A stretch of DNA of 64,000 nt, taken from positions 386 to 64,385 of the forward strand of contig VGPT01000005.1 in NCBI GenBank assembly GCA_016882485.1. The letters are read 5' to 3'. Source of the stretch: Cyanobacteria bacterium M_surface_10_m1_298 (GTDB taxonomy: Bacteria; Cyanobacteriota; Cyanobacteriia; PCC-6307; Cyanobiaceae). The number at the start of each line of letters is the position of its first letter. Position 1 is the stretch's first letter. Position numbers and translations under genes: made by a program. The notes under the pieces were generated by a model. That model saw only the letters and a list, made by a program, of their open reading frames with translations. It ran no database searches and was not told the origin of the DNA. Positions 1 to 64,000 of the stretch are shown here, piece by piece.

Positions 1-1969
1 CCCCAGACTCCACCACCAGGGTGTTCATGGCACCGCCGATGGACACCAGATCGGCGCCATCCAGGCTGGAGTTGGCATCGGCGGCGCTGTAGCCGTAAAG
101 GCTCACCTGGGTGGCGGCACCATTCACACGGATGGTGTCGTTGGAATCGGCACCCTCCACCACCACCAGGGAAGCAACGGCGTTGAGGGAAATCGAATCC
201 TCACCGCTGCCGCCCACCAGGGTGGCGGAGGTTGCATTGCCAGCCACGATGATCGTGTCGTTGGCACCGCCGCCGGCCACGTAACCGTTGCTGATGGAGC
301 TGCCCAGGGTGATGGAATCGGCACCGGCCACGTCGTCGGCGCTGCTTTCACCCAGCACGCTGGAGCCAGCCACCAGGGCACCGCCCAGGATCAGGGTGTC
401 AACGCCGTTGCCGCCCAGCAGCACACCGGCGGAGAGCACACCACCGACGCTCACCAGGTCGTTGCCGCTGCCGCCCACCACAGAGGAGGAGGTGACGGAG
501 CCCACACTGATGGTGTCGTTGGCCAGGCCACCATCCACATAGGCGGCACTCAGGGAGCCGCCGATGCTGATGGAATCGGTGCCATCGGTGCTGCCGCTGT
601 TGGAGATGTTGGCGCCCCACACGGAGGAACCCTCCACGTGACTGGTGATCACGATCGAGTCGTTCTGGTTGCCACCGCTGATGGTGGAGTTGCTCACCAG
701 ACTGAGGGTGATCGAGTCGTTGCCGTCTGCACCCAGAACACGAACTGCGGAGGCGGTGGCAGCCGCAGCGCTGATGCTGTCGTTGCCGGAGCCCAGGCCC
801 ACGGCACCCACCAGGGTGCTGCCGGCCACCACCAGCGTGTCGTCACCGTCGCCGGTGTTGATCAGGCCGGCGGTGCCGAGCACGGCACCGGAAACGGTGA
901 TGGTGTCGTTGCCGCCGCCACCAAGCACGGTGGAGGCGGAGATGGTGCCCAGCACAATCGTGTCGGCGCCATCGAGGCTGTCGTTGGCACCACCGATCAC
1001 GGAGGCCGCGATCACGCTGCCACCGATCGAGAGATAGTCGGCATCACGCTCACCGTCCACCGAACCGGCGGACATGGAGCCGGTCACCACCAGGGAGTCG
1101 TTGCCGGTGCCGAGCTTGACGCTGGATGCGGACACCACGTTGCCGGTGATGTTCACCGTGTCGGCCGCCACCTGGGTGTTGATGCGGCTGGCGCTCACAT
1201 CGCCGGCGAAACTGAGGGTGTCAGCACCGTCATCGACGGTATTGCCACTGGCACCGCCCCAGATGGTGGAGTTGCTGGAGGTGCCGAAGCTGAGACGATC
1301 ACCGCCGCCGCCGCCGGCGACGCTGCTGGCGATCACACTGGAGCCCACCGAGATGGTGTCGGAGCCGGTGCCACCGGTGATCGTGGAGCTCACGACCGAG
1401 CCGGTGATCGAGATCTGGTCGCTGTCGTTGTCGCCGGAGAACAGGGCCGAGGTGGCGTTCCCCACGATCGAGACGGTGTCTTCGCCCTTGCCGCCCTTGA
1501 TCTGGGCATTGCTGATGGAACCAGTGACGGTGATGCGGTCGCTACCGCCGTCGCCCGTGAGGATGGCGCCGCCGATCACGCTGCCGTTGATGTTGAACGA
1601 ATCGGCGTCGTCGTTGGTGATGCCATCACCGCCACCGGCGATGCGGCCACCGTCAACGGCGCCGGTGATCAGGAAGGAGTCAGATCCGGCATTGCCGGCA
1701 ACGTTGGCGCGGGTCAGACCGCGGCCGTAGCTGAATGTGTCGGCGCCTTCACCACCCTTCAGCGTCGAGAGACTGCCCAGCGTGCGGGAGCTGATGCTGT
1801 CTGTAAAGAGATCGGCATCGGAGTCGCCCAGCAGGGAGACAGCCGAAACAGAGCCGACGTCGATGGTGTCGTTACCTCCGAGGGCCTCGACGGTGTCGCC
1901 GCTAGCAAAGGTGTATTGAGAGCCGCCGACCAGGGAGTCAGCGGTAGGGGTTCCCGTGATTAAAGCCAT
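1..1969 (-). CDS. Large Gly/Ser/Thr/Asp-rich beta-roll (RTX-like) surface protein, SwmA/S-layer-like; partial, runs off the left edge
   Basis: Absent from the ORF track because it has no stop in the window. Manual translation from ATG at 1969 gives MALITGTPTADSLVGGSQYTFASGDTVEALGGNDTID... with G-G-x-G-x-D-(T/S)-(I/L) motifs recurring every ~20-25 aa (GGEGADTF, GGKGEDTV, GGTGSDTI, GGGGNDTI, GGSGNDLV, GGNGVDTL). Open for ~656 codons. Confidence 0.85.
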   Translation of the reverse strand, partial: MALITGTPTADSLVGGSQYTFASGDTVEALGGNDTIDVGSVSAVSLLGDSDADLFTDSISSRTLGSLSTLKGGEGADTFSYGRGLTRANVAGNAGSDSFLITGAVDGGRIAGGGDGITNDDADSFNINGSVIGGAILTGDGGSDRITVTGSISNAQIKGGKGEDTVSIVGNATSALFSGDNDSDQISITGSVVSSTITGGTGSDTISVGSSVIASSVAGGGGGDRLSFGTSSNSTIWGGASGNTVDDGADTLSFAGDVSASRINTQVAADTVNITGNVVSASSVKLGTGNDSLVVTGSMSAGSVDGERDADYLSIGGSVIAASVIGGANDSLDGADTIVLGTISASTVLGGGGNDTITVSGAVLGTAGLINTGDGDDTLVVAGSTLVGAVGLGSGNDSISAAAATASAVRVLGADGNDSITLSLVSNSTISGGNQNDSIVITSHVEGSSVWGANISNSGSTDGTDSISIGGSLSAAYVDGGLANDTISVGSVTSSSVVGGSGNDLVSVGGVLSAGVLLGGNGVDTLILGGALVAGSSVLGESSADDVAGADSITLGSSISNGYVAGGGANDTIIVAGNATSATLVGGSGEDSISLNAVASLVVVEGADSNDTIRVNGAATQVSLYGYSAADANSSLDGADLVSIGGAMNTLVVESG

Positions 1970-2276
1970 GAATGAAGTCGAAACGACAGGGTCGGTTGAG
2001 AACTGGGGGTGGAGACGCCGAGGTCTCTCGACCCGGCCCGATCAAATTCAGCAAGCTCAAGGGATCCAACCTTGCCCTTGCCATCTCGTGAGAGACATGA
2101 GTCTCATTGAGAGGAAGGTCAAAATAAGGACTCTTACCTACTGAAACGGGTCAAATGTACAGGTCAGCCGCGTGGGGGTCAAGCGCGTCAGCGTGCTCTG
2201 ACAGGGCCAAGGGACGGCTCTGTGATTGACTTCTCAAAGACTGATCTGTCTCAACAGTCATCTGTTCTCTATAGCC

Positions 2277-3161
2277 ATGTCCTGGAACCTCAGTGCGCTC
2301 GAGGCCCTGGCGGGCCAAGCCCAGCCCGACCTGCAGGCCATTGAGCAGGGGGCCGTCCCCCTGGCCCGTTTCCTGGCCGCCGCGCCCGCGGATTTTTTGG
2401 AGCCGCTGCTCAGCAGCCCGTTCGGACGGGTGTACCGCCTGTTCCTGGAGCGATGCTGCACCCACAGCTTCCAGGGGGCGGCGGCCCTGCAGCTGCGGGA
2501 TCAGCTGGCGGGTGAGCTGCGGGTGTGCGGCTTCCAGAGCGCCCAGGGCCATGGGCTGTTGCTAGCGCTGATGCCCCTCTACCCCCCGGGGGCCCTGAAG
2601 GTGGAGGACGCTCCCGCCAAACTGCCGGGCTGGCTGCTCGACCTTTACAAACGACGCTACGAGCCAGCCACCCAACCCTCTGCTGGGGCCGCCAGCGACG
2701 CCGCTGCCGCCACCGGGGCCGCCAACTTCACGGATCGCATTTTCCTCAACCGGATGCTGGGGCTCTCCAACCTCTATTACATCGATCCCGAGGACCAGGA
2801 GATCCTGCAGGAGCTGCGCCAGGTGCGCCTGCAGACCGTGGAGCTGCTGCTGGGGGTGTCCAGCCGCGAACTCGGGGAGCACTTCACCGCCGATTTCGGA
2901 GACCGCTACTGGGCCATGGCCCAAAGCGGTGTGCAGAAGGAGCCCCTCGACGCCCACGAGGCGGCCCAGCGTGATGCCATCCAACAGTGGTTGGGCAGCC
3001 GGTCCCAAAGCCTGGCGCAGGAGGGGGGCATCCAGCGGTTTGCGGCGGCCCTGCTCTTCAACCTGCCCGGCACCGTGAAACTGGCCAACCCGGAGGCCAA
3101 CCTGCCCGCCTGGTTCCTGGAGGGGTTCCGCCGCTACGCCACCACCACCGTGCCGGCGTGA
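2277..3161 (+). CDS. Hypothetical protein with two-fold internal repeat, coupled to the downstream glycosyltransferase
   Basis: ATG at 2277 (MSWNLSALE) inside ORF 2226..3161. Both halves share the pattern FG..Y...RD.l...L...G...A.l...PG.lK...LP.W.l..y.RY. Its TGA overlaps the next GTG (GTGA). Confidence 0.8.
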   Translation: MSWNLSALEALAGQAQPDLQAIEQGAVPLARFLAAAPADFLEPLLSSPFGRVYRLFLERCCTHSFQGAAALQLRDQLAGELRVCGFQSAQGHGLLLALMPLYPPGALKVEDAPAKLPGWLLDLYKRRYEPATQPSAGAASDAAAATGAANFTDRIFLNRMLGLSNLYYIDPEDQEILQELRQVRLQTVELLLGVSSRELGEHFTADFGDRYWAMAQSGVQKEPLDAHEAAQRDAIQQWLGSRSQSLAQEGGIQRFAAALLFNLPGTVKLANPEANLPAWFLEGFRRYATTTVPA

Positions 3162-4387
3162 AGGTTCTCTTTGTTCACTGCAATTTCCCGGCCCAGTTCA
3201 GGCACCTGGCCGCCCGCCTGTGCGGCGAAGGCCAGCACACGGTGCACTTCCTGGCCAGGGGCAAGGAGTGGACGGCCTCCGACATCCCGGGCTTGATCCG
3301 CCACGGCTACCAACTGGAGCGGGAGCCCACGGCCCAGCTCTGCCACCCTTACCTGCGCCGCATGGAAAGTGCGGTGCTGCACGGCCAGGGGGCCCTCAGG
3401 GAAGCCATCAAACTGCGGCAGCAGGGGTTTGAGCCCGATCTGATCGTGGGCCACTCCGGCTTCGGCAACACCCTGTATCTCAAGGAGGTGTGGCCCCAAG
3501 CGCGGTTCATTGGCTATTTCGAGTGGTTCTACCGCTCCAGCGGCTCCGATGTGGGCTTTGGCCGCGATGAGCCCACCAGCCCGGACACCAGCCTGCGGGT
3601 GCATACCTACAACGCGCCGATCGTGATGGACCTGGCCCTGGCGGATGGGGCCCTCTGCCCCACCCAGTGGCAGGCCAGCCAGTTTCCCGAGGCCCTGCGG
3701 CAGCGTCTCACCGTGGGATTCGACGGCATCGACACCGAGCTGTTTCAGCCGGCTGCGGATGGCCCCTCGGGCCTGGAGCTGGGAGACCTGCATATCCCCG
3801 CCGATGTGCCCCTGGTGACGTACGTCACCCGCTGCTTTGAGCCCTACCGGGGCTGGCCGCAGGTGGCTGCCGGACTATCCCTGCTGCTGCAGCGCAACCC
3901 CCATTGCCAGGTGCTGCTGGTGGGCTCCGATGAGGTGGCCTATGGCTCCGCCCGGGGGGACGGCAAGAGCTGGCGTCAATGGGCCCTGGATGAATATCCG
4001 ATGGACCCCAGCCGGGTGCACTACCTACCGCCGCTGCAGTACGAGCAGTACCGCCAGGTGCTGCGGGCCAGTTGGGTGCACCTCTACTGGACGATCCCGT
4101 TCATCCTCAGCTGGAGCCTGATGGAAAGCCTGAGCACGGGCTGTTGCCTGGTGGCCAGTGGCACCCCACCGGTGCAGGAGGTGATCCGGGACGGGGACGA
4201 GGGCATCCTGGTGCCGTTCCACGACAGCCAACAGTTGGCGGACCAGACGGATCGGCTGCTGCGGGATTGCACAGCCCGCCGGGCACTGGGGCAGCGGGCC
4301 CGCCAGCGCATCCTGGACCAGGGCTATGACCTACCCAGCTGCCTGCTGGGTCAGCTGCAGCTGATCGATCAGGTGATGGCCGGCTGA
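3158..4387 (+). CDS. Glycosyltransferase family 4 (GT-B)
   Basis: GTG start, VKVLFVHCNFPAQFRHLA. GHSGFG motif, YVTRCFEPYRG, and C-terminal LSWSLMESLSTGCCLVAS (E-x7-E-like region). Confidence 0.9.
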   Translation: MKVLFVHCNFPAQFRHLAARLCGEGQHTVHFLARGKEWTASDIPGLIRHGYQLEREPTAQLCHPYLRRMESAVLHGQGALREAIKLRQQGFEPDLIVGHSGFGNTLYLKEVWPQARFIGYFEWFYRSSGSDVGFGRDEPTSPDTSLRVHTYNAPIVMDLALADGALCPTQWQASQFPEALRQRLTVGFDGIDTELFQPAADGPSGLELGDLHIPADVPLVTYVTRCFEPYRGWPQVAAGLSLLLQRNPHCQVLLVGSDEVAYGSARGDGKSWRQWALDEYPMDPSRVHYLPPLQYEQYRQVLRASWVHLYWTIPFILSWSLMESLSTGCCLVASGTPPVQEVIRDGDEGILVPFHDSQQLADQTDRLLRDCTARRALGQRARQRILDQGYDLPSCLLGQLQLIDQVMAG

Positions 4388-5196
4388 GGGGCCGAGCCCC
4401 CTGGATTGGCCAGGACCACGCTGAGATCACTGAATTGCAAGCGCTCCACGGACAGCAGCCAACTGGTGGGAAGGCCCGCAGCCCTGGGCTCAAGGCGGAA
4501 GAGGGGGGCAGAACCCTCGGTTTGAATGGCGCGCCAGCGGTAGGCGGCAGCGGGGGCCGCGATCTCCACAGTGTCGCGGCCGGCACCCCCCGCCAACAGC
4601 TGGGGGCTGGTGAGGCTGGCGGTGATGCGGTCGTTGCCGCTCAACCCGAGCACCACCTGCGGCTCCGGCTCCAGGCCGGTGATGATGTCGGCGCGATCGC
4701 TGCCCAGGGCCACACGGGTGGGGTCCAGCTTGCGCAAAAAGGCCTTGCCCAGAGGGAGATCGGGCACTGCCACCCCAAAGTCCCGTAGGGGGTCGGCAAA
4801 GATCGGCTCGCTGGCCCCGGGGGGTTGCACCCCCACCAGGAACACCTGAAAGCCCAGGGTGCTGTTGGGGGGGATGGTCTCACCGGCACCCTCGGCTCCG
4901 TAAGCCAGCTCCGCGGGCACGGTGAGTTCCACCACGGAACCCAGACGCACATCCTTGAGCCCCTGGTCCCAACCAGGAATCACTTCACCGGCGCCGAGAG
5001 CAAACGGGAACAGGGCGGTGCTGTCGAGGTTCTGATCAAACACCGAGGCCAGGGAGTAGGGCGGGAAAAAGCCCACATACTTCACCCCCACCACATCGCC
5101 CGGTTGCAACGGCCGGCCAGCACCGCTGCGGAGCATGCGCAGGATGAGACCCTGGCCCAGGTCGACACTGGCACCGGGCTTGAACGATCGCGGCAC
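4369..5196 (-). CDS. FKBP-type peptidyl-prolyl isomerase fused to an RTX-like C-terminal region
   Basis: FKBP motifs VKYVG...VFD...F.LG.GEVIPGWDQGL....G....LTVPAELAYG..G....IPPNSTL.F.V.LV. Tail has GLSGNDRI, GGAGRDTV and ends ...VERLQFSD. GTG start preceded by AGGAGG. Confidence 0.85.
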   Translation of the reverse strand: MPRSFKPGASVDLGQGLILRMLRSGAGRPLQPGDVVGVKYVGFFPPYSLASVFDQNLDSTALFPFALGAGEVIPGWDQGLKDVRLGSVVELTVPAELAYGAEGAGETIPPNSTLGFQVFLVGVQPPGASEPIFADPLRDFGVAVPDLPLGKAFLRKLDPTRVALGSDRADIITGLEPEPQVVLGLSGNDRITASLTSPQLLAGGAGRDTVEIAAPAAAYRWRAIQTEGSAPLFRLEPRAAGLPTSWLLSVERLQFSDLSVVLANPGGSAPQPAIT

Positions 5197-5346
5197 CTCT
5201 ATTCAGCCTCCTAATTTCCTACGACTCAACTTAAAGGCATTCCAAATTCCATGGGCGGTCGATTTGGTGAAGGGCAGTGAATGCATTCATACAGCTGTTT
5301 AAAATGAGCTGATCTGTTAGTAGTCGCCACACCGGCGTCCAGACCT

Positions 5347-7368
5347 ATGGGTTTTGGTGGACTCCCGAGCTTCGCCCACACCAGCGGCGCCAGGCCATCG
5401 GGGTCGAGCCCCGCCCCCACCATCATCAAGCCGAGCCTCGCCCCCACCATCCTTCCTTCCCGGCCCGGCAGCGGTCCGATCTCAGGGGGCGGCTATTCAG
5501 GCTCTGGCTACTCCGGTGGCGGCTACTCCGGTGGTCCCATCTCCGGCGGCGGTTACTCCGGTGGTCCCATCTCCGGCGGCGGTTACTCCGGTGGTCCCAT
5601 CTCCGGCGGCGGTTACTCCGGTGGTCCCATCTCCGGCGGCGGTTACTCCGGTGGTCCCATCTCCGGCGGCGGTTACTCAGGCTCTGGCTACACCGGCAGC
5701 GGCTATGGCGTACTCACCGTGGCCAGCGGACCGCCTGAGCTGCTGGAGGCCACCAGCAACGGCGATCTGATCACCCTCTCATTTGACAGTGAGCTCGGGG
5801 CCAGCAACCCCTCCAGCAGCCGATTCGCCGTCACCTCCGGCGGCAAAGCCGTGCCCGTAGTGAGCACCGCTGTGAACGCCGCGGACGGCCTGGTGAAGAT
5901 CACCCTGGCCCGCGCCCTCACCCCCAAAGACACCTCCGTGGCGGTGAGCTACACCGACCTCAAAAACGACCAGACCAGTGGCGTGATTGAAGGCGTTGAT
6001 GGCAGTGATCTCGCCAGCTTCAAGAATTTCACGGTGATTCCCCAAACCGAGGATTCCAGCGCTCCGGTGGTGAGCAGCGCCGCCGTGGATGGCGCCCTGC
6101 TCACCCTGCAATTTGACGAAGCCCTCGGCGGCGGGTCACTGCCCTCCGCCAGCAGCTTCACCGTGACGGTGAATGGCCGCCCGGCGTCCGTGGCCAGCGT
6201 GAGTGCTGAGGCGGATGCCGGTCTGGTGACCCTGAAGCTGGCCAAAGCGGTGCAATTCGACCAAACGGTCGAACTCGCCTACCGGGACCTCTCCGGCGAC
6301 CAGACCAGCAAGGTGATCCAAGACGAGGCCGGCAACGACCTGGCCACCTTCAGCAAGCTGGCGGTGGTGAACAACACCTTTGACCCCACCCCGCTCGACG
6401 TCAACCTGGTAGAGGTGGACGGCGACACCGTCACGGTGAGCTTCGACAAGAACATCAAGGCCACGGTGCCCTCGGCCAGCAGCTTCCGCATCGAAGCCAA
6501 CGGCAAGGTCTTGAAAGTGACCCGCGCAGCCACCTTCCCAGACGACAGGCAGGTGGTGCTCACCCTGGCCAGTGCCGTGGAGAGCGACGACAGCGTCACC
6601 TTCAGCTACATCGACGCCGCCGGCGACCAAAGCAAAGGTGCCGTGGAGGATCTCCAGGGCAACGACCTGGTGTCGATCACCAAGCGGCCGGTGAAGAACA
6701 TCACCCCAGACTTGAATCCCCTCAGCCTGGAATCCGCCCAGGCCGATGGTAATGCCATCGCGCTCACCTTCAGCAAACCCCTGGCCACCACCCTTCCCAC
6801 CCCCAGTCGCTTCACGCTGCTTGCGGACGGCAAGAAATTGAACGTCAAGAGCATCTCCAGCACCCCCGCAGACGGGGTCGTCACCCTCAATCTGGCCAAG
6901 GCCATTCCCCTGGGGGTGACGGTGCAGCTCGACTACAGCGACCAAACGGGCGACCAGAACCGCGGTGTGATCGAAGATCTGGCCGGCAACGACCTGGCCA
7001 GCATTAAGAAGTTCAGCGTCACCAACTTTGTGCTCGATGAGGAGGCCCCCAACCTCATCGACGCCACCGTGGACGGCAAGGAACTGGTGCTGTTCTTCGA
7101 TGAGGTGATCAACCCCGGCAAGGTGCTCACGTCCGCCTTCCGCGTGGAAGTGGGCGGCAAACGGGCCAAGATCAGCGGCAGCAGCGTCAGCGTGGACAAA
7201 GACAGCACAGAGGTGGTGTTGATGCTGAACGCCGCCGCCGCCCCCAATGCCCAGGTGGAGGTGAGCTACACCGACTCCAAGGGTGATCAATTGGATGGGG
7301 TGATCCAGGATCTGGCCGGCAACGACCTCGAAAGCCTGCGTCGTTTCTCAGTCGAAAACATCGCCTGA
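5347..7368 (+). CDS. SwmB-domain protein A: Gly/Tyr/Ser repeat head + 5 SwmB-type domains
   Basis: Five ~110-aa repeats (P.l..a.vdG..l.L.F...L....P....F.v...G.......v.L.La.......vsY.D..gDQ..GVIqD.aGNDl.sf), matching the cyanobacterial long-protein repeat (TIGR02059/PF13753 type). No signal peptide. Confidence 0.85.
   Translation: MGFGGLPSFAHTSGARPSGSSPAPTIIKPSLAPTILPSRPGSGPISGGGYSGSGYSGGGYSGGPISGGGYSGGPISGGGYSGGPISGGGYSGGPISGGGYSGGPISGGGYSGSGYTGSGYGVLTVASGPPELLEATSNGDLITLSFDSELGASNPSSSRFAVTSGGKAVPVVSTAVNAADGLVKITLARALTPKDTSVAVSYTDLKNDQTSGVIEGVDGSDLASFKNFTVIPQTEDSSAPVVSSAAVDGALLTLQFDEALGGGSLPSASSFTVTVNGRPASVASVSAEADAGLVTLKLAKAVQFDQTVELAYRDLSGDQTSKVIQDEAGNDLATFSKLAVVNNTFDPTPLDVNLVEVDGDTVTVSFDKNIKATVPSASSFRIEANGKVLKVTRAATFPDDRQVVLTLASAVESDDSVTFSYIDAAGDQSKGAVEDLQGNDLVSITKRPVKNITPDLNPLSLESAQADGNAIALTFSKPLATTLPTPSRFTLLADGKKLNVKSISSTPADGVVTLNLAKAIPLGVTVQLDYSDQTGDQNRGVIEDLAGNDLASIKKFSVTNFVLDEEAPNLIDATVDGKELVLFFDEVINPGKVLTSAFRVEVGGKRAKISGSSVSVDKDSTEVVLMLNAAAAPNAQVEVSYTDSKGDQLDGVIQDLAGNDLESLRRFSVENIA
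5524..5678 (+). repeat. 30-bp coding tandem repeat, 5 near-perfect copies (GGPISGGGYS)
   Basis: Unit ggtggtcccatctccggcggcggttactcc repeated head to tail, flanked by degenerate GSGYS/GGGYS units. Confidence 0.95.
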
Positions 7369-8400
7369 GGTCCGTTCCTCATCGCCCTGCCGCGAACGCA
7401 ACCAGCCCTGAAGCCAGAGCTTCAGGGCTGTTTTAGTTGGCGCTTGCGACCAGCGGTGCAGGGCCTGCCACTGCGCAGCGGTCACGCGCCCCAGCCAGCT
7501 GCGATCCGCCAGCAGGGCAGCGCTGTCGCGGCCCCGTAGGCGCAACGCCGGCCCGGCCAGGGCCCGCACCAGGCCCTCCTGATCGCCGGGGCGCCTCTGG
7601 GGATGGGGCCGCCAGGGCCCTTCCAGGGCACACCCGGCCTGCAGCGGTAGCAGGGGTGGCAGCTGCTCGTTCAGCTCGGAGAGCAACCGCAGGGCCAGCT
7701 CCGATGGGCTGCGGTTCGCCTGCACCAGGGGCCACGCCTCAACGCCCGCCAAACCGAGGGCCTGCAGATAGTGGCCCACCGGCCCCTGCGGATGGCTGCA
7801 GGCCTGGCTGAAGTCCAGCACCTGCAGCCGACCAAACACCCGCTCCAACCGCCGCTGCCGTTGGCTGGGGCTGGGCAGCGACGCCAACCAGTCCCAGGCC
7901 TGCGCGAGGGTCTGGCCGCTCAGAACCCGCTGAGACAAGTGAGACTCCCACAACGCCAACGGCTCCCGTTGCACCAGCCAGGGCCGGCAGACCAATCCGG
8001 CGCCGTCAAACCAGGCCGCCAGCGCCTCCAGCTCGGGCAAGGTCATCAGCGAAACGTCCTCCGCCACCAACAGCAGGGTGTCCTGGGGAGGGGTGGCGTC
8101 TACAACGGCGCGCAACTGCTGCCGCATCTGCACCTGGGCAGCGTGGGGATCCAGGCCAAAGCGTGGGTTCATGTGATACCCCTCCGGCCGCTGGCTGAAG
8201 GCGTTCACCAGCAGCATCGAATGGTTGCTGCAGCCGGCCCAGGGGCCGAAGGTGTAGAGCGGGAAGCGCACACCCCGCTGGAGCAGCCCGGCGCGGTGGG
8301 CGGCGCAACTGAGCTGGAGCGAGGTGGTCGCCGTACGATGCAAACCGCACCACAGCCACAGTTCCCGCCTGAGCGCAGTGCCAGCAGGGGGCCCCGCCAT
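7348..8400 (-). CDS. Sulfotransferase-like (P-loop/PAPS-binding) hypothetical protein
   Basis: ATG at 8400 preferred over 8511. N-terminal LWCGLHRTATTSLQ resembles the H-(K/R)-T-(G/A)-T-T-S PAPS-binding motif. The 3' end overlaps the convergent gene by 21 bp. Confidence 0.6.
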   Translation of the reverse strand: MAGPPAGTALRRELWLWCGLHRTATTSLQLSCAAHRAGLLQRGVRFPLYTFGPWAGCSNHSMLLVNAFSQRPEGYHMNPRFGLDPHAAQVQMRQQLRAVVDATPPQDTLLLVAEDVSLMTLPELEALAAWFDGAGLVCRPWLVQREPLALWESHLSQRVLSGQTLAQAWDWLASLPSPSQRQRRLERVFGRLQVLDFSQACSHPQGPVGHYLQALGLAGVEAWPLVQANRSPSELALRLLSELNEQLPPLLPLQAGCALEGPWRPHPQRRPGDQEGLVRALAGPALRLRGRDSAALLADRSWLGRVTAAQWQALHRWSQAPTKTALKLWLQGWLRSRQGDEERTSGDVFD

Positions 8401-8458
8401 GGCGGCTTGCCGATTGCGTCCGTCGCCCCGACCGTACAACTGACCACCCGGCCCCGCC

Positions 8459-10372
8459 GTGACCCCCACGCCGATGCCCCCCCCGGCCCAGGTGCGCGTG
8501 GGGGTTTCCATTTACCGCCAGCCCCTGGCCTACGTGCAGCGCTGCCTGGAGAGTGCCCTGGGGCAGATCGACTGCCCTGTGGAGCTGGCCATCCGCATCG
8601 ATGGCCCGGAGAACTGCAGTGCGGATTTGGAGCGCTATTTGCAGACCCTGCAGGCCAGCCACCCCAACGTGACGCTGCTGGACGACCGTGAACACCGCGG
8701 CACCTTCGGCTCCTACCGGGAGCTGTTCAACGGCTGCCGGACACCCTTTTTGGCCCAGCTCGATGGTGACGACTACCTCAGCCCGCTGGCGCTGAGCACT
8801 TGCCTCGCTGCGCTGGAGCCGAGGCCCGACGCCAGTTTTGCATACACCAACTGCCTGGACATTGCCGCCGACGGCACAGTGCTGCAGCTGGGCCAACGGC
8901 AGAAAACGCCGTACAGCTACAGGATGATGCTGGTGCGGTTCATGGCCTTCCACCTGCGGGTGGTGCGTACCGCCAGCTATGAGGCCGTCGGCGGCTACCG
9001 GCCCGACCTGCTCTACAGCGGCGACTACGACCTCGCCCTCAAGCTGGCTGAGCAAGGGGAGGTGCTGTTTGTGCAGGATCCCCTCTACTACTACCGACTG
9101 CACGGTGAGAACACCTCCACACTGCAGCACCAGGCCACCCACCGGGAAGCCTTTGTGGTGGCCCAGGACGCCCTGCAACGATCCGGGCTCGATCGCGCCT
9201 ACCGACTGCTGTTTAATCCAGGCACCCATCAGGTTCACCTGCTCCCCCGGGCCGCCGGTCCACCCACCTGCCTGGCGATCGCCGGCATGCACCGCTCCGG
9301 CACCTCCCTCCTGGCCCAACTGATCCAAGCCGGCACCACGGCCCACCTCGGGGAGCAGCTGCTGGCGGCGGACGACAACAACCGCCAGGGCTATGTGGAA
9401 GACCTGGACTTTGTGAACTGGCATCGCGCCTGCCTCGCCCAGGCCGAGACCAGCGCCGAGCCCGCGGCCGGCACCCACTGGCTGGAGGGGGGCTGGCTGG
9501 GGGATCGGCTGGTGGAGGGGCAACCGCCATTGCGGTTGCGCCAACGGGCCCACGGACTGATCGATCGGCGCCGTCAGCAGGGGCGCCTCTGGGGCTGGAA
9601 GGATCCCCGCACCACGCTGTACCTGCATTTCTGGGCGGAACGCATCCCCCAGCTGCACTATCTGTTCAGCTATCGCAGCCCCTGGGAGTGCTGCCTGTCG
9701 CTGGCCCGTTTCGGCCACGCCAGCCTGCAGGCCGACCCGGACGTCTGCGCGGCCATCTGGGGGGCCTACAACCGCCGCCTCCTGGATTACATGCAGGACC
9801 ACCACGACAGTTGTCTGCTGCTCAACTGTGATGCCCTGGCCAGCGAGCCCGGCCGGCTCTCCGAGCTGCTGGCGATGCACTGGCAGCTGCCCGAGCCAGA
9901 CGGCAGGGCCGTCAAGACCCCCGTGCGGCCGGAGTTGCTGCACCCCAGCTCGGGCCACGGGCTGCGGCTCTGGCAGGTGCTGCTGCCGGAAAGCTGTGCC
10001 CTCTGGCGGGAGCTGCAGGCCGCATCCCACCTGCCGATGACGGAGCGGACCGAACCAGCCTCCATCCCAGCGCTGCCCCCGGGAACCGCGCCGCTGCAGC
10101 TGGTGCTCACCCTGGGGCGCTCACGACTCACTCTCGCCGCCGCCCTGGCCATGTGGTTCGATCAGGCCCACGGGGACGACAGCCTGCTGATCCACGACCC
10201 CCTGGAGAGCCTGGACCCGCCCACCCGTGCAGCCCTGCTGCAGCTCGACACCCGTCTGGGTTGGCTCCCGGCCGGGACAGCCCCTCCCCCTGGGGCCATC
10301 CACTGGGGAAGCGACATGGTGCTGACCAGCAAGGACCCTATGCTGCTGCGTGAGTCCCAGGCCCGACCCTGA
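8459..10372 (+). CDS. GT2 glycosyltransferase - sulfotransferase fusion
   Basis: GT-A domain with QLDGDDYL (DxD) and SGDYDL. Second domain has IAGMHRSGTSLL and WGWKDPRT, typical sulfotransferase motifs. Confidence 0.85.
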   Translation: MTPTPMPPPAQVRVGVSIYRQPLAYVQRCLESALGQIDCPVELAIRIDGPENCSADLERYLQTLQASHPNVTLLDDREHRGTFGSYRELFNGCRTPFLAQLDGDDYLSPLALSTCLAALEPRPDASFAYTNCLDIAADGTVLQLGQRQKTPYSYRMMLVRFMAFHLRVVRTASYEAVGGYRPDLLYSGDYDLALKLAEQGEVLFVQDPLYYYRLHGENTSTLQHQATHREAFVVAQDALQRSGLDRAYRLLFNPGTHQVHLLPRAAGPPTCLAIAGMHRSGTSLLAQLIQAGTTAHLGEQLLAADDNNRQGYVEDLDFVNWHRACLAQAETSAEPAAGTHWLEGGWLGDRLVEGQPPLRLRQRAHGLIDRRRQQGRLWGWKDPRTTLYLHFWAERIPQLHYLFSYRSPWECCLSLARFGHASLQADPDVCAAIWGAYNRRLLDYMQDHHDSCLLLNCDALASEPGRLSELLAMHWQLPEPDGRAVKTPVRPELLHPSSGHGLRLWQVLLPESCALWRELQAASHLPMTERTEPASIPALPPGTAPLQLVLTLGRSRLTLAAALAMWFDQAHGDDSLLIHDPLESLDPPTRAALLQLDTRLGWLPAGTAPPPGAIHWGSDMVLTSKDPMLLRESQARP

Positions 10373-11253
10373 TGGCCATCGGCTTCATCGCCGATCACTT
10401 CCTCGAAGACTTCGCCGGGGGGGCAGAACACAGTGATGAAGCCCTGATCCTGCGGTTGCTGGCCCATGGGGATGTGCACCGCTGCCGCTCCAGGGCCGTG
10501 ACCGTCGAGTGGCTGGAGCAGCACCGGCAGGGCCCGATCCTGGTGGCCAACGCCCTGCAGCTGCAGCCGGGTCACCGCCGATGGCTGGAGCAATCGGGCA
10601 CGCCCTACTTCATTCTCGAACACGACCACCATTACCTGCGTGGGCGCAACCCCTGTCTCTTCCCAGATTGGCGGCCACCGGCCGAGGAGCTGTGCCATCT
10701 GTCCTTCTATGGGGCAGCCCGTTGGGTGGTGTGTCAGTCAAGCCTCCATGAACAGATCCTGCGGCGCTGCACGAGGCTGGAGAACACCTGGAGCCAGGGC
10801 ACCAATTTCTGGCGACCAGACTGGCTGGCGGTGATCAGGCGGTTGCGGCAGCAGGGCATGCGCTGGCCAGAGCGCACGGCGGTGATGCAGTCGCAAACCC
10901 CGGTGAAGAACACGCAGGGGGCCCTCGAGCTGTGCCGCCAGAGGGGCTGGAGCGTGGATGCCCTGCCGTCGATGGGCTACCCGGAATTCCTGCAGACCCT
11001 TGGCTGCTACGGCAGGTTGGTGTTTTTACCCGGCTGGGTGGAGAGCTTCTCCCGCCTGGTGGCCGAAGCGGGGATGCTGGGGTTGGAGATCGTCAGCAAC
11101 CGCTGGGTGGGGTTGCTCGAAGAACCCTGGCTGCAACCCCTCCTGCGGGACGACCGGCGGCTGGCGCCGGAGCTGATCGACTGCATTGCCGAACGCAACA
11201 CCTGGGCCGTGCAACAACTGCTCACCAGGCTGACCAGCGAGGGACAGCTCTGA
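10372..11253 (+). CDS. Glycosyltransferase family 4-like protein
   Basis: GGAE near the N-terminus and ESFSRLVAEAGMLG (E-x7-E). Start overlaps the upstream stop (TGATG). Confidence 0.7.
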   Translation: MAIGFIADHFLEDFAGGAEHSDEALILRLLAHGDVHRCRSRAVTVEWLEQHRQGPILVANALQLQPGHRRWLEQSGTPYFILEHDHHYLRGRNPCLFPDWRPPAEELCHLSFYGAARWVVCQSSLHEQILRRCTRLENTWSQGTNFWRPDWLAVIRRLRQQGMRWPERTAVMQSQTPVKNTQGALELCRQRGWSVDALPSMGYPEFLQTLGCYGRLVFLPGWVESFSRLVAEAGMLGLEIVSNRWVGLLEEPWLQPLLRDDRRLAPELIDCIAERNTWAVQQLLTRLTSEGQL

Positions 11254-11343
11254 GTTCTGCAATTTCTATGGATATTTTGGCGGTGCGCGCCGGCTGAATT
11301 AAAGTGCCCTTTGGACCGAGCTTAGTCTAAGGTTCTCAGAATT

Positions 11344-13065
11344 ATGTCTCACTCTTCTCTCACCACGCCTCACCCCTCCCTGACCACGCTGCTTGGTGAC
11401 CTGATCACCATGCAGTTTGATGCTGAACTCGCCAATTCTGCCCCCAGCACAGCCCGCTTCCGGGTCACCGTCAATGGGGTTGTGACCAGTGTGATTGCCG
11501 CCAGCGTCTCGAGCGGCGAAGGCCTGGCCTTCCTCACCCTGGCCTCCGCGCCGGCCCCCGGCGCCTCCGTGTCGGTGACCTACACCGACCTCATCGGAGA
11601 TCAGAGCTCCGGGGTGCTGCAGCTGGCGGATGGCAGCGACATCGCCAGCTTCACCCAGGCGATCACCAATGACTCCGCGGACGCCGTCGCGCCACAACTG
11701 GATGCCGCCAATGTGGATGGCAACCGGCTCACCCTCAGCTTCAACGAGAGCCTGGGCAGCGGCCTGCCTAGGAATTCGGCCTTCAGCGTGCTGGTGAATG
11801 CCCGGCCCGTGGCCGTCTCCGCCGTTGAGGTGATCGGAGGCCAGGCGGTGCTGACCCTCGCCAAGGCGGTGGCCTTCGGCGACGACGTCACCATCGGCTA
11901 CAAGGACCTCTCGGGCGACCAGCCCTCGGGCGTGCTGGAGGACACCAGCGGCAACGACCTGGCCACCTTCGCCAACGAAGTGGTGGTCAACGACACCGTC
12001 GACGCCACCCCGCTGGCCTTCGCGGCCGCCACGGTGAACGGCGACACCCTCGAGATCACCTTCGACCGGGACATCGCCGACGTGGTGCCCTCGGCGCGCA
12101 CCTTCCGCGTTGAGGCCAATGGTCGCGTGATCAACGCCACCCGGGCCGAAGTGTTCCCGGACGACCGCCAGGTGGTGCTCACCCTGGCCACCCCGGTGAC
12201 CAACAAGGAAACCGTGGTGGTGTCCTACATCGATCCCGCGGGCGACCAGCGCAGCGGCGTTGTGGAGGATGTGCAGGGCAATGACCTGATCAGCTTCACC
12301 AAAAAACCGGTGAAGAACGACACGGTCGACCTCAACCCCATCAGCCTGGACACCGCTGAAGTGGTGGGTGGCAAGCAACTGGTGCTGACCTTCAGCAAGG
12401 AGCTGGGCACCTCCGAGCCCTCCGCCGCCCGTTTCAAGGTGCTGGCCAATGGCAAGCTGCAGGCCATCAGCTCAATTGAGACCAGCCCAGATGACGGGCA
12501 GGTGATCCTCAATCTGCGCAACAGCATCCCGTCCGGGGTGAAGGTGGCCCTTGATTACAGCGACCAAGCCGGCGACCAGAGCTTCGGCGTGGTGGAAGAC
12601 GCCACCGGCAAAGACCTAGCCACCGTTAAATCCTTCTCGGTGACCAACTTCATCGAAGACGCCACCCCGCCTGAGCTGGTGGATGCCGAGGTGGACGGCC
12701 GCACGGTCACCCTCTACTTCGATAAGGAGCTGGACAACTCCCGCCCCAATGCCAGCGCCTTCACCGTGACCGCCGGGCGCCAGCGCTTCAAGGTGCGCTC
12801 CGCCAGCATCGCCGCCGGCGATACCGTGGCCGAGCTCCAGCTGCAAAGTGCCGTGCCCGCCGGAGTCGACGTGGTGATCTCCTACAAGGATCCCAAAAAC
12901 GACCAGGCCAAAGGCGTGGTGCAGGATCTGGCCGGAAACGACCTGGAAAGCATCCGTGATTTCCCTGTGGCCAACATGAACGACGGCGCCAGCAAGCGCC
13001 TGTTCAACGGTACTGACCTGGGGGCCGCCGCCTCCGTGGCCGAACTCATCGCCTGCAGCTGCTGA
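11344..13065 (+). CDS. SwmB-domain protein B: headless, 5 SwmB-type domains + Cys-ending tail
   Basis: Module 1 starts within ~10 aa of Met. Five repeats follow, then the tail DGASKRLFNGTDLGAAASVAELIACSC. Confidence 0.85.
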   Translation: MSHSSLTTPHPSLTTLLGDLITMQFDAELANSAPSTARFRVTVNGVVTSVIAASVSSGEGLAFLTLASAPAPGASVSVTYTDLIGDQSSGVLQLADGSDIASFTQAITNDSADAVAPQLDAANVDGNRLTLSFNESLGSGLPRNSAFSVLVNARPVAVSAVEVIGGQAVLTLAKAVAFGDDVTIGYKDLSGDQPSGVLEDTSGNDLATFANEVVVNDTVDATPLAFAAATVNGDTLEITFDRDIADVVPSARTFRVEANGRVINATRAEVFPDDRQVVLTLATPVTNKETVVVSYIDPAGDQRSGVVEDVQGNDLISFTKKPVKNDTVDLNPISLDTAEVVGGKQLVLTFSKELGTSEPSAARFKVLANGKLQAISSIETSPDDGQVILNLRNSIPSGVKVALDYSDQAGDQSFGVVEDATGKDLATVKSFSVTNFIEDATPPELVDAEVDGRTVTLYFDKELDNSRPNASAFTVTAGRQRFKVRSASIAAGDTVAELQLQSAVPAGVDVVISYKDPKNDQAKGVVQDLAGNDLESIRDFPVANMNDGASKRLFNGTDLGAAASVAELIACSC

Positions 13066-13099
13066 TCTGACCCCCCGGATCCCAGTCCTCTAGTACCCC

Positions 13100-13133
13100 G
13101 CGGGGGCATCAACGGTGTTGATGCCCCCGCTTT
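13100..13133 (+). terminator. Stem-loop (perfect 14-bp stem, 3-nt loop, short T run)
   Basis: GCGGGGGCATCAAC-ggt-GTTGATGCCCCCGC-ttt, located between genes B and C. Confidence 0.6.
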
Positions 13134-13149
13134 CGCACTTCACACACCC

Positions 13150-15870
13150 ATGCCATTCACAATTTCAGGTTTCAAATACGACGACCAGGACGCCAATGGC
13201 TTCCGTGCCACAAGCCTGATCAAAGGCAAAGACCCTGATGTGGTGTTGGTGCTGGATGTCTCCGGCAGCACCTACTTTCCCTTTGTGGGCAGCTCACCTG
13301 TTGGCGATCTCAACAGCGACTACATGCCCAACACGGTGTTGGACGCTGAGATCGCCGCGGCCCAAAGCTTCCACTCCAGCCTGCTCAACCAGGGATTCGG
13401 CAGCGCCAACCTGGCTCTGGTGAGCTTCTCCGATGGCGCCAGCACCGAGTTCAACGGCACCGCCAGCACCTCCACAAGCAGCGGCTACGACTTCTACAAC
13501 AGGGTGGCTGGTCTGCAGCTCCAAGGCGGCACCAACTACTCGGCAGGCCTGAGCACGGCCCTCTCGGTGCTGCGGGGCTGGGGATCCACCGATGGCAACG
13601 TCATCTTTCTGTCCGATGGCGAACCCAACTGGGGCCAGGACGGCACCTCAGAATTCGCCGCCCTCAAGGCAGCCGGCTACAACGTGCAGGCCTTCGGCGT
13701 GGGCACTGGTGCGCGCAAATCGCCCCTGAGCGCGATCGACAGCGACGGCACCGCCTACATCTTCACCACCCCTGAGGAGGTGCGTGATGTGCTCTCCGGC
13801 AAGCTGGGCGGCTCGATCGGCGCCACCCAGTACACCGAACCCGGCCTGGCTGGCGTTGAGATCTACGTGGATCTGAACGGCAACGGCAGCTTCGACAGCG
13901 GCGAGCCCAGCACCACCAGCGGCAGCGACGGCTCCTACACCATCACCACCTCCGCGTTGAGCGTGGGGCAGAGCTATGCGGTGAAGGAGAAGGTGCCCAG
14001 TGGTTACCTGCAGACCCAGGCTCCAAACACCCTGGTGGTGACGGCCGCGAACCAGACCTTCAAGGATGTCAACTTCGGCAACACGGTGGACAAGAACCCG
14101 CCGCCGGTGCCCCTGCCCCCTACCGCCAACCCCCTGGCTGTGTTGTCGGCCTTTGTGGTGGACGACCTGATCACCCTTCAGTTCGACCAAGAGGTGCGCA
14201 ACAGCAACCCCAGCACAGCCCGCTTCCGGGTGGTGGTGGGTGACGGCCCTGCGCGCGTGGTGTCCAGCTCCGTCTCCAGCAGCGATGGGCAGGTGTTGCT
14301 CACCCTGGACAAGCCCGTGGTGTTTGGGGAATCGGTCACCGTCAGTTACACCGACATGCTCGGCGATCAGACCTTCGGGGTGATCGAAAGCGTGGACGGC
14401 GTCGACCTGGCCAACCTCAATGACCTGCCGGTCGAGAACCGCTCCCAGGACAGCAAGGCCCCTGAGGTGGTGGATCTCAGCGTTGACGGCAAGACCCTCA
14501 CCCTGACGCTGAATGAAAGCCTCGGCGCCGAAGTGGCCCCCGCCAGCGCCTTCACGGTGCGCAGCAACGGGCGCACCATCAGCGTGAGCGAGGTCAAGAG
14601 CGCTCCCGACAGCGGCCTGGTGAGTCTCGTGCTCAGCAGTGCGGTGGCCTTCGGTGATGACGTTCAACTCTCCTACAAGGACCTCGCAGGTGACCAAGCC
14701 ACCAAGGTGCTGCAGGACAAGGCCGGCAATGACCTGGCCACCTTCAGCAATGCCACCGTGGTGAACAACACCTTCGAGACCACGCCGCTGGCCTTCGCCA
14801 ATGCCACCGTCGACGGTGACACCCTGGAGATCACCTTCGACCGGGACATTGCCGCCACCCTGCCCTCCGCCAAAACCTTCCGGGTCGAAGCCGATGGCAA
14901 GGTGATCAACGTGAACCGCGTTGCGGTATTCCCCAGCGATCGTCAGGCGGTGCTCACCCTGGGATCGGCGGTCACCAACAAGCAGTCGGTTGTGGTGTCC
15001 TACATCGACCCCGCCGGCGATCAACGCACTGGTGTGGTGGAAGATGTTCAGGGCAACGACCTGATCAGCTTCACCAAGAAACCGGTGAAGAATGACACCG
15101 TCGATGCCAACCCGCTCACCCTCGACAGCGCTGAGGTGCTGGGGGGCAACAAGCTGGTGGTCACCCTCAGCAAGGAGCTGGGGAGCAGCGTGCCGAGCAG
15201 CGCCCGCTTCAAGGTGCTGGCGAACAACAAGCTGCAAGCGATCAGCTCGATTCAGACGAGCCCGAACGACGGCACGGTGACCCTCAACCTACGCAGCAGC
15301 ATCCCCGCCGGGGCTTCTGTGCTACTTGACTACACCGACCAGCTGGGCGACCAGGTGAGCGGCGTGATCGAGGACAACTCCGGCAAGGATCTCGCGAGCG
15401 TGAAGGGGTTCAAAGTCAACAACTTTGTGCTCGATGAAGAGGCGCCCACCCTTGTGGATGCCGAGGCGGAGGGCAACCTGTTGACCCTCTACTTCGATGA
15501 GGAGCTCAGCGGTGGCCGGGTCAACGCCAGTGCCTTCTCGATCAAAGCCGGGGGCAAGCGCTTGCGTGCCCGCTCGGTGAAAGTGCTGGAGGGCGACACC
15601 GTGGCTGAACTGACCCTGAGTGGCTCCGTGGCAGCGGGAACCGATGTGCTCATCTCGTACACCGACCCCCGCAATGACCAGGCCACTGGGGTGATTCAAG
15701 ATCTGGCCGGTAACGACCTGGGGTCGCTGAGGGATTTTGATGTTGTCAACCTCACCTCAGGCCCCAGCAAGCGCCTGATCAGCCTGGGCAGCAGCGAGAT
15801 CAGCGGCGGCCGCCCCAAGAGCGCCCTTGAGGAGCTCTATGCCGGCGCCTGCACCTCGATCGCGATCTGA
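13150..15870 (+). CDS. SwmB-domain protein C: vWA domain inside an SdrD-B/Cna-B-like domain + 5 SwmB-type domains
   Basis: MIDAS elements DVSGS, GGTNY and FLSDG. SdrD-B-like halves TISGFKYDDQDANG and EPGLAGVEIYVDLNGNGSFDSGEP...YAVKEKVPSGYLQTQAP...DVNFGN. Five repeats, then a tail ending ELYAGACTSIAI. Confidence 0.85.
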   Translation: MPFTISGFKYDDQDANGFRATSLIKGKDPDVVLVLDVSGSTYFPFVGSSPVGDLNSDYMPNTVLDAEIAAAQSFHSSLLNQGFGSANLALVSFSDGASTEFNGTASTSTSSGYDFYNRVAGLQLQGGTNYSAGLSTALSVLRGWGSTDGNVIFLSDGEPNWGQDGTSEFAALKAAGYNVQAFGVGTGARKSPLSAIDSDGTAYIFTTPEEVRDVLSGKLGGSIGATQYTEPGLAGVEIYVDLNGNGSFDSGEPSTTSGSDGSYTITTSALSVGQSYAVKEKVPSGYLQTQAPNTLVVTAANQTFKDVNFGNTVDKNPPPVPLPPTANPLAVLSAFVVDDLITLQFDQEVRNSNPSTARFRVVVGDGPARVVSSSVSSSDGQVLLTLDKPVVFGESVTVSYTDMLGDQTFGVIESVDGVDLANLNDLPVENRSQDSKAPEVVDLSVDGKTLTLTLNESLGAEVAPASAFTVRSNGRTISVSEVKSAPDSGLVSLVLSSAVAFGDDVQLSYKDLAGDQATKVLQDKAGNDLATFSNATVVNNTFETTPLAFANATVDGDTLEITFDRDIAATLPSAKTFRVEADGKVINVNRVAVFPSDRQAVLTLGSAVTNKQSVVVSYIDPAGDQRTGVVEDVQGNDLISFTKKPVKNDTVDANPLTLDSAEVLGGNKLVVTLSKELGSSVPSSARFKVLANNKLQAISSIQTSPNDGTVTLNLRSSIPAGASVLLDYTDQLGDQVSGVIEDNSGKDLASVKGFKVNNFVLDEEAPTLVDAEAEGNLLTLYFDEELSGGRVNASAFSIKAGGKRLRARSVKVLEGDTVAELTLSGSVAAGTDVLISYTDPRNDQATGVIQDLAGNDLGSLRDFDVVNLTSGPSKRLISLGSSEISGGRPKSALEELYAGACTSIAI

Positions 15871-15878
15871 GGCCACAG

Positions 15879-15910
15879 CGGTGGCAGGGGAGCTCCCTTG
15901 CCACCGTTTC
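15879..15910 (+). terminator. Stem-loop (12-bp stem with one G-U pair) followed by ttt
   Basis: CGGTGGCAGGGG-agct-CCCTTGCCACCG-tttc, just after gene C. Confidence 0.55.
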
Positions 15911-15953
15911 ACTTCAACCCCAACCCCATTCACGCACCTCACCAGTCTCCGCC

Positions 15954-16949
15954 ATGAGCTTCATCACCCTCACCAAATCCGGTTGGGTTGATGACATGGG
16001 GCTCCAGAGGGGCCGCTGGACCACAGAGGCCGACCTGCTCTCTGAACGCAAGAGCCTGCTGGAGGTGCAGCGCAGCGATCGGATCAACGCCGGCAACGGA
16101 GATGACCAGTTGATCGGCAAAGGATTGCAGGTGATGGGCAGTCTCAGCACCGGCGCCGGCAACGACCTGCTCAACACCTCTTTCCGTGGCAACGGCGATG
16201 ACAGCCTGTGGCTCACTGGCAAGCTGGACCTCGGGGATGGTGACGACACCCTGACGGCCCTGCGGTTGGGGCTCAGCAAACGCTCCTCAGGCGCCTACGG
16301 CATCAATTCCAGTGGCTCACTGTTCACCGGCGCAGGCCGCGACAGTGTCGAAAGCACCGAGGTGCTGATCAGCGCAGGCAGCATCAACCTCGGCGATGGC
16401 GATGACCAGTTCAAGGCAACCGGCTTGTTCTGCAATAGCCGCGGCCTATTTCTGGCGGGTGCCGGGAATGACCAGCTCCATGTGGTGCACCTGGATCATT
16501 CCGGCACCATCTCCATGGGTGATGGTGATGACCTGATCCGGGCTAGCCGCGGCACCAACACCAAGGCCCGCTACAAGGGCATCAACAACAACGGCGTGGT
16601 CAACACAGGCGCCGGAAACGACGAAGTGGATTCCCTGGACGGCGGATTCCGCGGTGCTGGTCGCTGGATCCTGGGGGACGGTGATGACCTGATCCGGGGC
16701 TTCGGGGGCGGCCAATTCGAAGGGGGCCTCGGGACAGACCGGCTCCTGCTCGGAGCGGGCACATACACCATCACCGCATCGGCCGTGCCAGAACGGTTTC
16801 AGTTGCGGGCCATGGGGGGCCGCGAAGCGATGGGCCTGCTGGAGTTCGAAGAGATCGGCAGCGCACTCCAGCCCAATGAACGACTCCCCCTCAAAGCCGG
16901 CAGCCTGGTGGTGGGGAACGCGGGGGAACTGAGCTTCACCCCCATCTGA
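15954..16949 (+). CDS. Small RTX/hemolysin-type calcium-binding protein
   Basis: About 10 degenerate G-x-G-x-D-x-(L/I/V) repeats (GNGDDQL, GAGNDLL, GDGDDTL, GAGRDSV, GDGDDQF, GAGNDQL, GDGDDLI, GAGNDEV, GDGDDLI, GLGTDRL). No recognisable catalytic domain. Confidence 0.8.
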   Translation: MSFITLTKSGWVDDMGLQRGRWTTEADLLSERKSLLEVQRSDRINAGNGDDQLIGKGLQVMGSLSTGAGNDLLNTSFRGNGDDSLWLTGKLDLGDGDDTLTALRLGLSKRSSGAYGINSSGSLFTGAGRDSVESTEVLISAGSINLGDGDDQFKATGLFCNSRGLFLAGAGNDQLHVVHLDHSGTISMGDGDDLIRASRGTNTKARYKGINNNGVVNTGAGNDEVDSLDGGFRGAGRWILGDGDDLIRGFGGGQFEGGLGTDRLLLGAGTYTITASAVPERFQLRAMGGREAMGLLEFEEIGSALQPNERLPLKAGSLVVGNAGELSFTPI

Positions 16950-16984
16950 ACCGCGATACGCGCGAGCGTTTAGACCCAGACTTC

Positions 16985-17002
16985 TGTGATATTGTGTCAC
17001 AA
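16985..17002. promoter_or_regulatory. Candidate operator (overlapping palindromes TGTGA-N7-TCACA and TTGTG-T-CACAA)
   Basis: Sequence tgtgatattgtgtcacaa in an AT-rich intergenic patch ~135 bp upstream of ATG 17134. Confidence 0.3.
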
Positions 17003-17133
17003 CTTTGTATCGAACCGGACCCCTCGGTTGGATCCAAACCCTTGCAATCTCTGATCGCCCGGTGGTAGCCCCCCGGCGAAGGGAGCAAACACGGGCCTGG
17101 ATCCAAAAACCATCGGGCCGCTCTAAAGACCCC

Positions 17134-19857
17134 ATGACCATCAAAGCGTCACTGGTCAACTACAACCCAAACAGCAGCGACGACTTAGCGGTGGCCTTCA
17201 GTGTGCCGGTGACCCTCGGGCCCGGACGCATCACCTTGACCGAGGGCCAGGCCAGCTCCGGCACTTATTCAGGAACTGAACACACGGTTCAGGGCAATGT
17301 TAATGGCATGGTTGTCACCATCAACCCGCCTTTCGATCTCTTACCAGGCAAGGATTACATCCTTCGTTTTTATCAACAATCCATCTTTTCAGCCGTTGAT
17401 GGCAGCGACTTCAATGGGCAGTACTCCTCGAGAGGTTATTGGCTGACGGTCAACGGCATCCCCTCCCCCGGAGTGTCACCAGGCACGCCTCCACCACCTC
17501 TGCTGCCGCCCTCCTCCCCCGGAGTGTCACCAGGCACGCCTCCACCACCACTGCTGCCGCCCTCCTCCCCGATCAACAGCGGAGCGGCCAATTACAGGCT
17601 GGACATCATCAAGAACGCCGCCAATCCCCCGGATGGTCGAGCCGCCGTGGGGGACACCCTGATTGTGACCCTGGTGAGCACGGATCCCCAGGGGGTCTTT
17701 GGCGGTACCACCTACCAGTGGTCGGCGTCCCTGGACGGGGTCAACTGGCGACCCCTGGCCGGCAATGGCCCCAATTTGCAACTGACCAGCGCCGAAGCCA
17801 ATCAACTGATCCGTGCCAGCACCACCTACATCGATGGCGCCAGCTTCCCGGAGGCTGTGCTCACCGCATCCGTCGGCCCGGTGCGGCCAGCAAACCCCAC
17901 CGACCGGCCGGCCAGTGGGCAGCCCAGCATCCTCGGGAGCGGCACCGCGGGCAGTGAGCTGGTGGCCAGCGCCCAAGGCATCAACGAACCCGATGGGCTA
18001 GGCAGTGTCAGTTGGGAATGGCAACGCAGCGGCGATGGCTTCAACTGGACAGCCGCCGGCGGCGGAGATCGTTTCCGCGTGGGCCCGGCGGATGCCGGCC
18101 AGCTGGTGCGGGTGGTGGCCACCTACGTGGATGGTGCCGGCTTCCGCAACAGCCTCACGGCTGCACCACTGCGACTCAGCACCAGCGCCGGCCTGCCTGT
18201 GCTCCAGCCGGCCAACAGCAATCCACGGCTAGCCAGCGTGCGCGGCGCTGTGATCAGCCTCCAGTACGACATCGAACTCAGCGCCACCCTGCCCAGCCCC
18301 AGTCGGTTCCGGGTGAGCGTGGATGGGCGCAGCACCGACGTCTTGAGCACAGCGGTGTCGGCTGGGGACGGACTGATCAGCCTCACTCTGGCAGCGCCGG
18401 TGGCACCCATGGCTGCCGTGAGTGTCAGCTACACCGACCTGCAGGGGGAGCAAAGCAGCGGCTCCATCGAACAGAAGGGGGGGGTGGACCTCCCCTCCTT
18501 CAGTGATCTGAAGGTGACCAACGACCAAACCGACACCCAGCCTCCGGCTGTCGTGAGCGCCTCTGTGGCTGGCACCCAACTGGTGCTGGTGCTGGATGAA
18601 GCACTCAGCAAGGATCTTGCTCCCCCATCCCTGTTCACCGTGCGGGTGGATGGTCGGCCCCTGCCTGTCCGCACCCTAAGCAGCGAACCCAGCAGCGGCA
18701 GCGTCAGACTGACCCTGGGCACACCGGTGAGCTTCGGCCAGGTGGTGACCCTGGCCTACAAGGATCTCATCGGTAACCAGACTGCCGGCGTGATTCAAGA
18801 CCTGGCGGGGAACGACCTGGCCAGCTTCAGCGATCAGGCGGTGGAGAACCAGTCGTTCAATGTGGCGCCACTGGCTCCAACCACTGCCAGCGTGGACGGC
18901 CAGACCCTGCTGCTGCACTTCGACCGGGAGCTGGGCTCCACCCAGCCCTCGGCCGGTGCCTTCCGCGTGGAAGCGGACGGGCGCGTGGTGGCCATCAGCC
19001 GTGTGCAGGTGCTGCCAGGCGACCGCCAGGTGGCCCTGAGCCTGGCCCGCGCCGTCACCGATCAGCAACTGGTCACGGTGTCGTACACCGATCCGTCGGG
19101 GGATCAGCGCACCGGTGTTGTCGAAGACAGCCAGGGCAACGACATGGGCAGCCTGCTGAAGCGGGCCGTAAAAAACGACACGGCCGACACCAATCCCCTG
19201 CTGCTGGAGCGGGCGGAGCTTGACAACGACCAGGTGACCCTCACCTTCAACAAGGGCCTTGGTACCAGCCTGCCCTCCAGCAGCCGTTTCCAGCTGTTGG
19301 CCAATGGTCGCCTGCAACGAATCCGCTCCATCGAAGCCACCCCCGCCGATGGGGTGATCACCCTCAACCTGGCGGCGGCGGTGGCACCAGGGGTGCCGGT
19401 GCAACTCAGCTACAACGACCAGGCCGGTGATCAAGACCGGGGCGTGATCGAAGACGTAGCGGGCAACGACCTCACCAGCTTCAAGGGTCAGAACATCACC
19501 AACTTCGCCCTGGACAGCACGGCGCCCACGCTGATTGATGCCGATTGGGACGTTGATCAGATCACCCTCTATTTTGACGAACCCATCAAGGGCACCACCT
19601 TGAATGCCAGTGCTTTCAGCGTTCGCCTGGGTCGCCAGAGGCTGCGGGTGCGCAGCGCAGCGGTCACCGAGGGGGACACCGTGGTCAACCTCAAATTGAA
19701 TGCTCGCATCCCCGAGGGCGCCGAGCCTCTGGTGTCCTACAGCGATCCACGGGGGGACCAAACCCGTGCAGTGATCGAAGATCTGGCCGGAAATGATCTG
19801 GCCAGCCTGCGCGATTTCACGGTGATCCCACTCACCGACAACCAACCCCTGTCCTGA
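17134..19857 (+). CDS. SwmB-domain protein D: Ig-like (Big_5-like) head, Pro-rich linker, 2 Ig-like repeats, 5 SwmB-type domains
   Basis: ATG at 17134 (MTIKASLV) preferred over 17005. Head has VAFSVPVTLGPGRITL...TINPPFDLLPGKDYIL. Two G..VG.TL...D..G...YQW..S.DG..W...Y.DG repeats, then five SwmB repeats. Confidence 0.85.
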   Translation: MTIKASLVNYNPNSSDDLAVAFSVPVTLGPGRITLTEGQASSGTYSGTEHTVQGNVNGMVVTINPPFDLLPGKDYILRFYQQSIFSAVDGSDFNGQYSSRGYWLTVNGIPSPGVSPGTPPPPLLPPSSPGVSPGTPPPPLLPPSSPINSGAANYRLDIIKNAANPPDGRAAVGDTLIVTLVSTDPQGVFGGTTYQWSASLDGVNWRPLAGNGPNLQLTSAEANQLIRASTTYIDGASFPEAVLTASVGPVRPANPTDRPASGQPSILGSGTAGSELVASAQGINEPDGLGSVSWEWQRSGDGFNWTAAGGGDRFRVGPADAGQLVRVVATYVDGAGFRNSLTAAPLRLSTSAGLPVLQPANSNPRLASVRGAVISLQYDIELSATLPSPSRFRVSVDGRSTDVLSTAVSAGDGLISLTLAAPVAPMAAVSVSYTDLQGEQSSGSIEQKGGVDLPSFSDLKVTNDQTDTQPPAVVSASVAGTQLVLVLDEALSKDLAPPSLFTVRVDGRPLPVRTLSSEPSSGSVRLTLGTPVSFGQVVTLAYKDLIGNQTAGVIQDLAGNDLASFSDQAVENQSFNVAPLAPTTASVDGQTLLLHFDRELGSTQPSAGAFRVEADGRVVAISRVQVLPGDRQVALSLARAVTDQQLVTVSYTDPSGDQRTGVVEDSQGNDMGSLLKRAVKNDTADTNPLLLERAELDNDQVTLTFNKGLGTSLPSSSRFQLLANGRLQRIRSIEATPADGVITLNLAAAVAPGVPVQLSYNDQAGDQDRGVIEDVAGNDLTSFKGQNITNFALDSTAPTLIDADWDVDQITLYFDEPIKGTTLNASAFSVRLGRQRLRVRSAAVTEGDTVVNLKLNARIPEGAEPLVSYSDPRGDQTRAVIEDLAGNDLASLRDFTVIPLTDNQPLS
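17464..17565 (+). repeat. 51-bp coding direct repeat x2 (SPGVSPGTPPPPLLPPS)
   Basis: Two copies that differ at one position (cct/cca). Confidence 0.95.
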
Positions 19858-19868
19858 GGAACATCACC

Positions 19869-22800
19869 ATGCCCGCCCTTCAGCAATACGCCAACCGCAC
19901 CATCGGCATGGGGGATCGATCCAAATATGCCTGGGATTCCTGGACCCAGGACTGGGGACCCACGGGTGCACCTAATGCCTTCTACGGCCATTCCCGGAAT
20001 GCCTGGAAAACGGGCTACAGCTACGGAGACAAAAATCCGCAGACAGCAGACGATTATCTGATTGTTGGATTCTTAACCCCCGTTTACGCCAATGGCATTG
20101 AGGTTGTTGAATCCAATGGCAATGGATTCGTTACCAGTATCCAGCTCCTTGATGAGTACGGCACCTACAGAACCATCACCCCAACCGGCTTCAAAGACTA
20201 CACACCATGGGGATCGGTCAACACGCTGCGATTCAACTTCCCGTTAACAAGCTATCGGGTCACCGGGGTTCGCATCAATGTCGATGTAGACAGAGACAGC
20301 AGCTACGAGGCCATTGACGCCGTTCGCCTCAGCGGTGAGACCACCCTTAACGTGCCGGCAACCGGAGCCCCCAGCATCAGCGGTGCCATCCGGGAAGGCA
20401 GCTTTCTCACGGCCAACAGTGGTTCCATCAGCGACGCCAACGGCGTGGGGGCCATCCGCTTCGCCTGGCTGTCGTCCGCCAATGGCGGGATTACCTGGCA
20501 GGAGGTGGGCAGCGGCAGCAGTTTCACCATCCCCGTCCAGACGCTGCGGGGGCAGATCCTGAGGGTTTCAGCCAGCTTCACCGACGGAGCTGGCAACAGC
20601 GAACTGCTGTTCAGCAGCCCCACAGTGCCGATCACGGGCAACACCCCTCCCGGGGGCGTGCCCCTGGTGTTAGGCACCCCGAAAGTGGGTCAGGTGTTAA
20701 GCGCCGACGGCAGCGGCATCAGCGATGCGGACGGCATCGTGTCCCTCACCTACCGCTGGCAGGCCGCACCCGCAGGCTCCAACAGCTGGCAGGACATTCC
20801 AGCGGCCACCGGCAACACCTACACGATCGGTAGCGCCTATCAGGGTCAGACCCTGCGGGTTGCCGCCAGTGTCTTAGACGGCTTCGGTGCCGTGAGCACC
20901 CTCTACAGCTCCCCCACCGTTGCGGTAGTCACCAACAACAACCTGGTGGTGGGTGTACCGATGCTCAGCGGCAACCCCGTGGTCGGTCAAACCCTGCTGG
21001 CAGACGCCAGTGGCCTGAGTGACCCCGACGGGCTCGGCAGCTTCAACTGGAAATGGCAGAGCTCAACCTCCGGCAGCAACTGGGTCGACATCCCGGGAGC
21101 AACAGCCTCCAGCTATGGGCCCAGCCGGGCGGATCGCAACGCCCTGCTCCGGGCTGTGGTGACCTACGTCGATGGCCTGGGCAACGGTGAAAGCACCAGC
21201 AGTGCCCCCTCCGCGCCGGTGAGCCTCACCAACACCCCCATCAGCGGCGAGCCGGGCATCGTGGGAGTGGTGGCGGTGGGCAACCAGCTCAGTGTGAGCA
21301 CCAGCAGCCTCAGCGATGCCGATGGCCTATTTGGCGGGTTCAGCTACCAATGGGAGACCTCCAGCGATGGCCTCAGCTACCAGGCCATCCCTGGGGCCAC
21401 CGGCAGCACCTACCGGATCAGCAGCACCGATCAGGCCAAGCGGCTGCGGGTGAGCCTCAATCTCACCGATGGCGCCGGCTTCCAGGAGATGGCGGTGAGC
21501 CAGCCCACCGCCCCGGTGCCTCGCGTGAACCGTCCGGGTCTGGGCACCCCAAGCCTCAGCGGCAGTGCCAAAGTGGGGCAAACGCTGCAGGCCAGCCTCG
21601 GCTCCCTCAACGACGCCGACGGCATCGCCACCGTGAGCTACCAGTGGCAGTCAGCGCCCCCATTGCCAGGCATCGGCAATCGCCCAGGCACCTTCCAGGA
21701 TATTCCCGGCGCCACAGCGAACAGCTACACGCTCACCCGGGCCGATAAGGGCACCTTCCTGCAGGTGGTGGCCCGCTATGTCGACGCCTATGGCTTCAAC
21801 GAGGGTCCTTTCAACAGTGGCTCCACTGCCCTGGTTGGGCAGGACAATCAACCCCCCGTCGGCGGGCCCCAGATCCTCGGGGCAGCCAAGGTGGGCCAAA
21901 CCCTCACGGCGGATCTGGGCAACCTCAACGACCCGGACTCCTTAGGAGCGGTGACTTACCGCTGGCAATCCGCAGACCCCAACCAACGGGTGTTCAGCAC
22001 GGTGGGATCGGGTTTGTCCTACACCCTGAATCCACGGGATCTCGGCAGGGTGCTACGGCTCGAAGCCAGTTACACCGATGGGGCCGGCTTTGCCGAATTG
22101 GCCATGAGCCTGCCGACGGAGGTGGTGAGCCGCGACAACAATCTCCCCAGTGGAGCGCCCTTCATCACCGGCATCCCCGAGGTGGGCAAGCTGTTGCGTG
22201 CCGACAAGGGATCCCTCATCGACGCCGATGGTATCGGCTCCAGCTCACTCTTCTACACCTGGGAGTCCGCTGATCCGGACAGCCTGGTGTTCTCCGTCAT
22301 TCAGCGCACCGGCTCCAACCAATACCGGCTCAGCTCCAGCGATCTGGGCCAGGTGATCCGCGTCACCGTGGGCTACACCGACAACGCCGGCTTCCAGGAG
22401 ACGGTCAGTAGTGCGGAAACGACCCCTGTGGCACCGGTGCGGGTGCTGGTGAAGCCCCTGCTGGTCAGCGCCAGCGTTGAACAGGATCTGGTCCTGCTGC
22501 AGTTCAACACCGAACTGGCGGCCACCTCCCCCAACCCCGCAGCGTTCACCCTGCAGGCAGGCCGCAGCTTCCCCAGGGTGATCCAAACCGTGGTGAATGC
22601 CAGCGGCGGTTTCGTGAGCCTGCTGCTCGACCGCAGCATCACACCGCAGGAATCCCTCACCCTGTCCTATCTCGATCTCAGCGGTGATCAGACGGCGGCG
22701 GTACTGGAAAGTGCCGATGGTCTGGATGTGGAAAGCTTCCGCGCCTTCAAGGTCACCAACCTGGCCGCTGATGTCAGCGCACCGCAGGTGGTGGAGGCCA

Positions 22801-24080
22801 CAGCCAATGGCAAAGGGCTGATCCTGCAACTCAATGAGCAGTTGGATGCGGCCCTGCCGAGCACATCGGCCTTCAAGGTGCTCGTGGACCAACGCCCGGT
22901 GGCGGTGGTGAAGACCCGCATCGAGGCCGAAGCGGGGCAGGTGCAGCTTGACCTAGCCAGCGCCGTGGCGCCCGGCAGCACGGTAGCCATCAGCTACAGC
23001 GACCTCAATGGCGATCAGACCTCACGGGTCGTCCAGGATGCGGTCGGCAACGACCTGGAGAGCTTCAGCAACCTGCCGGTACGCAATGACAGCGTCGACC
23101 TCACCCCCTTGAGCACGGACAGGCTCAGCATCGACGGCGACAGTCTCACACTCCTGTTCAACAAGGACATTGCAGCGACGATGCCCGCCATGACGGCATT
23201 CCGTGTGGACATCAATGGCACCAACAGCAAGGTGAAGCGCGTGTTCACCGATCCGGCCAGCCGATCGGTGCTGCTCACGCTCGATCGGATGGCCGCAGCC
23301 GGTGATCAAGTGACCTTGAGCTACACCGATGCCGACGGCGATCAAACCCGAGGCGTAATTGAAGACAGTAACGGTAACGACCTCAGCAGCCTGGTGAAAC
23401 AACCCGTGGCCAACCAGACCATCGATCGCACCCCCCTGGCCCTGGAACGCGCGGAAGTGGAAGCCACACGGGTCGACCTGTTCTTCAACAAAGCCCTGAG
23501 CGATGCTATCCCGAACCTAAATCGTTTCAGACTGCAGGACGGCACCCGCAAACTCAACCTCAAAGGGGTTCAGACCAACGCCAGGGATGGTCAGGTGACC
23601 TTGCAACTAGCCACCACCCTGCAGGCCGGTGGGGCACTGCAACTGAGTTATACCGATTTGTCAGGGGACCAAAAGTCAGGGGTGATCGAGGACCTCTCCG
23701 GTAACGACTGGGGTAGCCAGGAAGGCATCAACCTCAGCAACTACATTCAAGATGAGGAGGCGCCAAACCTAATCGATGCTGTGCTCGACGGACGCGAAAT
23801 CAGCGTTCAGTTCGATGAGTTGATTCAACCCGGCAGCGTCAAACCCAGCTTGTTCAGCCTCAGTGCCGCGGGTCGGCGCATCAAGGTGTTGAAGGCGGAG
23901 GTGGCCGATGACGACACCGTTGTGGTGCTTCAGCTGGCCTCCACCCCAAGGCCAGACGCGTTACCGATCCTGCTCAGCTACAACGACCCGAAAGCCGATC
24001 AGACGAATGGTGTCATCCAGGATCTGAGCGGCAATGATCTGGCGTCGCTGCGCAACGCCCTTGTAGATGCCATCATCTGA
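19869..24080 (+). CDS. SwmB-domain protein E: discoidin-like beta-sandwich head, 7 Ig-like repeats, 5 SwmB-type domains
   Basis: Head contains VGFLTPVYANGIEVVES...YEAIDAVRLSG. Seven ~97-aa repeats (P.G.P.i.G...VGq.L......D.DG.....y.Wqs......Y.l...D.g..lrv...Y.Dg.Gf.E). Five SwmB repeats. GAGGA RBS upstream. Confidence 0.85.
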   Translation: MPALQQYANRTIGMGDRSKYAWDSWTQDWGPTGAPNAFYGHSRNAWKTGYSYGDKNPQTADDYLIVGFLTPVYANGIEVVESNGNGFVTSIQLLDEYGTYRTITPTGFKDYTPWGSVNTLRFNFPLTSYRVTGVRINVDVDRDSSYEAIDAVRLSGETTLNVPATGAPSISGAIREGSFLTANSGSISDANGVGAIRFAWLSSANGGITWQEVGSGSSFTIPVQTLRGQILRVSASFTDGAGNSELLFSSPTVPITGNTPPGGVPLVLGTPKVGQVLSADGSGISDADGIVSLTYRWQAAPAGSNSWQDIPAATGNTYTIGSAYQGQTLRVAASVLDGFGAVSTLYSSPTVAVVTNNNLVVGVPMLSGNPVVGQTLLADASGLSDPDGLGSFNWKWQSSTSGSNWVDIPGATASSYGPSRADRNALLRAVVTYVDGLGNGESTSSAPSAPVSLTNTPISGEPGIVGVVAVGNQLSVSTSSLSDADGLFGGFSYQWETSSDGLSYQAIPGATGSTYRISSTDQAKRLRVSLNLTDGAGFQEMAVSQPTAPVPRVNRPGLGTPSLSGSAKVGQTLQASLGSLNDADGIATVSYQWQSAPPLPGIGNRPGTFQDIPGATANSYTLTRADKGTFLQVVARYVDAYGFNEGPFNSGSTALVGQDNQPPVGGPQILGAAKVGQTLTADLGNLNDPDSLGAVTYRWQSADPNQRVFSTVGSGLSYTLNPRDLGRVLRLEASYTDGAGFAELAMSLPTEVVSRDNNLPSGAPFITGIPEVGKLLRADKGSLIDADGIGSSSLFYTWESADPDSLVFSVIQRTGSNQYRLSSSDLGQVIRVTVGYTDNAGFQETVSSAETTPVAPVRVLVKPLLVSASVEQDLVLLQFNTELAATSPNPAAFTLQAGRSFPRVIQTVVNASGGFVSLLLDRSITPQESLTLSYLDLSGDQTAAVLESADGLDVESFRAFKVTNLAADVSAPQVVEATANGKGLILQLNEQLDAALPSTSAFKVLVDQRPVAVVKTRIEAEAGQVQLDLASAVAPGSTVAISYSDLNGDQTSRVVQDAVGNDLESFSNLPVRNDSVDLTPLSTDRLSIDGDSLTLLFNKDIAATMPAMTAFRVDINGTNSKVKRVFTDPASRSVLLTLDRMAAAGDQVTLSYTDADGDQTRGVIEDSNGNDLSSLVKQPVANQTIDRTPLALERAEVEATRVDLFFNKALSDAIPNLNRFRLQDGTRKLNLKGVQTNARDGQVTLQLATTLQAGGALQLSYTDLSGDQKSGVIEDLSGNDWGSQEGINLSNYIQDEEAPNLIDAVLDGREISVQFDELIQPGSVKPSLFSLSAAGRRIKVLKAEVADDDTVVVLQLASTPRPDALPILLSYNDPKADQTNGVIQDLSGNDLASLRNALVDAII

Positions 24081-24089
24081 GCCCATCAC

Positions 24090-26222
24090 TTGAGCAGCAA
24101 GCCCAACATCCTGCTGATCGGCACAGACGATCTGATCAACATCGTCCGTTTCCGTGATGCCTTTGGCGTTGAACTCATCACGCCCAACATCGATCGCTTG
24201 ATCGGCTCAAGCGCGTTGTTCAGCAACGCCTACGCCACCACACCCCTCTGCAACCCGTCACGAACCGCCCTCTTCACAGGCAAGAGCAGCTTCAGAACCG
24301 GCATCTTCAGCAATCTTGACCCCTCAGGCCTTGAAGCGGTTCCGCTGGAGGAAAACCTCGTTAGCCGTTTCAGAGATAACGGCTACTACGCCGTTGGCAT
24401 TGGCAAAAGCGTGGACACCACCTCAAGCCCACTGCTCCATCAGCTGTTTGACCACTATCAGGAAGTGGAAGGGTGGTGGAACTCCGACAACGAATTGGAT
24501 GACCCCAAAAGCGTGGTCGGTCTGCCTCCGGTGACCAGCGAGCGCATGGCGGACACAAACGTCGCCACCTGGAGCCGCAACTTTCTCAAGTCATACCAGA
24601 AACAGCAACCCTTTTTTCTTTCGCTTGGGTTTCGGGCCCCGCATTTGCCGTGGAAGGTGCCGCAGGAGTTCTACGACCTCTACGAACCGAGCAACATCAT
24701 CGATCCTTACAGTCGAGCCGGCCAAACCAGTCAACCCACCGCATTTTTCAAGCAGTTCCTCACCCGATCTGAACGCGTTCATACCGCCATTCAGGCGGAC
24801 CAAAGCTGGAGAAGCTTGATTCACGGCTACATGGCAGCCGTGTCCTACGTAGACTCCCTGGTGGGTCTTGTGCTCGACGGCCTGGACAACAGTCTCTATG
24901 GAGACAACACCGTTGTGGTGTTGTGGAGCGATCACGGCTATCACCTCGGTGACCATGACCACTGGGGAAAGTTCACCCTTTGGGAAGCTGGCAACAATAT
25001 TCCCCTGGTGATCCGTGATCCACGCCTCAAGGCGAGCGCAGGCACGCAGATCACAACGCCCACAAGCCTGCTGGATATTTTCCCCACCCTGCTGGGGCTC
25101 AGCGATCTCCCACCCTTGTATGGACTGCAGGGGAGAGACCTCAGCGGCCTGCTCAAAAGGACAGAAACCAGCCTCAGGCGACCAGGTGTGATCTCCCATG
25201 TGAACGGGAGTGTTTCCCTACGCACCGAACATTACCGTCTCACCGTCTACAACAACGGCGAGCTGGAGCTCTACGACTGTCGCAATGACCCCTTCAATCT
25301 CAGCAATCTGAGTCAAGACCCCTTGCAGGTCAACACCCTGCAAGATCTGATGCGTCGCCTCAAGATATCCGCACTCGACCTCGGCATGTACATCTGTGAG
25401 CCCGGGCAAACGGTGCTGGGCGGCAGTGAAGATGAGGTTTTTATCTTGCCATCCAAAGCCGCTGGCATGGGGAGACTTGGAGACGACACGTATCACATTA
25501 TTTCCGATAGCAAGCCTGTTGAGTTACTTGACCAAGGCTATGACAAGATCATGCTAACGGCCACTGGCGACTTTAATATTCCAGATCACATCGAGGAACT
25601 CATTGTAACCAAAGGGGGTAAGGATTTGGCTTTCCGCGGCAACGACAGGGACAACCGCATCATCCTCAACAACTACTACGGCGCCAAGGTCTGGGGTCAG
25701 GGCGGCAACGACTACCTGCAAGGTGCTTCAAGTCGATCCTATTTGTATGGCGATGATGGCAACGACATTCTCATCGGCAAAAACAGTAAGGATGATCTCT
25801 TCGGCGGGGATGGCGATGACATCCTGATCGGCGGCGGTGGCCCCGATCAACTGTGGGGGAACGGGGGCAATGACCGCTTCACGCTCGAGGATTACAAGGA
25901 CTCCAACCTGGAAAAATACGATCGCATCGAGGATTTCGGAGAAGGCAACGATGTCATTGACATCCCAGGCGATCGGCCCTTCAGCCTCTCCACACTCAAC
26001 CCATACCCCAGTGGATTTCTCAAAAATCTTACACGGGTAGGCATCAGTCGCATCATGGAAACCCTTCCCAGCTACGGTGCAGGCACCATCACCTTAGAGG
26101 GCAGCACAGACACCATTGTGGTGATCAATGGCGAAACCGCAGGCTTTCAACCTGGCGAAGATGCAATCATTAGGCTCAAGAATTTCGGCATCAGCGAAAG
26201 CCGCTCAATCACATTTATCTAA
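24090..26222 (+). CDS. Sulfatase (iduronate/choline-sulfatase-like) with a C-terminal RTX/T1SS tail
   Basis: PNILLIGTDD, formylglycine motif CNPSRTALFTG, GFRAPHLPW, WSDHGYHLG..WGK. Tail has GQGGNDYL, GDDGNDIL, GGDGDDIL, GGGGPDQL, GNGGNDRF, YDRIEDF and GEDAIIRL. TTG start. Confidence 0.88.
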   Translation: MSSKPNILLIGTDDLINIVRFRDAFGVELITPNIDRLIGSSALFSNAYATTPLCNPSRTALFTGKSSFRTGIFSNLDPSGLEAVPLEENLVSRFRDNGYYAVGIGKSVDTTSSPLLHQLFDHYQEVEGWWNSDNELDDPKSVVGLPPVTSERMADTNVATWSRNFLKSYQKQQPFFLSLGFRAPHLPWKVPQEFYDLYEPSNIIDPYSRAGQTSQPTAFFKQFLTRSERVHTAIQADQSWRSLIHGYMAAVSYVDSLVGLVLDGLDNSLYGDNTVVVLWSDHGYHLGDHDHWGKFTLWEAGNNIPLVIRDPRLKASAGTQITTPTSLLDIFPTLLGLSDLPPLYGLQGRDLSGLLKRTETSLRRPGVISHVNGSVSLRTEHYRLTVYNNGELELYDCRNDPFNLSNLSQDPLQVNTLQDLMRRLKISALDLGMYICEPGQTVLGGSEDEVFILPSKAAGMGRLGDDTYHIISDSKPVELLDQGYDKIMLTATGDFNIPDHIEELIVTKGGKDLAFRGNDRDNRIILNNYYGAKVWGQGGNDYLQGASSRSYLYGDDGNDILIGKNSKDDLFGGDGDDILIGGGGPDQLWGNGGNDRFTLEDYKDSNLEKYDRIEDFGEGNDVIDIPGDRPFSLSTLNPYPSGFLKNLTRVGISRIMETLPSYGAGTITLEGSTDTIVVINGETAGFQPGEDAIIRLKNFGISESRSITFI

Positions 26223-26252
26223 TGCTCTTCACTTTAAAGCAGTTGACTAGAA

Positions 26253-27428
26253 TTAAATCTGCCTCAGGGAATCGGCCTTGTTCTTGAAGTCACTGAGCAG
26301 CAGCTGAAGATAGGTTACCTTCCGGAGCTTGATGTTTGCGGTTAGTGACATGCCGACCTGAAGTGGCAAGCGCTGTCCAGATTTAAGCTTCAATTGCTGT
26401 TCATTCAATCGAATATCGACGGGGAATCGATAGGTCTGGTGCATTTGATCTGGAGGGAGAGCATCAGAACCGATCTTGCGCACTAAACCAGTGAGCACAC
26501 CAAAGTCGGTGGCTGGGAACGAATCAATGCTGATGTCTGCAGGCTTGTTCAAGCGGACAAAGCCGATATCGCTGCTGGCCACCTCAACACGGGCCTCTAG
26601 CTTGTCATAGGGAACAATGCGGAGGACGGGTTCACTGGTTTGCGCAACAAAACCCTTCCCGGTTGGTTTGAGATCGAAAACAAGCCCGTTCACAGGGGAT
26701 TTGATCACCTGATAGCGCAGGCTAGTTTCAGCCTCACTCAGCCGGCTGCGGAGGTCAGCCAGCTCGGATTGAAGCTGCTCGAGACCTTGAAACAAAATCG
26801 CCTCCTGCCGGCGGCGATCCGCCATGGATTGCTTGAGTTGTGATTCCACCTGCTGGGCCTTGTTGCGCTGCTGAAGGAATTGAAGGTCGGGTACGGCACC
26901 CTCACGCTGCAGGCTGGCCAGGCGATTGGCGATGTCACGTTCCAAGGCCAAAGACTGCACAAGCGAGCGCTGTTCAGTCGAATTGAGATCGCGATAGCGC
27001 TCAAGTTCATTGCGTTTATGGGCAATCTGGTCCTGCTTGTAAGCCAGAGCTTTAACAAGGCTGAAGCGGCGGTCAGCACTGGTGTCGCTCTCCAAGCGCA
27101 GTAACACCTGCCCTGCTTTAACCCTGTCGCCCTCCTTCACGAGCATGTCTTCCACCACACCGCCAAGCGGGAGTCGCACTTCCTTGACGGAGTCAATAGG
27201 TTCAAGTTTTCCCGGAGCCACCACGATTTCCTCGGTGCGAGCCAAGGCCAGCCAGCCCACTCCGAAGGCCGTGCAACCGATCAAACTCCAGGTGATGGCC
27301 CTGGCCCAGCTATGGGATTGGCGCAGCACAACGCTGTCGCTGTCGCTATGAACAGCACGCTCCAACAAATTTTGGGCACGGCGAAACCATTGCAAAGGAG
27401 AACGCATCGACACAGGGGGAAATGCCAT
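26253..27428 (-). CDS. HlyD-family membrane fusion protein (T1SS)
   Basis: One N-terminal TM helix, EEIVVAPGKLEP, VKEGDRVKAGQVL, coiled coil, IKSPVNGLVFD, DIGFV, FPATDFG, GMSLTANIK. Alternative start at 27407. Confidence 0.93.
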   Translation of the reverse strand: MAFPPVSMRSPLQWFRRAQNLLERAVHSDSDSVVLRQSHSWARAITWSLIGCTAFGVGWLALARTEEIVVAPGKLEPIDSVKEVRLPLGGVVEDMLVKEGDRVKAGQVLLRLESDTSADRRFSLVKALAYKQDQIAHKRNELERYRDLNSTEQRSLVQSLALERDIANRLASLQREGAVPDLQFLQQRNKAQQVESQLKQSMADRRRQEAILFQGLEQLQSELADLRSRLSEAETSLRYQVIKSPVNGLVFDLKPTGKGFVAQTSEPVLRIVPYDKLEARVEVASSDIGFVRLNKPADISIDSFPATDFGVLTGLVRKIGSDALPPDQMHQTYRFPVDIRLNEQQLKLKSGQRLPLQVGMSLTANIKLRKVTYLQLLLSDFKNKADSLRQI

Positions 27429-27432
27429 CGGT

Positions 27433-30423
27433 CTAACCGTTATCCTGCTGGCGATAGAGAGCGTAATAGCGCCCCTTAAGAGCCATCAATTCATCATGCG
27501 TTCCAGTCTCAGCGATGGAACCTTGATGCATTAGAAGAATAATCTGTGCCCGTCGAATTGTATTGAGGCGATGGGTCACAAAAAACACGGTGCAGTCATG
27601 AAGATTGTCGAGCAACTCATGGCACAAACGTCTTTCTGTGTCGTAATCAAGGGCGCTTGTGGCCTCATCCATCACCAACAATTTAGGGCGACTGATCAAA
27701 GTGCGAGCAATAGCAATGCGCTGACGTTGACCGCCAGATAGGGCAGCGCCGCGCTCACCCAGCTGTGTACTGTAGCCATTTGAAAGCCCCATGATGAATT
27801 CATGGGCGCAAGCTAATTTTGCAGCTCGAACAATATCATCACTGCTGGCATCCGGATCTGTGAGTGCGATATTATCGTTGATCGTGCCAGAAAAGAGCAA
27901 AGGCTCCTGGGGAACAATACCAATTTGGCGGCGCAATGAATACAATTCAACTTTACTGATATCACAGTCATCAATCAATATGCGACCTGAATCTGGTGCG
28001 TATAAACGGGGCAGTAGCTTCATGAGCGTACTCTTTCCACTACCACTTTGGCCCACAATTCCAACAAAGGCTCCTGCTGGAATTTCGACGGAGACATTCT
28101 TCAGAACTGGGGGGTTATCACTGGAAAAGCTAAAACAGATTTCCTCGAATCGCACTGAACCTTCCATCGGTGGAAGCGGAATTTTGCCCTTGTCTGCCTC
28201 GTCGGATTCTTCCGGCGTATCCACAACATCCGCCAATCGTTCGAACGATACGCGAAGCTCTTGAATGTTCTGCCAAATCGTGGAAAGTCTGAGCAGGGGT
28301 TGGGTGACGTAACCGCTGATGATGCGGAAAGCAATCAACTGTCCCAAGGTCAGTTGGCCATCAAGAACGAGCGAAGCACCTACCCATAGGACCAACAGCT
28401 GAGACAGCTTCTGGAAAACCTGACTCGTCTCTGTCAAGGCTGTTCCAGTAATTGTTTTTTCAAATGTACGAGAAATGTATTTGGAGTAGAAATCCTGCCA
28501 TTTCCACCGGCTCACCATCTCTACATTCTGGGCTTTCACGGTTTGAATGCCGCTCAAAATCTCAACAAGATGACTCTGGGTTTTCGCATTTTCTTGAGCA
28601 ACGCTGCGGATCTGACGACGGAACAATGGAGCCCCTAGCAGAGTTAGAGACACTTGAATCGGAATCACTGCTAGTGATACAAATGTTAGCAGCCAGCTGT
28701 AGAGCACCATTACGACGATATAAATCACCGAAAAGGCTGCATCAAGCATGGTTGTGAGTGCTTGGCCGGTAAGAAAGCTGCGGATTTTCTCCAATTCAGC
28801 AACACGAGTTGCCAATTCACCAACGGGTCGACGATCAAAATAATTGAGTGGCAATCGCAAAAGGTGATCAATCACCTCAGCACCCAAACGCAGATCGATA
28901 CGGTTGGTGGTTTCCGTGAACAGAAAAGTACGCAGCGATCCAATCACACCCTCCAACAAGGTCACCACCACCAGTGCAATTCCGAGGATCTGCAGCGTAT
29001 CCATGCTGCGCTGGCTGATGACTTTATCAATAATGACCTGAATCAACAGGGGGTTGGCCAGGCCAAATAACTGCACAACAAATGAGGCCACCAGCACCTG
29101 CACCAATGCGCCTCGATGGCGCTTGAGTGCCGGCACAAACCAGCTGGGTCCGAAGCGCTGCTCCGGCGAGGATGCACTCTTATCCAACAACAACAACTGA
29201 ATGCCGTCTGGATAGTGTTCGGCAATCTGATCGGGCCTGAATTCCAGCCACCCCTCAGCGGGAGAGGCCAGGGTGATGCCGCGGTGATTGCTCTGAGTTA
29301 CCACTGCAAAACCATCACGCCACTCAACCAGGGCCGGCGTCTGCAATCGGGTCACCGCCGCCGCCGGGACACGCGCACCCGTGACATGGAGGCCCAGCAT
29401 GCTGGCCAGGTAGCCGCACAATTGCAAATCGGGGCGACCGGTGCGGCGCAACTTATCGCGCAGGATTTTTTCAATCGAATCGCGACGGAAGGGGAGCTCA
29501 AGCGCTTTAGCCAACATGGCAAAGCAAGCGAGCGTTTCATCCAACGGACCCTGGGCACGAATCAATTGCAGATTGCGGGATGGATCCCGTTGGCCCACAT
29601 CCAGGCTGGTGCTGAGCGGAACAAGTTCGGCATCCCCGGGCTGATCAGCGTCAGTGCCCAACGCAGCAACCGGCGGGAGTTCATCGGAATCAGCAGGGGA
29701 CAAAGGATCCGCAGAGTGCCCCCAGTGCTGCCGCAAATCGGCATCGGGAATGGCCACGACCCGCAGGGCGAAAGGGGGCCGGGGGGTGGCTTTCCAGTGC
29801 TGGGGGGTGCTGAGGGGGCTGCCCAGGGTTAATTCGGGATGGTTATCGCTCCCGAGCAGAGCCAGCTCACCGGGCTCGAGAGCGGAGGCGCCCTGCACTG
29901 CCGGGATCAGTCGAGCCGTCTGCGTGAGCTGCTGCAACAGGGCTCGGCGTTGCTGCCGATCCAGATGAAATGGAGTCGCCCGTAACCAGTGATCCTGCAG
30001 ATCAGCCAGTTCGGCGGGCTGGATCTGTTGATCACAGGCGGTGCGGAACGCCTCATCTTGCTGATAGCAATCAACAACCAGGGCATCCGGCAGGGCCATG
30101 GCCACGATCTCCGTAGCCGCCGTGACGTGCTCGCAGGGACACGCCCGCAACAGAGACGCTAGGCCCACAACGGCGCCAGGGCCGAATTTTCCGAGGGTGA
30201 AGAGCTCCTCAGACTGGGCGGGTAACAGCCGGGCTTCACCCTCCACGATCACCAAAACCTGGTGAGCAATCGTTTCAGGATCAGCCAAGAACTGGCCAAC
30301 CCGATAACGCATCAGCTGATGTTCGCGCTGCAGACGCTGTCGATTCTCCTCAGAGAGGCTTGCGAAGGGCTCGGGCAACGCAAAGCGCACCTGGGTCGAT
30401 GACTCAGCGGGGGACGAAGGCAT
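27433..30423 (-). CDS. Type I secretion ABC transporter (HlyB family; cNMP-like + C39-like + TMD + ATPase)
   Basis: Walker A GQSGSGKST, signature LSGGQRQR, Walker B LVMDEATSALD. TMD region LANPLLIQVIIDKV...RPVGEL. The C39-like segment (DETLACF) lacks the catalytic Cys. Confidence 0.95.
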   Translation of the reverse strand: MPSSPAESSTQVRFALPEPFASLSEENRQRLQREHQLMRYRVGQFLADPETIAHQVLVIVEGEARLLPAQSEELFTLGKFGPGAVVGLASLLRACPCEHVTAATEIVAMALPDALVVDCYQQDEAFRTACDQQIQPAELADLQDHWLRATPFHLDRQQRRALLQQLTQTARLIPAVQGASALEPGELALLGSDNHPELTLGSPLSTPQHWKATPRPPFALRVVAIPDADLRQHWGHSADPLSPADSDELPPVAALGTDADQPGDAELVPLSTSLDVGQRDPSRNLQLIRAQGPLDETLACFAMLAKALELPFRRDSIEKILRDKLRRTGRPDLQLCGYLASMLGLHVTGARVPAAAVTRLQTPALVEWRDGFAVVTQSNHRGITLASPAEGWLEFRPDQIAEHYPDGIQLLLLDKSASSPEQRFGPSWFVPALKRHRGALVQVLVASFVVQLFGLANPLLIQVIIDKVISQRSMDTLQILGIALVVVTLLEGVIGSLRTFLFTETTNRIDLRLGAEVIDHLLRLPLNYFDRRPVGELATRVAELEKIRSFLTGQALTTMLDAAFSVIYIVVMVLYSWLLTFVSLAVIPIQVSLTLLGAPLFRRQIRSVAQENAKTQSHLVEILSGIQTVKAQNVEMVSRWKWQDFYSKYISRTFEKTITGTALTETSQVFQKLSQLLVLWVGASLVLDGQLTLGQLIAFRIISGYVTQPLLRLSTIWQNIQELRVSFERLADVVDTPEESDEADKGKIPLPPMEGSVRFEEICFSFSSDNPPVLKNVSVEIPAGAFVGIVGQSGSGKSTLMKLLPRLYAPDSGRILIDDCDISKVELYSLRRQIGIVPQEPLLFSGTINDNIALTDPDASSDDIVRAAKLACAHEFIMGLSNGYSTQLGERGAALSGGQRQRIAIARTLISRPKLLVMDEATSALDYDTERRLCHELLDNLHDCTVFFVTHRLNTIRRAQIILLMHQGSIAETGTHDELMALKGRYYALYRQQDNG

Positions 30424-30480
30424 ACTGCAGGGATCAAGAATTCAAACGGAAGGTCGACCGCTTAAGGGCTGGAACGCTAT

Positions 30481-31284
30481 TCATGAACCTGCAACTATGC
30501 GTTGCAGCCTAGAGGGAATCTGTTCCTCAACCCACTCCTGAAACAGTTCCTGAGCGAGCTGTAACTGCAGATCCTCGTCGAGGGTGGCTGGGGTATAGGA
30601 CTCCAGTCGGACCACCAACCACCAATCGGAGATGCGGATCGGTTGACGCAACTGTCCCGGACGCGATGTGCGCAACAATTCCGCAAGGGCGGGGTGCGCC
30701 TGCAACAGCGGCACTGGGCCCACCACACCGTTGGTGGCCCGCTCCGGTCCCAGGGCATAGGTGGCGGCTAAGTCCGCGAAGGAGGCCTCTCCCTCAGCGA
30801 TACGGAGATACAGCTCGCGGGCCAAATGCGCCTCCTTCACGCGAAGCAGGCTGTAGATCACCCGATCCAGGCGGGTCTTGCGCTCCAGAAAACGGGTTTC
30901 CGCCTTCGGGAGGTAGTGCTCACGGCAATGGCGCTCAATCCTCAAGGGCAGCTCGGCCTGCCAAACGGGGTCATCGGGCTGCAGGCCATGGCTGAGCGCA
31001 TGGCGCTGGATGGCTTCAGGCTCGGGTTCAAGCTCCCGGGCTTCACACCACTCGAGCAGAGCTTGCTTCTGCTCATCCTCTGTGAGCGCAATCGATGCAA
31101 CGGCCTCAGCGATGACCAACTGGCGCAAGTAGGCATCCAGCAAGCCATGGCGGGCCAAATCGCTCGCTGCAATGCCAATCCGCGGGTTGGCGGTCAGCGG
31201 CGGGGCGTTTCGCGGGCGCAGAGTGATGGGTGGAGTGGCGCTGAGCTCAATATCCAAGGAACGGGCTTCTGGGTCTGCGGACAT
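30481..31284 (-). CDS. Parvulin/PpiC-type peptidyl-prolyl isomerase associated with the T1SS
   Basis: RVIYSLLRV...ELYLRIAEGEASFADLA..Y..GPE....G..GPV...HPALAE; first gene of the cyanobacterial PPIase-ABC-MFP operon. Confidence 0.85.
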   Translation of the reverse strand: MSADPEARSLDIELSATPPITLRPRNAPPLTANPRIGIAASDLARHGLLDAYLRQLVIAEAVASIALTEDEQKQALLEWCEARELEPEPEAIQRHALSHGLQPDDPVWQAELPLRIERHCREHYLPKAETRFLERKTRLDRVIYSLLRVKEAHLARELYLRIAEGEASFADLAATYALGPERATNGVVGPVPLLQAHPALAELLRTSRPGQLRQPIRISDWWLVVRLESYTPATLDEDLQLQLAQELFQEWVEEQIPSRLQRIVAGS

Positions 31285-31372
31285 TCATGGAGGCTCCTGG
31301 TGGACCTCCATCGGCATCGCCCCGACTCTAAGGTCAACTGGCATCGGTCCTGCAATCAGGGAACCTTCTGCC

Positions 31373-32845
31373 ATGGGTCAGGCCTCCACACTCCGCCTTG
31401 CTGAGCTGACCGGTGCGCTGGCGCACAGCCTGGACGGCTCCAACAGCTTCCGCTGGAACTATCCCCATGTGATGGGGTTGTCTCCAACCTCCACGGCCGG
31501 GCTAGGGAGTGGCGTGACCCTCACCTATAGCTTTCTGGAGCAGGCCCCGCCAGACCGGCCGGCTGTTCCGGGTTTCACACCCTTCCCTCAATCTTACCGC
31601 AGTGCCACAAGGGCCGTTCTAGAGCAGCTCAGCCGCATCGCCCAGGTGACCTTTGTGGAAATCGAGGGCAACCGGGGGCAATTGCGGTACGGACTCCACC
31701 CACAACCGACGGCGGCTGGTTATGCCTCGCCGGCCAGTTATCGCGTGAGCACGCAGGCGGGCCTGGTGATCAACCTGGAGGAAATGGCTGAGGGCGGGGA
31801 TGTCTGGCTGAACAGCAACGTGAGCTATGACACCCCTGCGTTGAAGGCGGGCGGCAAGGGCTTTCAAACCCTTCTGCATGAAACCCTCCACAGCCTTGGG
31901 CTGAAGCACCCCTTTGAAGGAACGCAGCTCTTGGAGCCAGTCGATGACCACTGGCTCACCACGGTGATGAGCTACACCCCTCCGGAGGACAACAAACGCA
32001 TCCAGGTCAGTGGCGACCCCGTCACGGGATGGTCCTGGACGCTGGAGGAGCTCAGCATGGGGACGCCGATGCTGGGGGACATCGCGGCCCTCCAGGCCCT
32101 TTATGGGCCCAACCGCAGCACCGGTGCAGGCAACAGCACCTACCGCTGGGAACTGGATGCCATTCGCCGCGAAACCCTCTGGGATGGCAGCGGCAAAGAC
32201 ACCATCGACGCCTCAAACCAGACCGAACCCTGCCGGATCGATCTGCGGGAGGGCAGCCTGAGCTCTATCGGTGTCCGTACCGACCCGGCGGCCATCGCAG
32301 CGCTGCATCGGGTGCCCGCCAATTTCCCGTTGGAGCACCTACCCACCGGGCTGTACACAGGCACCAACAACCTCAGCATTGCCTTCGGCTGCCTGATTGA
32401 ACAGGCCAACGGCGGACTGGCTGATGATGTCTTGATCGGAAATGCCTTAGGCAACAACCTCAGCGGGGGGCCAGGGGCAGATACCCTAACCGGCGGGGCG
32501 GGCAAGGACAGCTTTGTGCTCAAGCGCCTCAGCGACTCCCTGATCTCCGCCCCGGATCGGATCACCGACTACGGGAGCGGCGACCGGATTGATGCACCCG
32601 GGGGACAGCGGCGACCAGATGGGGGCCAATGGTCCAAGCCAGTGGAACTGAAGCAGCTGAATGCCACCACCCTGGCGGGTATGGCGCTGGCCCCGAATGG
32701 CCTGCGAGCCTTCAAGCTGGCAGGGAAAGACAGTGTTTACCTGCTGATCGGCGATCAGAAGCCTGGTTTTCAACCGGACAGGGACGCGGTGGTGGAACTT
32801 TCCGGGCTCGCGGACAGCGCCATCGGTGGGATTCAAGTGATTTGA
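31373..32845 (+). CDS. Serralysin-like M10B metalloprotease
   Basis: HETLHSLGLKH zinc motif, Met-turn TVMSY, DIAALQALYG, WDGSGKDTID, GGPGADTLTGGAGKD. ATG at 31373 preferred over 31172. Confidence 0.9.
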   Translation: MGQASTLRLAELTGALAHSLDGSNSFRWNYPHVMGLSPTSTAGLGSGVTLTYSFLEQAPPDRPAVPGFTPFPQSYRSATRAVLEQLSRIAQVTFVEIEGNRGQLRYGLHPQPTAAGYASPASYRVSTQAGLVINLEEMAEGGDVWLNSNVSYDTPALKAGGKGFQTLLHETLHSLGLKHPFEGTQLLEPVDDHWLTTVMSYTPPEDNKRIQVSGDPVTGWSWTLEELSMGTPMLGDIAALQALYGPNRSTGAGNSTYRWELDAIRRETLWDGSGKDTIDASNQTEPCRIDLREGSLSSIGVRTDPAAIAALHRVPANFPLEHLPTGLYTGTNNLSIAFGCLIEQANGGLADDVLIGNALGNNLSGGPGADTLTGGAGKDSFVLKRLSDSLISAPDRITDYGSGDRIDAPGGQRRPDGGQWSKPVELKQLNATTLAGMALAPNGLRAFKLAGKDSVYLLIGDQKPGFQPDRDAVVELSGLADSAIGGIQVI

Positions 32846-32872
32846 CGGCAGGGCCTGGGGACCCAGCCGGTG

Positions 32873-34027
32873 TCAGAACAGGGCGGGGCCTGCGACAGGC
32901 CTCTGCATGAGCTGTTGGAAGAGCGTCTCCAGCCGCTGAGCACTGCGGGCTGGGGCATAAAGACGCCTGGAATCGTTTTGAGCTCGCCTTCCCAACCTCT
33001 GCAGCTTGGTTCGATCGTGGATGCAGGCGGTGAGGACATCCGCCAGGGCCTGGGGATCCCCGGGCGGTACCAACAGACCGTTGGTGCCGTGGGTGATCAC
33101 CTCGAAAGCACCTCCAACGCCTGAACTGATGGGCACGCAGGCGCAGGCCATGGCCTCCGCCACCACCATGCCAAAGGCTTCCGGATACAGGGAGGGGAAC
33201 ACCAGCACATCCCACTGCTGATAGAGGTCAGGCAACTGCTCAGGCTGCGCAAATCCCAACCAGCGCACGCATGGGTCCAACCCGTAGCGATGGGCGGCCT
33301 GTTTGAGCTCCAAGTCGAAACCGGGGGTGAAAGGCTTGCCAGCAAACACCAACTCGAAAGGCAAACGGCGCTCGAGCAACACATGGGCTGCGTCCAACAA
33401 CACCTGTGGCCCTTTGCTGGGCATCAGCAAGCCGCTGAAACCAATCTGAAGGGCCGGGGCAGGGCAGCGTGAGGGCACGCATGGATCCAGGTAGCTCAGG
33501 TCCAGGGGGGGATGCACCACAGCATCAGCCTCCGTGGCAAAGCCGTGGCGGCGAAGCTCGCGGGCCACCTCGGCGGAAGCCGTGGCCATGCGGTAAGGAC
33601 CACTCGGCAAGAGCGGTCGGGGGAATGGAGGCGAGAGAAATCCCACGTGTTGCACGGTGGGCACCCCCGCAGCCATCAATTGCTGCAGGGGCTCGAGACC
33701 GAGAAGGTCCAGGTTGCCAAGCAGGCAGGCATCTGGGCGCCACTCCTGGAGTATGGCCGCCAAAGTGGTGTGGTTATGCCGACGCAGACCATCCAGCTCG
33801 GGGCCAGGCGGATGGTGCTGAATGCCATTTTGATAGGTGCCCAAGAGCCTCAACTGGCGCATCACCGCCTGGTCGCCGCCGCAGGGGCCCAGATAGGCCT
33901 GATCAGTGCTCAACACGCGACATTGCCAACCACGACGGGCCATGGCTGCGGTGAGTCGTTCCAGCGCCACTCCAAACCCGCCCAGGTGTTGGGGGGGGTA
34001 CAGGTTGGTCAGGGTGAGCAGACGCAT
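32873..34027 (-). CDS. Glycosyltransferase family 4
   Basis: LTNLYPPQHLGG, KGPQVLL, VFPSLYPEAFGMVVAEAMACACVPI. Confidence 0.9.
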   Translation of the reverse strand: MRLLTLTNLYPPQHLGGFGVALERLTAAMARRGWQCRVLSTDQAYLGPCGGDQAVMRQLRLLGTYQNGIQHHPPGPELDGLRRHNHTTLAAILQEWRPDACLLGNLDLLGLEPLQQLMAAGVPTVQHVGFLSPPFPRPLLPSGPYRMATASAEVARELRRHGFATEADAVVHPPLDLSYLDPCVPSRCPAPALQIGFSGLLMPSKGPQVLLDAAHVLLERRLPFELVFAGKPFTPGFDLELKQAAHRYGLDPCVRWLGFAQPEQLPDLYQQWDVLVFPSLYPEAFGMVVAEAMACACVPISSGVGGAFEVITHGTNGLLVPPGDPQALADVLTACIHDRTKLQRLGRRAQNDSRRLYAPARSAQRLETLFQQLMQRPVAGPALF

Positions 34028-34041
34028 CGACAGGCCGCCTT

Positions 34042-35412
34042 TCAGACGCTGGAGAGCAGCTGTTCGGCCTTTAATCCCGCCAGGCCGGTGGCGTTAACCA
34101 GTTCAATGGCGAAATCAAATTGGTTGTCACCATTAGTATCAGCCTTAAAAACAGTCCCGTCTAAGACATAGGCCACTGCGGGCGGAACGATCTGCAGGCG
34201 GTCGCCCTCGAGATAATTGAAATCGAGGATGCGATCCTGCTGGCTGCCCAGAACGCTATCGCTCCAGCGTTGGTACCGAAAGCGATCGGCGCCAGCGCCG
34301 CCGGAAAGCTGATCAGCTCCGCCAGCACCGATCAACAAATCGTCCCCATCCCCACCGGTGAGGGAGTTGGCGGCCGAATTGCCGATGAGCCGATCAGCGG
34401 CGGAGCCGCCCACCGCAGCCTCAATGACGCAAAGGTTGGCAGGCCGTTGCAATTCGACTCCATTCCAATCATGGGCGATAGTGAAGCCGCCGTAAATGCC
34501 TTTGACCCGACTGGGAAAACCACCGGCGTTGCGGTTCTGGCCCAAGGTGGCGCTGCGAAGATCAATGCGAACGGATTGCGTTGCATCACTACCGTCAATC
34601 GTGTCCCAGCCGCCGGCATCCCAGATCGAAACCCACCCCGTGCCTTCCTGATTCGTCATCGGAAGTCTGTAAAGGTCATCACCGATGGCAGCATCAGCAT
34701 TGATGCCGTAAAGCCATTGCAATGCCGCAATATCCAAAGCCCCGGGGGTCTGCAGGAACCCGTAATCAGCCTTGGAAGTGGGGACATATCCGTTGCGTGC
34801 TCCCTCATCGACGTAAGTCAACTGTGTGTAGGGATGAGCATTCTGAGCATAACTACCACTATCGGTGGAGACTGAACTCTTGGGGGTTAGCCCAGGAAAT
34901 CGTGGATTACCGAGAGTACCCTTATCGTGGGGGTGCTTGAGGCCAACAGCGTGGCTAAGCTCATGCAAGAACGTGATGAAAAAGTAACTGCCAGCCGCAA
35001 TAGAGCCTTTGTAGGTTCCGTCCGCCTTTTGATAATATGTCCAGTTGATACCTATCATCCCTTCTTCGTCGCCGCCACCAGGCAGGTAGGCAAATCCTAA
35101 AGCATCATCTGAATCTTTTTGATCTAGATTATAGAGCCAAATTTCTACGTCTTCAGCATTGTTAAGACCTCGATCTTCAAATCTCAAACTACAGACCAAC
35201 TCAATGGCGTTAAAAGCGATATCAAGAGCCTCAATTTCAGGTTCGCTCCAACCCCAGGAACGCCAGCCGTAGAATTTGCCGACAGTTTCATCAATGAATG
35301 TGTATCCGATGGATGGCCTTTGCGCCGTGGTGCCCCAGCGATAACCATCCACAAGACCATCAATCCAGGCGTTGCCAGACTTCTGCACGCGGACAGGGTC
35401 GGCATAAACCAT
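34042..35412 (-). CDS. Serralysin-like M10B metalloprotease (Met-turn Leu variant)
   Basis: HELSHAVGLKH, DIAALQWLYG, IWDAGGWDTID, GGDGDDLLIGAGGADQLSGGAGAD. YTQLTY occupies the Met-turn position. Confidence 0.88.
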   Translation of the reverse strand: MVYADPVRVQKSGNAWIDGLVDGYRWGTTAQRPSIGYTFIDETVGKFYGWRSWGWSEPEIEALDIAFNAIELVCSLRFEDRGLNNAEDVEIWLYNLDQKDSDDALGFAYLPGGGDEEGMIGINWTYYQKADGTYKGSIAAGSYFFITFLHELSHAVGLKHPHDKGTLGNPRFPGLTPKSSVSTDSGSYAQNAHPYTQLTYVDEGARNGYVPTSKADYGFLQTPGALDIAALQWLYGINADAAIGDDLYRLPMTNQEGTGWVSIWDAGGWDTIDGSDATQSVRIDLRSATLGQNRNAGGFPSRVKGIYGGFTIAHDWNGVELQRPANLCVIEAAVGGSAADRLIGNSAANSLTGGDGDDLLIGAGGADQLSGGAGADRFRYQRWSDSVLGSQQDRILDFNYLEGDRLQIVPPAVAYVLDGTVFKADTNGDNQFDFAIELVNATGLAGLKAEQLLSSV

Positions 35413-35555
35413 GGCTCAAGCGGCCTACGGCCGAACCGTAAGAGACCTCCAAAGTCTAGGGAGGGGTCGCTCAGGCACCATGCTGCCGTGGGCACCAATT
35501 GACTAAGCGCCCACTCACGCAAAGAGGTATCCATGCCTGTGTTTAAGGTCTTTGG

Positions 35556-36776
35556 ATGCGAACGATCGGGGTGGTTCTGGCCAGCGCCATTGGCATGGCC
35601 CAAATCGGAGTAGCGTCCGAGGCGCTAGCCGCGAGCCCAAGGCCGGCAAAATCGCCAGTTCACGGCTCGACACGACCGCAACAACGGGAGGCGAATCTGT
35701 CCAGAAGCCTAGTAGCTGAATCTTACGTGCTAGGCCCTGGGGATGGGCTGCAGATTGAACTTCTCGATATCCCTGAGTTCAGTGGGGTATTTAGCGTCGG
35801 CCCCGACGGAACCATGTATCTACCGAGGTTGAGGGCGCTGTATGTCGAAGGCCTCACGCTTGAAGAACTGCGATTCTTCCTCATTAATCAATTTAAAACG
35901 TTTGTCAAAAATCCCCAGATCTATATTAAACCCACTTCATACAGGCCCATTCGGATTTACGTGGGCGGTGAAGTCAGACGTCCGGGCTATTACACACTCC
36001 GTGGTATTGACACCCTTGCTAACGAATCCTTGTCGGACCGCCCTGCGCAGGTAAGCCAAAACCTACGGTCCGCGGAATTCAATACAGACGCCAGTCCAAT
36101 GCGAGCCTCGAGCTCGAATAGCCAGCTAGGCGCGAGCTCGGATAGCAACAAGCAAGCTTTCCCAACGGTCTTTGACGCTATCAGGGCGGCGCAGGGCATC
36201 AGTCCTTTTTCAGATCTCAGCCAAGTTCAGGTGACACGCAAGCAGCCCCTAAGCGCAGGTGGTGGACGCATGCGCACGACCCTCAATTTCATCTCATTGA
36301 TCACAGAGGGTGATGAGTCACAAAACATTCGCCTATTTGATGGCGACGTGATCAGCGTTGGCAAAAGCAGTGTTGTCTTGAGGGAGCAATTAATCCGTGC
36401 AGGCAGAACAAATTTAAGCCCTCAGTTCATCGATGTGTTTGTTACTGGGCGGGTCAATATGCCTGGTGCTGTCACATTACAACAGGGTTCATCTTTAAAT
36501 CAAGCCATCAGTGTCGCTGGCGGCGTAAAGCTGTTACGTGGGAAGGTTGAGTTCCTGCGCTTTCTCAGTGACGGCAAAACTGATCGCCGAACATTCAATT
36601 ACAACCCATCTGCCTCTTCTGATACCTACCCAAATCCCATATTAGCCGCAGGTGACATTATCCGTATCAATGATAGCGCCCTGTCGGCAGGCATTGGTGC
36701 CCTCAACGAAGTGGCATCTCCACTACTGGGTTTGTATTCCATTTATGCCCTGAGTAACGGGGCCTTCGGACGTTGA
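35556..36776 (+). CDS. Polysaccharide export outer-membrane protein (Wza/SLBB family)
   Basis: YVLGPGD.LQI...PDGTMYLP..G/R.LYVEGLTLEEL (Poly_export domain), YVGGEVRRPG.Y, and VTGRVNMPG (SLBB). Confidence 0.88.
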   Translation: MRTIGVVLASAIGMAQIGVASEALAASPRPAKSPVHGSTRPQQREANLSRSLVAESYVLGPGDGLQIELLDIPEFSGVFSVGPDGTMYLPRLRALYVEGLTLEELRFFLINQFKTFVKNPQIYIKPTSYRPIRIYVGGEVRRPGYYTLRGIDTLANESLSDRPAQVSQNLRSAEFNTDASPMRASSSNSQLGASSDSNKQAFPTVFDAIRAAQGISPFSDLSQVQVTRKQPLSAGGGRMRTTLNFISLITEGDESQNIRLFDGDVISVGKSSVVLREQLIRAGRTNLSPQFIDVFVTGRVNMPGAVTLQQGSSLNQAISVAGGVKLLRGKVEFLRFLSDGKTDRRTFNYNPSASSDTYPNPILAAGDIIRINDSALSAGIGALNEVASPLLGLYSIYALSNGAFGR

Positions 36777-38497
36777 ACATGGGCGTCACCCCATCCAGCC
36801 AAGCCCCATCCGTCAGCAGTAGTGGTTCGGATGAGTTGGATCTAGGGCCTCTGTTGCAGTCCCTGCGAAGCCATTGGCGCCTAATCAGCAAAGCGGCTGC
36901 CGGCACCATGGTGGCCAGTGGGGCTTACGCACTGATCCAACCGTCTCTGTGGCAAGGGGATTTCCAAATCGTCGTCGCTAGCGACGAAGGCTCCAGTGGA
37001 ACCCTTGCAAGACTGGCAGCCGCCAATCCCGAACTTGCCGGACTAGCTGGCTTGAGCGGATCGTCGGGGAAGGATTCCCTGGAAACAGAAGTTTTGATCC
37101 TTGAAAGTCCCTCTGTGCTCAAACCCGTCTATGAATTTGCTCGATCTGAACGGCTGAAAAAAGGGCGTGACGTCAGTCGCCTCAAATTCAGTGATTGGGC
37201 CAAAAATGTCAAAGTAGATCTGGAAAAAGGCACTTCAGTTCTTAATATCAGCTACACCGACACAGATCGCTCATTGATCTTACCTGTTATCGAAAAAATT
37301 TCTCAACAATATCAGGATTACTCAGGTCGCGACCGGCGACGCCGCCTAGTCAATGCTGTCGATCACTTGCAGCGGAGCAGCAGAACACTGGCTCTGAAAG
37401 CCGATGCATCGATGCGCCGCGCCCAGGCCTTCGCCCTCAACCATGATCTTGGCCTGAGCGATGGCATGGCCACCCCTGCTGCCCTTGGATCTCAAGGCGG
37501 CTCGACTGAAAACGCCAACGCACCGAGCGCCTCGGTGGAAGTCTCACGGCTTCGCGCACAGGCAAAAGTCTTGCAGACACAACAACAGATCGCCCAAGCC
37601 CGGGCGGCCGGGAACCGGGCCATTTATTTGGCGCCCCAACTCCCAGCCAATGCGACGTTGTACAGCCAATATCAGACTCTTCAGGCACGGCTCAGCGATC
37701 TGCGCAGCAGGCTGCTCGATCGAGACCCGATGGTGGTCAATCTGGAACGCCAACGTCAGAGCCTGATCGGCACAATGAATCAACAAACCATCGGTCTGTT
37801 GGAGGGAGAACTGGCCACGGCTCGGGCGAGTCTTCGCGCTTCGACGCGACCCAATGAGGTGGTTTTGGAGCACCGGCAACTGGTACAGCAGGCGGTTCGC
37901 GAAGAAAAAACTCTGGCTGATTTACAACTGCAGCTGCAGCTGGCCCAACTGGAGCAAGCGAAACAGAGCGATCCGTGGGAACTCATTTCCAAGCCAACCC
38001 TTCAGGATGAACCGGTAGCACCGAAACTCCTGCAACTCGTGCTGCTCGGGCTGATGGGAGGGGCTGTGGCAGGCGCTGGAGCAGCCTTGGTGCTTGATCG
38101 ACTCAGCGGCAGAATCTTGACAGACAAACAGTTACTAGAGCTCCTGCCTGCACCTTTGCTGGCCCACATCACGAACAGGAACCTCCGTGAACAATGCAAG
38201 TTGTTGACCAAGGGGCCGTTGGCCCCTTGGTCAACTGTGGCCTTGATCCCGGTGGGACTCGACCCAGATGATGGGCTGATGAGGGCTATCTTGACTGAGC
38301 TCCAGGCACAGCGGCCCACCGCGCACCTGATCTGCACGATAGACCTCGAAAGGCTCACAGACTGCGACCAGCAATTGCTGATCACCCAACTGGGGCAAGC
38401 CACCCGCACCGGTTTGGAGCATCTCAAAGAACAGCTCGCACTGCAGGGGCGGCCTGTGCTGGGTTGGCTGTTGCTATCGCCGGCCCGTGGGTCGTAA
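36773..38497 (+). CDS. Wzz/Wzc(GumC)-like polysaccharide co-polymerase without a kinase domain
   Basis: DELDL, two TM helices flanking a long coiled coil, LESPSVL.PV, PWELISKPTL. No Walker A motif in the C-terminus. Confidence 0.82.
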   Translation: MNMGVTPSSQAPSVSSSGSDELDLGPLLQSLRSHWRLISKAAAGTMVASGAYALIQPSLWQGDFQIVVASDEGSSGTLARLAAANPELAGLAGLSGSSGKDSLETEVLILESPSVLKPVYEFARSERLKKGRDVSRLKFSDWAKNVKVDLEKGTSVLNISYTDTDRSLILPVIEKISQQYQDYSGRDRRRRLVNAVDHLQRSSRTLALKADASMRRAQAFALNHDLGLSDGMATPAALGSQGGSTENANAPSASVEVSRLRAQAKVLQTQQQIAQARAAGNRAIYLAPQLPANATLYSQYQTLQARLSDLRSRLLDRDPMVVNLERQRQSLIGTMNQQTIGLLEGELATARASLRASTRPNEVVLEHRQLVQQAVREEKTLADLQLQLQLAQLEQAKQSDPWELISKPTLQDEPVAPKLLQLVLLGLMGGAVAGAGAALVLDRLSGRILTDKQLLELLPAPLLAHITNRNLREQCKLLTKGPLAPWSTVALIPVGLDPDDGLMRAILTELQAQRPTAHLICTIDLERLTDCDQQLLITQLGQATRTGLEHLKEQLALQGRPVLGWLLLSPARGS

Positions 38498-40388
38498 CCG
38501 GAACATCGCTCTGGCATGCCAAGGCGCCCTGATCATCGCAGGGGTTCTTGGGGCGCGCGCTCAAAGCGTCATCTGGGAACCCATCAGCATCCCGCAACGA
38601 TCAACTGCAGGACATCCCGAAGGAGCGCAAACCTGGCAATCGATTGAACCGGAGGGGTCGCGACGCCAGGCACCCGTGTGGGTTCCTTTAGTCGATGGGG
38701 CCAAGATTGGGAATGAGCCTCTGCCGCAAACCAAGGGTGGATCGCCACAGGAGCCGCCTACTGAGATGGCGGAGGCGGAGGCGATCCTGCAAAGTTTGAA
38801 ACCCAGCGCCGCTGAGTACACACGGTTGCTACGGCTAGGGCCAGCCGTTCCAACGGCGAATCAACTGGCCGAACAGCAAGGACAGTTCAGCGCCTACACA
38901 CTGTCGCCATTTAGTGGCGGATCCGCCAATGGCACGGGCAACCAAAACTACGCCGTTCGTGTTGATGGTGGCGTCACTGACGCGCTGCAGATCTCAGGCT
39001 TTTACAGCAATGCCGACGACCCCCTGTTTGCCCGAATCCAAGGTCTCAGCAAACAGCCCGCTAACTTCTGGGAAAGTTATGGAGGTGCGCTGCAGTGGCA
39101 CGTTCACGGCGGTAAGAACTGGGGTGTGGGCCTCTCAGGATCGCTGGAGGGATGGAATGTCGGCAGCGGTGGCTGTTATTCATTCGGCTGCAAAAGTAAC
39201 GCCAGTGCTTCACCTAACATTTTCAACAACTCAGGGCAAAGGGTTTTTACCAAAAACCTGGTGGGCTCGGTCAGCATTCCCCTGACCTGGAATATCGGAC
39301 AACAATGGCAGGCAACGCTGACGCCTGGCGTGAGTTTTCTCCCTCCCAGCCAGGGGGAAGGGCAAGGGGGGGCCGGGACTTTCTACGGTACCAATGGCAC
39401 TATCAGCGGTGGACTCAGCTGGCAACCCAGTAGACACTTGAGCCTCTTTGGCTCAGCCCTGATACCACTGGGACCAGGTGACAACAGCTTTGACAGCAGC
39501 CTGACATTTAGTCGTGTTCCGATTCTTAGCGGTGGCGCCAATTGGGCATTGAATCCAAGAATTGGACTGGAAGGGTTGCTGACCAACGGCTGGGGGGCGA
39601 CACCAGCCACTGCTTTACTGGCGCTCCCCTCAAGCAACCGACTTGGTTATTATGCTCGCTTTGTCTACACACCTGGCGCAGCTGATACACCACAACTAAA
39701 ACTCAGTCCAAGACAGGAGTCGATGGCACTAGGCGGCTTAACAGTCAACACAGCCTTGGTCCCCGAGGATGGCGTCACAGAGCTATGGGCCAATGCAGAC
39801 AGTGGTGGCAACATTTTTGGATTCATTGGCCATTCGATCTCAAACATCTTTCAAGTCGACGTCTTCAAAAGTGGTTGGTTCAATAACATTCCACAAACCA
39901 CGGCACTGGCAGACCGATACACCACGGATGGCGCCTGGCAATGGCGAATCGGCGGCAAGGCCGTTGCCCTTAGTCCCTTAAGGGGCTTTCCACTATGGGC
40001 GGCAGGCCGCATCAGCTTGGGCAGGGAAAATCCACCCGGCAGCGGCCAGGGCTATGTTTTTGCGGAAACGATTAACACCTGGGAAGCGAACCGATGGCTA
40101 GCCTTCCACGTGAATCCGAAACTCGCCTGGTCTGGTGTTGGGGTGCCTTGGGGTTTCGGAATTGGTGCCAATATCCAGCTCGGAGGCAGTTTTCAACTGA
40201 TTCCCGAGGCCAATCTTGTTGCCAGTGAAATCGGGGCGAGCAATGCCACACTCGCCTTGCGATGGCTTGCTAACCATCAGTGCAAAGTTGACGTATACCT
40301 CAGTAACGCAGCCGGCCTGCTGGACATGGGCCAGCTCTTAAGCGCCGACCAGACACGCGTTGGCGGCAGGCTGATCATCAGCTTCTAA
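38487..40388 (+). CDS. Putative outer-membrane beta-barrel protein (possibly YjbH-like)
   Basis: N-terminal hydrophobic segment, many alternating Gly/aromatic strands, C-terminal Phe (LIISF). Lies downstream of the wza/wzc-like genes. Confidence 0.6.
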   Translation: MGRNRNIALACQGALIIAGVLGARAQSVIWEPISIPQRSTAGHPEGAQTWQSIEPEGSRRQAPVWVPLVDGAKIGNEPLPQTKGGSPQEPPTEMAEAEAILQSLKPSAAEYTRLLRLGPAVPTANQLAEQQGQFSAYTLSPFSGGSANGTGNQNYAVRVDGGVTDALQISGFYSNADDPLFARIQGLSKQPANFWESYGGALQWHVHGGKNWGVGLSGSLEGWNVGSGGCYSFGCKSNASASPNIFNNSGQRVFTKNLVGSVSIPLTWNIGQQWQATLTPGVSFLPPSQGEGQGGAGTFYGTNGTISGGLSWQPSRHLSLFGSALIPLGPGDNSFDSSLTFSRVPILSGGANWALNPRIGLEGLLTNGWGATPATALLALPSSNRLGYYARFVYTPGAADTPQLKLSPRQESMALGGLTVNTALVPEDGVTELWANADSGGNIFGFIGHSISNIFQVDVFKSGWFNNIPQTTALADRYTTDGAWQWRIGGKAVALSPLRGFPLWAAGRISLGRENPPGSGQGYVFAETINTWEANRWLAFHVNPKLAWSGVGVPWGFGIGANIQLGGSFQLIPEANLVASEIGASNATLALRWLANHQCKVDVYLSNAAGLLDMGQLLSADQTRVGGRLIISF

Positions 40389-40431
40389 AGCATAAATGAA
40401 GATCTGAAGACAAACCAAGCAGGGACAATGC

Positions 40432-40513
40432 TGAACACATTGTTCATTAACCAATGGCACATAGAGCCCTGGCAAATTTAGCCATGGCGCGCGACTATTA
40501 AAAACCATATAAT
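40432..40513 (+). promoter_or_regulatory. Candidate promoter of gene F: inverted repeat TGAACA-N3-TGTTCA and a -10 box TATAAT
   Basis: tgaacacattgttca at 40432-40446; tataat at 40508-40513, 23 nt before ATG 40537. Confidence 0.35.
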
Positions 40514-40536
40514 GGACAGAAGATCAATCAAGAACC

Positions 40537-43236
40537 ATGTCTGCCACCAAACTGAATAACCCAACCGAAGTATTAATCAGTCGAATCAAATCCGGCATCG
40601 CCTCGAGCCAGGGCGGCGGGGCAGAATCAGGGGATGGTTCGGGCTGGGCATTCGGGAGTAAACCCAGCATTTCATCCTCAAGCTTCACCCCAATACCAGG
40701 TAAAGACCTCCAGATCGACTCTGGAGGTACGCGCGGTCTCAATGGATTCTGGGATGGAGGCTCGGGATCACAGAGCATTGTTGTGAACATGAGCACAACA
40801 CCCATCAACAGCCACGGGCTCATTCCTCCAGGCGTGATGCGGGTACACCCTTCGTACGATGGCCCAGATCTCACATTGCGCTACGTCGCGTCAATCGCAG
40901 GACAATATCAACTGGCTGGGAGATTAACGGATATCGATCCTGGCGGGGGAGATGGTGTTGGCCTGATTGTCACACAAAATAGTCCAACAGGTGGATACCC
41001 TACATATTATCTTGAAAAATATATCGATAATGGTGGTGGTGACACATTTGACATCACCATTCCACTAAATACCGGGGACTATTTTGATGTCAGCGTAGAC
41101 CGAAGGAGTAACTGGACTTATGATAGCACAAATCTGGAATTCACCAATTTTGTAAATCTCGATGCTAATGGAGCTTCTCCAACGCCTCCTGCAAGCCCAA
41201 CACAGAACGGACAGGGACAAACCAATGCCCAGTCTTCTATCAGCCCAATCTCTTATTATAGCTTCAATGATGCAATTTTTACCGAAGGCGGAAACGGCTC
41301 AATTACCGTAACACGTACGGGTGATTTAACGAGTCAGGTAACAATTAACTTCTCCTCTAAAGCGATTTTTAGCACAGCTATTGCAGGGCTCGACTATTTG
41401 CTGCTCGCAAACTCGACAACCTTTAACATTGGCTCAGATACTGCAACCATTCCTTTTTCTGTTGTCGATGACAACAACTACGAAGTCGATGAAACACTGC
41501 AGATTGAGGGCGTTTTAATTACAAGCCAAGGGTCCACAACAGGCAGCCACCAGTGGCTCAAGAATCTGTCAAGCATTCTCATCAAGGACAACGACAAGCA
41601 ACAATTACCAAGCCCAGAAATCAAAAAAGCAAGTATTAAAGACAATATCATCACTCTAGGTTTCAACCTTGAACTGAATACATCTAAGCCAGATCCAAAT
41701 CTCTTCAGTATTTTAGCTGGCAATGAAGCTATTGATGTCACAAAGACATCTATTTCTGCGAGTACTGGTATCATCAATCTTGAACTCAGTCGCGCTGCAA
41801 TTCCTGGGGAGGCCATTAATCTCGTTTATACTGATCTCAGTGGAGACCAAACTGACGGCATCATCGAAGGCAAAGATGGAGCCGATGTAGCTACATTCCA
41901 GCGATTGTTAGACAATGTAAGCCGAGATGAACAACCACCAACACTGGATAATGCTATTGCAAATGGCAGCCTTGTTGAACTGTCTTTCAATGAAGAGTTA
42001 TCACCTCTACTTCCAGCATTATCCCGATTCGGCGTCACTCAAAACAATCTGAAGATACCCGTCAAATCCGCATTGATTGATGCCACTAACGGCCAATTAC
42101 AACTGATTTTATCTAAACCTCTAGCACCTCGCATTCCAGTCCTGCTAAGTTACACTGATATAGCTGGCAATCAAACTATTGGCGTTATTCAAGACAGATT
42201 TGGCAATGATTTACAGAGCTTTAGCGGTCAACCTGTAGACAATCAAAGCGTCATCTCGCAATCACCCCTAAAACTGGATTCGGCTGAAGCTGATGGCAAC
42301 TCAGTAATGCTGAACTTTGATCGAGAGCTTGATTCTGCGATACCATCGACGCGATTCTTTGCAATATCAGTGAACGGTAAGCCAGCTAAAATCGTAAAAG
42401 CTAATACAGTCGTAGCAGATCGACAAGTTGTTCTTACACTCGACAAGCCTGTCTATGGGGCAGACAAATTGACAGTCAGTTATTCTGACGCCAAAGGAGA
42501 CCAAGCAACAGGCATTATTCAAGATGCTGAAGGCAACGATCTTGAATCATTTATCCAAGTACCGATCAAGAATAATACGCTTAAGCAAAATACTCTTGTT
42601 ATCCAATCAAGCGAGATAGCAGGTAAGATACTTCGTCTTGTGATGTCAGAGCCAATTGCAAGCACTTCAATCTCCAGCTCAAGATTCAAAATCATCGCCA
42701 ATGGAAAGAAGCAGGCTATTACTTCGATCCAAACAACCCCTCAAGATGGTGTTATTGACATCAACCTACAGAACATTGTTGAAACAGGATCCAACGTCAA
42801 GCTTGAGTACTCCGATTCGGACGGTGATCAAGCAGCTGGGGTCGTACAAGATAGTGATGGCAATGACCTCGGTAGCGTCAAGAATCTTGCAATTACGAAC
42901 TTCAGCACAGATGACAATGCGCCTATACTAATAGACGCTTTCATCGAGGGGAACGACCTTACGTTATTATTTGACGAATTAATTGCAGGCGGATCAATAA
43001 CGAATTCAAGATTTGTTGTTAAAGCCGATGGGAAACGTGTCAAAGTCTCCTCTGCACGGAGTGTTGAAGCCGACTCTACTGTTTTGCTATCTTTAGCTGC
43101 CATGCCCTCGGACTTCAGCTCAGCCTCCATCTCCTATGTAGACCCCCGCGGCAACCAAAGCACAGGAGTGATTCAAGACATCCTGGGTAACGATTTGGCA
43201 TCATTGCGCGATTTTGCAGTTGACATCATCAACTAA
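40537..43236 (+). CDS. SwmB-domain protein F: lectin-like beta-sandwich + Calx-beta + 5 SwmB-type domains (AT-richer gene)
   Basis: Head contains VHPS...TLRYVA..AG.Y.L.G...GGGDGV...GDYFD...YDST. Calx-beta FTEGGNGSITVTRTGD...TAIAGLDY...VVDDNNYEVDETL. Five SwmB repeats ending VIQDILGNDLASLRDFAVDIIN. Confidence 0.85.
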   Translation: MSATKLNNPTEVLISRIKSGIASSQGGGAESGDGSGWAFGSKPSISSSSFTPIPGKDLQIDSGGTRGLNGFWDGGSGSQSIVVNMSTTPINSHGLIPPGVMRVHPSYDGPDLTLRYVASIAGQYQLAGRLTDIDPGGGDGVGLIVTQNSPTGGYPTYYLEKYIDNGGGDTFDITIPLNTGDYFDVSVDRRSNWTYDSTNLEFTNFVNLDANGASPTPPASPTQNGQGQTNAQSSISPISYYSFNDAIFTEGGNGSITVTRTGDLTSQVTINFSSKAIFSTAIAGLDYLLLANSTTFNIGSDTATIPFSVVDDNNYEVDETLQIEGVLITSQGSTTGSHQWLKNLSSILIKDNDKQQLPSPEIKKASIKDNIITLGFNLELNTSKPDPNLFSILAGNEAIDVTKTSISASTGIINLELSRAAIPGEAINLVYTDLSGDQTDGIIEGKDGADVATFQRLLDNVSRDEQPPTLDNAIANGSLVELSFNEELSPLLPALSRFGVTQNNLKIPVKSALIDATNGQLQLILSKPLAPRIPVLLSYTDIAGNQTIGVIQDRFGNDLQSFSGQPVDNQSVISQSPLKLDSAEADGNSVMLNFDRELDSAIPSTRFFAISVNGKPAKIVKANTVVADRQVVLTLDKPVYGADKLTVSYSDAKGDQATGIIQDAEGNDLESFIQVPIKNNTLKQNTLVIQSSEIAGKILRLVMSEPIASTSISSSRFKIIANGKKQAITSIQTTPQDGVIDINLQNIVETGSNVKLEYSDSDGDQAAGVVQDSDGNDLGSVKNLAITNFSTDDNAPILIDAFIEGNDLTLLFDELIAGGSITNSRFVVKADGKRVKVSSARSVEADSTVLLSLAAMPSDFSSASISYVDPRGNQSTGVIQDILGNDLASLRDFAVDIIN

Positions 43237-43945
43237 CGGCATGCTTCGGGAGTTAAAATGTCAGCAGGTCGCTTCTCCAGCGGATTCCAGCGGAAATGCC
43301 TCCATGATTGTACTGGCCATGCCGTAGAGGGTGTTGCTGCGCTGTAAATTCATCAAAGCAGCCAACTGACCAACTCTGCCGACGACGGCATCGGTTTCTC
43401 ATATTGGCTAGCGATTGCTACTTCATCTGTTGAGAGTCAATAAAAACATCACTACGCTAAAAGCAGATTATTCACAAAATATAAGTCACGATTATTCGGA
43501 TAGCTCTTAAATTTCAGTTGCTCCTACCAGCACTAATTCTCCTGCCGGTGGCAAAGGTGGCAGTGGCGGTGCCAGCCCGACATCCATGGTCACCACCCCT
43601 GCTGGAATACCAGCAAAAGGTTCCACGGCGAACGCTCAACAAGATCCGATCATTACGGGTGGGCAACCCGTCAACGCGCCAAAGAGAACCCTATCGGCGA
43701 GAGAAGGCCACACAACTCCATCAAACGACGGGAGCATGAACTGGCAAGCGCATCACGCACATAGCGCCAATGAGCCATGCCTCATCTCGACAACTCATCT
43801 GCCCAACATCTGGAGTCCTGAGCAGGAAGCTTGCAACATTCACGGGATCCATCCGTCAACAGTCGATCCAATCACCTTCTGAACAGATCAACATCAGATA
43901 TTAAGCGCGTTAAGTGACAAACAAGACTCAGCAAGAATAATCCTC

Positions 43946-44353
43946 ATGCTCAAGATACTCAATACCAACAGCCCACGGGGGCGGGGAGTCTTTACGACCT
44001 CGAAGATCGCAGTACATACGCTGATTGAAGCATGTCCAATCATTCTCATAAGGGGGGTTCCTTATCATGAACTACCACAGGAAATTCAGAACATAATGTT
44101 TAATTGGGCCGCACTCATTGGCTCTGGCGTAAACCTACATGCTATCGCCCTAGGATACGGCAGTCTCTACAATCATGCAGACCAGGCCAATTGCGCTTAC
44201 ACGGGCAATATTGACGACCAAACCTTAACCATCACCAGCCTACGGAACATCCAGGCCGGGGAAGAACTTACGATTAATTATGATCACCCAACGGGCCAAG
44301 GGGAAATCAATGCCCAATCCTGGTTTGCCCAAAGAGGACTCAAGCCAATCTGA
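43946..44353 (+). CDS. Stand-alone SET-domain protein-lysine methyltransferase
   Basis: GRGVF, ALGYGSLYNHA...N, RNIQAGEELTINY. Confidence 0.88.
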   Translation: MLKILNTNSPRGRGVFTTSKIAVHTLIEACPIILIRGVPYHELPQEIQNIMFNWAALIGSGVNLHAIALGYGSLYNHADQANCAYTGNIDDQTLTITSLRNIQAGEELTINYDHPTGQGEINAQSWFAQRGLKPI

Positions 44354-44368
44354 GTTTGACGACAGAAT

Positions 44369-47300
44369 TTATCCTTCACCACGTAAGCGGCGCAACAGAT
44401 CCTCCTGCGTGAGTTCACTGACGCCCTCCAACCTCTGACTCCAAGCGGGAGTGTGATCTGGGCCTTTTGGTTCAGCCATCGGCAAGGCTGTCGAAGAGGG
44501 AGCGGCAGCAGCGAGATTTTCATCGGAAGCTGCACTGGCAGCCTGCGGAAACAACTGGGACAAGAAATAAACCACTAGCTCTTCAATGGTGGGATGTTCA
44601 AAAACAAGTGACTCCGTCAGCGTGATGCCAAGATTTTTTTCAAGCAGAACCATCAATTCGAGCGCCATCAACGAATCCAAACCCATATTGAAAAGGGGCT
44701 CACCCGAATCAATCTGCTGGGGATCTGCAAGGCCCATCACTTTCGCCAACTGTTGTTTGACGAAGTCCCGCAACAGGCGGGGTCGCTCCGCCGGAGGGGT
44801 CGAGGCCAGCACGGCCCTGTAAGGGGGTACAGCCGAGTCGGCAACAGTTGATGTGGATTCCAGCTGCTCCTGGGCCAGGAGGGACAAGGGGGCTCCTTGA
44901 CGATCCCCTGCCTGGCGGGCCAGGCGTGACCACTCGGCATCCACCACGCCAATGCACCCACCGGCGCCGCGGGCGATCAGATCAGACAGGGCCTCCAGGG
45001 CCTGGGAGGGTTCCAGCAAGCGAATCCCGAACGCTTCAAGCCGTTGACGTTGCCGCGGGTCAAGCGCACCGGCCATGCCAGCACCTGCCCAAGGACCCCA
45101 CTGCAGGCTCATCCAGCCGGGGCGCCCTTGCATGGCCACAAACCCATCGAGGGCACCGTTGGCGGCGTTGTAACCGGCTTGACCCGGTGATCCCAACAAC
45201 GCCGCAACAGAGGAGAAGCACACCAACAGCTCGGGGTCGAGATCACAGCGCCGTAGCGCTGCCTCAACCAGCCGCCATCCGCCCCACTTCGGGGCCATCA
45301 CAGATTTAAGGCGCTGCGGTGTCTGCCACTCCAGCAACCCATCATCGAGGCTGCCAGCGGCATGGAAAATGCCTCGCAGAGAACGCCCCTCAGGCAAGTT
45401 CTGAAGGGTGGCGATCAACTGGTCCACGGCCGCCATGGCGGTAGCTCCATCGGCGGCCAGGTCCAGGGCCAGGGTCGTGGTGACAACCCCCTGAGCCTCC
45501 AGCTCCCGCAACAGGGCCGCTGGCTCCGCGGCGGGGTCGGCGGCGGAGCGGGAAACCAGCAAAAGCGAGCGGGCCCCCTCCGCCACCAGCCAACGCACAA
45601 GCTGTAAACCAATTCCACCGAACGCACCCGTCACCAAATAGGTGCCATCGCCACGGATGCGGAAGCCCGCGGATGGGGGACGCTGGGGTTGGCGAATCAC
45701 CACCTTGCCAACATGCCGCGCCTGGGCCATGCGTCGGAAGGCATCCACGGTGTGCTCAATCTCAAAGGATTCGAGGGGCAAACAGCCGTAGACCCCTGCA
45801 CCCACCTCCTCAAGCAGACGCACCAGCAGCGTGCGGATCAGCCCCGGTTGGGCGGCGGCCACCTCCAGCAGATCAAAGGGGTAGTAACGAACATCGGGGC
45901 GACGCTCGGCAACCTCCGTGCGGCTCCAGATCTCAATCTTGCCCAACTCGACAAATCGACCACCCTGAGCCAGGGCCTCAAAACTGGCATCCACCCAATC
46001 CCCCTTGAGGCTGTTGAGCACCACATCCACGCCACGGCCTCCGGTGGCAGCACGCACCTGATCCACGAACTCCAAACTCCGGGAGTCAAAAACGCCAGCA
46101 CATCCCTGCTCCAACAGAAGAGCCTGCTTGGTGGCGCTGGCCGTGCCGAAGACCGTGGCCCCTCGCTGCAAAGCCACTTGAACGGCGGCCTGGCCAACTC
46201 CGCCGGCGGCGGCATGGATCAACACGGTTTCCCCTGGCTGCAGTTGGGCCAGGTGCTCCAATCCGTAAAGGGCGGTTAGGAATGCGGTGCTCAGGCTGGC
46301 CCCCTGCTCCGCCGTCAGACCCTGAGGCAGAGGAACACACAACTCCGCACGGCAGATCACATGGCTGGCCAGACTTCCCACCGCCAGGGCCGCCAACAGG
46401 CGCTGGCCCATCAGGCTCGGATCCACCCCTTCCCCGACGGCCACCACCCGACCCACACACTCCCCGCCAAAAGGCACCTGAGCGGAGTCACTCAATCCGA
46501 GCTGTCGGCTGTAATTACGCAACAACCCCAGGGCGTTGAGCACATCACGGAAGTTGAGCCCCGTGGCCTCCACCGCCAACTCCAGCTCCCCGGCCGCCGG
46601 CACCTGGCTCGGCAAGGGCAGAGGGGCCAGGCTCTCCAGCAATCCAAACCGGCGGGTGCCATAGCGGAACCGGGCTGGGGTCAAGTTTGCGTAACGCTGC
46701 CGTAGCACCCGCTGTCCATCCCAGGCGAGCGCGGGCTCCTGCTCGGCGAGGTCCACCAGGCGACGCCATGGGACAGCCAATCGATCGCGGCGGGCACCCT
46801 TGGGCAGATGCAGGCTGAACCAGCGGAAGGCGGGGCGTTCCAACGCCACCGTGCGCACCAGGGATGCCAGGGCACCCTGGGCTGGCCCCTGGCCCTCGAT
46901 CACCACACAAACCGAGGATTGGCCCTGCTGGGCCAGCTCGATCAGCTCCACCACGCAGTGCTCGACTGGCGAGTCCTCGAGGCTTGGCCAGTGGACCAGC
47001 GGAGCCCCAGGCCCGGAGGGTGGGGGCTCCGGGGTGGACCCTTCAGGGCGGGGGGTGATCACGTCGGCAGCCGAGATGGTCTCAATCGGCTCCCAGGTCT
47101 GGCGCAGCAACCAGCTGCGATGACCTGGCATGGGCTCGGACGACGGAGCCCCATCCAAGGCCAGGGGAAACAACCAATCGAGGGCCTGCCGGGGCAGGCG
47201 TCGCAATCGGAAGCCACGCACCCAAGCAATCAGACCATCGGCAGCGTGCAATTGGAGATCCGCACACACGAAGGCCGGCTCCGCACTGGGCAGCAACTGG

Positions 47301-50300
47301 ACACAACACTGAATTTTGTCCGGCAACGGCAACTGCCCCACCCAGAGCGCATCCAGCCCCACGGGAAGAAACAGTTGACCGGCTGCGGCGACGGGATCCA
47401 GCGTTGCGGCGACAGCCTGGAAACAGCCATCCCAGAGCACCCAGTCCGATGCACCTGGAGGACGCTGGACCTCCACCCAAGCGCGCTGTCCCAGGCTGCG
47501 GACCTGGCGGAGGCTGCGGAATGCGGGGCCGTAATTGAGTCCGAAGCTCGCCAGGGCCCCATAGAAGCCCTGCAGATCGATGGTCTGCGCCTCCGGAGGG
47601 GCCTGAAGCGCCGAGGGGACCTCCGACAGCTGGGGTGGGCTGGGTTGCTGACGACTGCGAGCGGTTCCATGGCTCCGCCAGGCCGCGGGCTGCTCAGACC
47701 CCTCACCAGTTGTGGAGCAGCTGTGGAACTCAATCCTGTCCCCGAAAACCAACTGAACCCGGGTGACCGTGGGTTCCAGCCGCAAGGGTTGATCCAACTC
47801 CAAATCCGTGAGGGTGAGGGGTTGCCCCTGCAGCGCCAAGGCCTGCAGCGCCAACTGAATGAAACCAGCGGCGGGGAACACCACCTGAGATCGAATGCAG
47901 TGATCTGCCAGGTCTTGGGGGCCATCGGCACAGAGCTGCACCTCAAAGCGCTGCTCCTGGCCACCCGGAAGCGGCAGCGGCTTGAGCAGGCCCAAAGCGG
48001 GGGGTTCAATCGCCGAAGGAAAAGACGGCGAGGACCCCATGCTGGAAGCACCGGGTTTGATGTGATGAAGCCAGAGGCTGCTTGGGGCCTCAGGATCAGC
48101 CCCAAGCCGCTGCCACCAATACCGCTGACGTTGGAAGGGGTAACCGGGAAGGGCAACGCGCCGGTGCGGGAACGGCCGATGCACCCCCTCCCAGTCAATC
48201 GGGAACCCCTGCCGATGTAGGCCAGCCAAACTGCCAAGCAGTACGGACCAATCCGGCTGCCCCGGCCTGAGGCTGGGCCACCACTGCAACTCAGGATCCG
48301 GGAGGCACTGCCGACCCATGCCAATCAGGGTGGGTCGGGCCCCTATCTCCACAAAGGTGGTCACCCCGTGGGCGGCGGCGGCGGCCATCGCATCAGCGAA
48401 GCGCACCGGGCTGATCACATGGTCACACCAGTAATCAGGCTGGGCCAACTCCGAACCGGCGAGTCGACCCGTAAGGTTGCTGACCATGGGGATCGCAGGA
48501 GCTGAGAAGCGGATCGCGCCGAGCACCTGCTCAAATTCAGCCAGGATTGGCGCCATGGCAGGGGAGTGAAAGGCGTGGGACACCGCCAGTCGGGTGGTTT
48601 GGATCCCCTGTGCTTCGGCACTGCGCTCCAGTTGATCCAGACAGCTGAGCGGACCAGAGACCACCGTGTTCACCGGACCATTGAGGGCGGCCAGGGCCAC
48701 CTGCGTGCTCATGCCGGCATGGCACTCGATCAACCCCTCCACCACGGCAGGCGGGGCCAGGAAGGCCGCCATCCCCCCACCGGCCGGTAGAGATTGCATC
48801 AGTCGCCCACGGGCCGCAATCAGCCGCAGGCCATCCTCGAGGCTGAACACCCCCGCCAGGTGGGCCGCCAACACCTCCCCCACGCTGTGGCCCAGCAGCA
48901 AATCGGGCTGGAGGCCCCAACTCAGCCAGACCTGACTCAGGGCATAGCCCACGACGAACAGGGCCGGTTGGGTGATGGCCGTTTGGGTGAGCCGCTGAGC
49001 TGCCAGCTCCTCCTGACCAGGCGTGGGGAAGAGAACCTCCGCCAAAGGCCACTCCAACAGGGACTCCAACAGATCCGCACAGCGGTCGAAGGCCTCCCGG
49101 AAGAGCGGATGCTGATGGTGCAGAGCCTGGGCCATGCCAAGGGCCTGTGAGCCCTGGCCAGTGAACAGAAAGGCGAGCTTGCCGGGACGACGGGACGCCT
49201 GGGAGCGTGCGAGGCCCGCTGGCCATTCCGCCTCAGGCCATTCCTGGGCGATGGCCCCTAGCTGGGCCATGAGCTGGCCACGGTCCGAGGCCAGAGCGGT
49301 GAGCCGACGGCTGAACTGGCTGCGGGATTGGTTTGCGGTGGCGCAGACGTCGGCGATGGAGAGGCGAGGCTCCGCGCTAAGCCGCTGATGGAGCTGGCCA
49401 GCCTGGTCACGCAGGGCCACATCCGTGCGGCCCGACAGGGTGAGCAACTGCAGGGGCAGCTTGGCTCCGTAACGGGGCGCAGGTGACGGAGCAGGCGACG
49501 GGGCAAGCACGGCATGCGCATTGGTGCCCCCAAAACCAAAGGAACTCACACCCACAACCGCGGGGCTGTCGGGCTGCGGAAAGGGCTCCAGCTGGGTCTG
49601 AACCTGCAACTTCAGTCCCTGAAAATCAATCGAAGGGTTCGGACTGCGGAAATGCAGGCTGGGGGGCAGCTGGCGGTGATGCACACACAGGGCAGCCTTG
49701 ATCAAACCTGTGATCCCCGCCGCCGTCTCGCTATGCCCCAGATTGGTCTTGACCGACCCAACCCGACAGGGCTGTCCCTCCGGTCGGCCTTCACCCAGCA
49801 CCGTGCCGAGGGCGCGCAACTCAATGGGATCCCCTTGACGGGTGCCGGTGCCGTGGGCCTCCACGTACTGGGTGGCAGCGGGAGCGATCCCAGCGCGGGC
49901 AAACGCAGCGCGCACACAGGCAACCTGCGCCCTGAGGTTGGGGGCCACCATGCCGTTGCTGCGACCATCGGAGTTGACCGCTGTGCCATGGATCAAGGCA
50001 TAAATCCGGTCGCCAGAGGCCTGGGCGGCGGAGAGGGGCTTGAGCAGCACTGCCCCGGCCCCCTCGGAACGCACGTAACCATTGGCGGCCGCGTCAAAGC
50101 TCTTGCAGCGCCCATCGGGGGCCAGCAGGCCCGCCTTGCAGAAACTGCTTTGAATGCCCGGATGAATCAGGGCCTGCACGCCACCGGCCAGGGCCAAGGC
50201 GGATTCACCACGCCAAAGGCTCTCACAGGCCAGATGCACCGCCACCAGCGAACTGGAGCAGGCCGTGTCCACCGTGAAGCTGGGGCCCTTGAAGTCGAAG

Positions 50301-50845
50301 AAGTACGAGAGACGATTAGCCGCAATGCAACCGGTATTGCCCGGCAGAACAAAGGGCTCGTTATCGGGAATGGCGTAATCGTCGCTGGAGGCCCAGAGCA
50401 ACGAGCTGTAGTCGGAGCTTGAAATCCCCACGAACACGCCGGTTTCCGAGCCGCGGATACGTTCGAGGGGTACCCCGGCATCCTCAACCGCCTGCCAGGC
50501 CACCTCCAGCAACAGCCGTTGTTGGGGATCCATGCACACGGCTTCCCTCGGGGAAATCCCGAAAAAAGCCGGATCAAACTGGTCGATGCCGTCGATGAAT
50601 CCCCCATGGCGCACGTGCTGATGGAGGGGTGTCTGGGGATCGAGATCAAAATGTCGGGTCAAATCCCAACGATCCGGGGGCACCTCGCTGATGGCATCCC
50701 GACCATCACGCAACAGATCCCAAAACTGCCCGACTGAGTTGGCGCCGCCAGGCAAACGGCAACCGATGCCCACGATGGCAATCGGTTCGGGGGGTACACC
50801 GGAATCCCGGGATGACGGCGTAACGAGGGGTTGTCGGTTTTCCAT
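44369..50845 (-). CDS. Type I PKS, KS-AT-DH-ER-KR-ACP
   Basis: KS: DTACSSS, EAHGTGT, NLGHSE. AT: GHSVGE plus HAFH (malonyl-type). DH: LADHCIRSQVVFP, DGCFQ. ER: HAAAGGVG. KR: TGAFGGIG, LDD, GQAGYNAAN. ACP: GLDSLM. No release domain. ATG at 50845 overlaps the Rieske stop (track starts at TTG 50848). Confidence 0.95.
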   Translation of the reverse strand: MENRQPLVTPSSRDSGVPPEPIAIVGIGCRLPGGANSVGQFWDLLRDGRDAISEVPPDRWDLTRHFDLDPQTPLHQHVRHGGFIDGIDQFDPAFFGISPREAVCMDPQQRLLLEVAWQAVEDAGVPLERIRGSETGVFVGISSSDYSSLLWASSDDYAIPDNEPFVLPGNTGCIAANRLSYFFDFKGPSFTVDTACSSSLVAVHLACESLWRGESALALAGGVQALIHPGIQSSFCKAGLLAPDGRCKSFDAAANGYVRSEGAGAVLLKPLSAAQASGDRIYALIHGTAVNSDGRSNGMVAPNLRAQVACVRAAFARAGIAPAATQYVEAHGTGTRQGDPIELRALGTVLGEGRPEGQPCRVGSVKTNLGHSETAAGITGLIKAALCVHHRQLPPSLHFRSPNPSIDFQGLKLQVQTQLEPFPQPDSPAVVGVSSFGFGGTNAHAVLAPSPAPSPAPRYGAKLPLQLLTLSGRTDVALRDQAGQLHQRLSAEPRLSIADVCATANQSRSQFSRRLTALASDRGQLMAQLGAIAQEWPEAEWPAGLARSQASRRPGKLAFLFTGQGSQALGMAQALHHQHPLFREAFDRCADLLESLLEWPLAEVLFPTPGQEELAAQRLTQTAITQPALFVVGYALSQVWLSWGLQPDLLLGHSVGEVLAAHLAGVFSLEDGLRLIAARGRLMQSLPAGGGMAAFLAPPAVVEGLIECHAGMSTQVALAALNGPVNTVVSGPLSCLDQLERSAEAQGIQTTRLAVSHAFHSPAMAPILAEFEQVLGAIRFSAPAIPMVSNLTGRLAGSELAQPDYWCDHVISPVRFADAMAAAAAHGVTTFVEIGARPTLIGMGRQCLPDPELQWWPSLRPGQPDWSVLLGSLAGLHRQGFPIDWEGVHRPFPHRRVALPGYPFQRQRYWWQRLGADPEAPSSLWLHHIKPGASSMGSSPSFPSAIEPPALGLLKPLPLPGGQEQRFEVQLCADGPQDLADHCIRSQVVFPAAGFIQLALQALALQGQPLTLTDLELDQPLRLEPTVTRVQLVFGDRIEFHSCSTTGEGSEQPAAWRSHGTARSRQQPSPPQLSEVPSALQAPPEAQTIDLQGFYGALASFGLNYGPAFRSLRQVRSLGQRAWVEVQRPPGASDWVLWDGCFQAVAATLDPVAAAGQLFLPVGLDALWVGQLPLPDKIQCCVQLLPSAEPAFVCADLQLHAADGLIAWVRGFRLRRLPRQALDWLFPLALDGAPSSEPMPGHRSWLLRQTWEPIETISAADVITPRPEGSTPEPPPSGPGAPLVHWPSLEDSPVEHCVVELIELAQQGQSSVCVVIEGQGPAQGALASLVRTVALERPAFRWFSLHLPKGARRDRLAVPWRRLVDLAEQEPALAWDGQRVLRQRYANLTPARFRYGTRRFGLLESLAPLPLPSQVPAAGELELAVEATGLNFRDVLNALGLLRNYSRQLGLSDSAQVPFGGECVGRVVAVGEGVDPSLMGQRLLAALAVGSLASHVICRAELCVPLPQGLTAEQGASLSTAFLTALYGLEHLAQLQPGETVLIHAAAGGVGQAAVQVALQRGATVFGTASATKQALLLEQGCAGVFDSRSLEFVDQVRAATGGRGVDVVLNSLKGDWVDASFEALAQGGRFVELGKIEIWSRTEVAERRPDVRYYPFDLLEVAAAQPGLIRTLLVRLLEEVGAGVYGCLPLESFEIEHTVDAFRRMAQARHVGKVVIRQPQRPPSAGFRIRGDGTYLVTGAFGGIGLQLVRWLVAEGARSLLLVSRSAADPAAEPAALLRELEAQGVVTTTLALDLAADGATAMAAVDQLIATLQNLPEGRSLRGIFHAAGSLDDGLLEWQTPQRLKSVMAPKWGGWRLVEAALRRCDLDPELLVCFSSVAALLGSPGQAGYNAANGALDGFVAMQGRPGWMSLQWGPWAGAGMAGALDPRQRQRLEAFGIRLLEPSQALEALSDLIARGAGGCIGVVDAEWSRLARQAGDRQGAPLSLLAQEQLESTSTVADSAVPPYRAVLASTPPAERPRLLRDFVKQQLAKVMGLADPQQIDSGEPLFNMGLDSLMALELMVLLEKNLGITLTESLVFEHPTIEELVVYFLSQLFPQAASAASDENLAAAAPSSTALPMAEPKGPDHTPAWSQRLEGVSELTQEDLLRRLRGEG

Positions 50846-51852
50846 CAACCCCCCAGGTAGAGCGTGCTGATTCTCCTGCGATTCTCCAGCAGAACGCGAT
50901 CGAATGGCCCAAGGGTGCGGGGAGACAGCTCAGGATTGCGATCCGCCAATTGCGCCAGTGCCCGCACGTCCAGATCCAACTCATGGGCTGTCAGAGCACG
51001 AACGATCGGTGCCGCCAGCCAGCCATGCAGTGGCCCCGGCAACAACCGTGGTGTGTAGAGCAGGGTGATGAGTTGACTGCGCTGGTCCGTGACCGGCAGC
51101 ACAAACAGAACCACCCGCAGGCGAAACCGACGCAACGTCCCGAGCCGGCTGCGCCACGTCTGCTCGTACACGGTGAGTGGAGGTTCAAACCGGGTCACCC
51201 AATCATTGGCGAAGTGATCGGATGGCCGAATATCAATGAAGGCATCAAACAACCGCGGGAACGGCTTCTGCGGGCCTCGGTTCCACACCCGTGTACAGGA
51301 TGGCTCCAGCTCCAACCGAAGCTGAACAGAGGCCGGGTCCCGAAAACCAAACACCTGGTGAACCGAAGTGGTGTGCTCGGTTTCGGTGAAATTATCCAGG
51401 GTCAACTCCAGGGGAGCTGGCACGTCATGCACCGTGATGCCAGCGCAGAGCAAATCGCTGTGGGGCCACTCGGGCAAAGGGGGAGGCGCCCCTTCCCCCG
51501 CCAGCGGTTGGCGCAACCAGATCAATCCGTGGGATTCCCGCAACTGCAGGGCTGGCTGCTGCAAGCCGGCCGACGGCATCAGGGGGCAATGCACAACCCC
51601 ATCAGCATCAAACTGCCAACCGTGATAGGAGCACACCAGCATCTCCCCCCGCACCTTCCCCGTCGCCAGTGACATGCGCCGGTGGGGGCAGGCCTCCGGG
51701 AGGGCGCCCACCCGGCCCGATGCCGTACGAAACACCACGAACCACTGGCCACACAGCTGACGGCGATGAGGACGACGGCCCAGCTGCACACTCGGCAACA
51801 GCGGATGCCAATGACGCAGCCCAGCACGGAAGCGGCAGGGTTGGTCAGCCAT
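50845..51852 (-). CDS. Rieske non-heme iron oxygenase
   Basis: CPH...CSYHGW Rieske ligands and DNFTETEHTTSVH mononuclear-iron motif. Confidence 0.92.
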   Translation of the reverse strand: MADQPCRFRAGLRHWHPLLPSVQLGRRPHRRQLCGQWFVVFRTASGRVGALPEACPHRRMSLATGKVRGEMLVCSYHGWQFDADGVVHCPLMPSAGLQQPALQLRESHGLIWLRQPLAGEGAPPPLPEWPHSDLLCAGITVHDVPAPLELTLDNFTETEHTTSVHQVFGFRDPASVQLRLELEPSCTRVWNRGPQKPFPRLFDAFIDIRPSDHFANDWVTRFEPPLTVYEQTWRSRLGTLRRFRLRVVLFVLPVTDQRSQLITLLYTPRLLPGPLHGWLAAPIVRALTAHELDLDVRALAQLADRNPELSPRTLGPFDRVLLENRRRISTLYLGG

Positions 51853-54800
51853 GCGCCAACAGATCCTCCAGGAAGGTGCGGGCGTAGGGATCCAACAACT
51901 GATCGAAGGACGGACAGCTGACCCCCACCCCCCTCAGGCGATCGAGAGAACGCTGACAGGAGGGGCGCGCCTTGAAGCCCGGTTGGTTGAGTTGCGGATA
52001 GGTGAGCTGCTCGCTCCCCCAGCGTTGAGTGAAGAAAGGCTGGAGCGGATAGAGGGGATTATGCGGTTGCTGGGAGAGGGCCTCCAACCATGGGTCCAAA
52101 TCCACCGCCTGAAGCGGCGCTCCCCGTTCGATCAAACCCTTGAGGAGGTCCCCCCAGAGCACCGGCTGCGGGTGTTGCAGGTGCAGCACATCAGCCGGGG
52201 TTGGAGCCATCGGCGGCAGCGGGGTCCAAGCCAGGGCCCCCACGGCGGCGCTCACGTAATCGACAGGAACCAGGTCGAGCTCCATCTCGAGATCGGGAGC
52301 CTGGCCTAGGGCGAGGCAGCCACGCACCAAGCGATGCAGAAAATCCTGCTGATGCCAGGCGCCGGTCTGGGAGTGGCCAGCGATCAGCGGCGGACGGTAG
52401 AGCCGGACCGGAAGACCCGCTTCGGCCGCCAGCCACACCAAGCGCTCGCTCACCCACTTGGTCTGGGAGTAGCCGAGATGGATTCCGCGCCACTGGCGCA
52501 GCTCGGTGCCCTCATCGAGACTCTGACCGCGGTAGGCCTCCGCCTCAAACACCGCTGTGCTGGAGATGAATTCCAGTGGAACGGCAGCCTCGATAGCCAG
52601 CCGCACGATCTCGCGCGTTCCGCCAACATTGGCGGCCCTGAGCTGTCCGTAGGGGGCGACATAGCTCAGCTGAGCTCCGTTGTGGAGAATGCCGCCCAGA
52701 TGGGATGCAACCCCTTGCCAAACCTCGGCGGAGATCCCCAGACCCGGCTTGGCGAGGTCGCCCGGCACACCGATGATCCGGGAGGCCCAGGCACTCGTCC
52801 AGAGACCGTAACGTTCAAGATTGGATCGCACACGGGCCCGTGCCGCCCCTGCCCCATCGGCACGCACTAGGCAATAAACACTCAGATGGGGATGCCGCTG
52901 CAGCTGATCCGCCAACAAAAACGCCCCAAGAAAGCCTGAGGCCCCGGTCATCAGGATGGCCTCGCCGGGCCCATGGGGCGCTCCCTCAGTCGTGATCCCA
53001 GCGCGCAAACGTGAGAGCCAGGCGGACGGGAGTTCCGCCTCAATCCCCAGATCGGGCCCCGAGCCATCGCCGAGTGCGCCAGGGTCCGCCAGCAGGGCGA
53101 GCAGGTGTTCGCTCAGACTCTCCAGGGTGGGAACGCCATCCAGGGCCCCCAGCCCCAGACTCACCCCCAGCCCACCCTGTACAGCCGCAGCCAGCTCAAC
53201 GGCCATCAAGGAATCCAACCCCAGTTCATCAAGGCGGACATCTGGGGCCAAGTCGGCCGGAACGAAGCCACCCAGCTCAGCCAACAGCTCCCTCAAGGCT
53301 CTCTGAATCAGGGTGCCGGCCTGTTCAGATGACAGGCCTGGGAGTTGGGTCGCCACCTGCTGCAGCCGCGCTGCCAGCGGGTGGCTCGCCTGGGCCGACT
53401 CCAACCGCGCCAGCACCACCCGCCCCCGCTGGGGAAGCCAGCGCAAGAGCAGGGCCTGGGCCTCCTGCCGCTCCAAGGGACGAACCAGGGCACGCTGGCG
53501 GGCGGCCATGCCCTCACCCGCCCAGGGGCCCCAGTTGATCGTGAGGGCCGGCAAACCCTGCTCAAGGCGCTGGAGCATCAGGCCATCCATCCAGCCATTG
53601 GCAGCTCCGTAGGCCACCTGACCAGGCGAGCCCAAAGCCGCGGCCAGGGAGGAGTACACCACAAAAAAACCGTGGGGGACGTTACGGCTGCAGCGATCGA
53701 GATGTTGAACGCCTTGCACCTTCACGGCCGCCACGGCCGCACAACGGGAGGCGGTCTGATTCATCAGCAAACCGTCGTCGAGAACCCCCGCCGCGTGAAT
53801 GATCCCAGCCAGGGGACGACCCGTAGCCAGCAAGCGGGCAAACAGATCCTCAACGGCGGGTGCATCGGCGACATCCAGCTGTTCCAAACTGAAACCGACG
53901 CCCACCTGCTCCAAGGCGGCCAGCTTCTGCCGTTGGGCCTCGGAGGGGAGATGCCGCGACACCAAAGTGAAATGGCGGGCACCGCATCGGTGCAGCACCT
54001 CAACGCTGGCCAAGCCCAGGGCCCCCAGGCCACCGGTGATCAAGGTGGTAGCCGTCGGGGCAAACCGTGGCGGATCCAAGGCGGCCGGCGGCTCCTGGGG
54101 CAGCAACGCTGCAACCTGCACCGTGCCGTCAGGACCGAGACGCCATTCCGACCCCGGAACGGGAGGCTGTGGGTGCTGGAGCAATCGCTCGAGTCCTTCA
54201 CCGTGGGCGCCACACCAGAACAAACCTCCCGCCTGGGAGCCCAACTCACGGGCCCAGCAGCGGGCAAGGGCGGCCCAGGCCTCGCCGGCGGGTGTGCCCG
54301 CCGGCGAGGCCTGCAGCAGCCAATGCACCCCCTGCAGGCGTGGGCTGCGGGCCGCAAGACCCGTTAGCAGGGGCAGCCACTGCTCCCAAAAGGAAGCATC
54401 CAGCGCAGGCGAACCCGACGGTACCGCCAGCAACAGCAAGGCAGGTGCCCCTTGGTGGGAAGCCAGCTGGGCATCCAGGGACTCCAGATCCGCCAAAAAC
54501 AGTGGTGGGCGGGGCAGGACTGCAGCGAGGTGCTCCCTGAGGGGGGGGGAGGCCCCAAACACCCAAATGGAATCGACCCAGGGGTGTGACGCGGGGGGGC
54601 CAACGGCTGGCACCAAAGCGGACCAGTGGCGCTGCAGCTGCAATGCATCGAGGCCCTTGAGCGGCTCCGCTGCGGGCTGATCAGCGAACTCATCGACCCA
54701 GCAGCGGATGCGGTCGAAGGGGATGGTGGGGAGCACCTGCTTCGGCCACACGCCCTGCGGCTCAAGGGGTTGCCATTGAACGGCTATGCCCCTTAACCAG

Positions 54801-56713
54801 AGCTGGACCAGCGCATCGCTGGTGGGCTCCTGCAGCGGGATCGGCACCCCGTAGCCATGCCGTTGGAGCTCATCGGCGGCGGTGGCCCCCAGTTCGATCA
54901 AACGCAGTTGGGGGGGGGTGCCGGCCAACCGCAGGGCCAGCTGCCGCTGCTCGGAGCCAACAACCAGCGCAGTGGCCGTTATGCCGAAACCAGCCCAGGC
55001 CTCCCAGTGGCCGGCATTGGATTGCCCTGTGAGGCGGAAGGCCAGGGGCGGGGCCTGGGCTGGGGCCTCCACCGCTTGCCAAGGCTCACGGAGCCGGCGC
55101 AGAGCATCGGCGGCTGTGCGGGCCTGGATCGCCAGGCGCCAGCGCAGACCGGAACGGGACCGTCGGCTGGTGGCACAGATCGCTGACCAGGCCGATTCGG
55201 GCTGATGGGGCAACCACGCCGCCAGTCGGGCCGCGAGCTCCTGGAGAGTCTCCGCGGAACCTGCACTCAACAAGAGCCAGTCACCGTTCACCAACGGGGA
55301 AGCAGGCTGGGGCGGTGGTGGTTGCAGCTCGGGGGCCGCCTGCTCCAGCACCACATGGGCGTTAGTGCCACTGAACCCGAAGGAACTCACGGCGGCGCGG
55401 CGCAGCCCTGGCCCTTCCGGCCAGGGCTCAGGAACCGTCGGAATCCGGAGCGCCCAGTCGTCCCAACTCAGGTAGGGGGTGGGCTGCCGCAGGTGCAGAT
55501 GGGGGGGGATCGATCCCTTCTGAACCATCAACACCGCCTTCAGGAAGCCAGCAATCCCGGCAGCGCCCTCCAGGTGCCCGAGATTGGTCTTGACGGAACC
55601 GAGCCGCAGCGGCTGGGGTCGATCACGGCTGCCGTAAATCGGCGCCAGGGCTTTGAGTTCGATCGGATCACCCAACGGCGTTCCGGTGCCATGGGCCTCC
55701 AACACTCCGACGTGCTCTGGACGCAGCTGGGCCTGCTCCAAGCAGGAACGAATCAGGGCCGCCTGGGCTTCTCCGTTGGGAACGGTCAGACCAGCACTGG
55801 CACCGTCCTGGTTGACGGCACTGCCACGGACAACCGCCAACACCGGATCACCGGCAGCCAGGGCATCAGAAAGGCGCTTGAGCACCACCACACCGCAACC
55901 CTCACCACGCACATAGCCATCCGCCGCGGCATCGAAGGTTTTGCAGTGGCCATCGGCCGCCATCATCCCGCTACGGGCAAAGCAGAGGCTGTTCACAGGC
56001 GTGAGCAACAAACTCACTCCACCCGCCAAGGCGACATCGGTGGTGCGATCCCGCAGACTCCGGCAGGCCAGATCCACCGCCACAAGCGAACTGGAGCAGG
56101 CGGTGTCAATGGCCAGGGCGGGCCCCCGCAACCCGAGGGCATAGGCCAAACGCCCTGGGGCCATCGCGAAACTGGTGCCGGTGGCGAAATACATGTCGAA
56201 GCCGCTGTCCGGCCTGTCACCTCGCAGCTGACGCCAGGCGTAATCCCCCGTGCAAATGCCGAAGTAGACGCCCGCCGACTGGCCTCGCAGCTGATCGCCA
56301 GCAAACCCCGCACGTTCCAGAGCCTCCTGGGAGACCTCCAGTAGCAACCGGTGCTGGGGATCGATGGCCTGTGCTTCCCGCGGAGAGATACCGAACCGCG
56401 CCGGGTCAAACAGCTCCGGTGCGGCCAGGAATGCCCCATGGCGGCAATGCATCTTGCCGGGGGTGCCGGGACTTGGGCTGTAGAAGCGATCCAACGGCCA
56501 GCGGCTGTCGGGTACTTCAGACACCGCCTCGCGACCAGCCAGCAGAAAGGACCAAAAGGTCTCAGGGGAATCGAGATCGGGGTGACCCGGACCAGCGGGG
56601 AAACGACAACCCATCCCCACCACCGCAATGGGCTCAGCGGCTAGCAGGCGACGTTGATCAGCGGCCTCTTGGGCCAACAACGCCAACTGCAGGCTGGACA
56701 AAGCTTCAGCCAT
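51845..56713 (-). CDS. Type I PKS, KS-(degenerate AT)-KR-ACP-thioester reductase
   Basis: KS: DTACSSS, EAHGTGT, NLGHLE. AT reduced to a short remnant with no GHSxG. KR: TGGLGALG, LDD, GQVAYGAAN. ACP: GLDSLM. R domain: TGASGFLG, YSQTK (YxxxK). Confidence 0.93.
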   Translation of the reverse strand: MAEALSSLQLALLAQEAADQRRLLAAEPIAVVGMGCRFPAGPGHPDLDSPETFWSFLLAGREAVSEVPDSRWPLDRFYSPSPGTPGKMHCRHGAFLAAPELFDPARFGISPREAQAIDPQHRLLLEVSQEALERAGFAGDQLRGQSAGVYFGICTGDYAWRQLRGDRPDSGFDMYFATGTSFAMAPGRLAYALGLRGPALAIDTACSSSLVAVDLACRSLRDRTTDVALAGGVSLLLTPVNSLCFARSGMMAADGHCKTFDAAADGYVRGEGCGVVVLKRLSDALAAGDPVLAVVRGSAVNQDGASAGLTVPNGEAQAALIRSCLEQAQLRPEHVGVLEAHGTGTPLGDPIELKALAPIYGSRDRPQPLRLGSVKTNLGHLEGAAGIAGFLKAVLMVQKGSIPPHLHLRQPTPYLSWDDWALRIPTVPEPWPEGPGLRRAAVSSFGFSGTNAHVVLEQAAPELQPPPPQPASPLVNGDWLLLSAGSAETLQELAARLAAWLPHQPESAWSAICATSRRSRSGLRWRLAIQARTAADALRRLREPWQAVEAPAQAPPLAFRLTGQSNAGHWEAWAGFGITATALVVGSEQRQLALRLAGTPPQLRLIELGATAADELQRHGYGVPIPLQEPTSDALVQLWLRGIAVQWQPLEPQGVWPKQVLPTIPFDRIRCWVDEFADQPAAEPLKGLDALQLQRHWSALVPAVGPPASHPWVDSIWVFGASPPLREHLAAVLPRPPLFLADLESLDAQLASHQGAPALLLLAVPSGSPALDASFWEQWLPLLTGLAARSPRLQGVHWLLQASPAGTPAGEAWAALARCWARELGSQAGGLFWCGAHGEGLERLLQHPQPPVPGSEWRLGPDGTVQVAALLPQEPPAALDPPRFAPTATTLITGGLGALGLASVEVLHRCGARHFTLVSRHLPSEAQRQKLAALEQVGVGFSLEQLDVADAPAVEDLFARLLATGRPLAGIIHAAGVLDDGLLMNQTASRCAAVAAVKVQGVQHLDRCSRNVPHGFFVVYSSLAAALGSPGQVAYGAANGWMDGLMLQRLEQGLPALTINWGPWAGEGMAARQRALVRPLERQEAQALLLRWLPQRGRVVLARLESAQASHPLAARLQQVATQLPGLSSEQAGTLIQRALRELLAELGGFVPADLAPDVRLDELGLDSLMAVELAAAVQGGLGVSLGLGALDGVPTLESLSEHLLALLADPGALGDGSGPDLGIEAELPSAWLSRLRAGITTEGAPHGPGEAILMTGASGFLGAFLLADQLQRHPHLSVYCLVRADGAGAARARVRSNLERYGLWTSAWASRIIGVPGDLAKPGLGISAEVWQGVASHLGGILHNGAQLSYVAPYGQLRAANVGGTREIVRLAIEAAVPLEFISSTAVFEAEAYRGQSLDEGTELRQWRGIHLGYSQTKWVSERLVWLAAEAGLPVRLYRPPLIAGHSQTGAWHQQDFLHRLVRGCLALGQAPDLEMELDLVPVDYVSAAVGALAWTPLPPMAPTPADVLHLQHPQPVLWGDLLKGLIERGAPLQAVDLDPWLEALSQQPHNPLYPLQPFFTQRWGSEQLTYPQLNQPGFKARPSCQRSLDRLRGVGVSCPSFDQLLDPYARTFLEDLLAHG

Positions 56714-64000: not shown

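Follow-up and report, generated by a model that had tools for sequence, protein, structure and literature searches.

A five-module SWM cassette shared by six paralogous genes in a picocyanobacterial genomic island

The stretch of DNA analysed here, termed the window, comprises 64,000 nucleotides from Cyanobacteria bacterium M_surface_10_m1_298 (Cyanobiaceae; contig VGPT01000005.1, positions 386 to 64,385). It contains six intact open reading frames, all on the plus strand, which encode proteins of 573-1403 aa, each with five PF13753/TIGR02059 (SWM) modules. Gene g1 (5347..7368) encodes a Gly/Tyr-rich low-complexity head with a 30-bp VNTR, followed by the five-module cassette at aa 125-673 (nt 5719-7365); no tail follows module 5, and the terminus reads ...RRFSVENIA. 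Gene g2 (11344..13065) is headless, with its cassette at aa 4-546 (nt 11353-12981) and a tail of 27 aa (nt 12982-13062) that is disordered in the AlphaFold prediction. Gene g3 (13150..15870) joins a vWA plus prealbumin-like head to a cassette at aa 324-869 (nt 14119-15756), past which lie 37 aa. Gene g4 (17134..19857) has an N-terminal region without assignment, two AIR9/ZirU-like Ig repeats and a cassette at aa 357-901 (nt 18202-19836); a TTG at 17005 provides an alternative start. Gene g5 (19869..24080) has an N-terminal domain without assignment, seven AIR9/ZirU-like Ig repeats and a cassette at aa 858-1403 (nt 22440-24077), and its protein ends in ...LVDAII. Finally, g6 (40537..43236) combines a head without assignment and a Calx-beta domain with a cassette at aa 355-899 (nt 41599-43233), terminating in ...AVDIIN.

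The count of modules given in the initial annotation, five SwmB-type modules in each of six genes and 30 in total, is confirmed by Pfam and by a scan of the whole genome. Pfam reports SWM_repeat five times in five of the proteins and four times above threshold in the sixth, whose fifth module was recovered by the genome scan. All six proteins score 152-219 bits against PF13753 (cut-off 27) and 82-142 bits against TIGR02059 (cut-off 40.1). In the entire 2.0 Mb genome there are exactly 30 SWM modules, every one of them inside these six reading frames.

With a period of about 109 aa, all 30 modules align nearly without gaps. The position-specific signatures described initially can be seen in this alignment: module 1 has G.D, module 3 has DRQ in five of six copies, module 4 has RF plus (T/S)P.DG in five of six, and module 5 has VI(Q/E)D..GNDL.S(L/I)R. 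A tree of the 30 modules had been proposed as the check on whether the cassette is conserved as one unit. In the maximum-likelihood tree, each of positions 1, 3, 4 and 5 forms a single clade, as do five of the six copies of position 2. The position label requires four changes on this tree, the minimum possible, compared to 25 for the gene label; when position labels were shuffled, the mean was 18.7 changes, and none of 200 shuffles was as low as four. Modules thus group by position and not by gene, which means that the pentamer has been copied as one unit. The pentamer thus behaves like a single inherited unit beneath interchangeable heads.

The interchangeability of the heads extends to relatives in other organisms, which carry C-type lectin, beta-propeller, beta-helix, cadherin, vWA and M10 protease heads. 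The initial description of the window's own heads fares less uniformly. It had called them unrelated, which does not hold for g4 and g5, as both contain AIR9/ZirU-like Ig repeats (two and seven copies, 27-36% identity). Among its domain labels, vWA and Calx-beta are found by Pfam, while “Big_5”, “discoidin-like” and “lectin-like” are without Pfam support. The headless form is also not confined to the window, since P0066, a protein from another organism, is a headless counterpart of g2.

Proteins with five SWM modules at or near the C-terminus, whose best position-specific HMMs run 1-2-3-4-5, are here defined as the 12345 cassette family. About a dozen further members occur in picocyanobacterial genomes and lake metagenomes. 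The definition covers the six window proteins together with P0004, P0057, P0066, P0083, P0087, P0088, P0101 and G017_1051, and it also covers P0073 and the protein from Synechococcus AG-683-C23, in which module 1 is ambiguous. In the scans run, G017 and AG-683-C23 each have one full-cassette gene. The order of the five distinct modules holds even where identity falls to about 35%. In L046b the ordered cassette lies at the N-terminus and is followed by 830 aa, which places this protein outside the family as defined. Family cassettes are almost always C-terminal, with 0-37 residues after them. The statement that each gene ends in the cassette is therefore too strict, given the 27- and 37-aa tails of g2 and g3 and the 830 aa of L046b; P0110 and NAT70 likewise have 180-204 aa past module 5, so that module 5 is not invariably terminal. 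A count of exactly five is likewise too strict, as rare relatives have one (G017_496, an M10 protease with module 5 only), two (NAT70, modules 4-5), three (UBA9148, a vWA protein whose last module is module 5) or four (P0110, modules 2345). These truncations form a nested series in which all losses are from the N-terminal side and the C-terminal modules are kept.

Giant SWM proteins are organised differently. They contain from 2 to about 48 homogenised modules, nearly all scoring as generic “position-2-like”, often with hundreds of residues after the array, while the cassette proteins have five specialised, ordered, C-terminal modules. No 12345 super-repeat was found within the giants, which display only 2222..., 2323..., 2121... 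and 5555... patterns. WH8102 SwmB is 10,791 aa long, and at their length and with five modules each the six window proteins are not its orthologues. The resemblance lies in the Ig-like repeat of about 109 aa and in the predicted location, as SwmB and the giants are picocyanobacterial surface or exoproteins, to which the cassette proteins may be likened. A literature search found no paper describing a five-module SWM cassette, and the ordered proteins are a discrete, small and previously undescribed family.

Conservation within the cassette is strong in modules 3 and 5 and at the extreme C-terminus. Members without a tail end in (E/D) followed by hydrophobic residues, the free-end form being ...GNDL.SLR(D/N)F.(V/I)(E/D)(I/V)(I/L)-COOH, which may resemble the protease-type T1SS signals of the PrtG literature. 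Most homologues of the G017 protease terminate in ...RLTIVDA, and a few instead carry a domain ending in GFQP..DAI..L.N...ITII, which is also present on the RTX cargo of the window. Module 5 on the G017 protease and the RTX-type domain on its homologues therefore represent alternative C-terminal appendages of one enzyme family. Cysteines at the ends of g2 (..ACSC) and g3 (..GACTSIAI) were considered as a lipidation or sorting signal and rejected, because P0066 and P0087 lack these Cys residues.

A sulfatase gene (24090..26222, plus strand), starting 10 nt past the end of g5, encodes an RTX region and a C-terminal domain ending in GFQP..DAI..L.N...ITFI; its product is a second class of predicted T1SS cargo in the island, which also encodes an M10-RTX protein. 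On the minus strand, 2..1969 encodes a SwmA-like protein, recognised by reading its degenerate beta-roll (GG.G.D-type) repeats; it runs off the contig end and had no match in a Pfam search, and it is a possible S-layer partner of the cassette proteins. A fusion of a GT2 glycosyltransferase and a sulfotransferase is encoded at 8459..10372 (plus strand), and in G017 sulfotransferases adjoin the cassette gene. The candidate exporter is an HlyB-type T1SS ABC permease/ATPase (27433..30423, minus strand), which has an additional cNMP-binding domain at its N-terminus besides a C39-like domain and scores 713.6 bits against TIGR01846, below the cut-off of 725.55. Its predicted T1SS partner, an HlyD-family membrane fusion protein, lies at 26253..27428 (minus strand), and TolC-like genes are located elsewhere in the genome, outside the island.

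Several features of the cassette proteins are consistent with type I secretion. Their pI is 4.3-4.5 in the window and 4.1-4.9 family-wide in all but two members, and Cys makes up 0.07% of the whole family, heads included, compared to 1.05% in the genome, a depletion of about 15-fold. The reported lack of signal peptides and RTX repeats is borne out: a heuristic hydrophobicity scan of the six N-termini revealed no signal-like segment, and the nonapeptide motif G[GNSDA].G.[DN] has 0 matches in all six, compared to 2-4 in the RTX proteins of the island. RTX-type T1SS cargo (serralysin-family proteases, the island sulfatase-RTX and M10-RTX proteins, and LapA/BAP-type adhesins) is likewise acidic and Cys-poor, lacks a signal peptide, has an N-terminal passenger and lies near an HlyB/HlyD pair. 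However, such cargo ends in a beta-roll and an unstructured signal, while the cassette proteins lack GGxGxD nonapeptides and have a folded Ig-like domain as their C-terminal element. LapA/BAP-type adhesins further combine an N-terminal retention module with an RTX C-terminus, neither of which is evident in the six proteins, with their mutually unrelated N-termini and one headless member.

It is less probable that the island's HlyB/HlyD pair serves the cassette proteins exclusively. Orthologues of the ABC transporter with 62-67% identity are present in 10 or more genomes of the same genus that lack a full cassette, and no ABC or HlyD gene occurs within 40 kb of the G017 cassette gene; the exporter is therefore probably not dedicated. 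The T1SS-dependent export first proposed thus keeps the backing of acidic pI, low Cys, missing signal peptides and an HlyB/HlyD pair in the island, but not that of a specific co-occurrence of T1SS and cassette. RTX repeats, which HlyB-type exporters normally engage through their C39-like domain, are missing from the cassette proteins, and this speaks against the T1SS route. Double-glycine leaders for this ABC transporter were also considered and rejected, as no motif is common to the six N-termini.

The explanation that best fits these observations, and to which we give about an even chance, is that the six genes encode paralogous Sec-independent exo- or surface proteins, most probably T1SS cargo, each made of a variable head and a common C-terminal carrier. 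This carrier is made up of the five non-equivalent Ig-like SWM domains, arranged in a constant order. Module 5, with its conserved free end or a short disordered tail, would be the indispensable targeting element; circumstantial evidence for this is its retention throughout the nested truncations, the conserved free end and its alternation with the RTX-type domain on homologous proteases. Modules 1-4 would form a fixed-length stalk or attachment piece holding the head at the cell surface, maybe by binding the SwmA-like layer or a sulfated glycan that the island would produce. The cassette would spread as a unit through duplication, block exchange between paralogues and horizontal transfer. Cassettes move as blocks between neighbouring paralogues, as adjacent genes of L046 share a 1322-bp stretch that is 99.4% identical. 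Recent gene conversion within the window was rejected, since its cassettes have pairwise DNA identities of only 60-80% and L046 alone shows a recent event; exchange in the window is therefore old. The low GC3 of g6, the unequal divergence of heads and cassettes in g3 and P0087, and an integrase or resolvase next to relatives are further signs of such spread. AlphaFold predicts five confident Ig-like domains in the cassette, with an uncertain mutual arrangement (pTM 0.47), and the term “stalk” is thus an assumption. Comparable architectures exist in 3xSLH of S-layer proteins and 3xCWB2 of Clostridioides difficile Cwp proteins, which are fixed multi-repeat anchors on many paralogues. Like the SWM cassette, they have a constant number of non-identical repeats under diverse functional domains; unlike it, they have an unrelated fold, bind Gram-positive wall polymers and use the Sec route. 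A bolder form of the same explanation, in which we place rather little confidence, makes the cassette a previously unrecognised module by which picocyanobacteria export and display proteins independently of RTX: module 5 would serve as a T1SS signal in the form of a folded domain, modules 1-4 would dock into a SwmA-like or sulfated-glycan layer, any passenger in front (lectin, vWA or protease) would be exported and displayed, and gene conversion would maintain compatibility within the cell.

An unlikely alternative, in which export would still be Sec-independent, is that the cassette mainly mediates self- or co-assembly, similar to S-layer “crystallisation” domains, and that the six proteins co-polymerise into a lattice or fibril with headless g2 as bulk subunit and the headed paralogues as minor decorated subunits. 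Specific contacts made by each of the five non-equivalent domains would account for their conservation by position, a headless form recurs in P0066, and the island encodes the SwmA-like protein. Furthermore, cassettes of paralogues within a genome are closer than those of same-head relatives elsewhere, which fits mutual compatibility. The head of P0087, for example, is of the g3 type and 60% identical to it, yet the cassettes of the two share only 30-52%, while module 3 of g2 and g3 is 79% identical. In this one pair compared, heads conserved between species and cassettes alike within a genome appear to be a case of concerted evolution. Among the best Foldseek matches of the cassette are the assembly domains of SbsB, SbsC, Sap and EA1, which are also strings of distinct Ig-like beta-sandwich domains; however, they have no sequence similarity to the cassette and TM-scores of merely 0.13-0.2, so that the likeness amounts to “several Ig domains” only. 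A PDB sequence search with the cassette proteins found no similar chain. The single full-cassette genes of G017 and AG-683-C23 speak against obligate hetero-assembly, and the variants with 1-4 modules also argue against this alternative.

Equally improbable is that nothing special attaches to the number five, the cassette being an inherited spacer in a hypervariable surface island whose heads are shuffled against phages and grazers. The island is a GC mosaic (47-68%), g6 is of foreign composition (GC3 of 0.38 compared to 0.76-0.85 in the other five genes), an integrase or resolvase adjoins cassette relatives, and of the 36 other same-genus genomes searched only one has the cassette; variants that differ from five modules would also agree with a spacer. 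Against a mere spacer, the arrays of giant SWM proteins are homogenised and vary in copy number, whereas here five distinct modules remain in order, conservation is strong in modules 3 and 5 and at the extreme C-terminus, and modules are lost only from the N-terminal side. That the proteins act as “mini-SwmB” components in non-flagellar swimming of the SwmA/SwmB type is very improbable, for although the SwmB domain type is common to both and the island unites a SwmA-like repeat protein, glycosyltransferases and a T1SS, a combination that McCarren and Brahamsha reportedly found in the WH8102 motility clusters, the genome has no giant SwmB and 30 modules in total, the heads are adhesin-like or enzyme-like, and the source organism is from lake water, while reports of swimming come, to our knowledge, from marine clade III Synechococcus alone.

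The reading of the cassette as a common carrier for variable heads would have consequences for picocyanobacteria, which are major primary producers whose cell surface governs their fate with phages, grazers and aggregation, and of whose surface proteins very few are understood besides SwmA and SwmB. If true, a portable C-terminal cassette would allow the surface proteome to be predicted from sequence, may represent a second class of type I secretion cargo, one free of RTX, and would provide a natural display scaffold for cyanobacterial cells. Two metatranscriptome contigs of 151 nt match g2 at about 97% identity, too weak a match to serve as evidence of expression. Published support for the carrier reading comes from Synechococcus exoproteomes, in which SwmB was detected along with a “flagellar-like domain” protein of 1159 aa (PMC4949707).

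The window (C5:386-64385) belongs to a genome of 1.99 Mb in 145 contigs with 64% GC. It contains SWM_repeat (PF13753) / swm_rep_I (TIGR02059) modules in six intact plus-strand ORFs, g1 (5347-7368), g2 (11344-13065), g3 (13150-15870), g4 (17134-19857), g5 (19869-24080) and g6 (40537-43236). Scanned in six frames, the whole genome yields exactly 30 matches, all of them in these genes at five per ORF. Near-verbatim copies of window sequence are present in at least 20 lake-water metagenome runs. Co-linear contigs from two runs (depths 150x and 52x) span g1-g3 over 11 kb and g4-g5 over 7 kb, so the gene order is not an assembly artefact. The g1 head includes a 30-bp tandem repeat (5443-5735) with seven in-register copies encoding GGPISGGGYS units, and metagenome contigs break at about 5286-5668, which suggests that the repeat is polymorphic in length. 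The segment upstream of g4 (16925-17112) is polymorphic in lake metagenomes; assembly breaks there, and alternative 188-nt contigs carry 12 differences.

The 30 excised modules align nearly gap-free with a period of about 109 aa, and all of the position signatures quoted in the initial annotation are seen in the alignment. In an IQ-TREE tree of these modules, positions 1, 3, 4 and 5 form one clade each (support 78/88 to 99/93), and five of the six position-2 modules likewise share a clade. The position label requires four changes on this tree, the minimum possible, while shuffled labels require a mean of 18.7 and none of 200 shuffles is as low as four. The gene label requires 25 changes. Modules thus cluster by position and not by gene, so the pentamer was duplicated whole, as had been proposed.

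A profile of the six window cassettes (A1) matches 6,825 of the 1.84 billion cluster representatives searched. Modules were labelled with one HMM per position in the best 150 of these matches and in earlier matches. Within this set, giant SWM proteins, which share the domain type, read as generic arrays of 2222..., at times 2323, 2121 or 5555, whereas the ordered 12345 occurs only in the six window proteins and in the relatives P0004, P0057, P0066, P0083, P0087, P0088, P0101, P0073, P0098 and P0102. Module 1 is ambiguous in P0073 and P0098, and P0102 is a fragment. Among GTDB species representatives, the full cassette is found only in this genome, in G017 (the one carrier among 36 same-genus genomes) and in Synechococcus sp. 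AG-683-C23; partial cassettes are found in Cyanobium NAT70, Synechococcus CPC35 and a 2.6-kb contig binned as Coxiellaceae. Neither the domain type nor the concept of modular surface proteins is new. A literature search found no account of a five-module cassette with ordered, position-specialised modules, of the family that carries it or of its exchange in blocks.

In the relatives, the head N-terminal of the cassette varies widely and consists of two C-type lectin domains plus two Ig domains, an SBBP-type propeller, a right-handed beta-helix, cadherin repeats or, in P0087, a vWA domain; P0066 is headless, as is g2. The window heads had been described as unrelated, which is correct except for g4 and g5, the only related pair, which have AIR9/ZirU-like Ig repeats in common. 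In the cassette tree, paralogues from the same genome group together, not proteins of the same head type. Here g2 pairs with g3 (79% identity in module 3, 69% in module 4), and P0066 with P0087 and L046b, which is encoded next to P0087 on a lake metagenome contig. The g3 and P0087 heads are 60% identical, compared to 30-52% for their cassette modules. P0087 and L046b are 32% identical in module 1 and 97-100% identical in modules 2-5, which indicates that cassettes are swapped between paralogues as blocks. In these two genes, 1322 bp covering modules 2-5 and not module 1 (L046 1885-3206 and 4088-5409) are 99.4% identical in DNA, due either to very recent gene conversion or to assembly collapse. 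DNA identity among the window cassettes is 60-80%, so block exchange within the window is old.

The composition of g6 is foreign, with a GC3 of 0.38 compared to 0.76-0.85 in the other five window genes. Together with its flanks (40000-44400) it has about 47% GC, against 64% for the genome as a whole, a sign of recent horizontal transfer. The cassette closest to that of g6 belongs to P0057, which comes from a lake contig with 52% GC. Neither a tRNA nor an integrase was found within the window; in G017, AG-683-C23 and the relative locus L048, an integrase or resolvase gene adjoins the cassette genes. The low-GC stretch 3′ of g6 contains a 135-aa ORF (43946-44353, +) with a SET-domain-like motif (...ELTINYDHP...).

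It had been claimed that the repeat number is fixed at five and that the cassette is terminal. Neither holds without exception: 0-37 residues follow the cassette in the full members, relatives with one, two, three or four modules exist, and L046b has an N-terminal full cassette with 830 aa after it. Shortened forms comprise G017_496 (an M10 metalloprotease with a single module 5 at its end), a NAT70 protein (modules 4-5, then a 204-aa tail), a "UBA9148" protein (vWA and three modules, the final one type 5), P0110 (modules 2345, then 180 aa) and P0141 and P0146 (four modules). In shortened forms module 5 is always kept, and the missing modules are always from the N-terminal side. Tail-free members have a common extreme end, ...GNDL.SLR(D/N)F.(V/I)(E/D)(I/V)(I/L)-stop, and a second class (g2, g3, P0004, P0066, P0087, P0088 and P0101) has a 26-37-aa tail, which AlphaFold predicts to be disordered in g2.

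The majority of homologues of the G017 protease end in ...RLTIVDA-stop. A few carry instead a "GFQP..DAI..L.N...ITII-stop" domain, which also terminates the sulfatase-RTX (24090-26222) and RTX31172 (31172-32845) proteins of the window; module 5 and the RTX-type terminal domain are thus alternative appendages of one enzyme family. In the form "GFQP..DA(I/V)(I/V).L.N....I(T/Q)(F/V/I)I-stop", this C-terminal domain is conserved in several RTX proteins of the window and of other picocyanobacteria (P0242-P0245). It is a candidate for a second, distinct class of T1SS signal within this island.

AlphaFold2, given an 18-row family alignment, predicts five confident beta-sandwich domains for g2 (mean pLDDT 86) with uncertain mutual placement (pTM 0.47). 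Foldseek matches include Chlamydomonas FMG-1B, the S-layer proteins SbsB, SbsC, Sap and EA1, and GhpA, at TM-scores of only 0.13-0.2, so the likeness is no more than that of "a string of Ig-like domains". A PDB sequence search found no similar chain.

No family member has a hydrophobic, signal-like N-terminal segment or RTX repeats, as initially noted for the six window proteins. The six window proteins have a pI of 4.3-4.5, and their cassettes contain no cysteine. Cysteine makes up 0.07% of 27 family proteins compared to 1.05% of the genome's long ORFs, a depletion that extends to the lectin, vWA and protease heads. By these measures the family fits the general profile of T1SS cargo. In published exoproteomes, SwmB was detected along with a 1159-aa protein of the same domain type (PMC4949707).

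The island encodes an HlyB-type ABC transporter (27433-30423, -; TIGR01846, 713.6 bits), which has an extra N-terminal cyclic-nucleotide-binding (cNMP) domain and sits in a 52-55% GC stretch, and an HlyD protein, the partner type of HlyB. A second T1SS on contig C27 pairs an HlyB paralogue (46-48% identical) with an HlyD of its own, and three TolC-like genes occur at other sites in the genome. The island also encodes at least three RTX-repeat cargo proteins (the sulfatase, which begins 10 nt after g5, an M10 protease and RTX31172), an FKBP protein with a single RTX-like motif, a PPIC-type isomerase, glycosyltransferases and a sulfotransferase, and Wza and Wzz. A repeat protein of at least 784 aa (2-1969, -), which runs on to the contig start, has degenerate ~20-aa GG.G.D / beta-roll repeats and no Pfam match, and resembles SwmA or oscillin. 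This context is consistent with surface biogenesis and T1SS export. Two findings speak against an exporter dedicated to the cassette: orthologues of the HlyB-type transporter (62-67% identity) occur in at least 10 same-genus genomes without a full cassette, and no exporter lies within 40 kb of the G017 cassette gene.

In the best-supported model, to which we give roughly an even chance, the proteins reach the cell surface or the medium independently of Sec, probably as T1SS cargo, with module 5 and its free end or short tail as the targeting element and modules 1-4 as a stalk or attachment piece of fixed length. Alternatively, by analogy with 3xSLH and 3xCWB2 cassettes and with S-layer multi-Ig assembly domains, the cassette may, less probably, be an assembly or anchoring device, an option sustained by the position-specific conservation of modules and the likeness of cassettes within a genome. 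The same two features also leave room for the null view, equally less probable, that the cassette is no more than a spacer passed on by descent within a hypervariable island.

Sulfotransferase genes lie near cassette genes in this genome (8459-10372) and in G017 (L013 7976-9763 and 14166-14870), and the window also encodes a secreted-type sulfatase; the family may therefore have some connection with sulfated glycans of the cell surface. The window further contains a type I PKS cluster (44369-59485, -), with two multidomain PKS genes and genes for a Rieske oxygenase, a glycosyltransferase and a P450, which has no relation to the cassette family.
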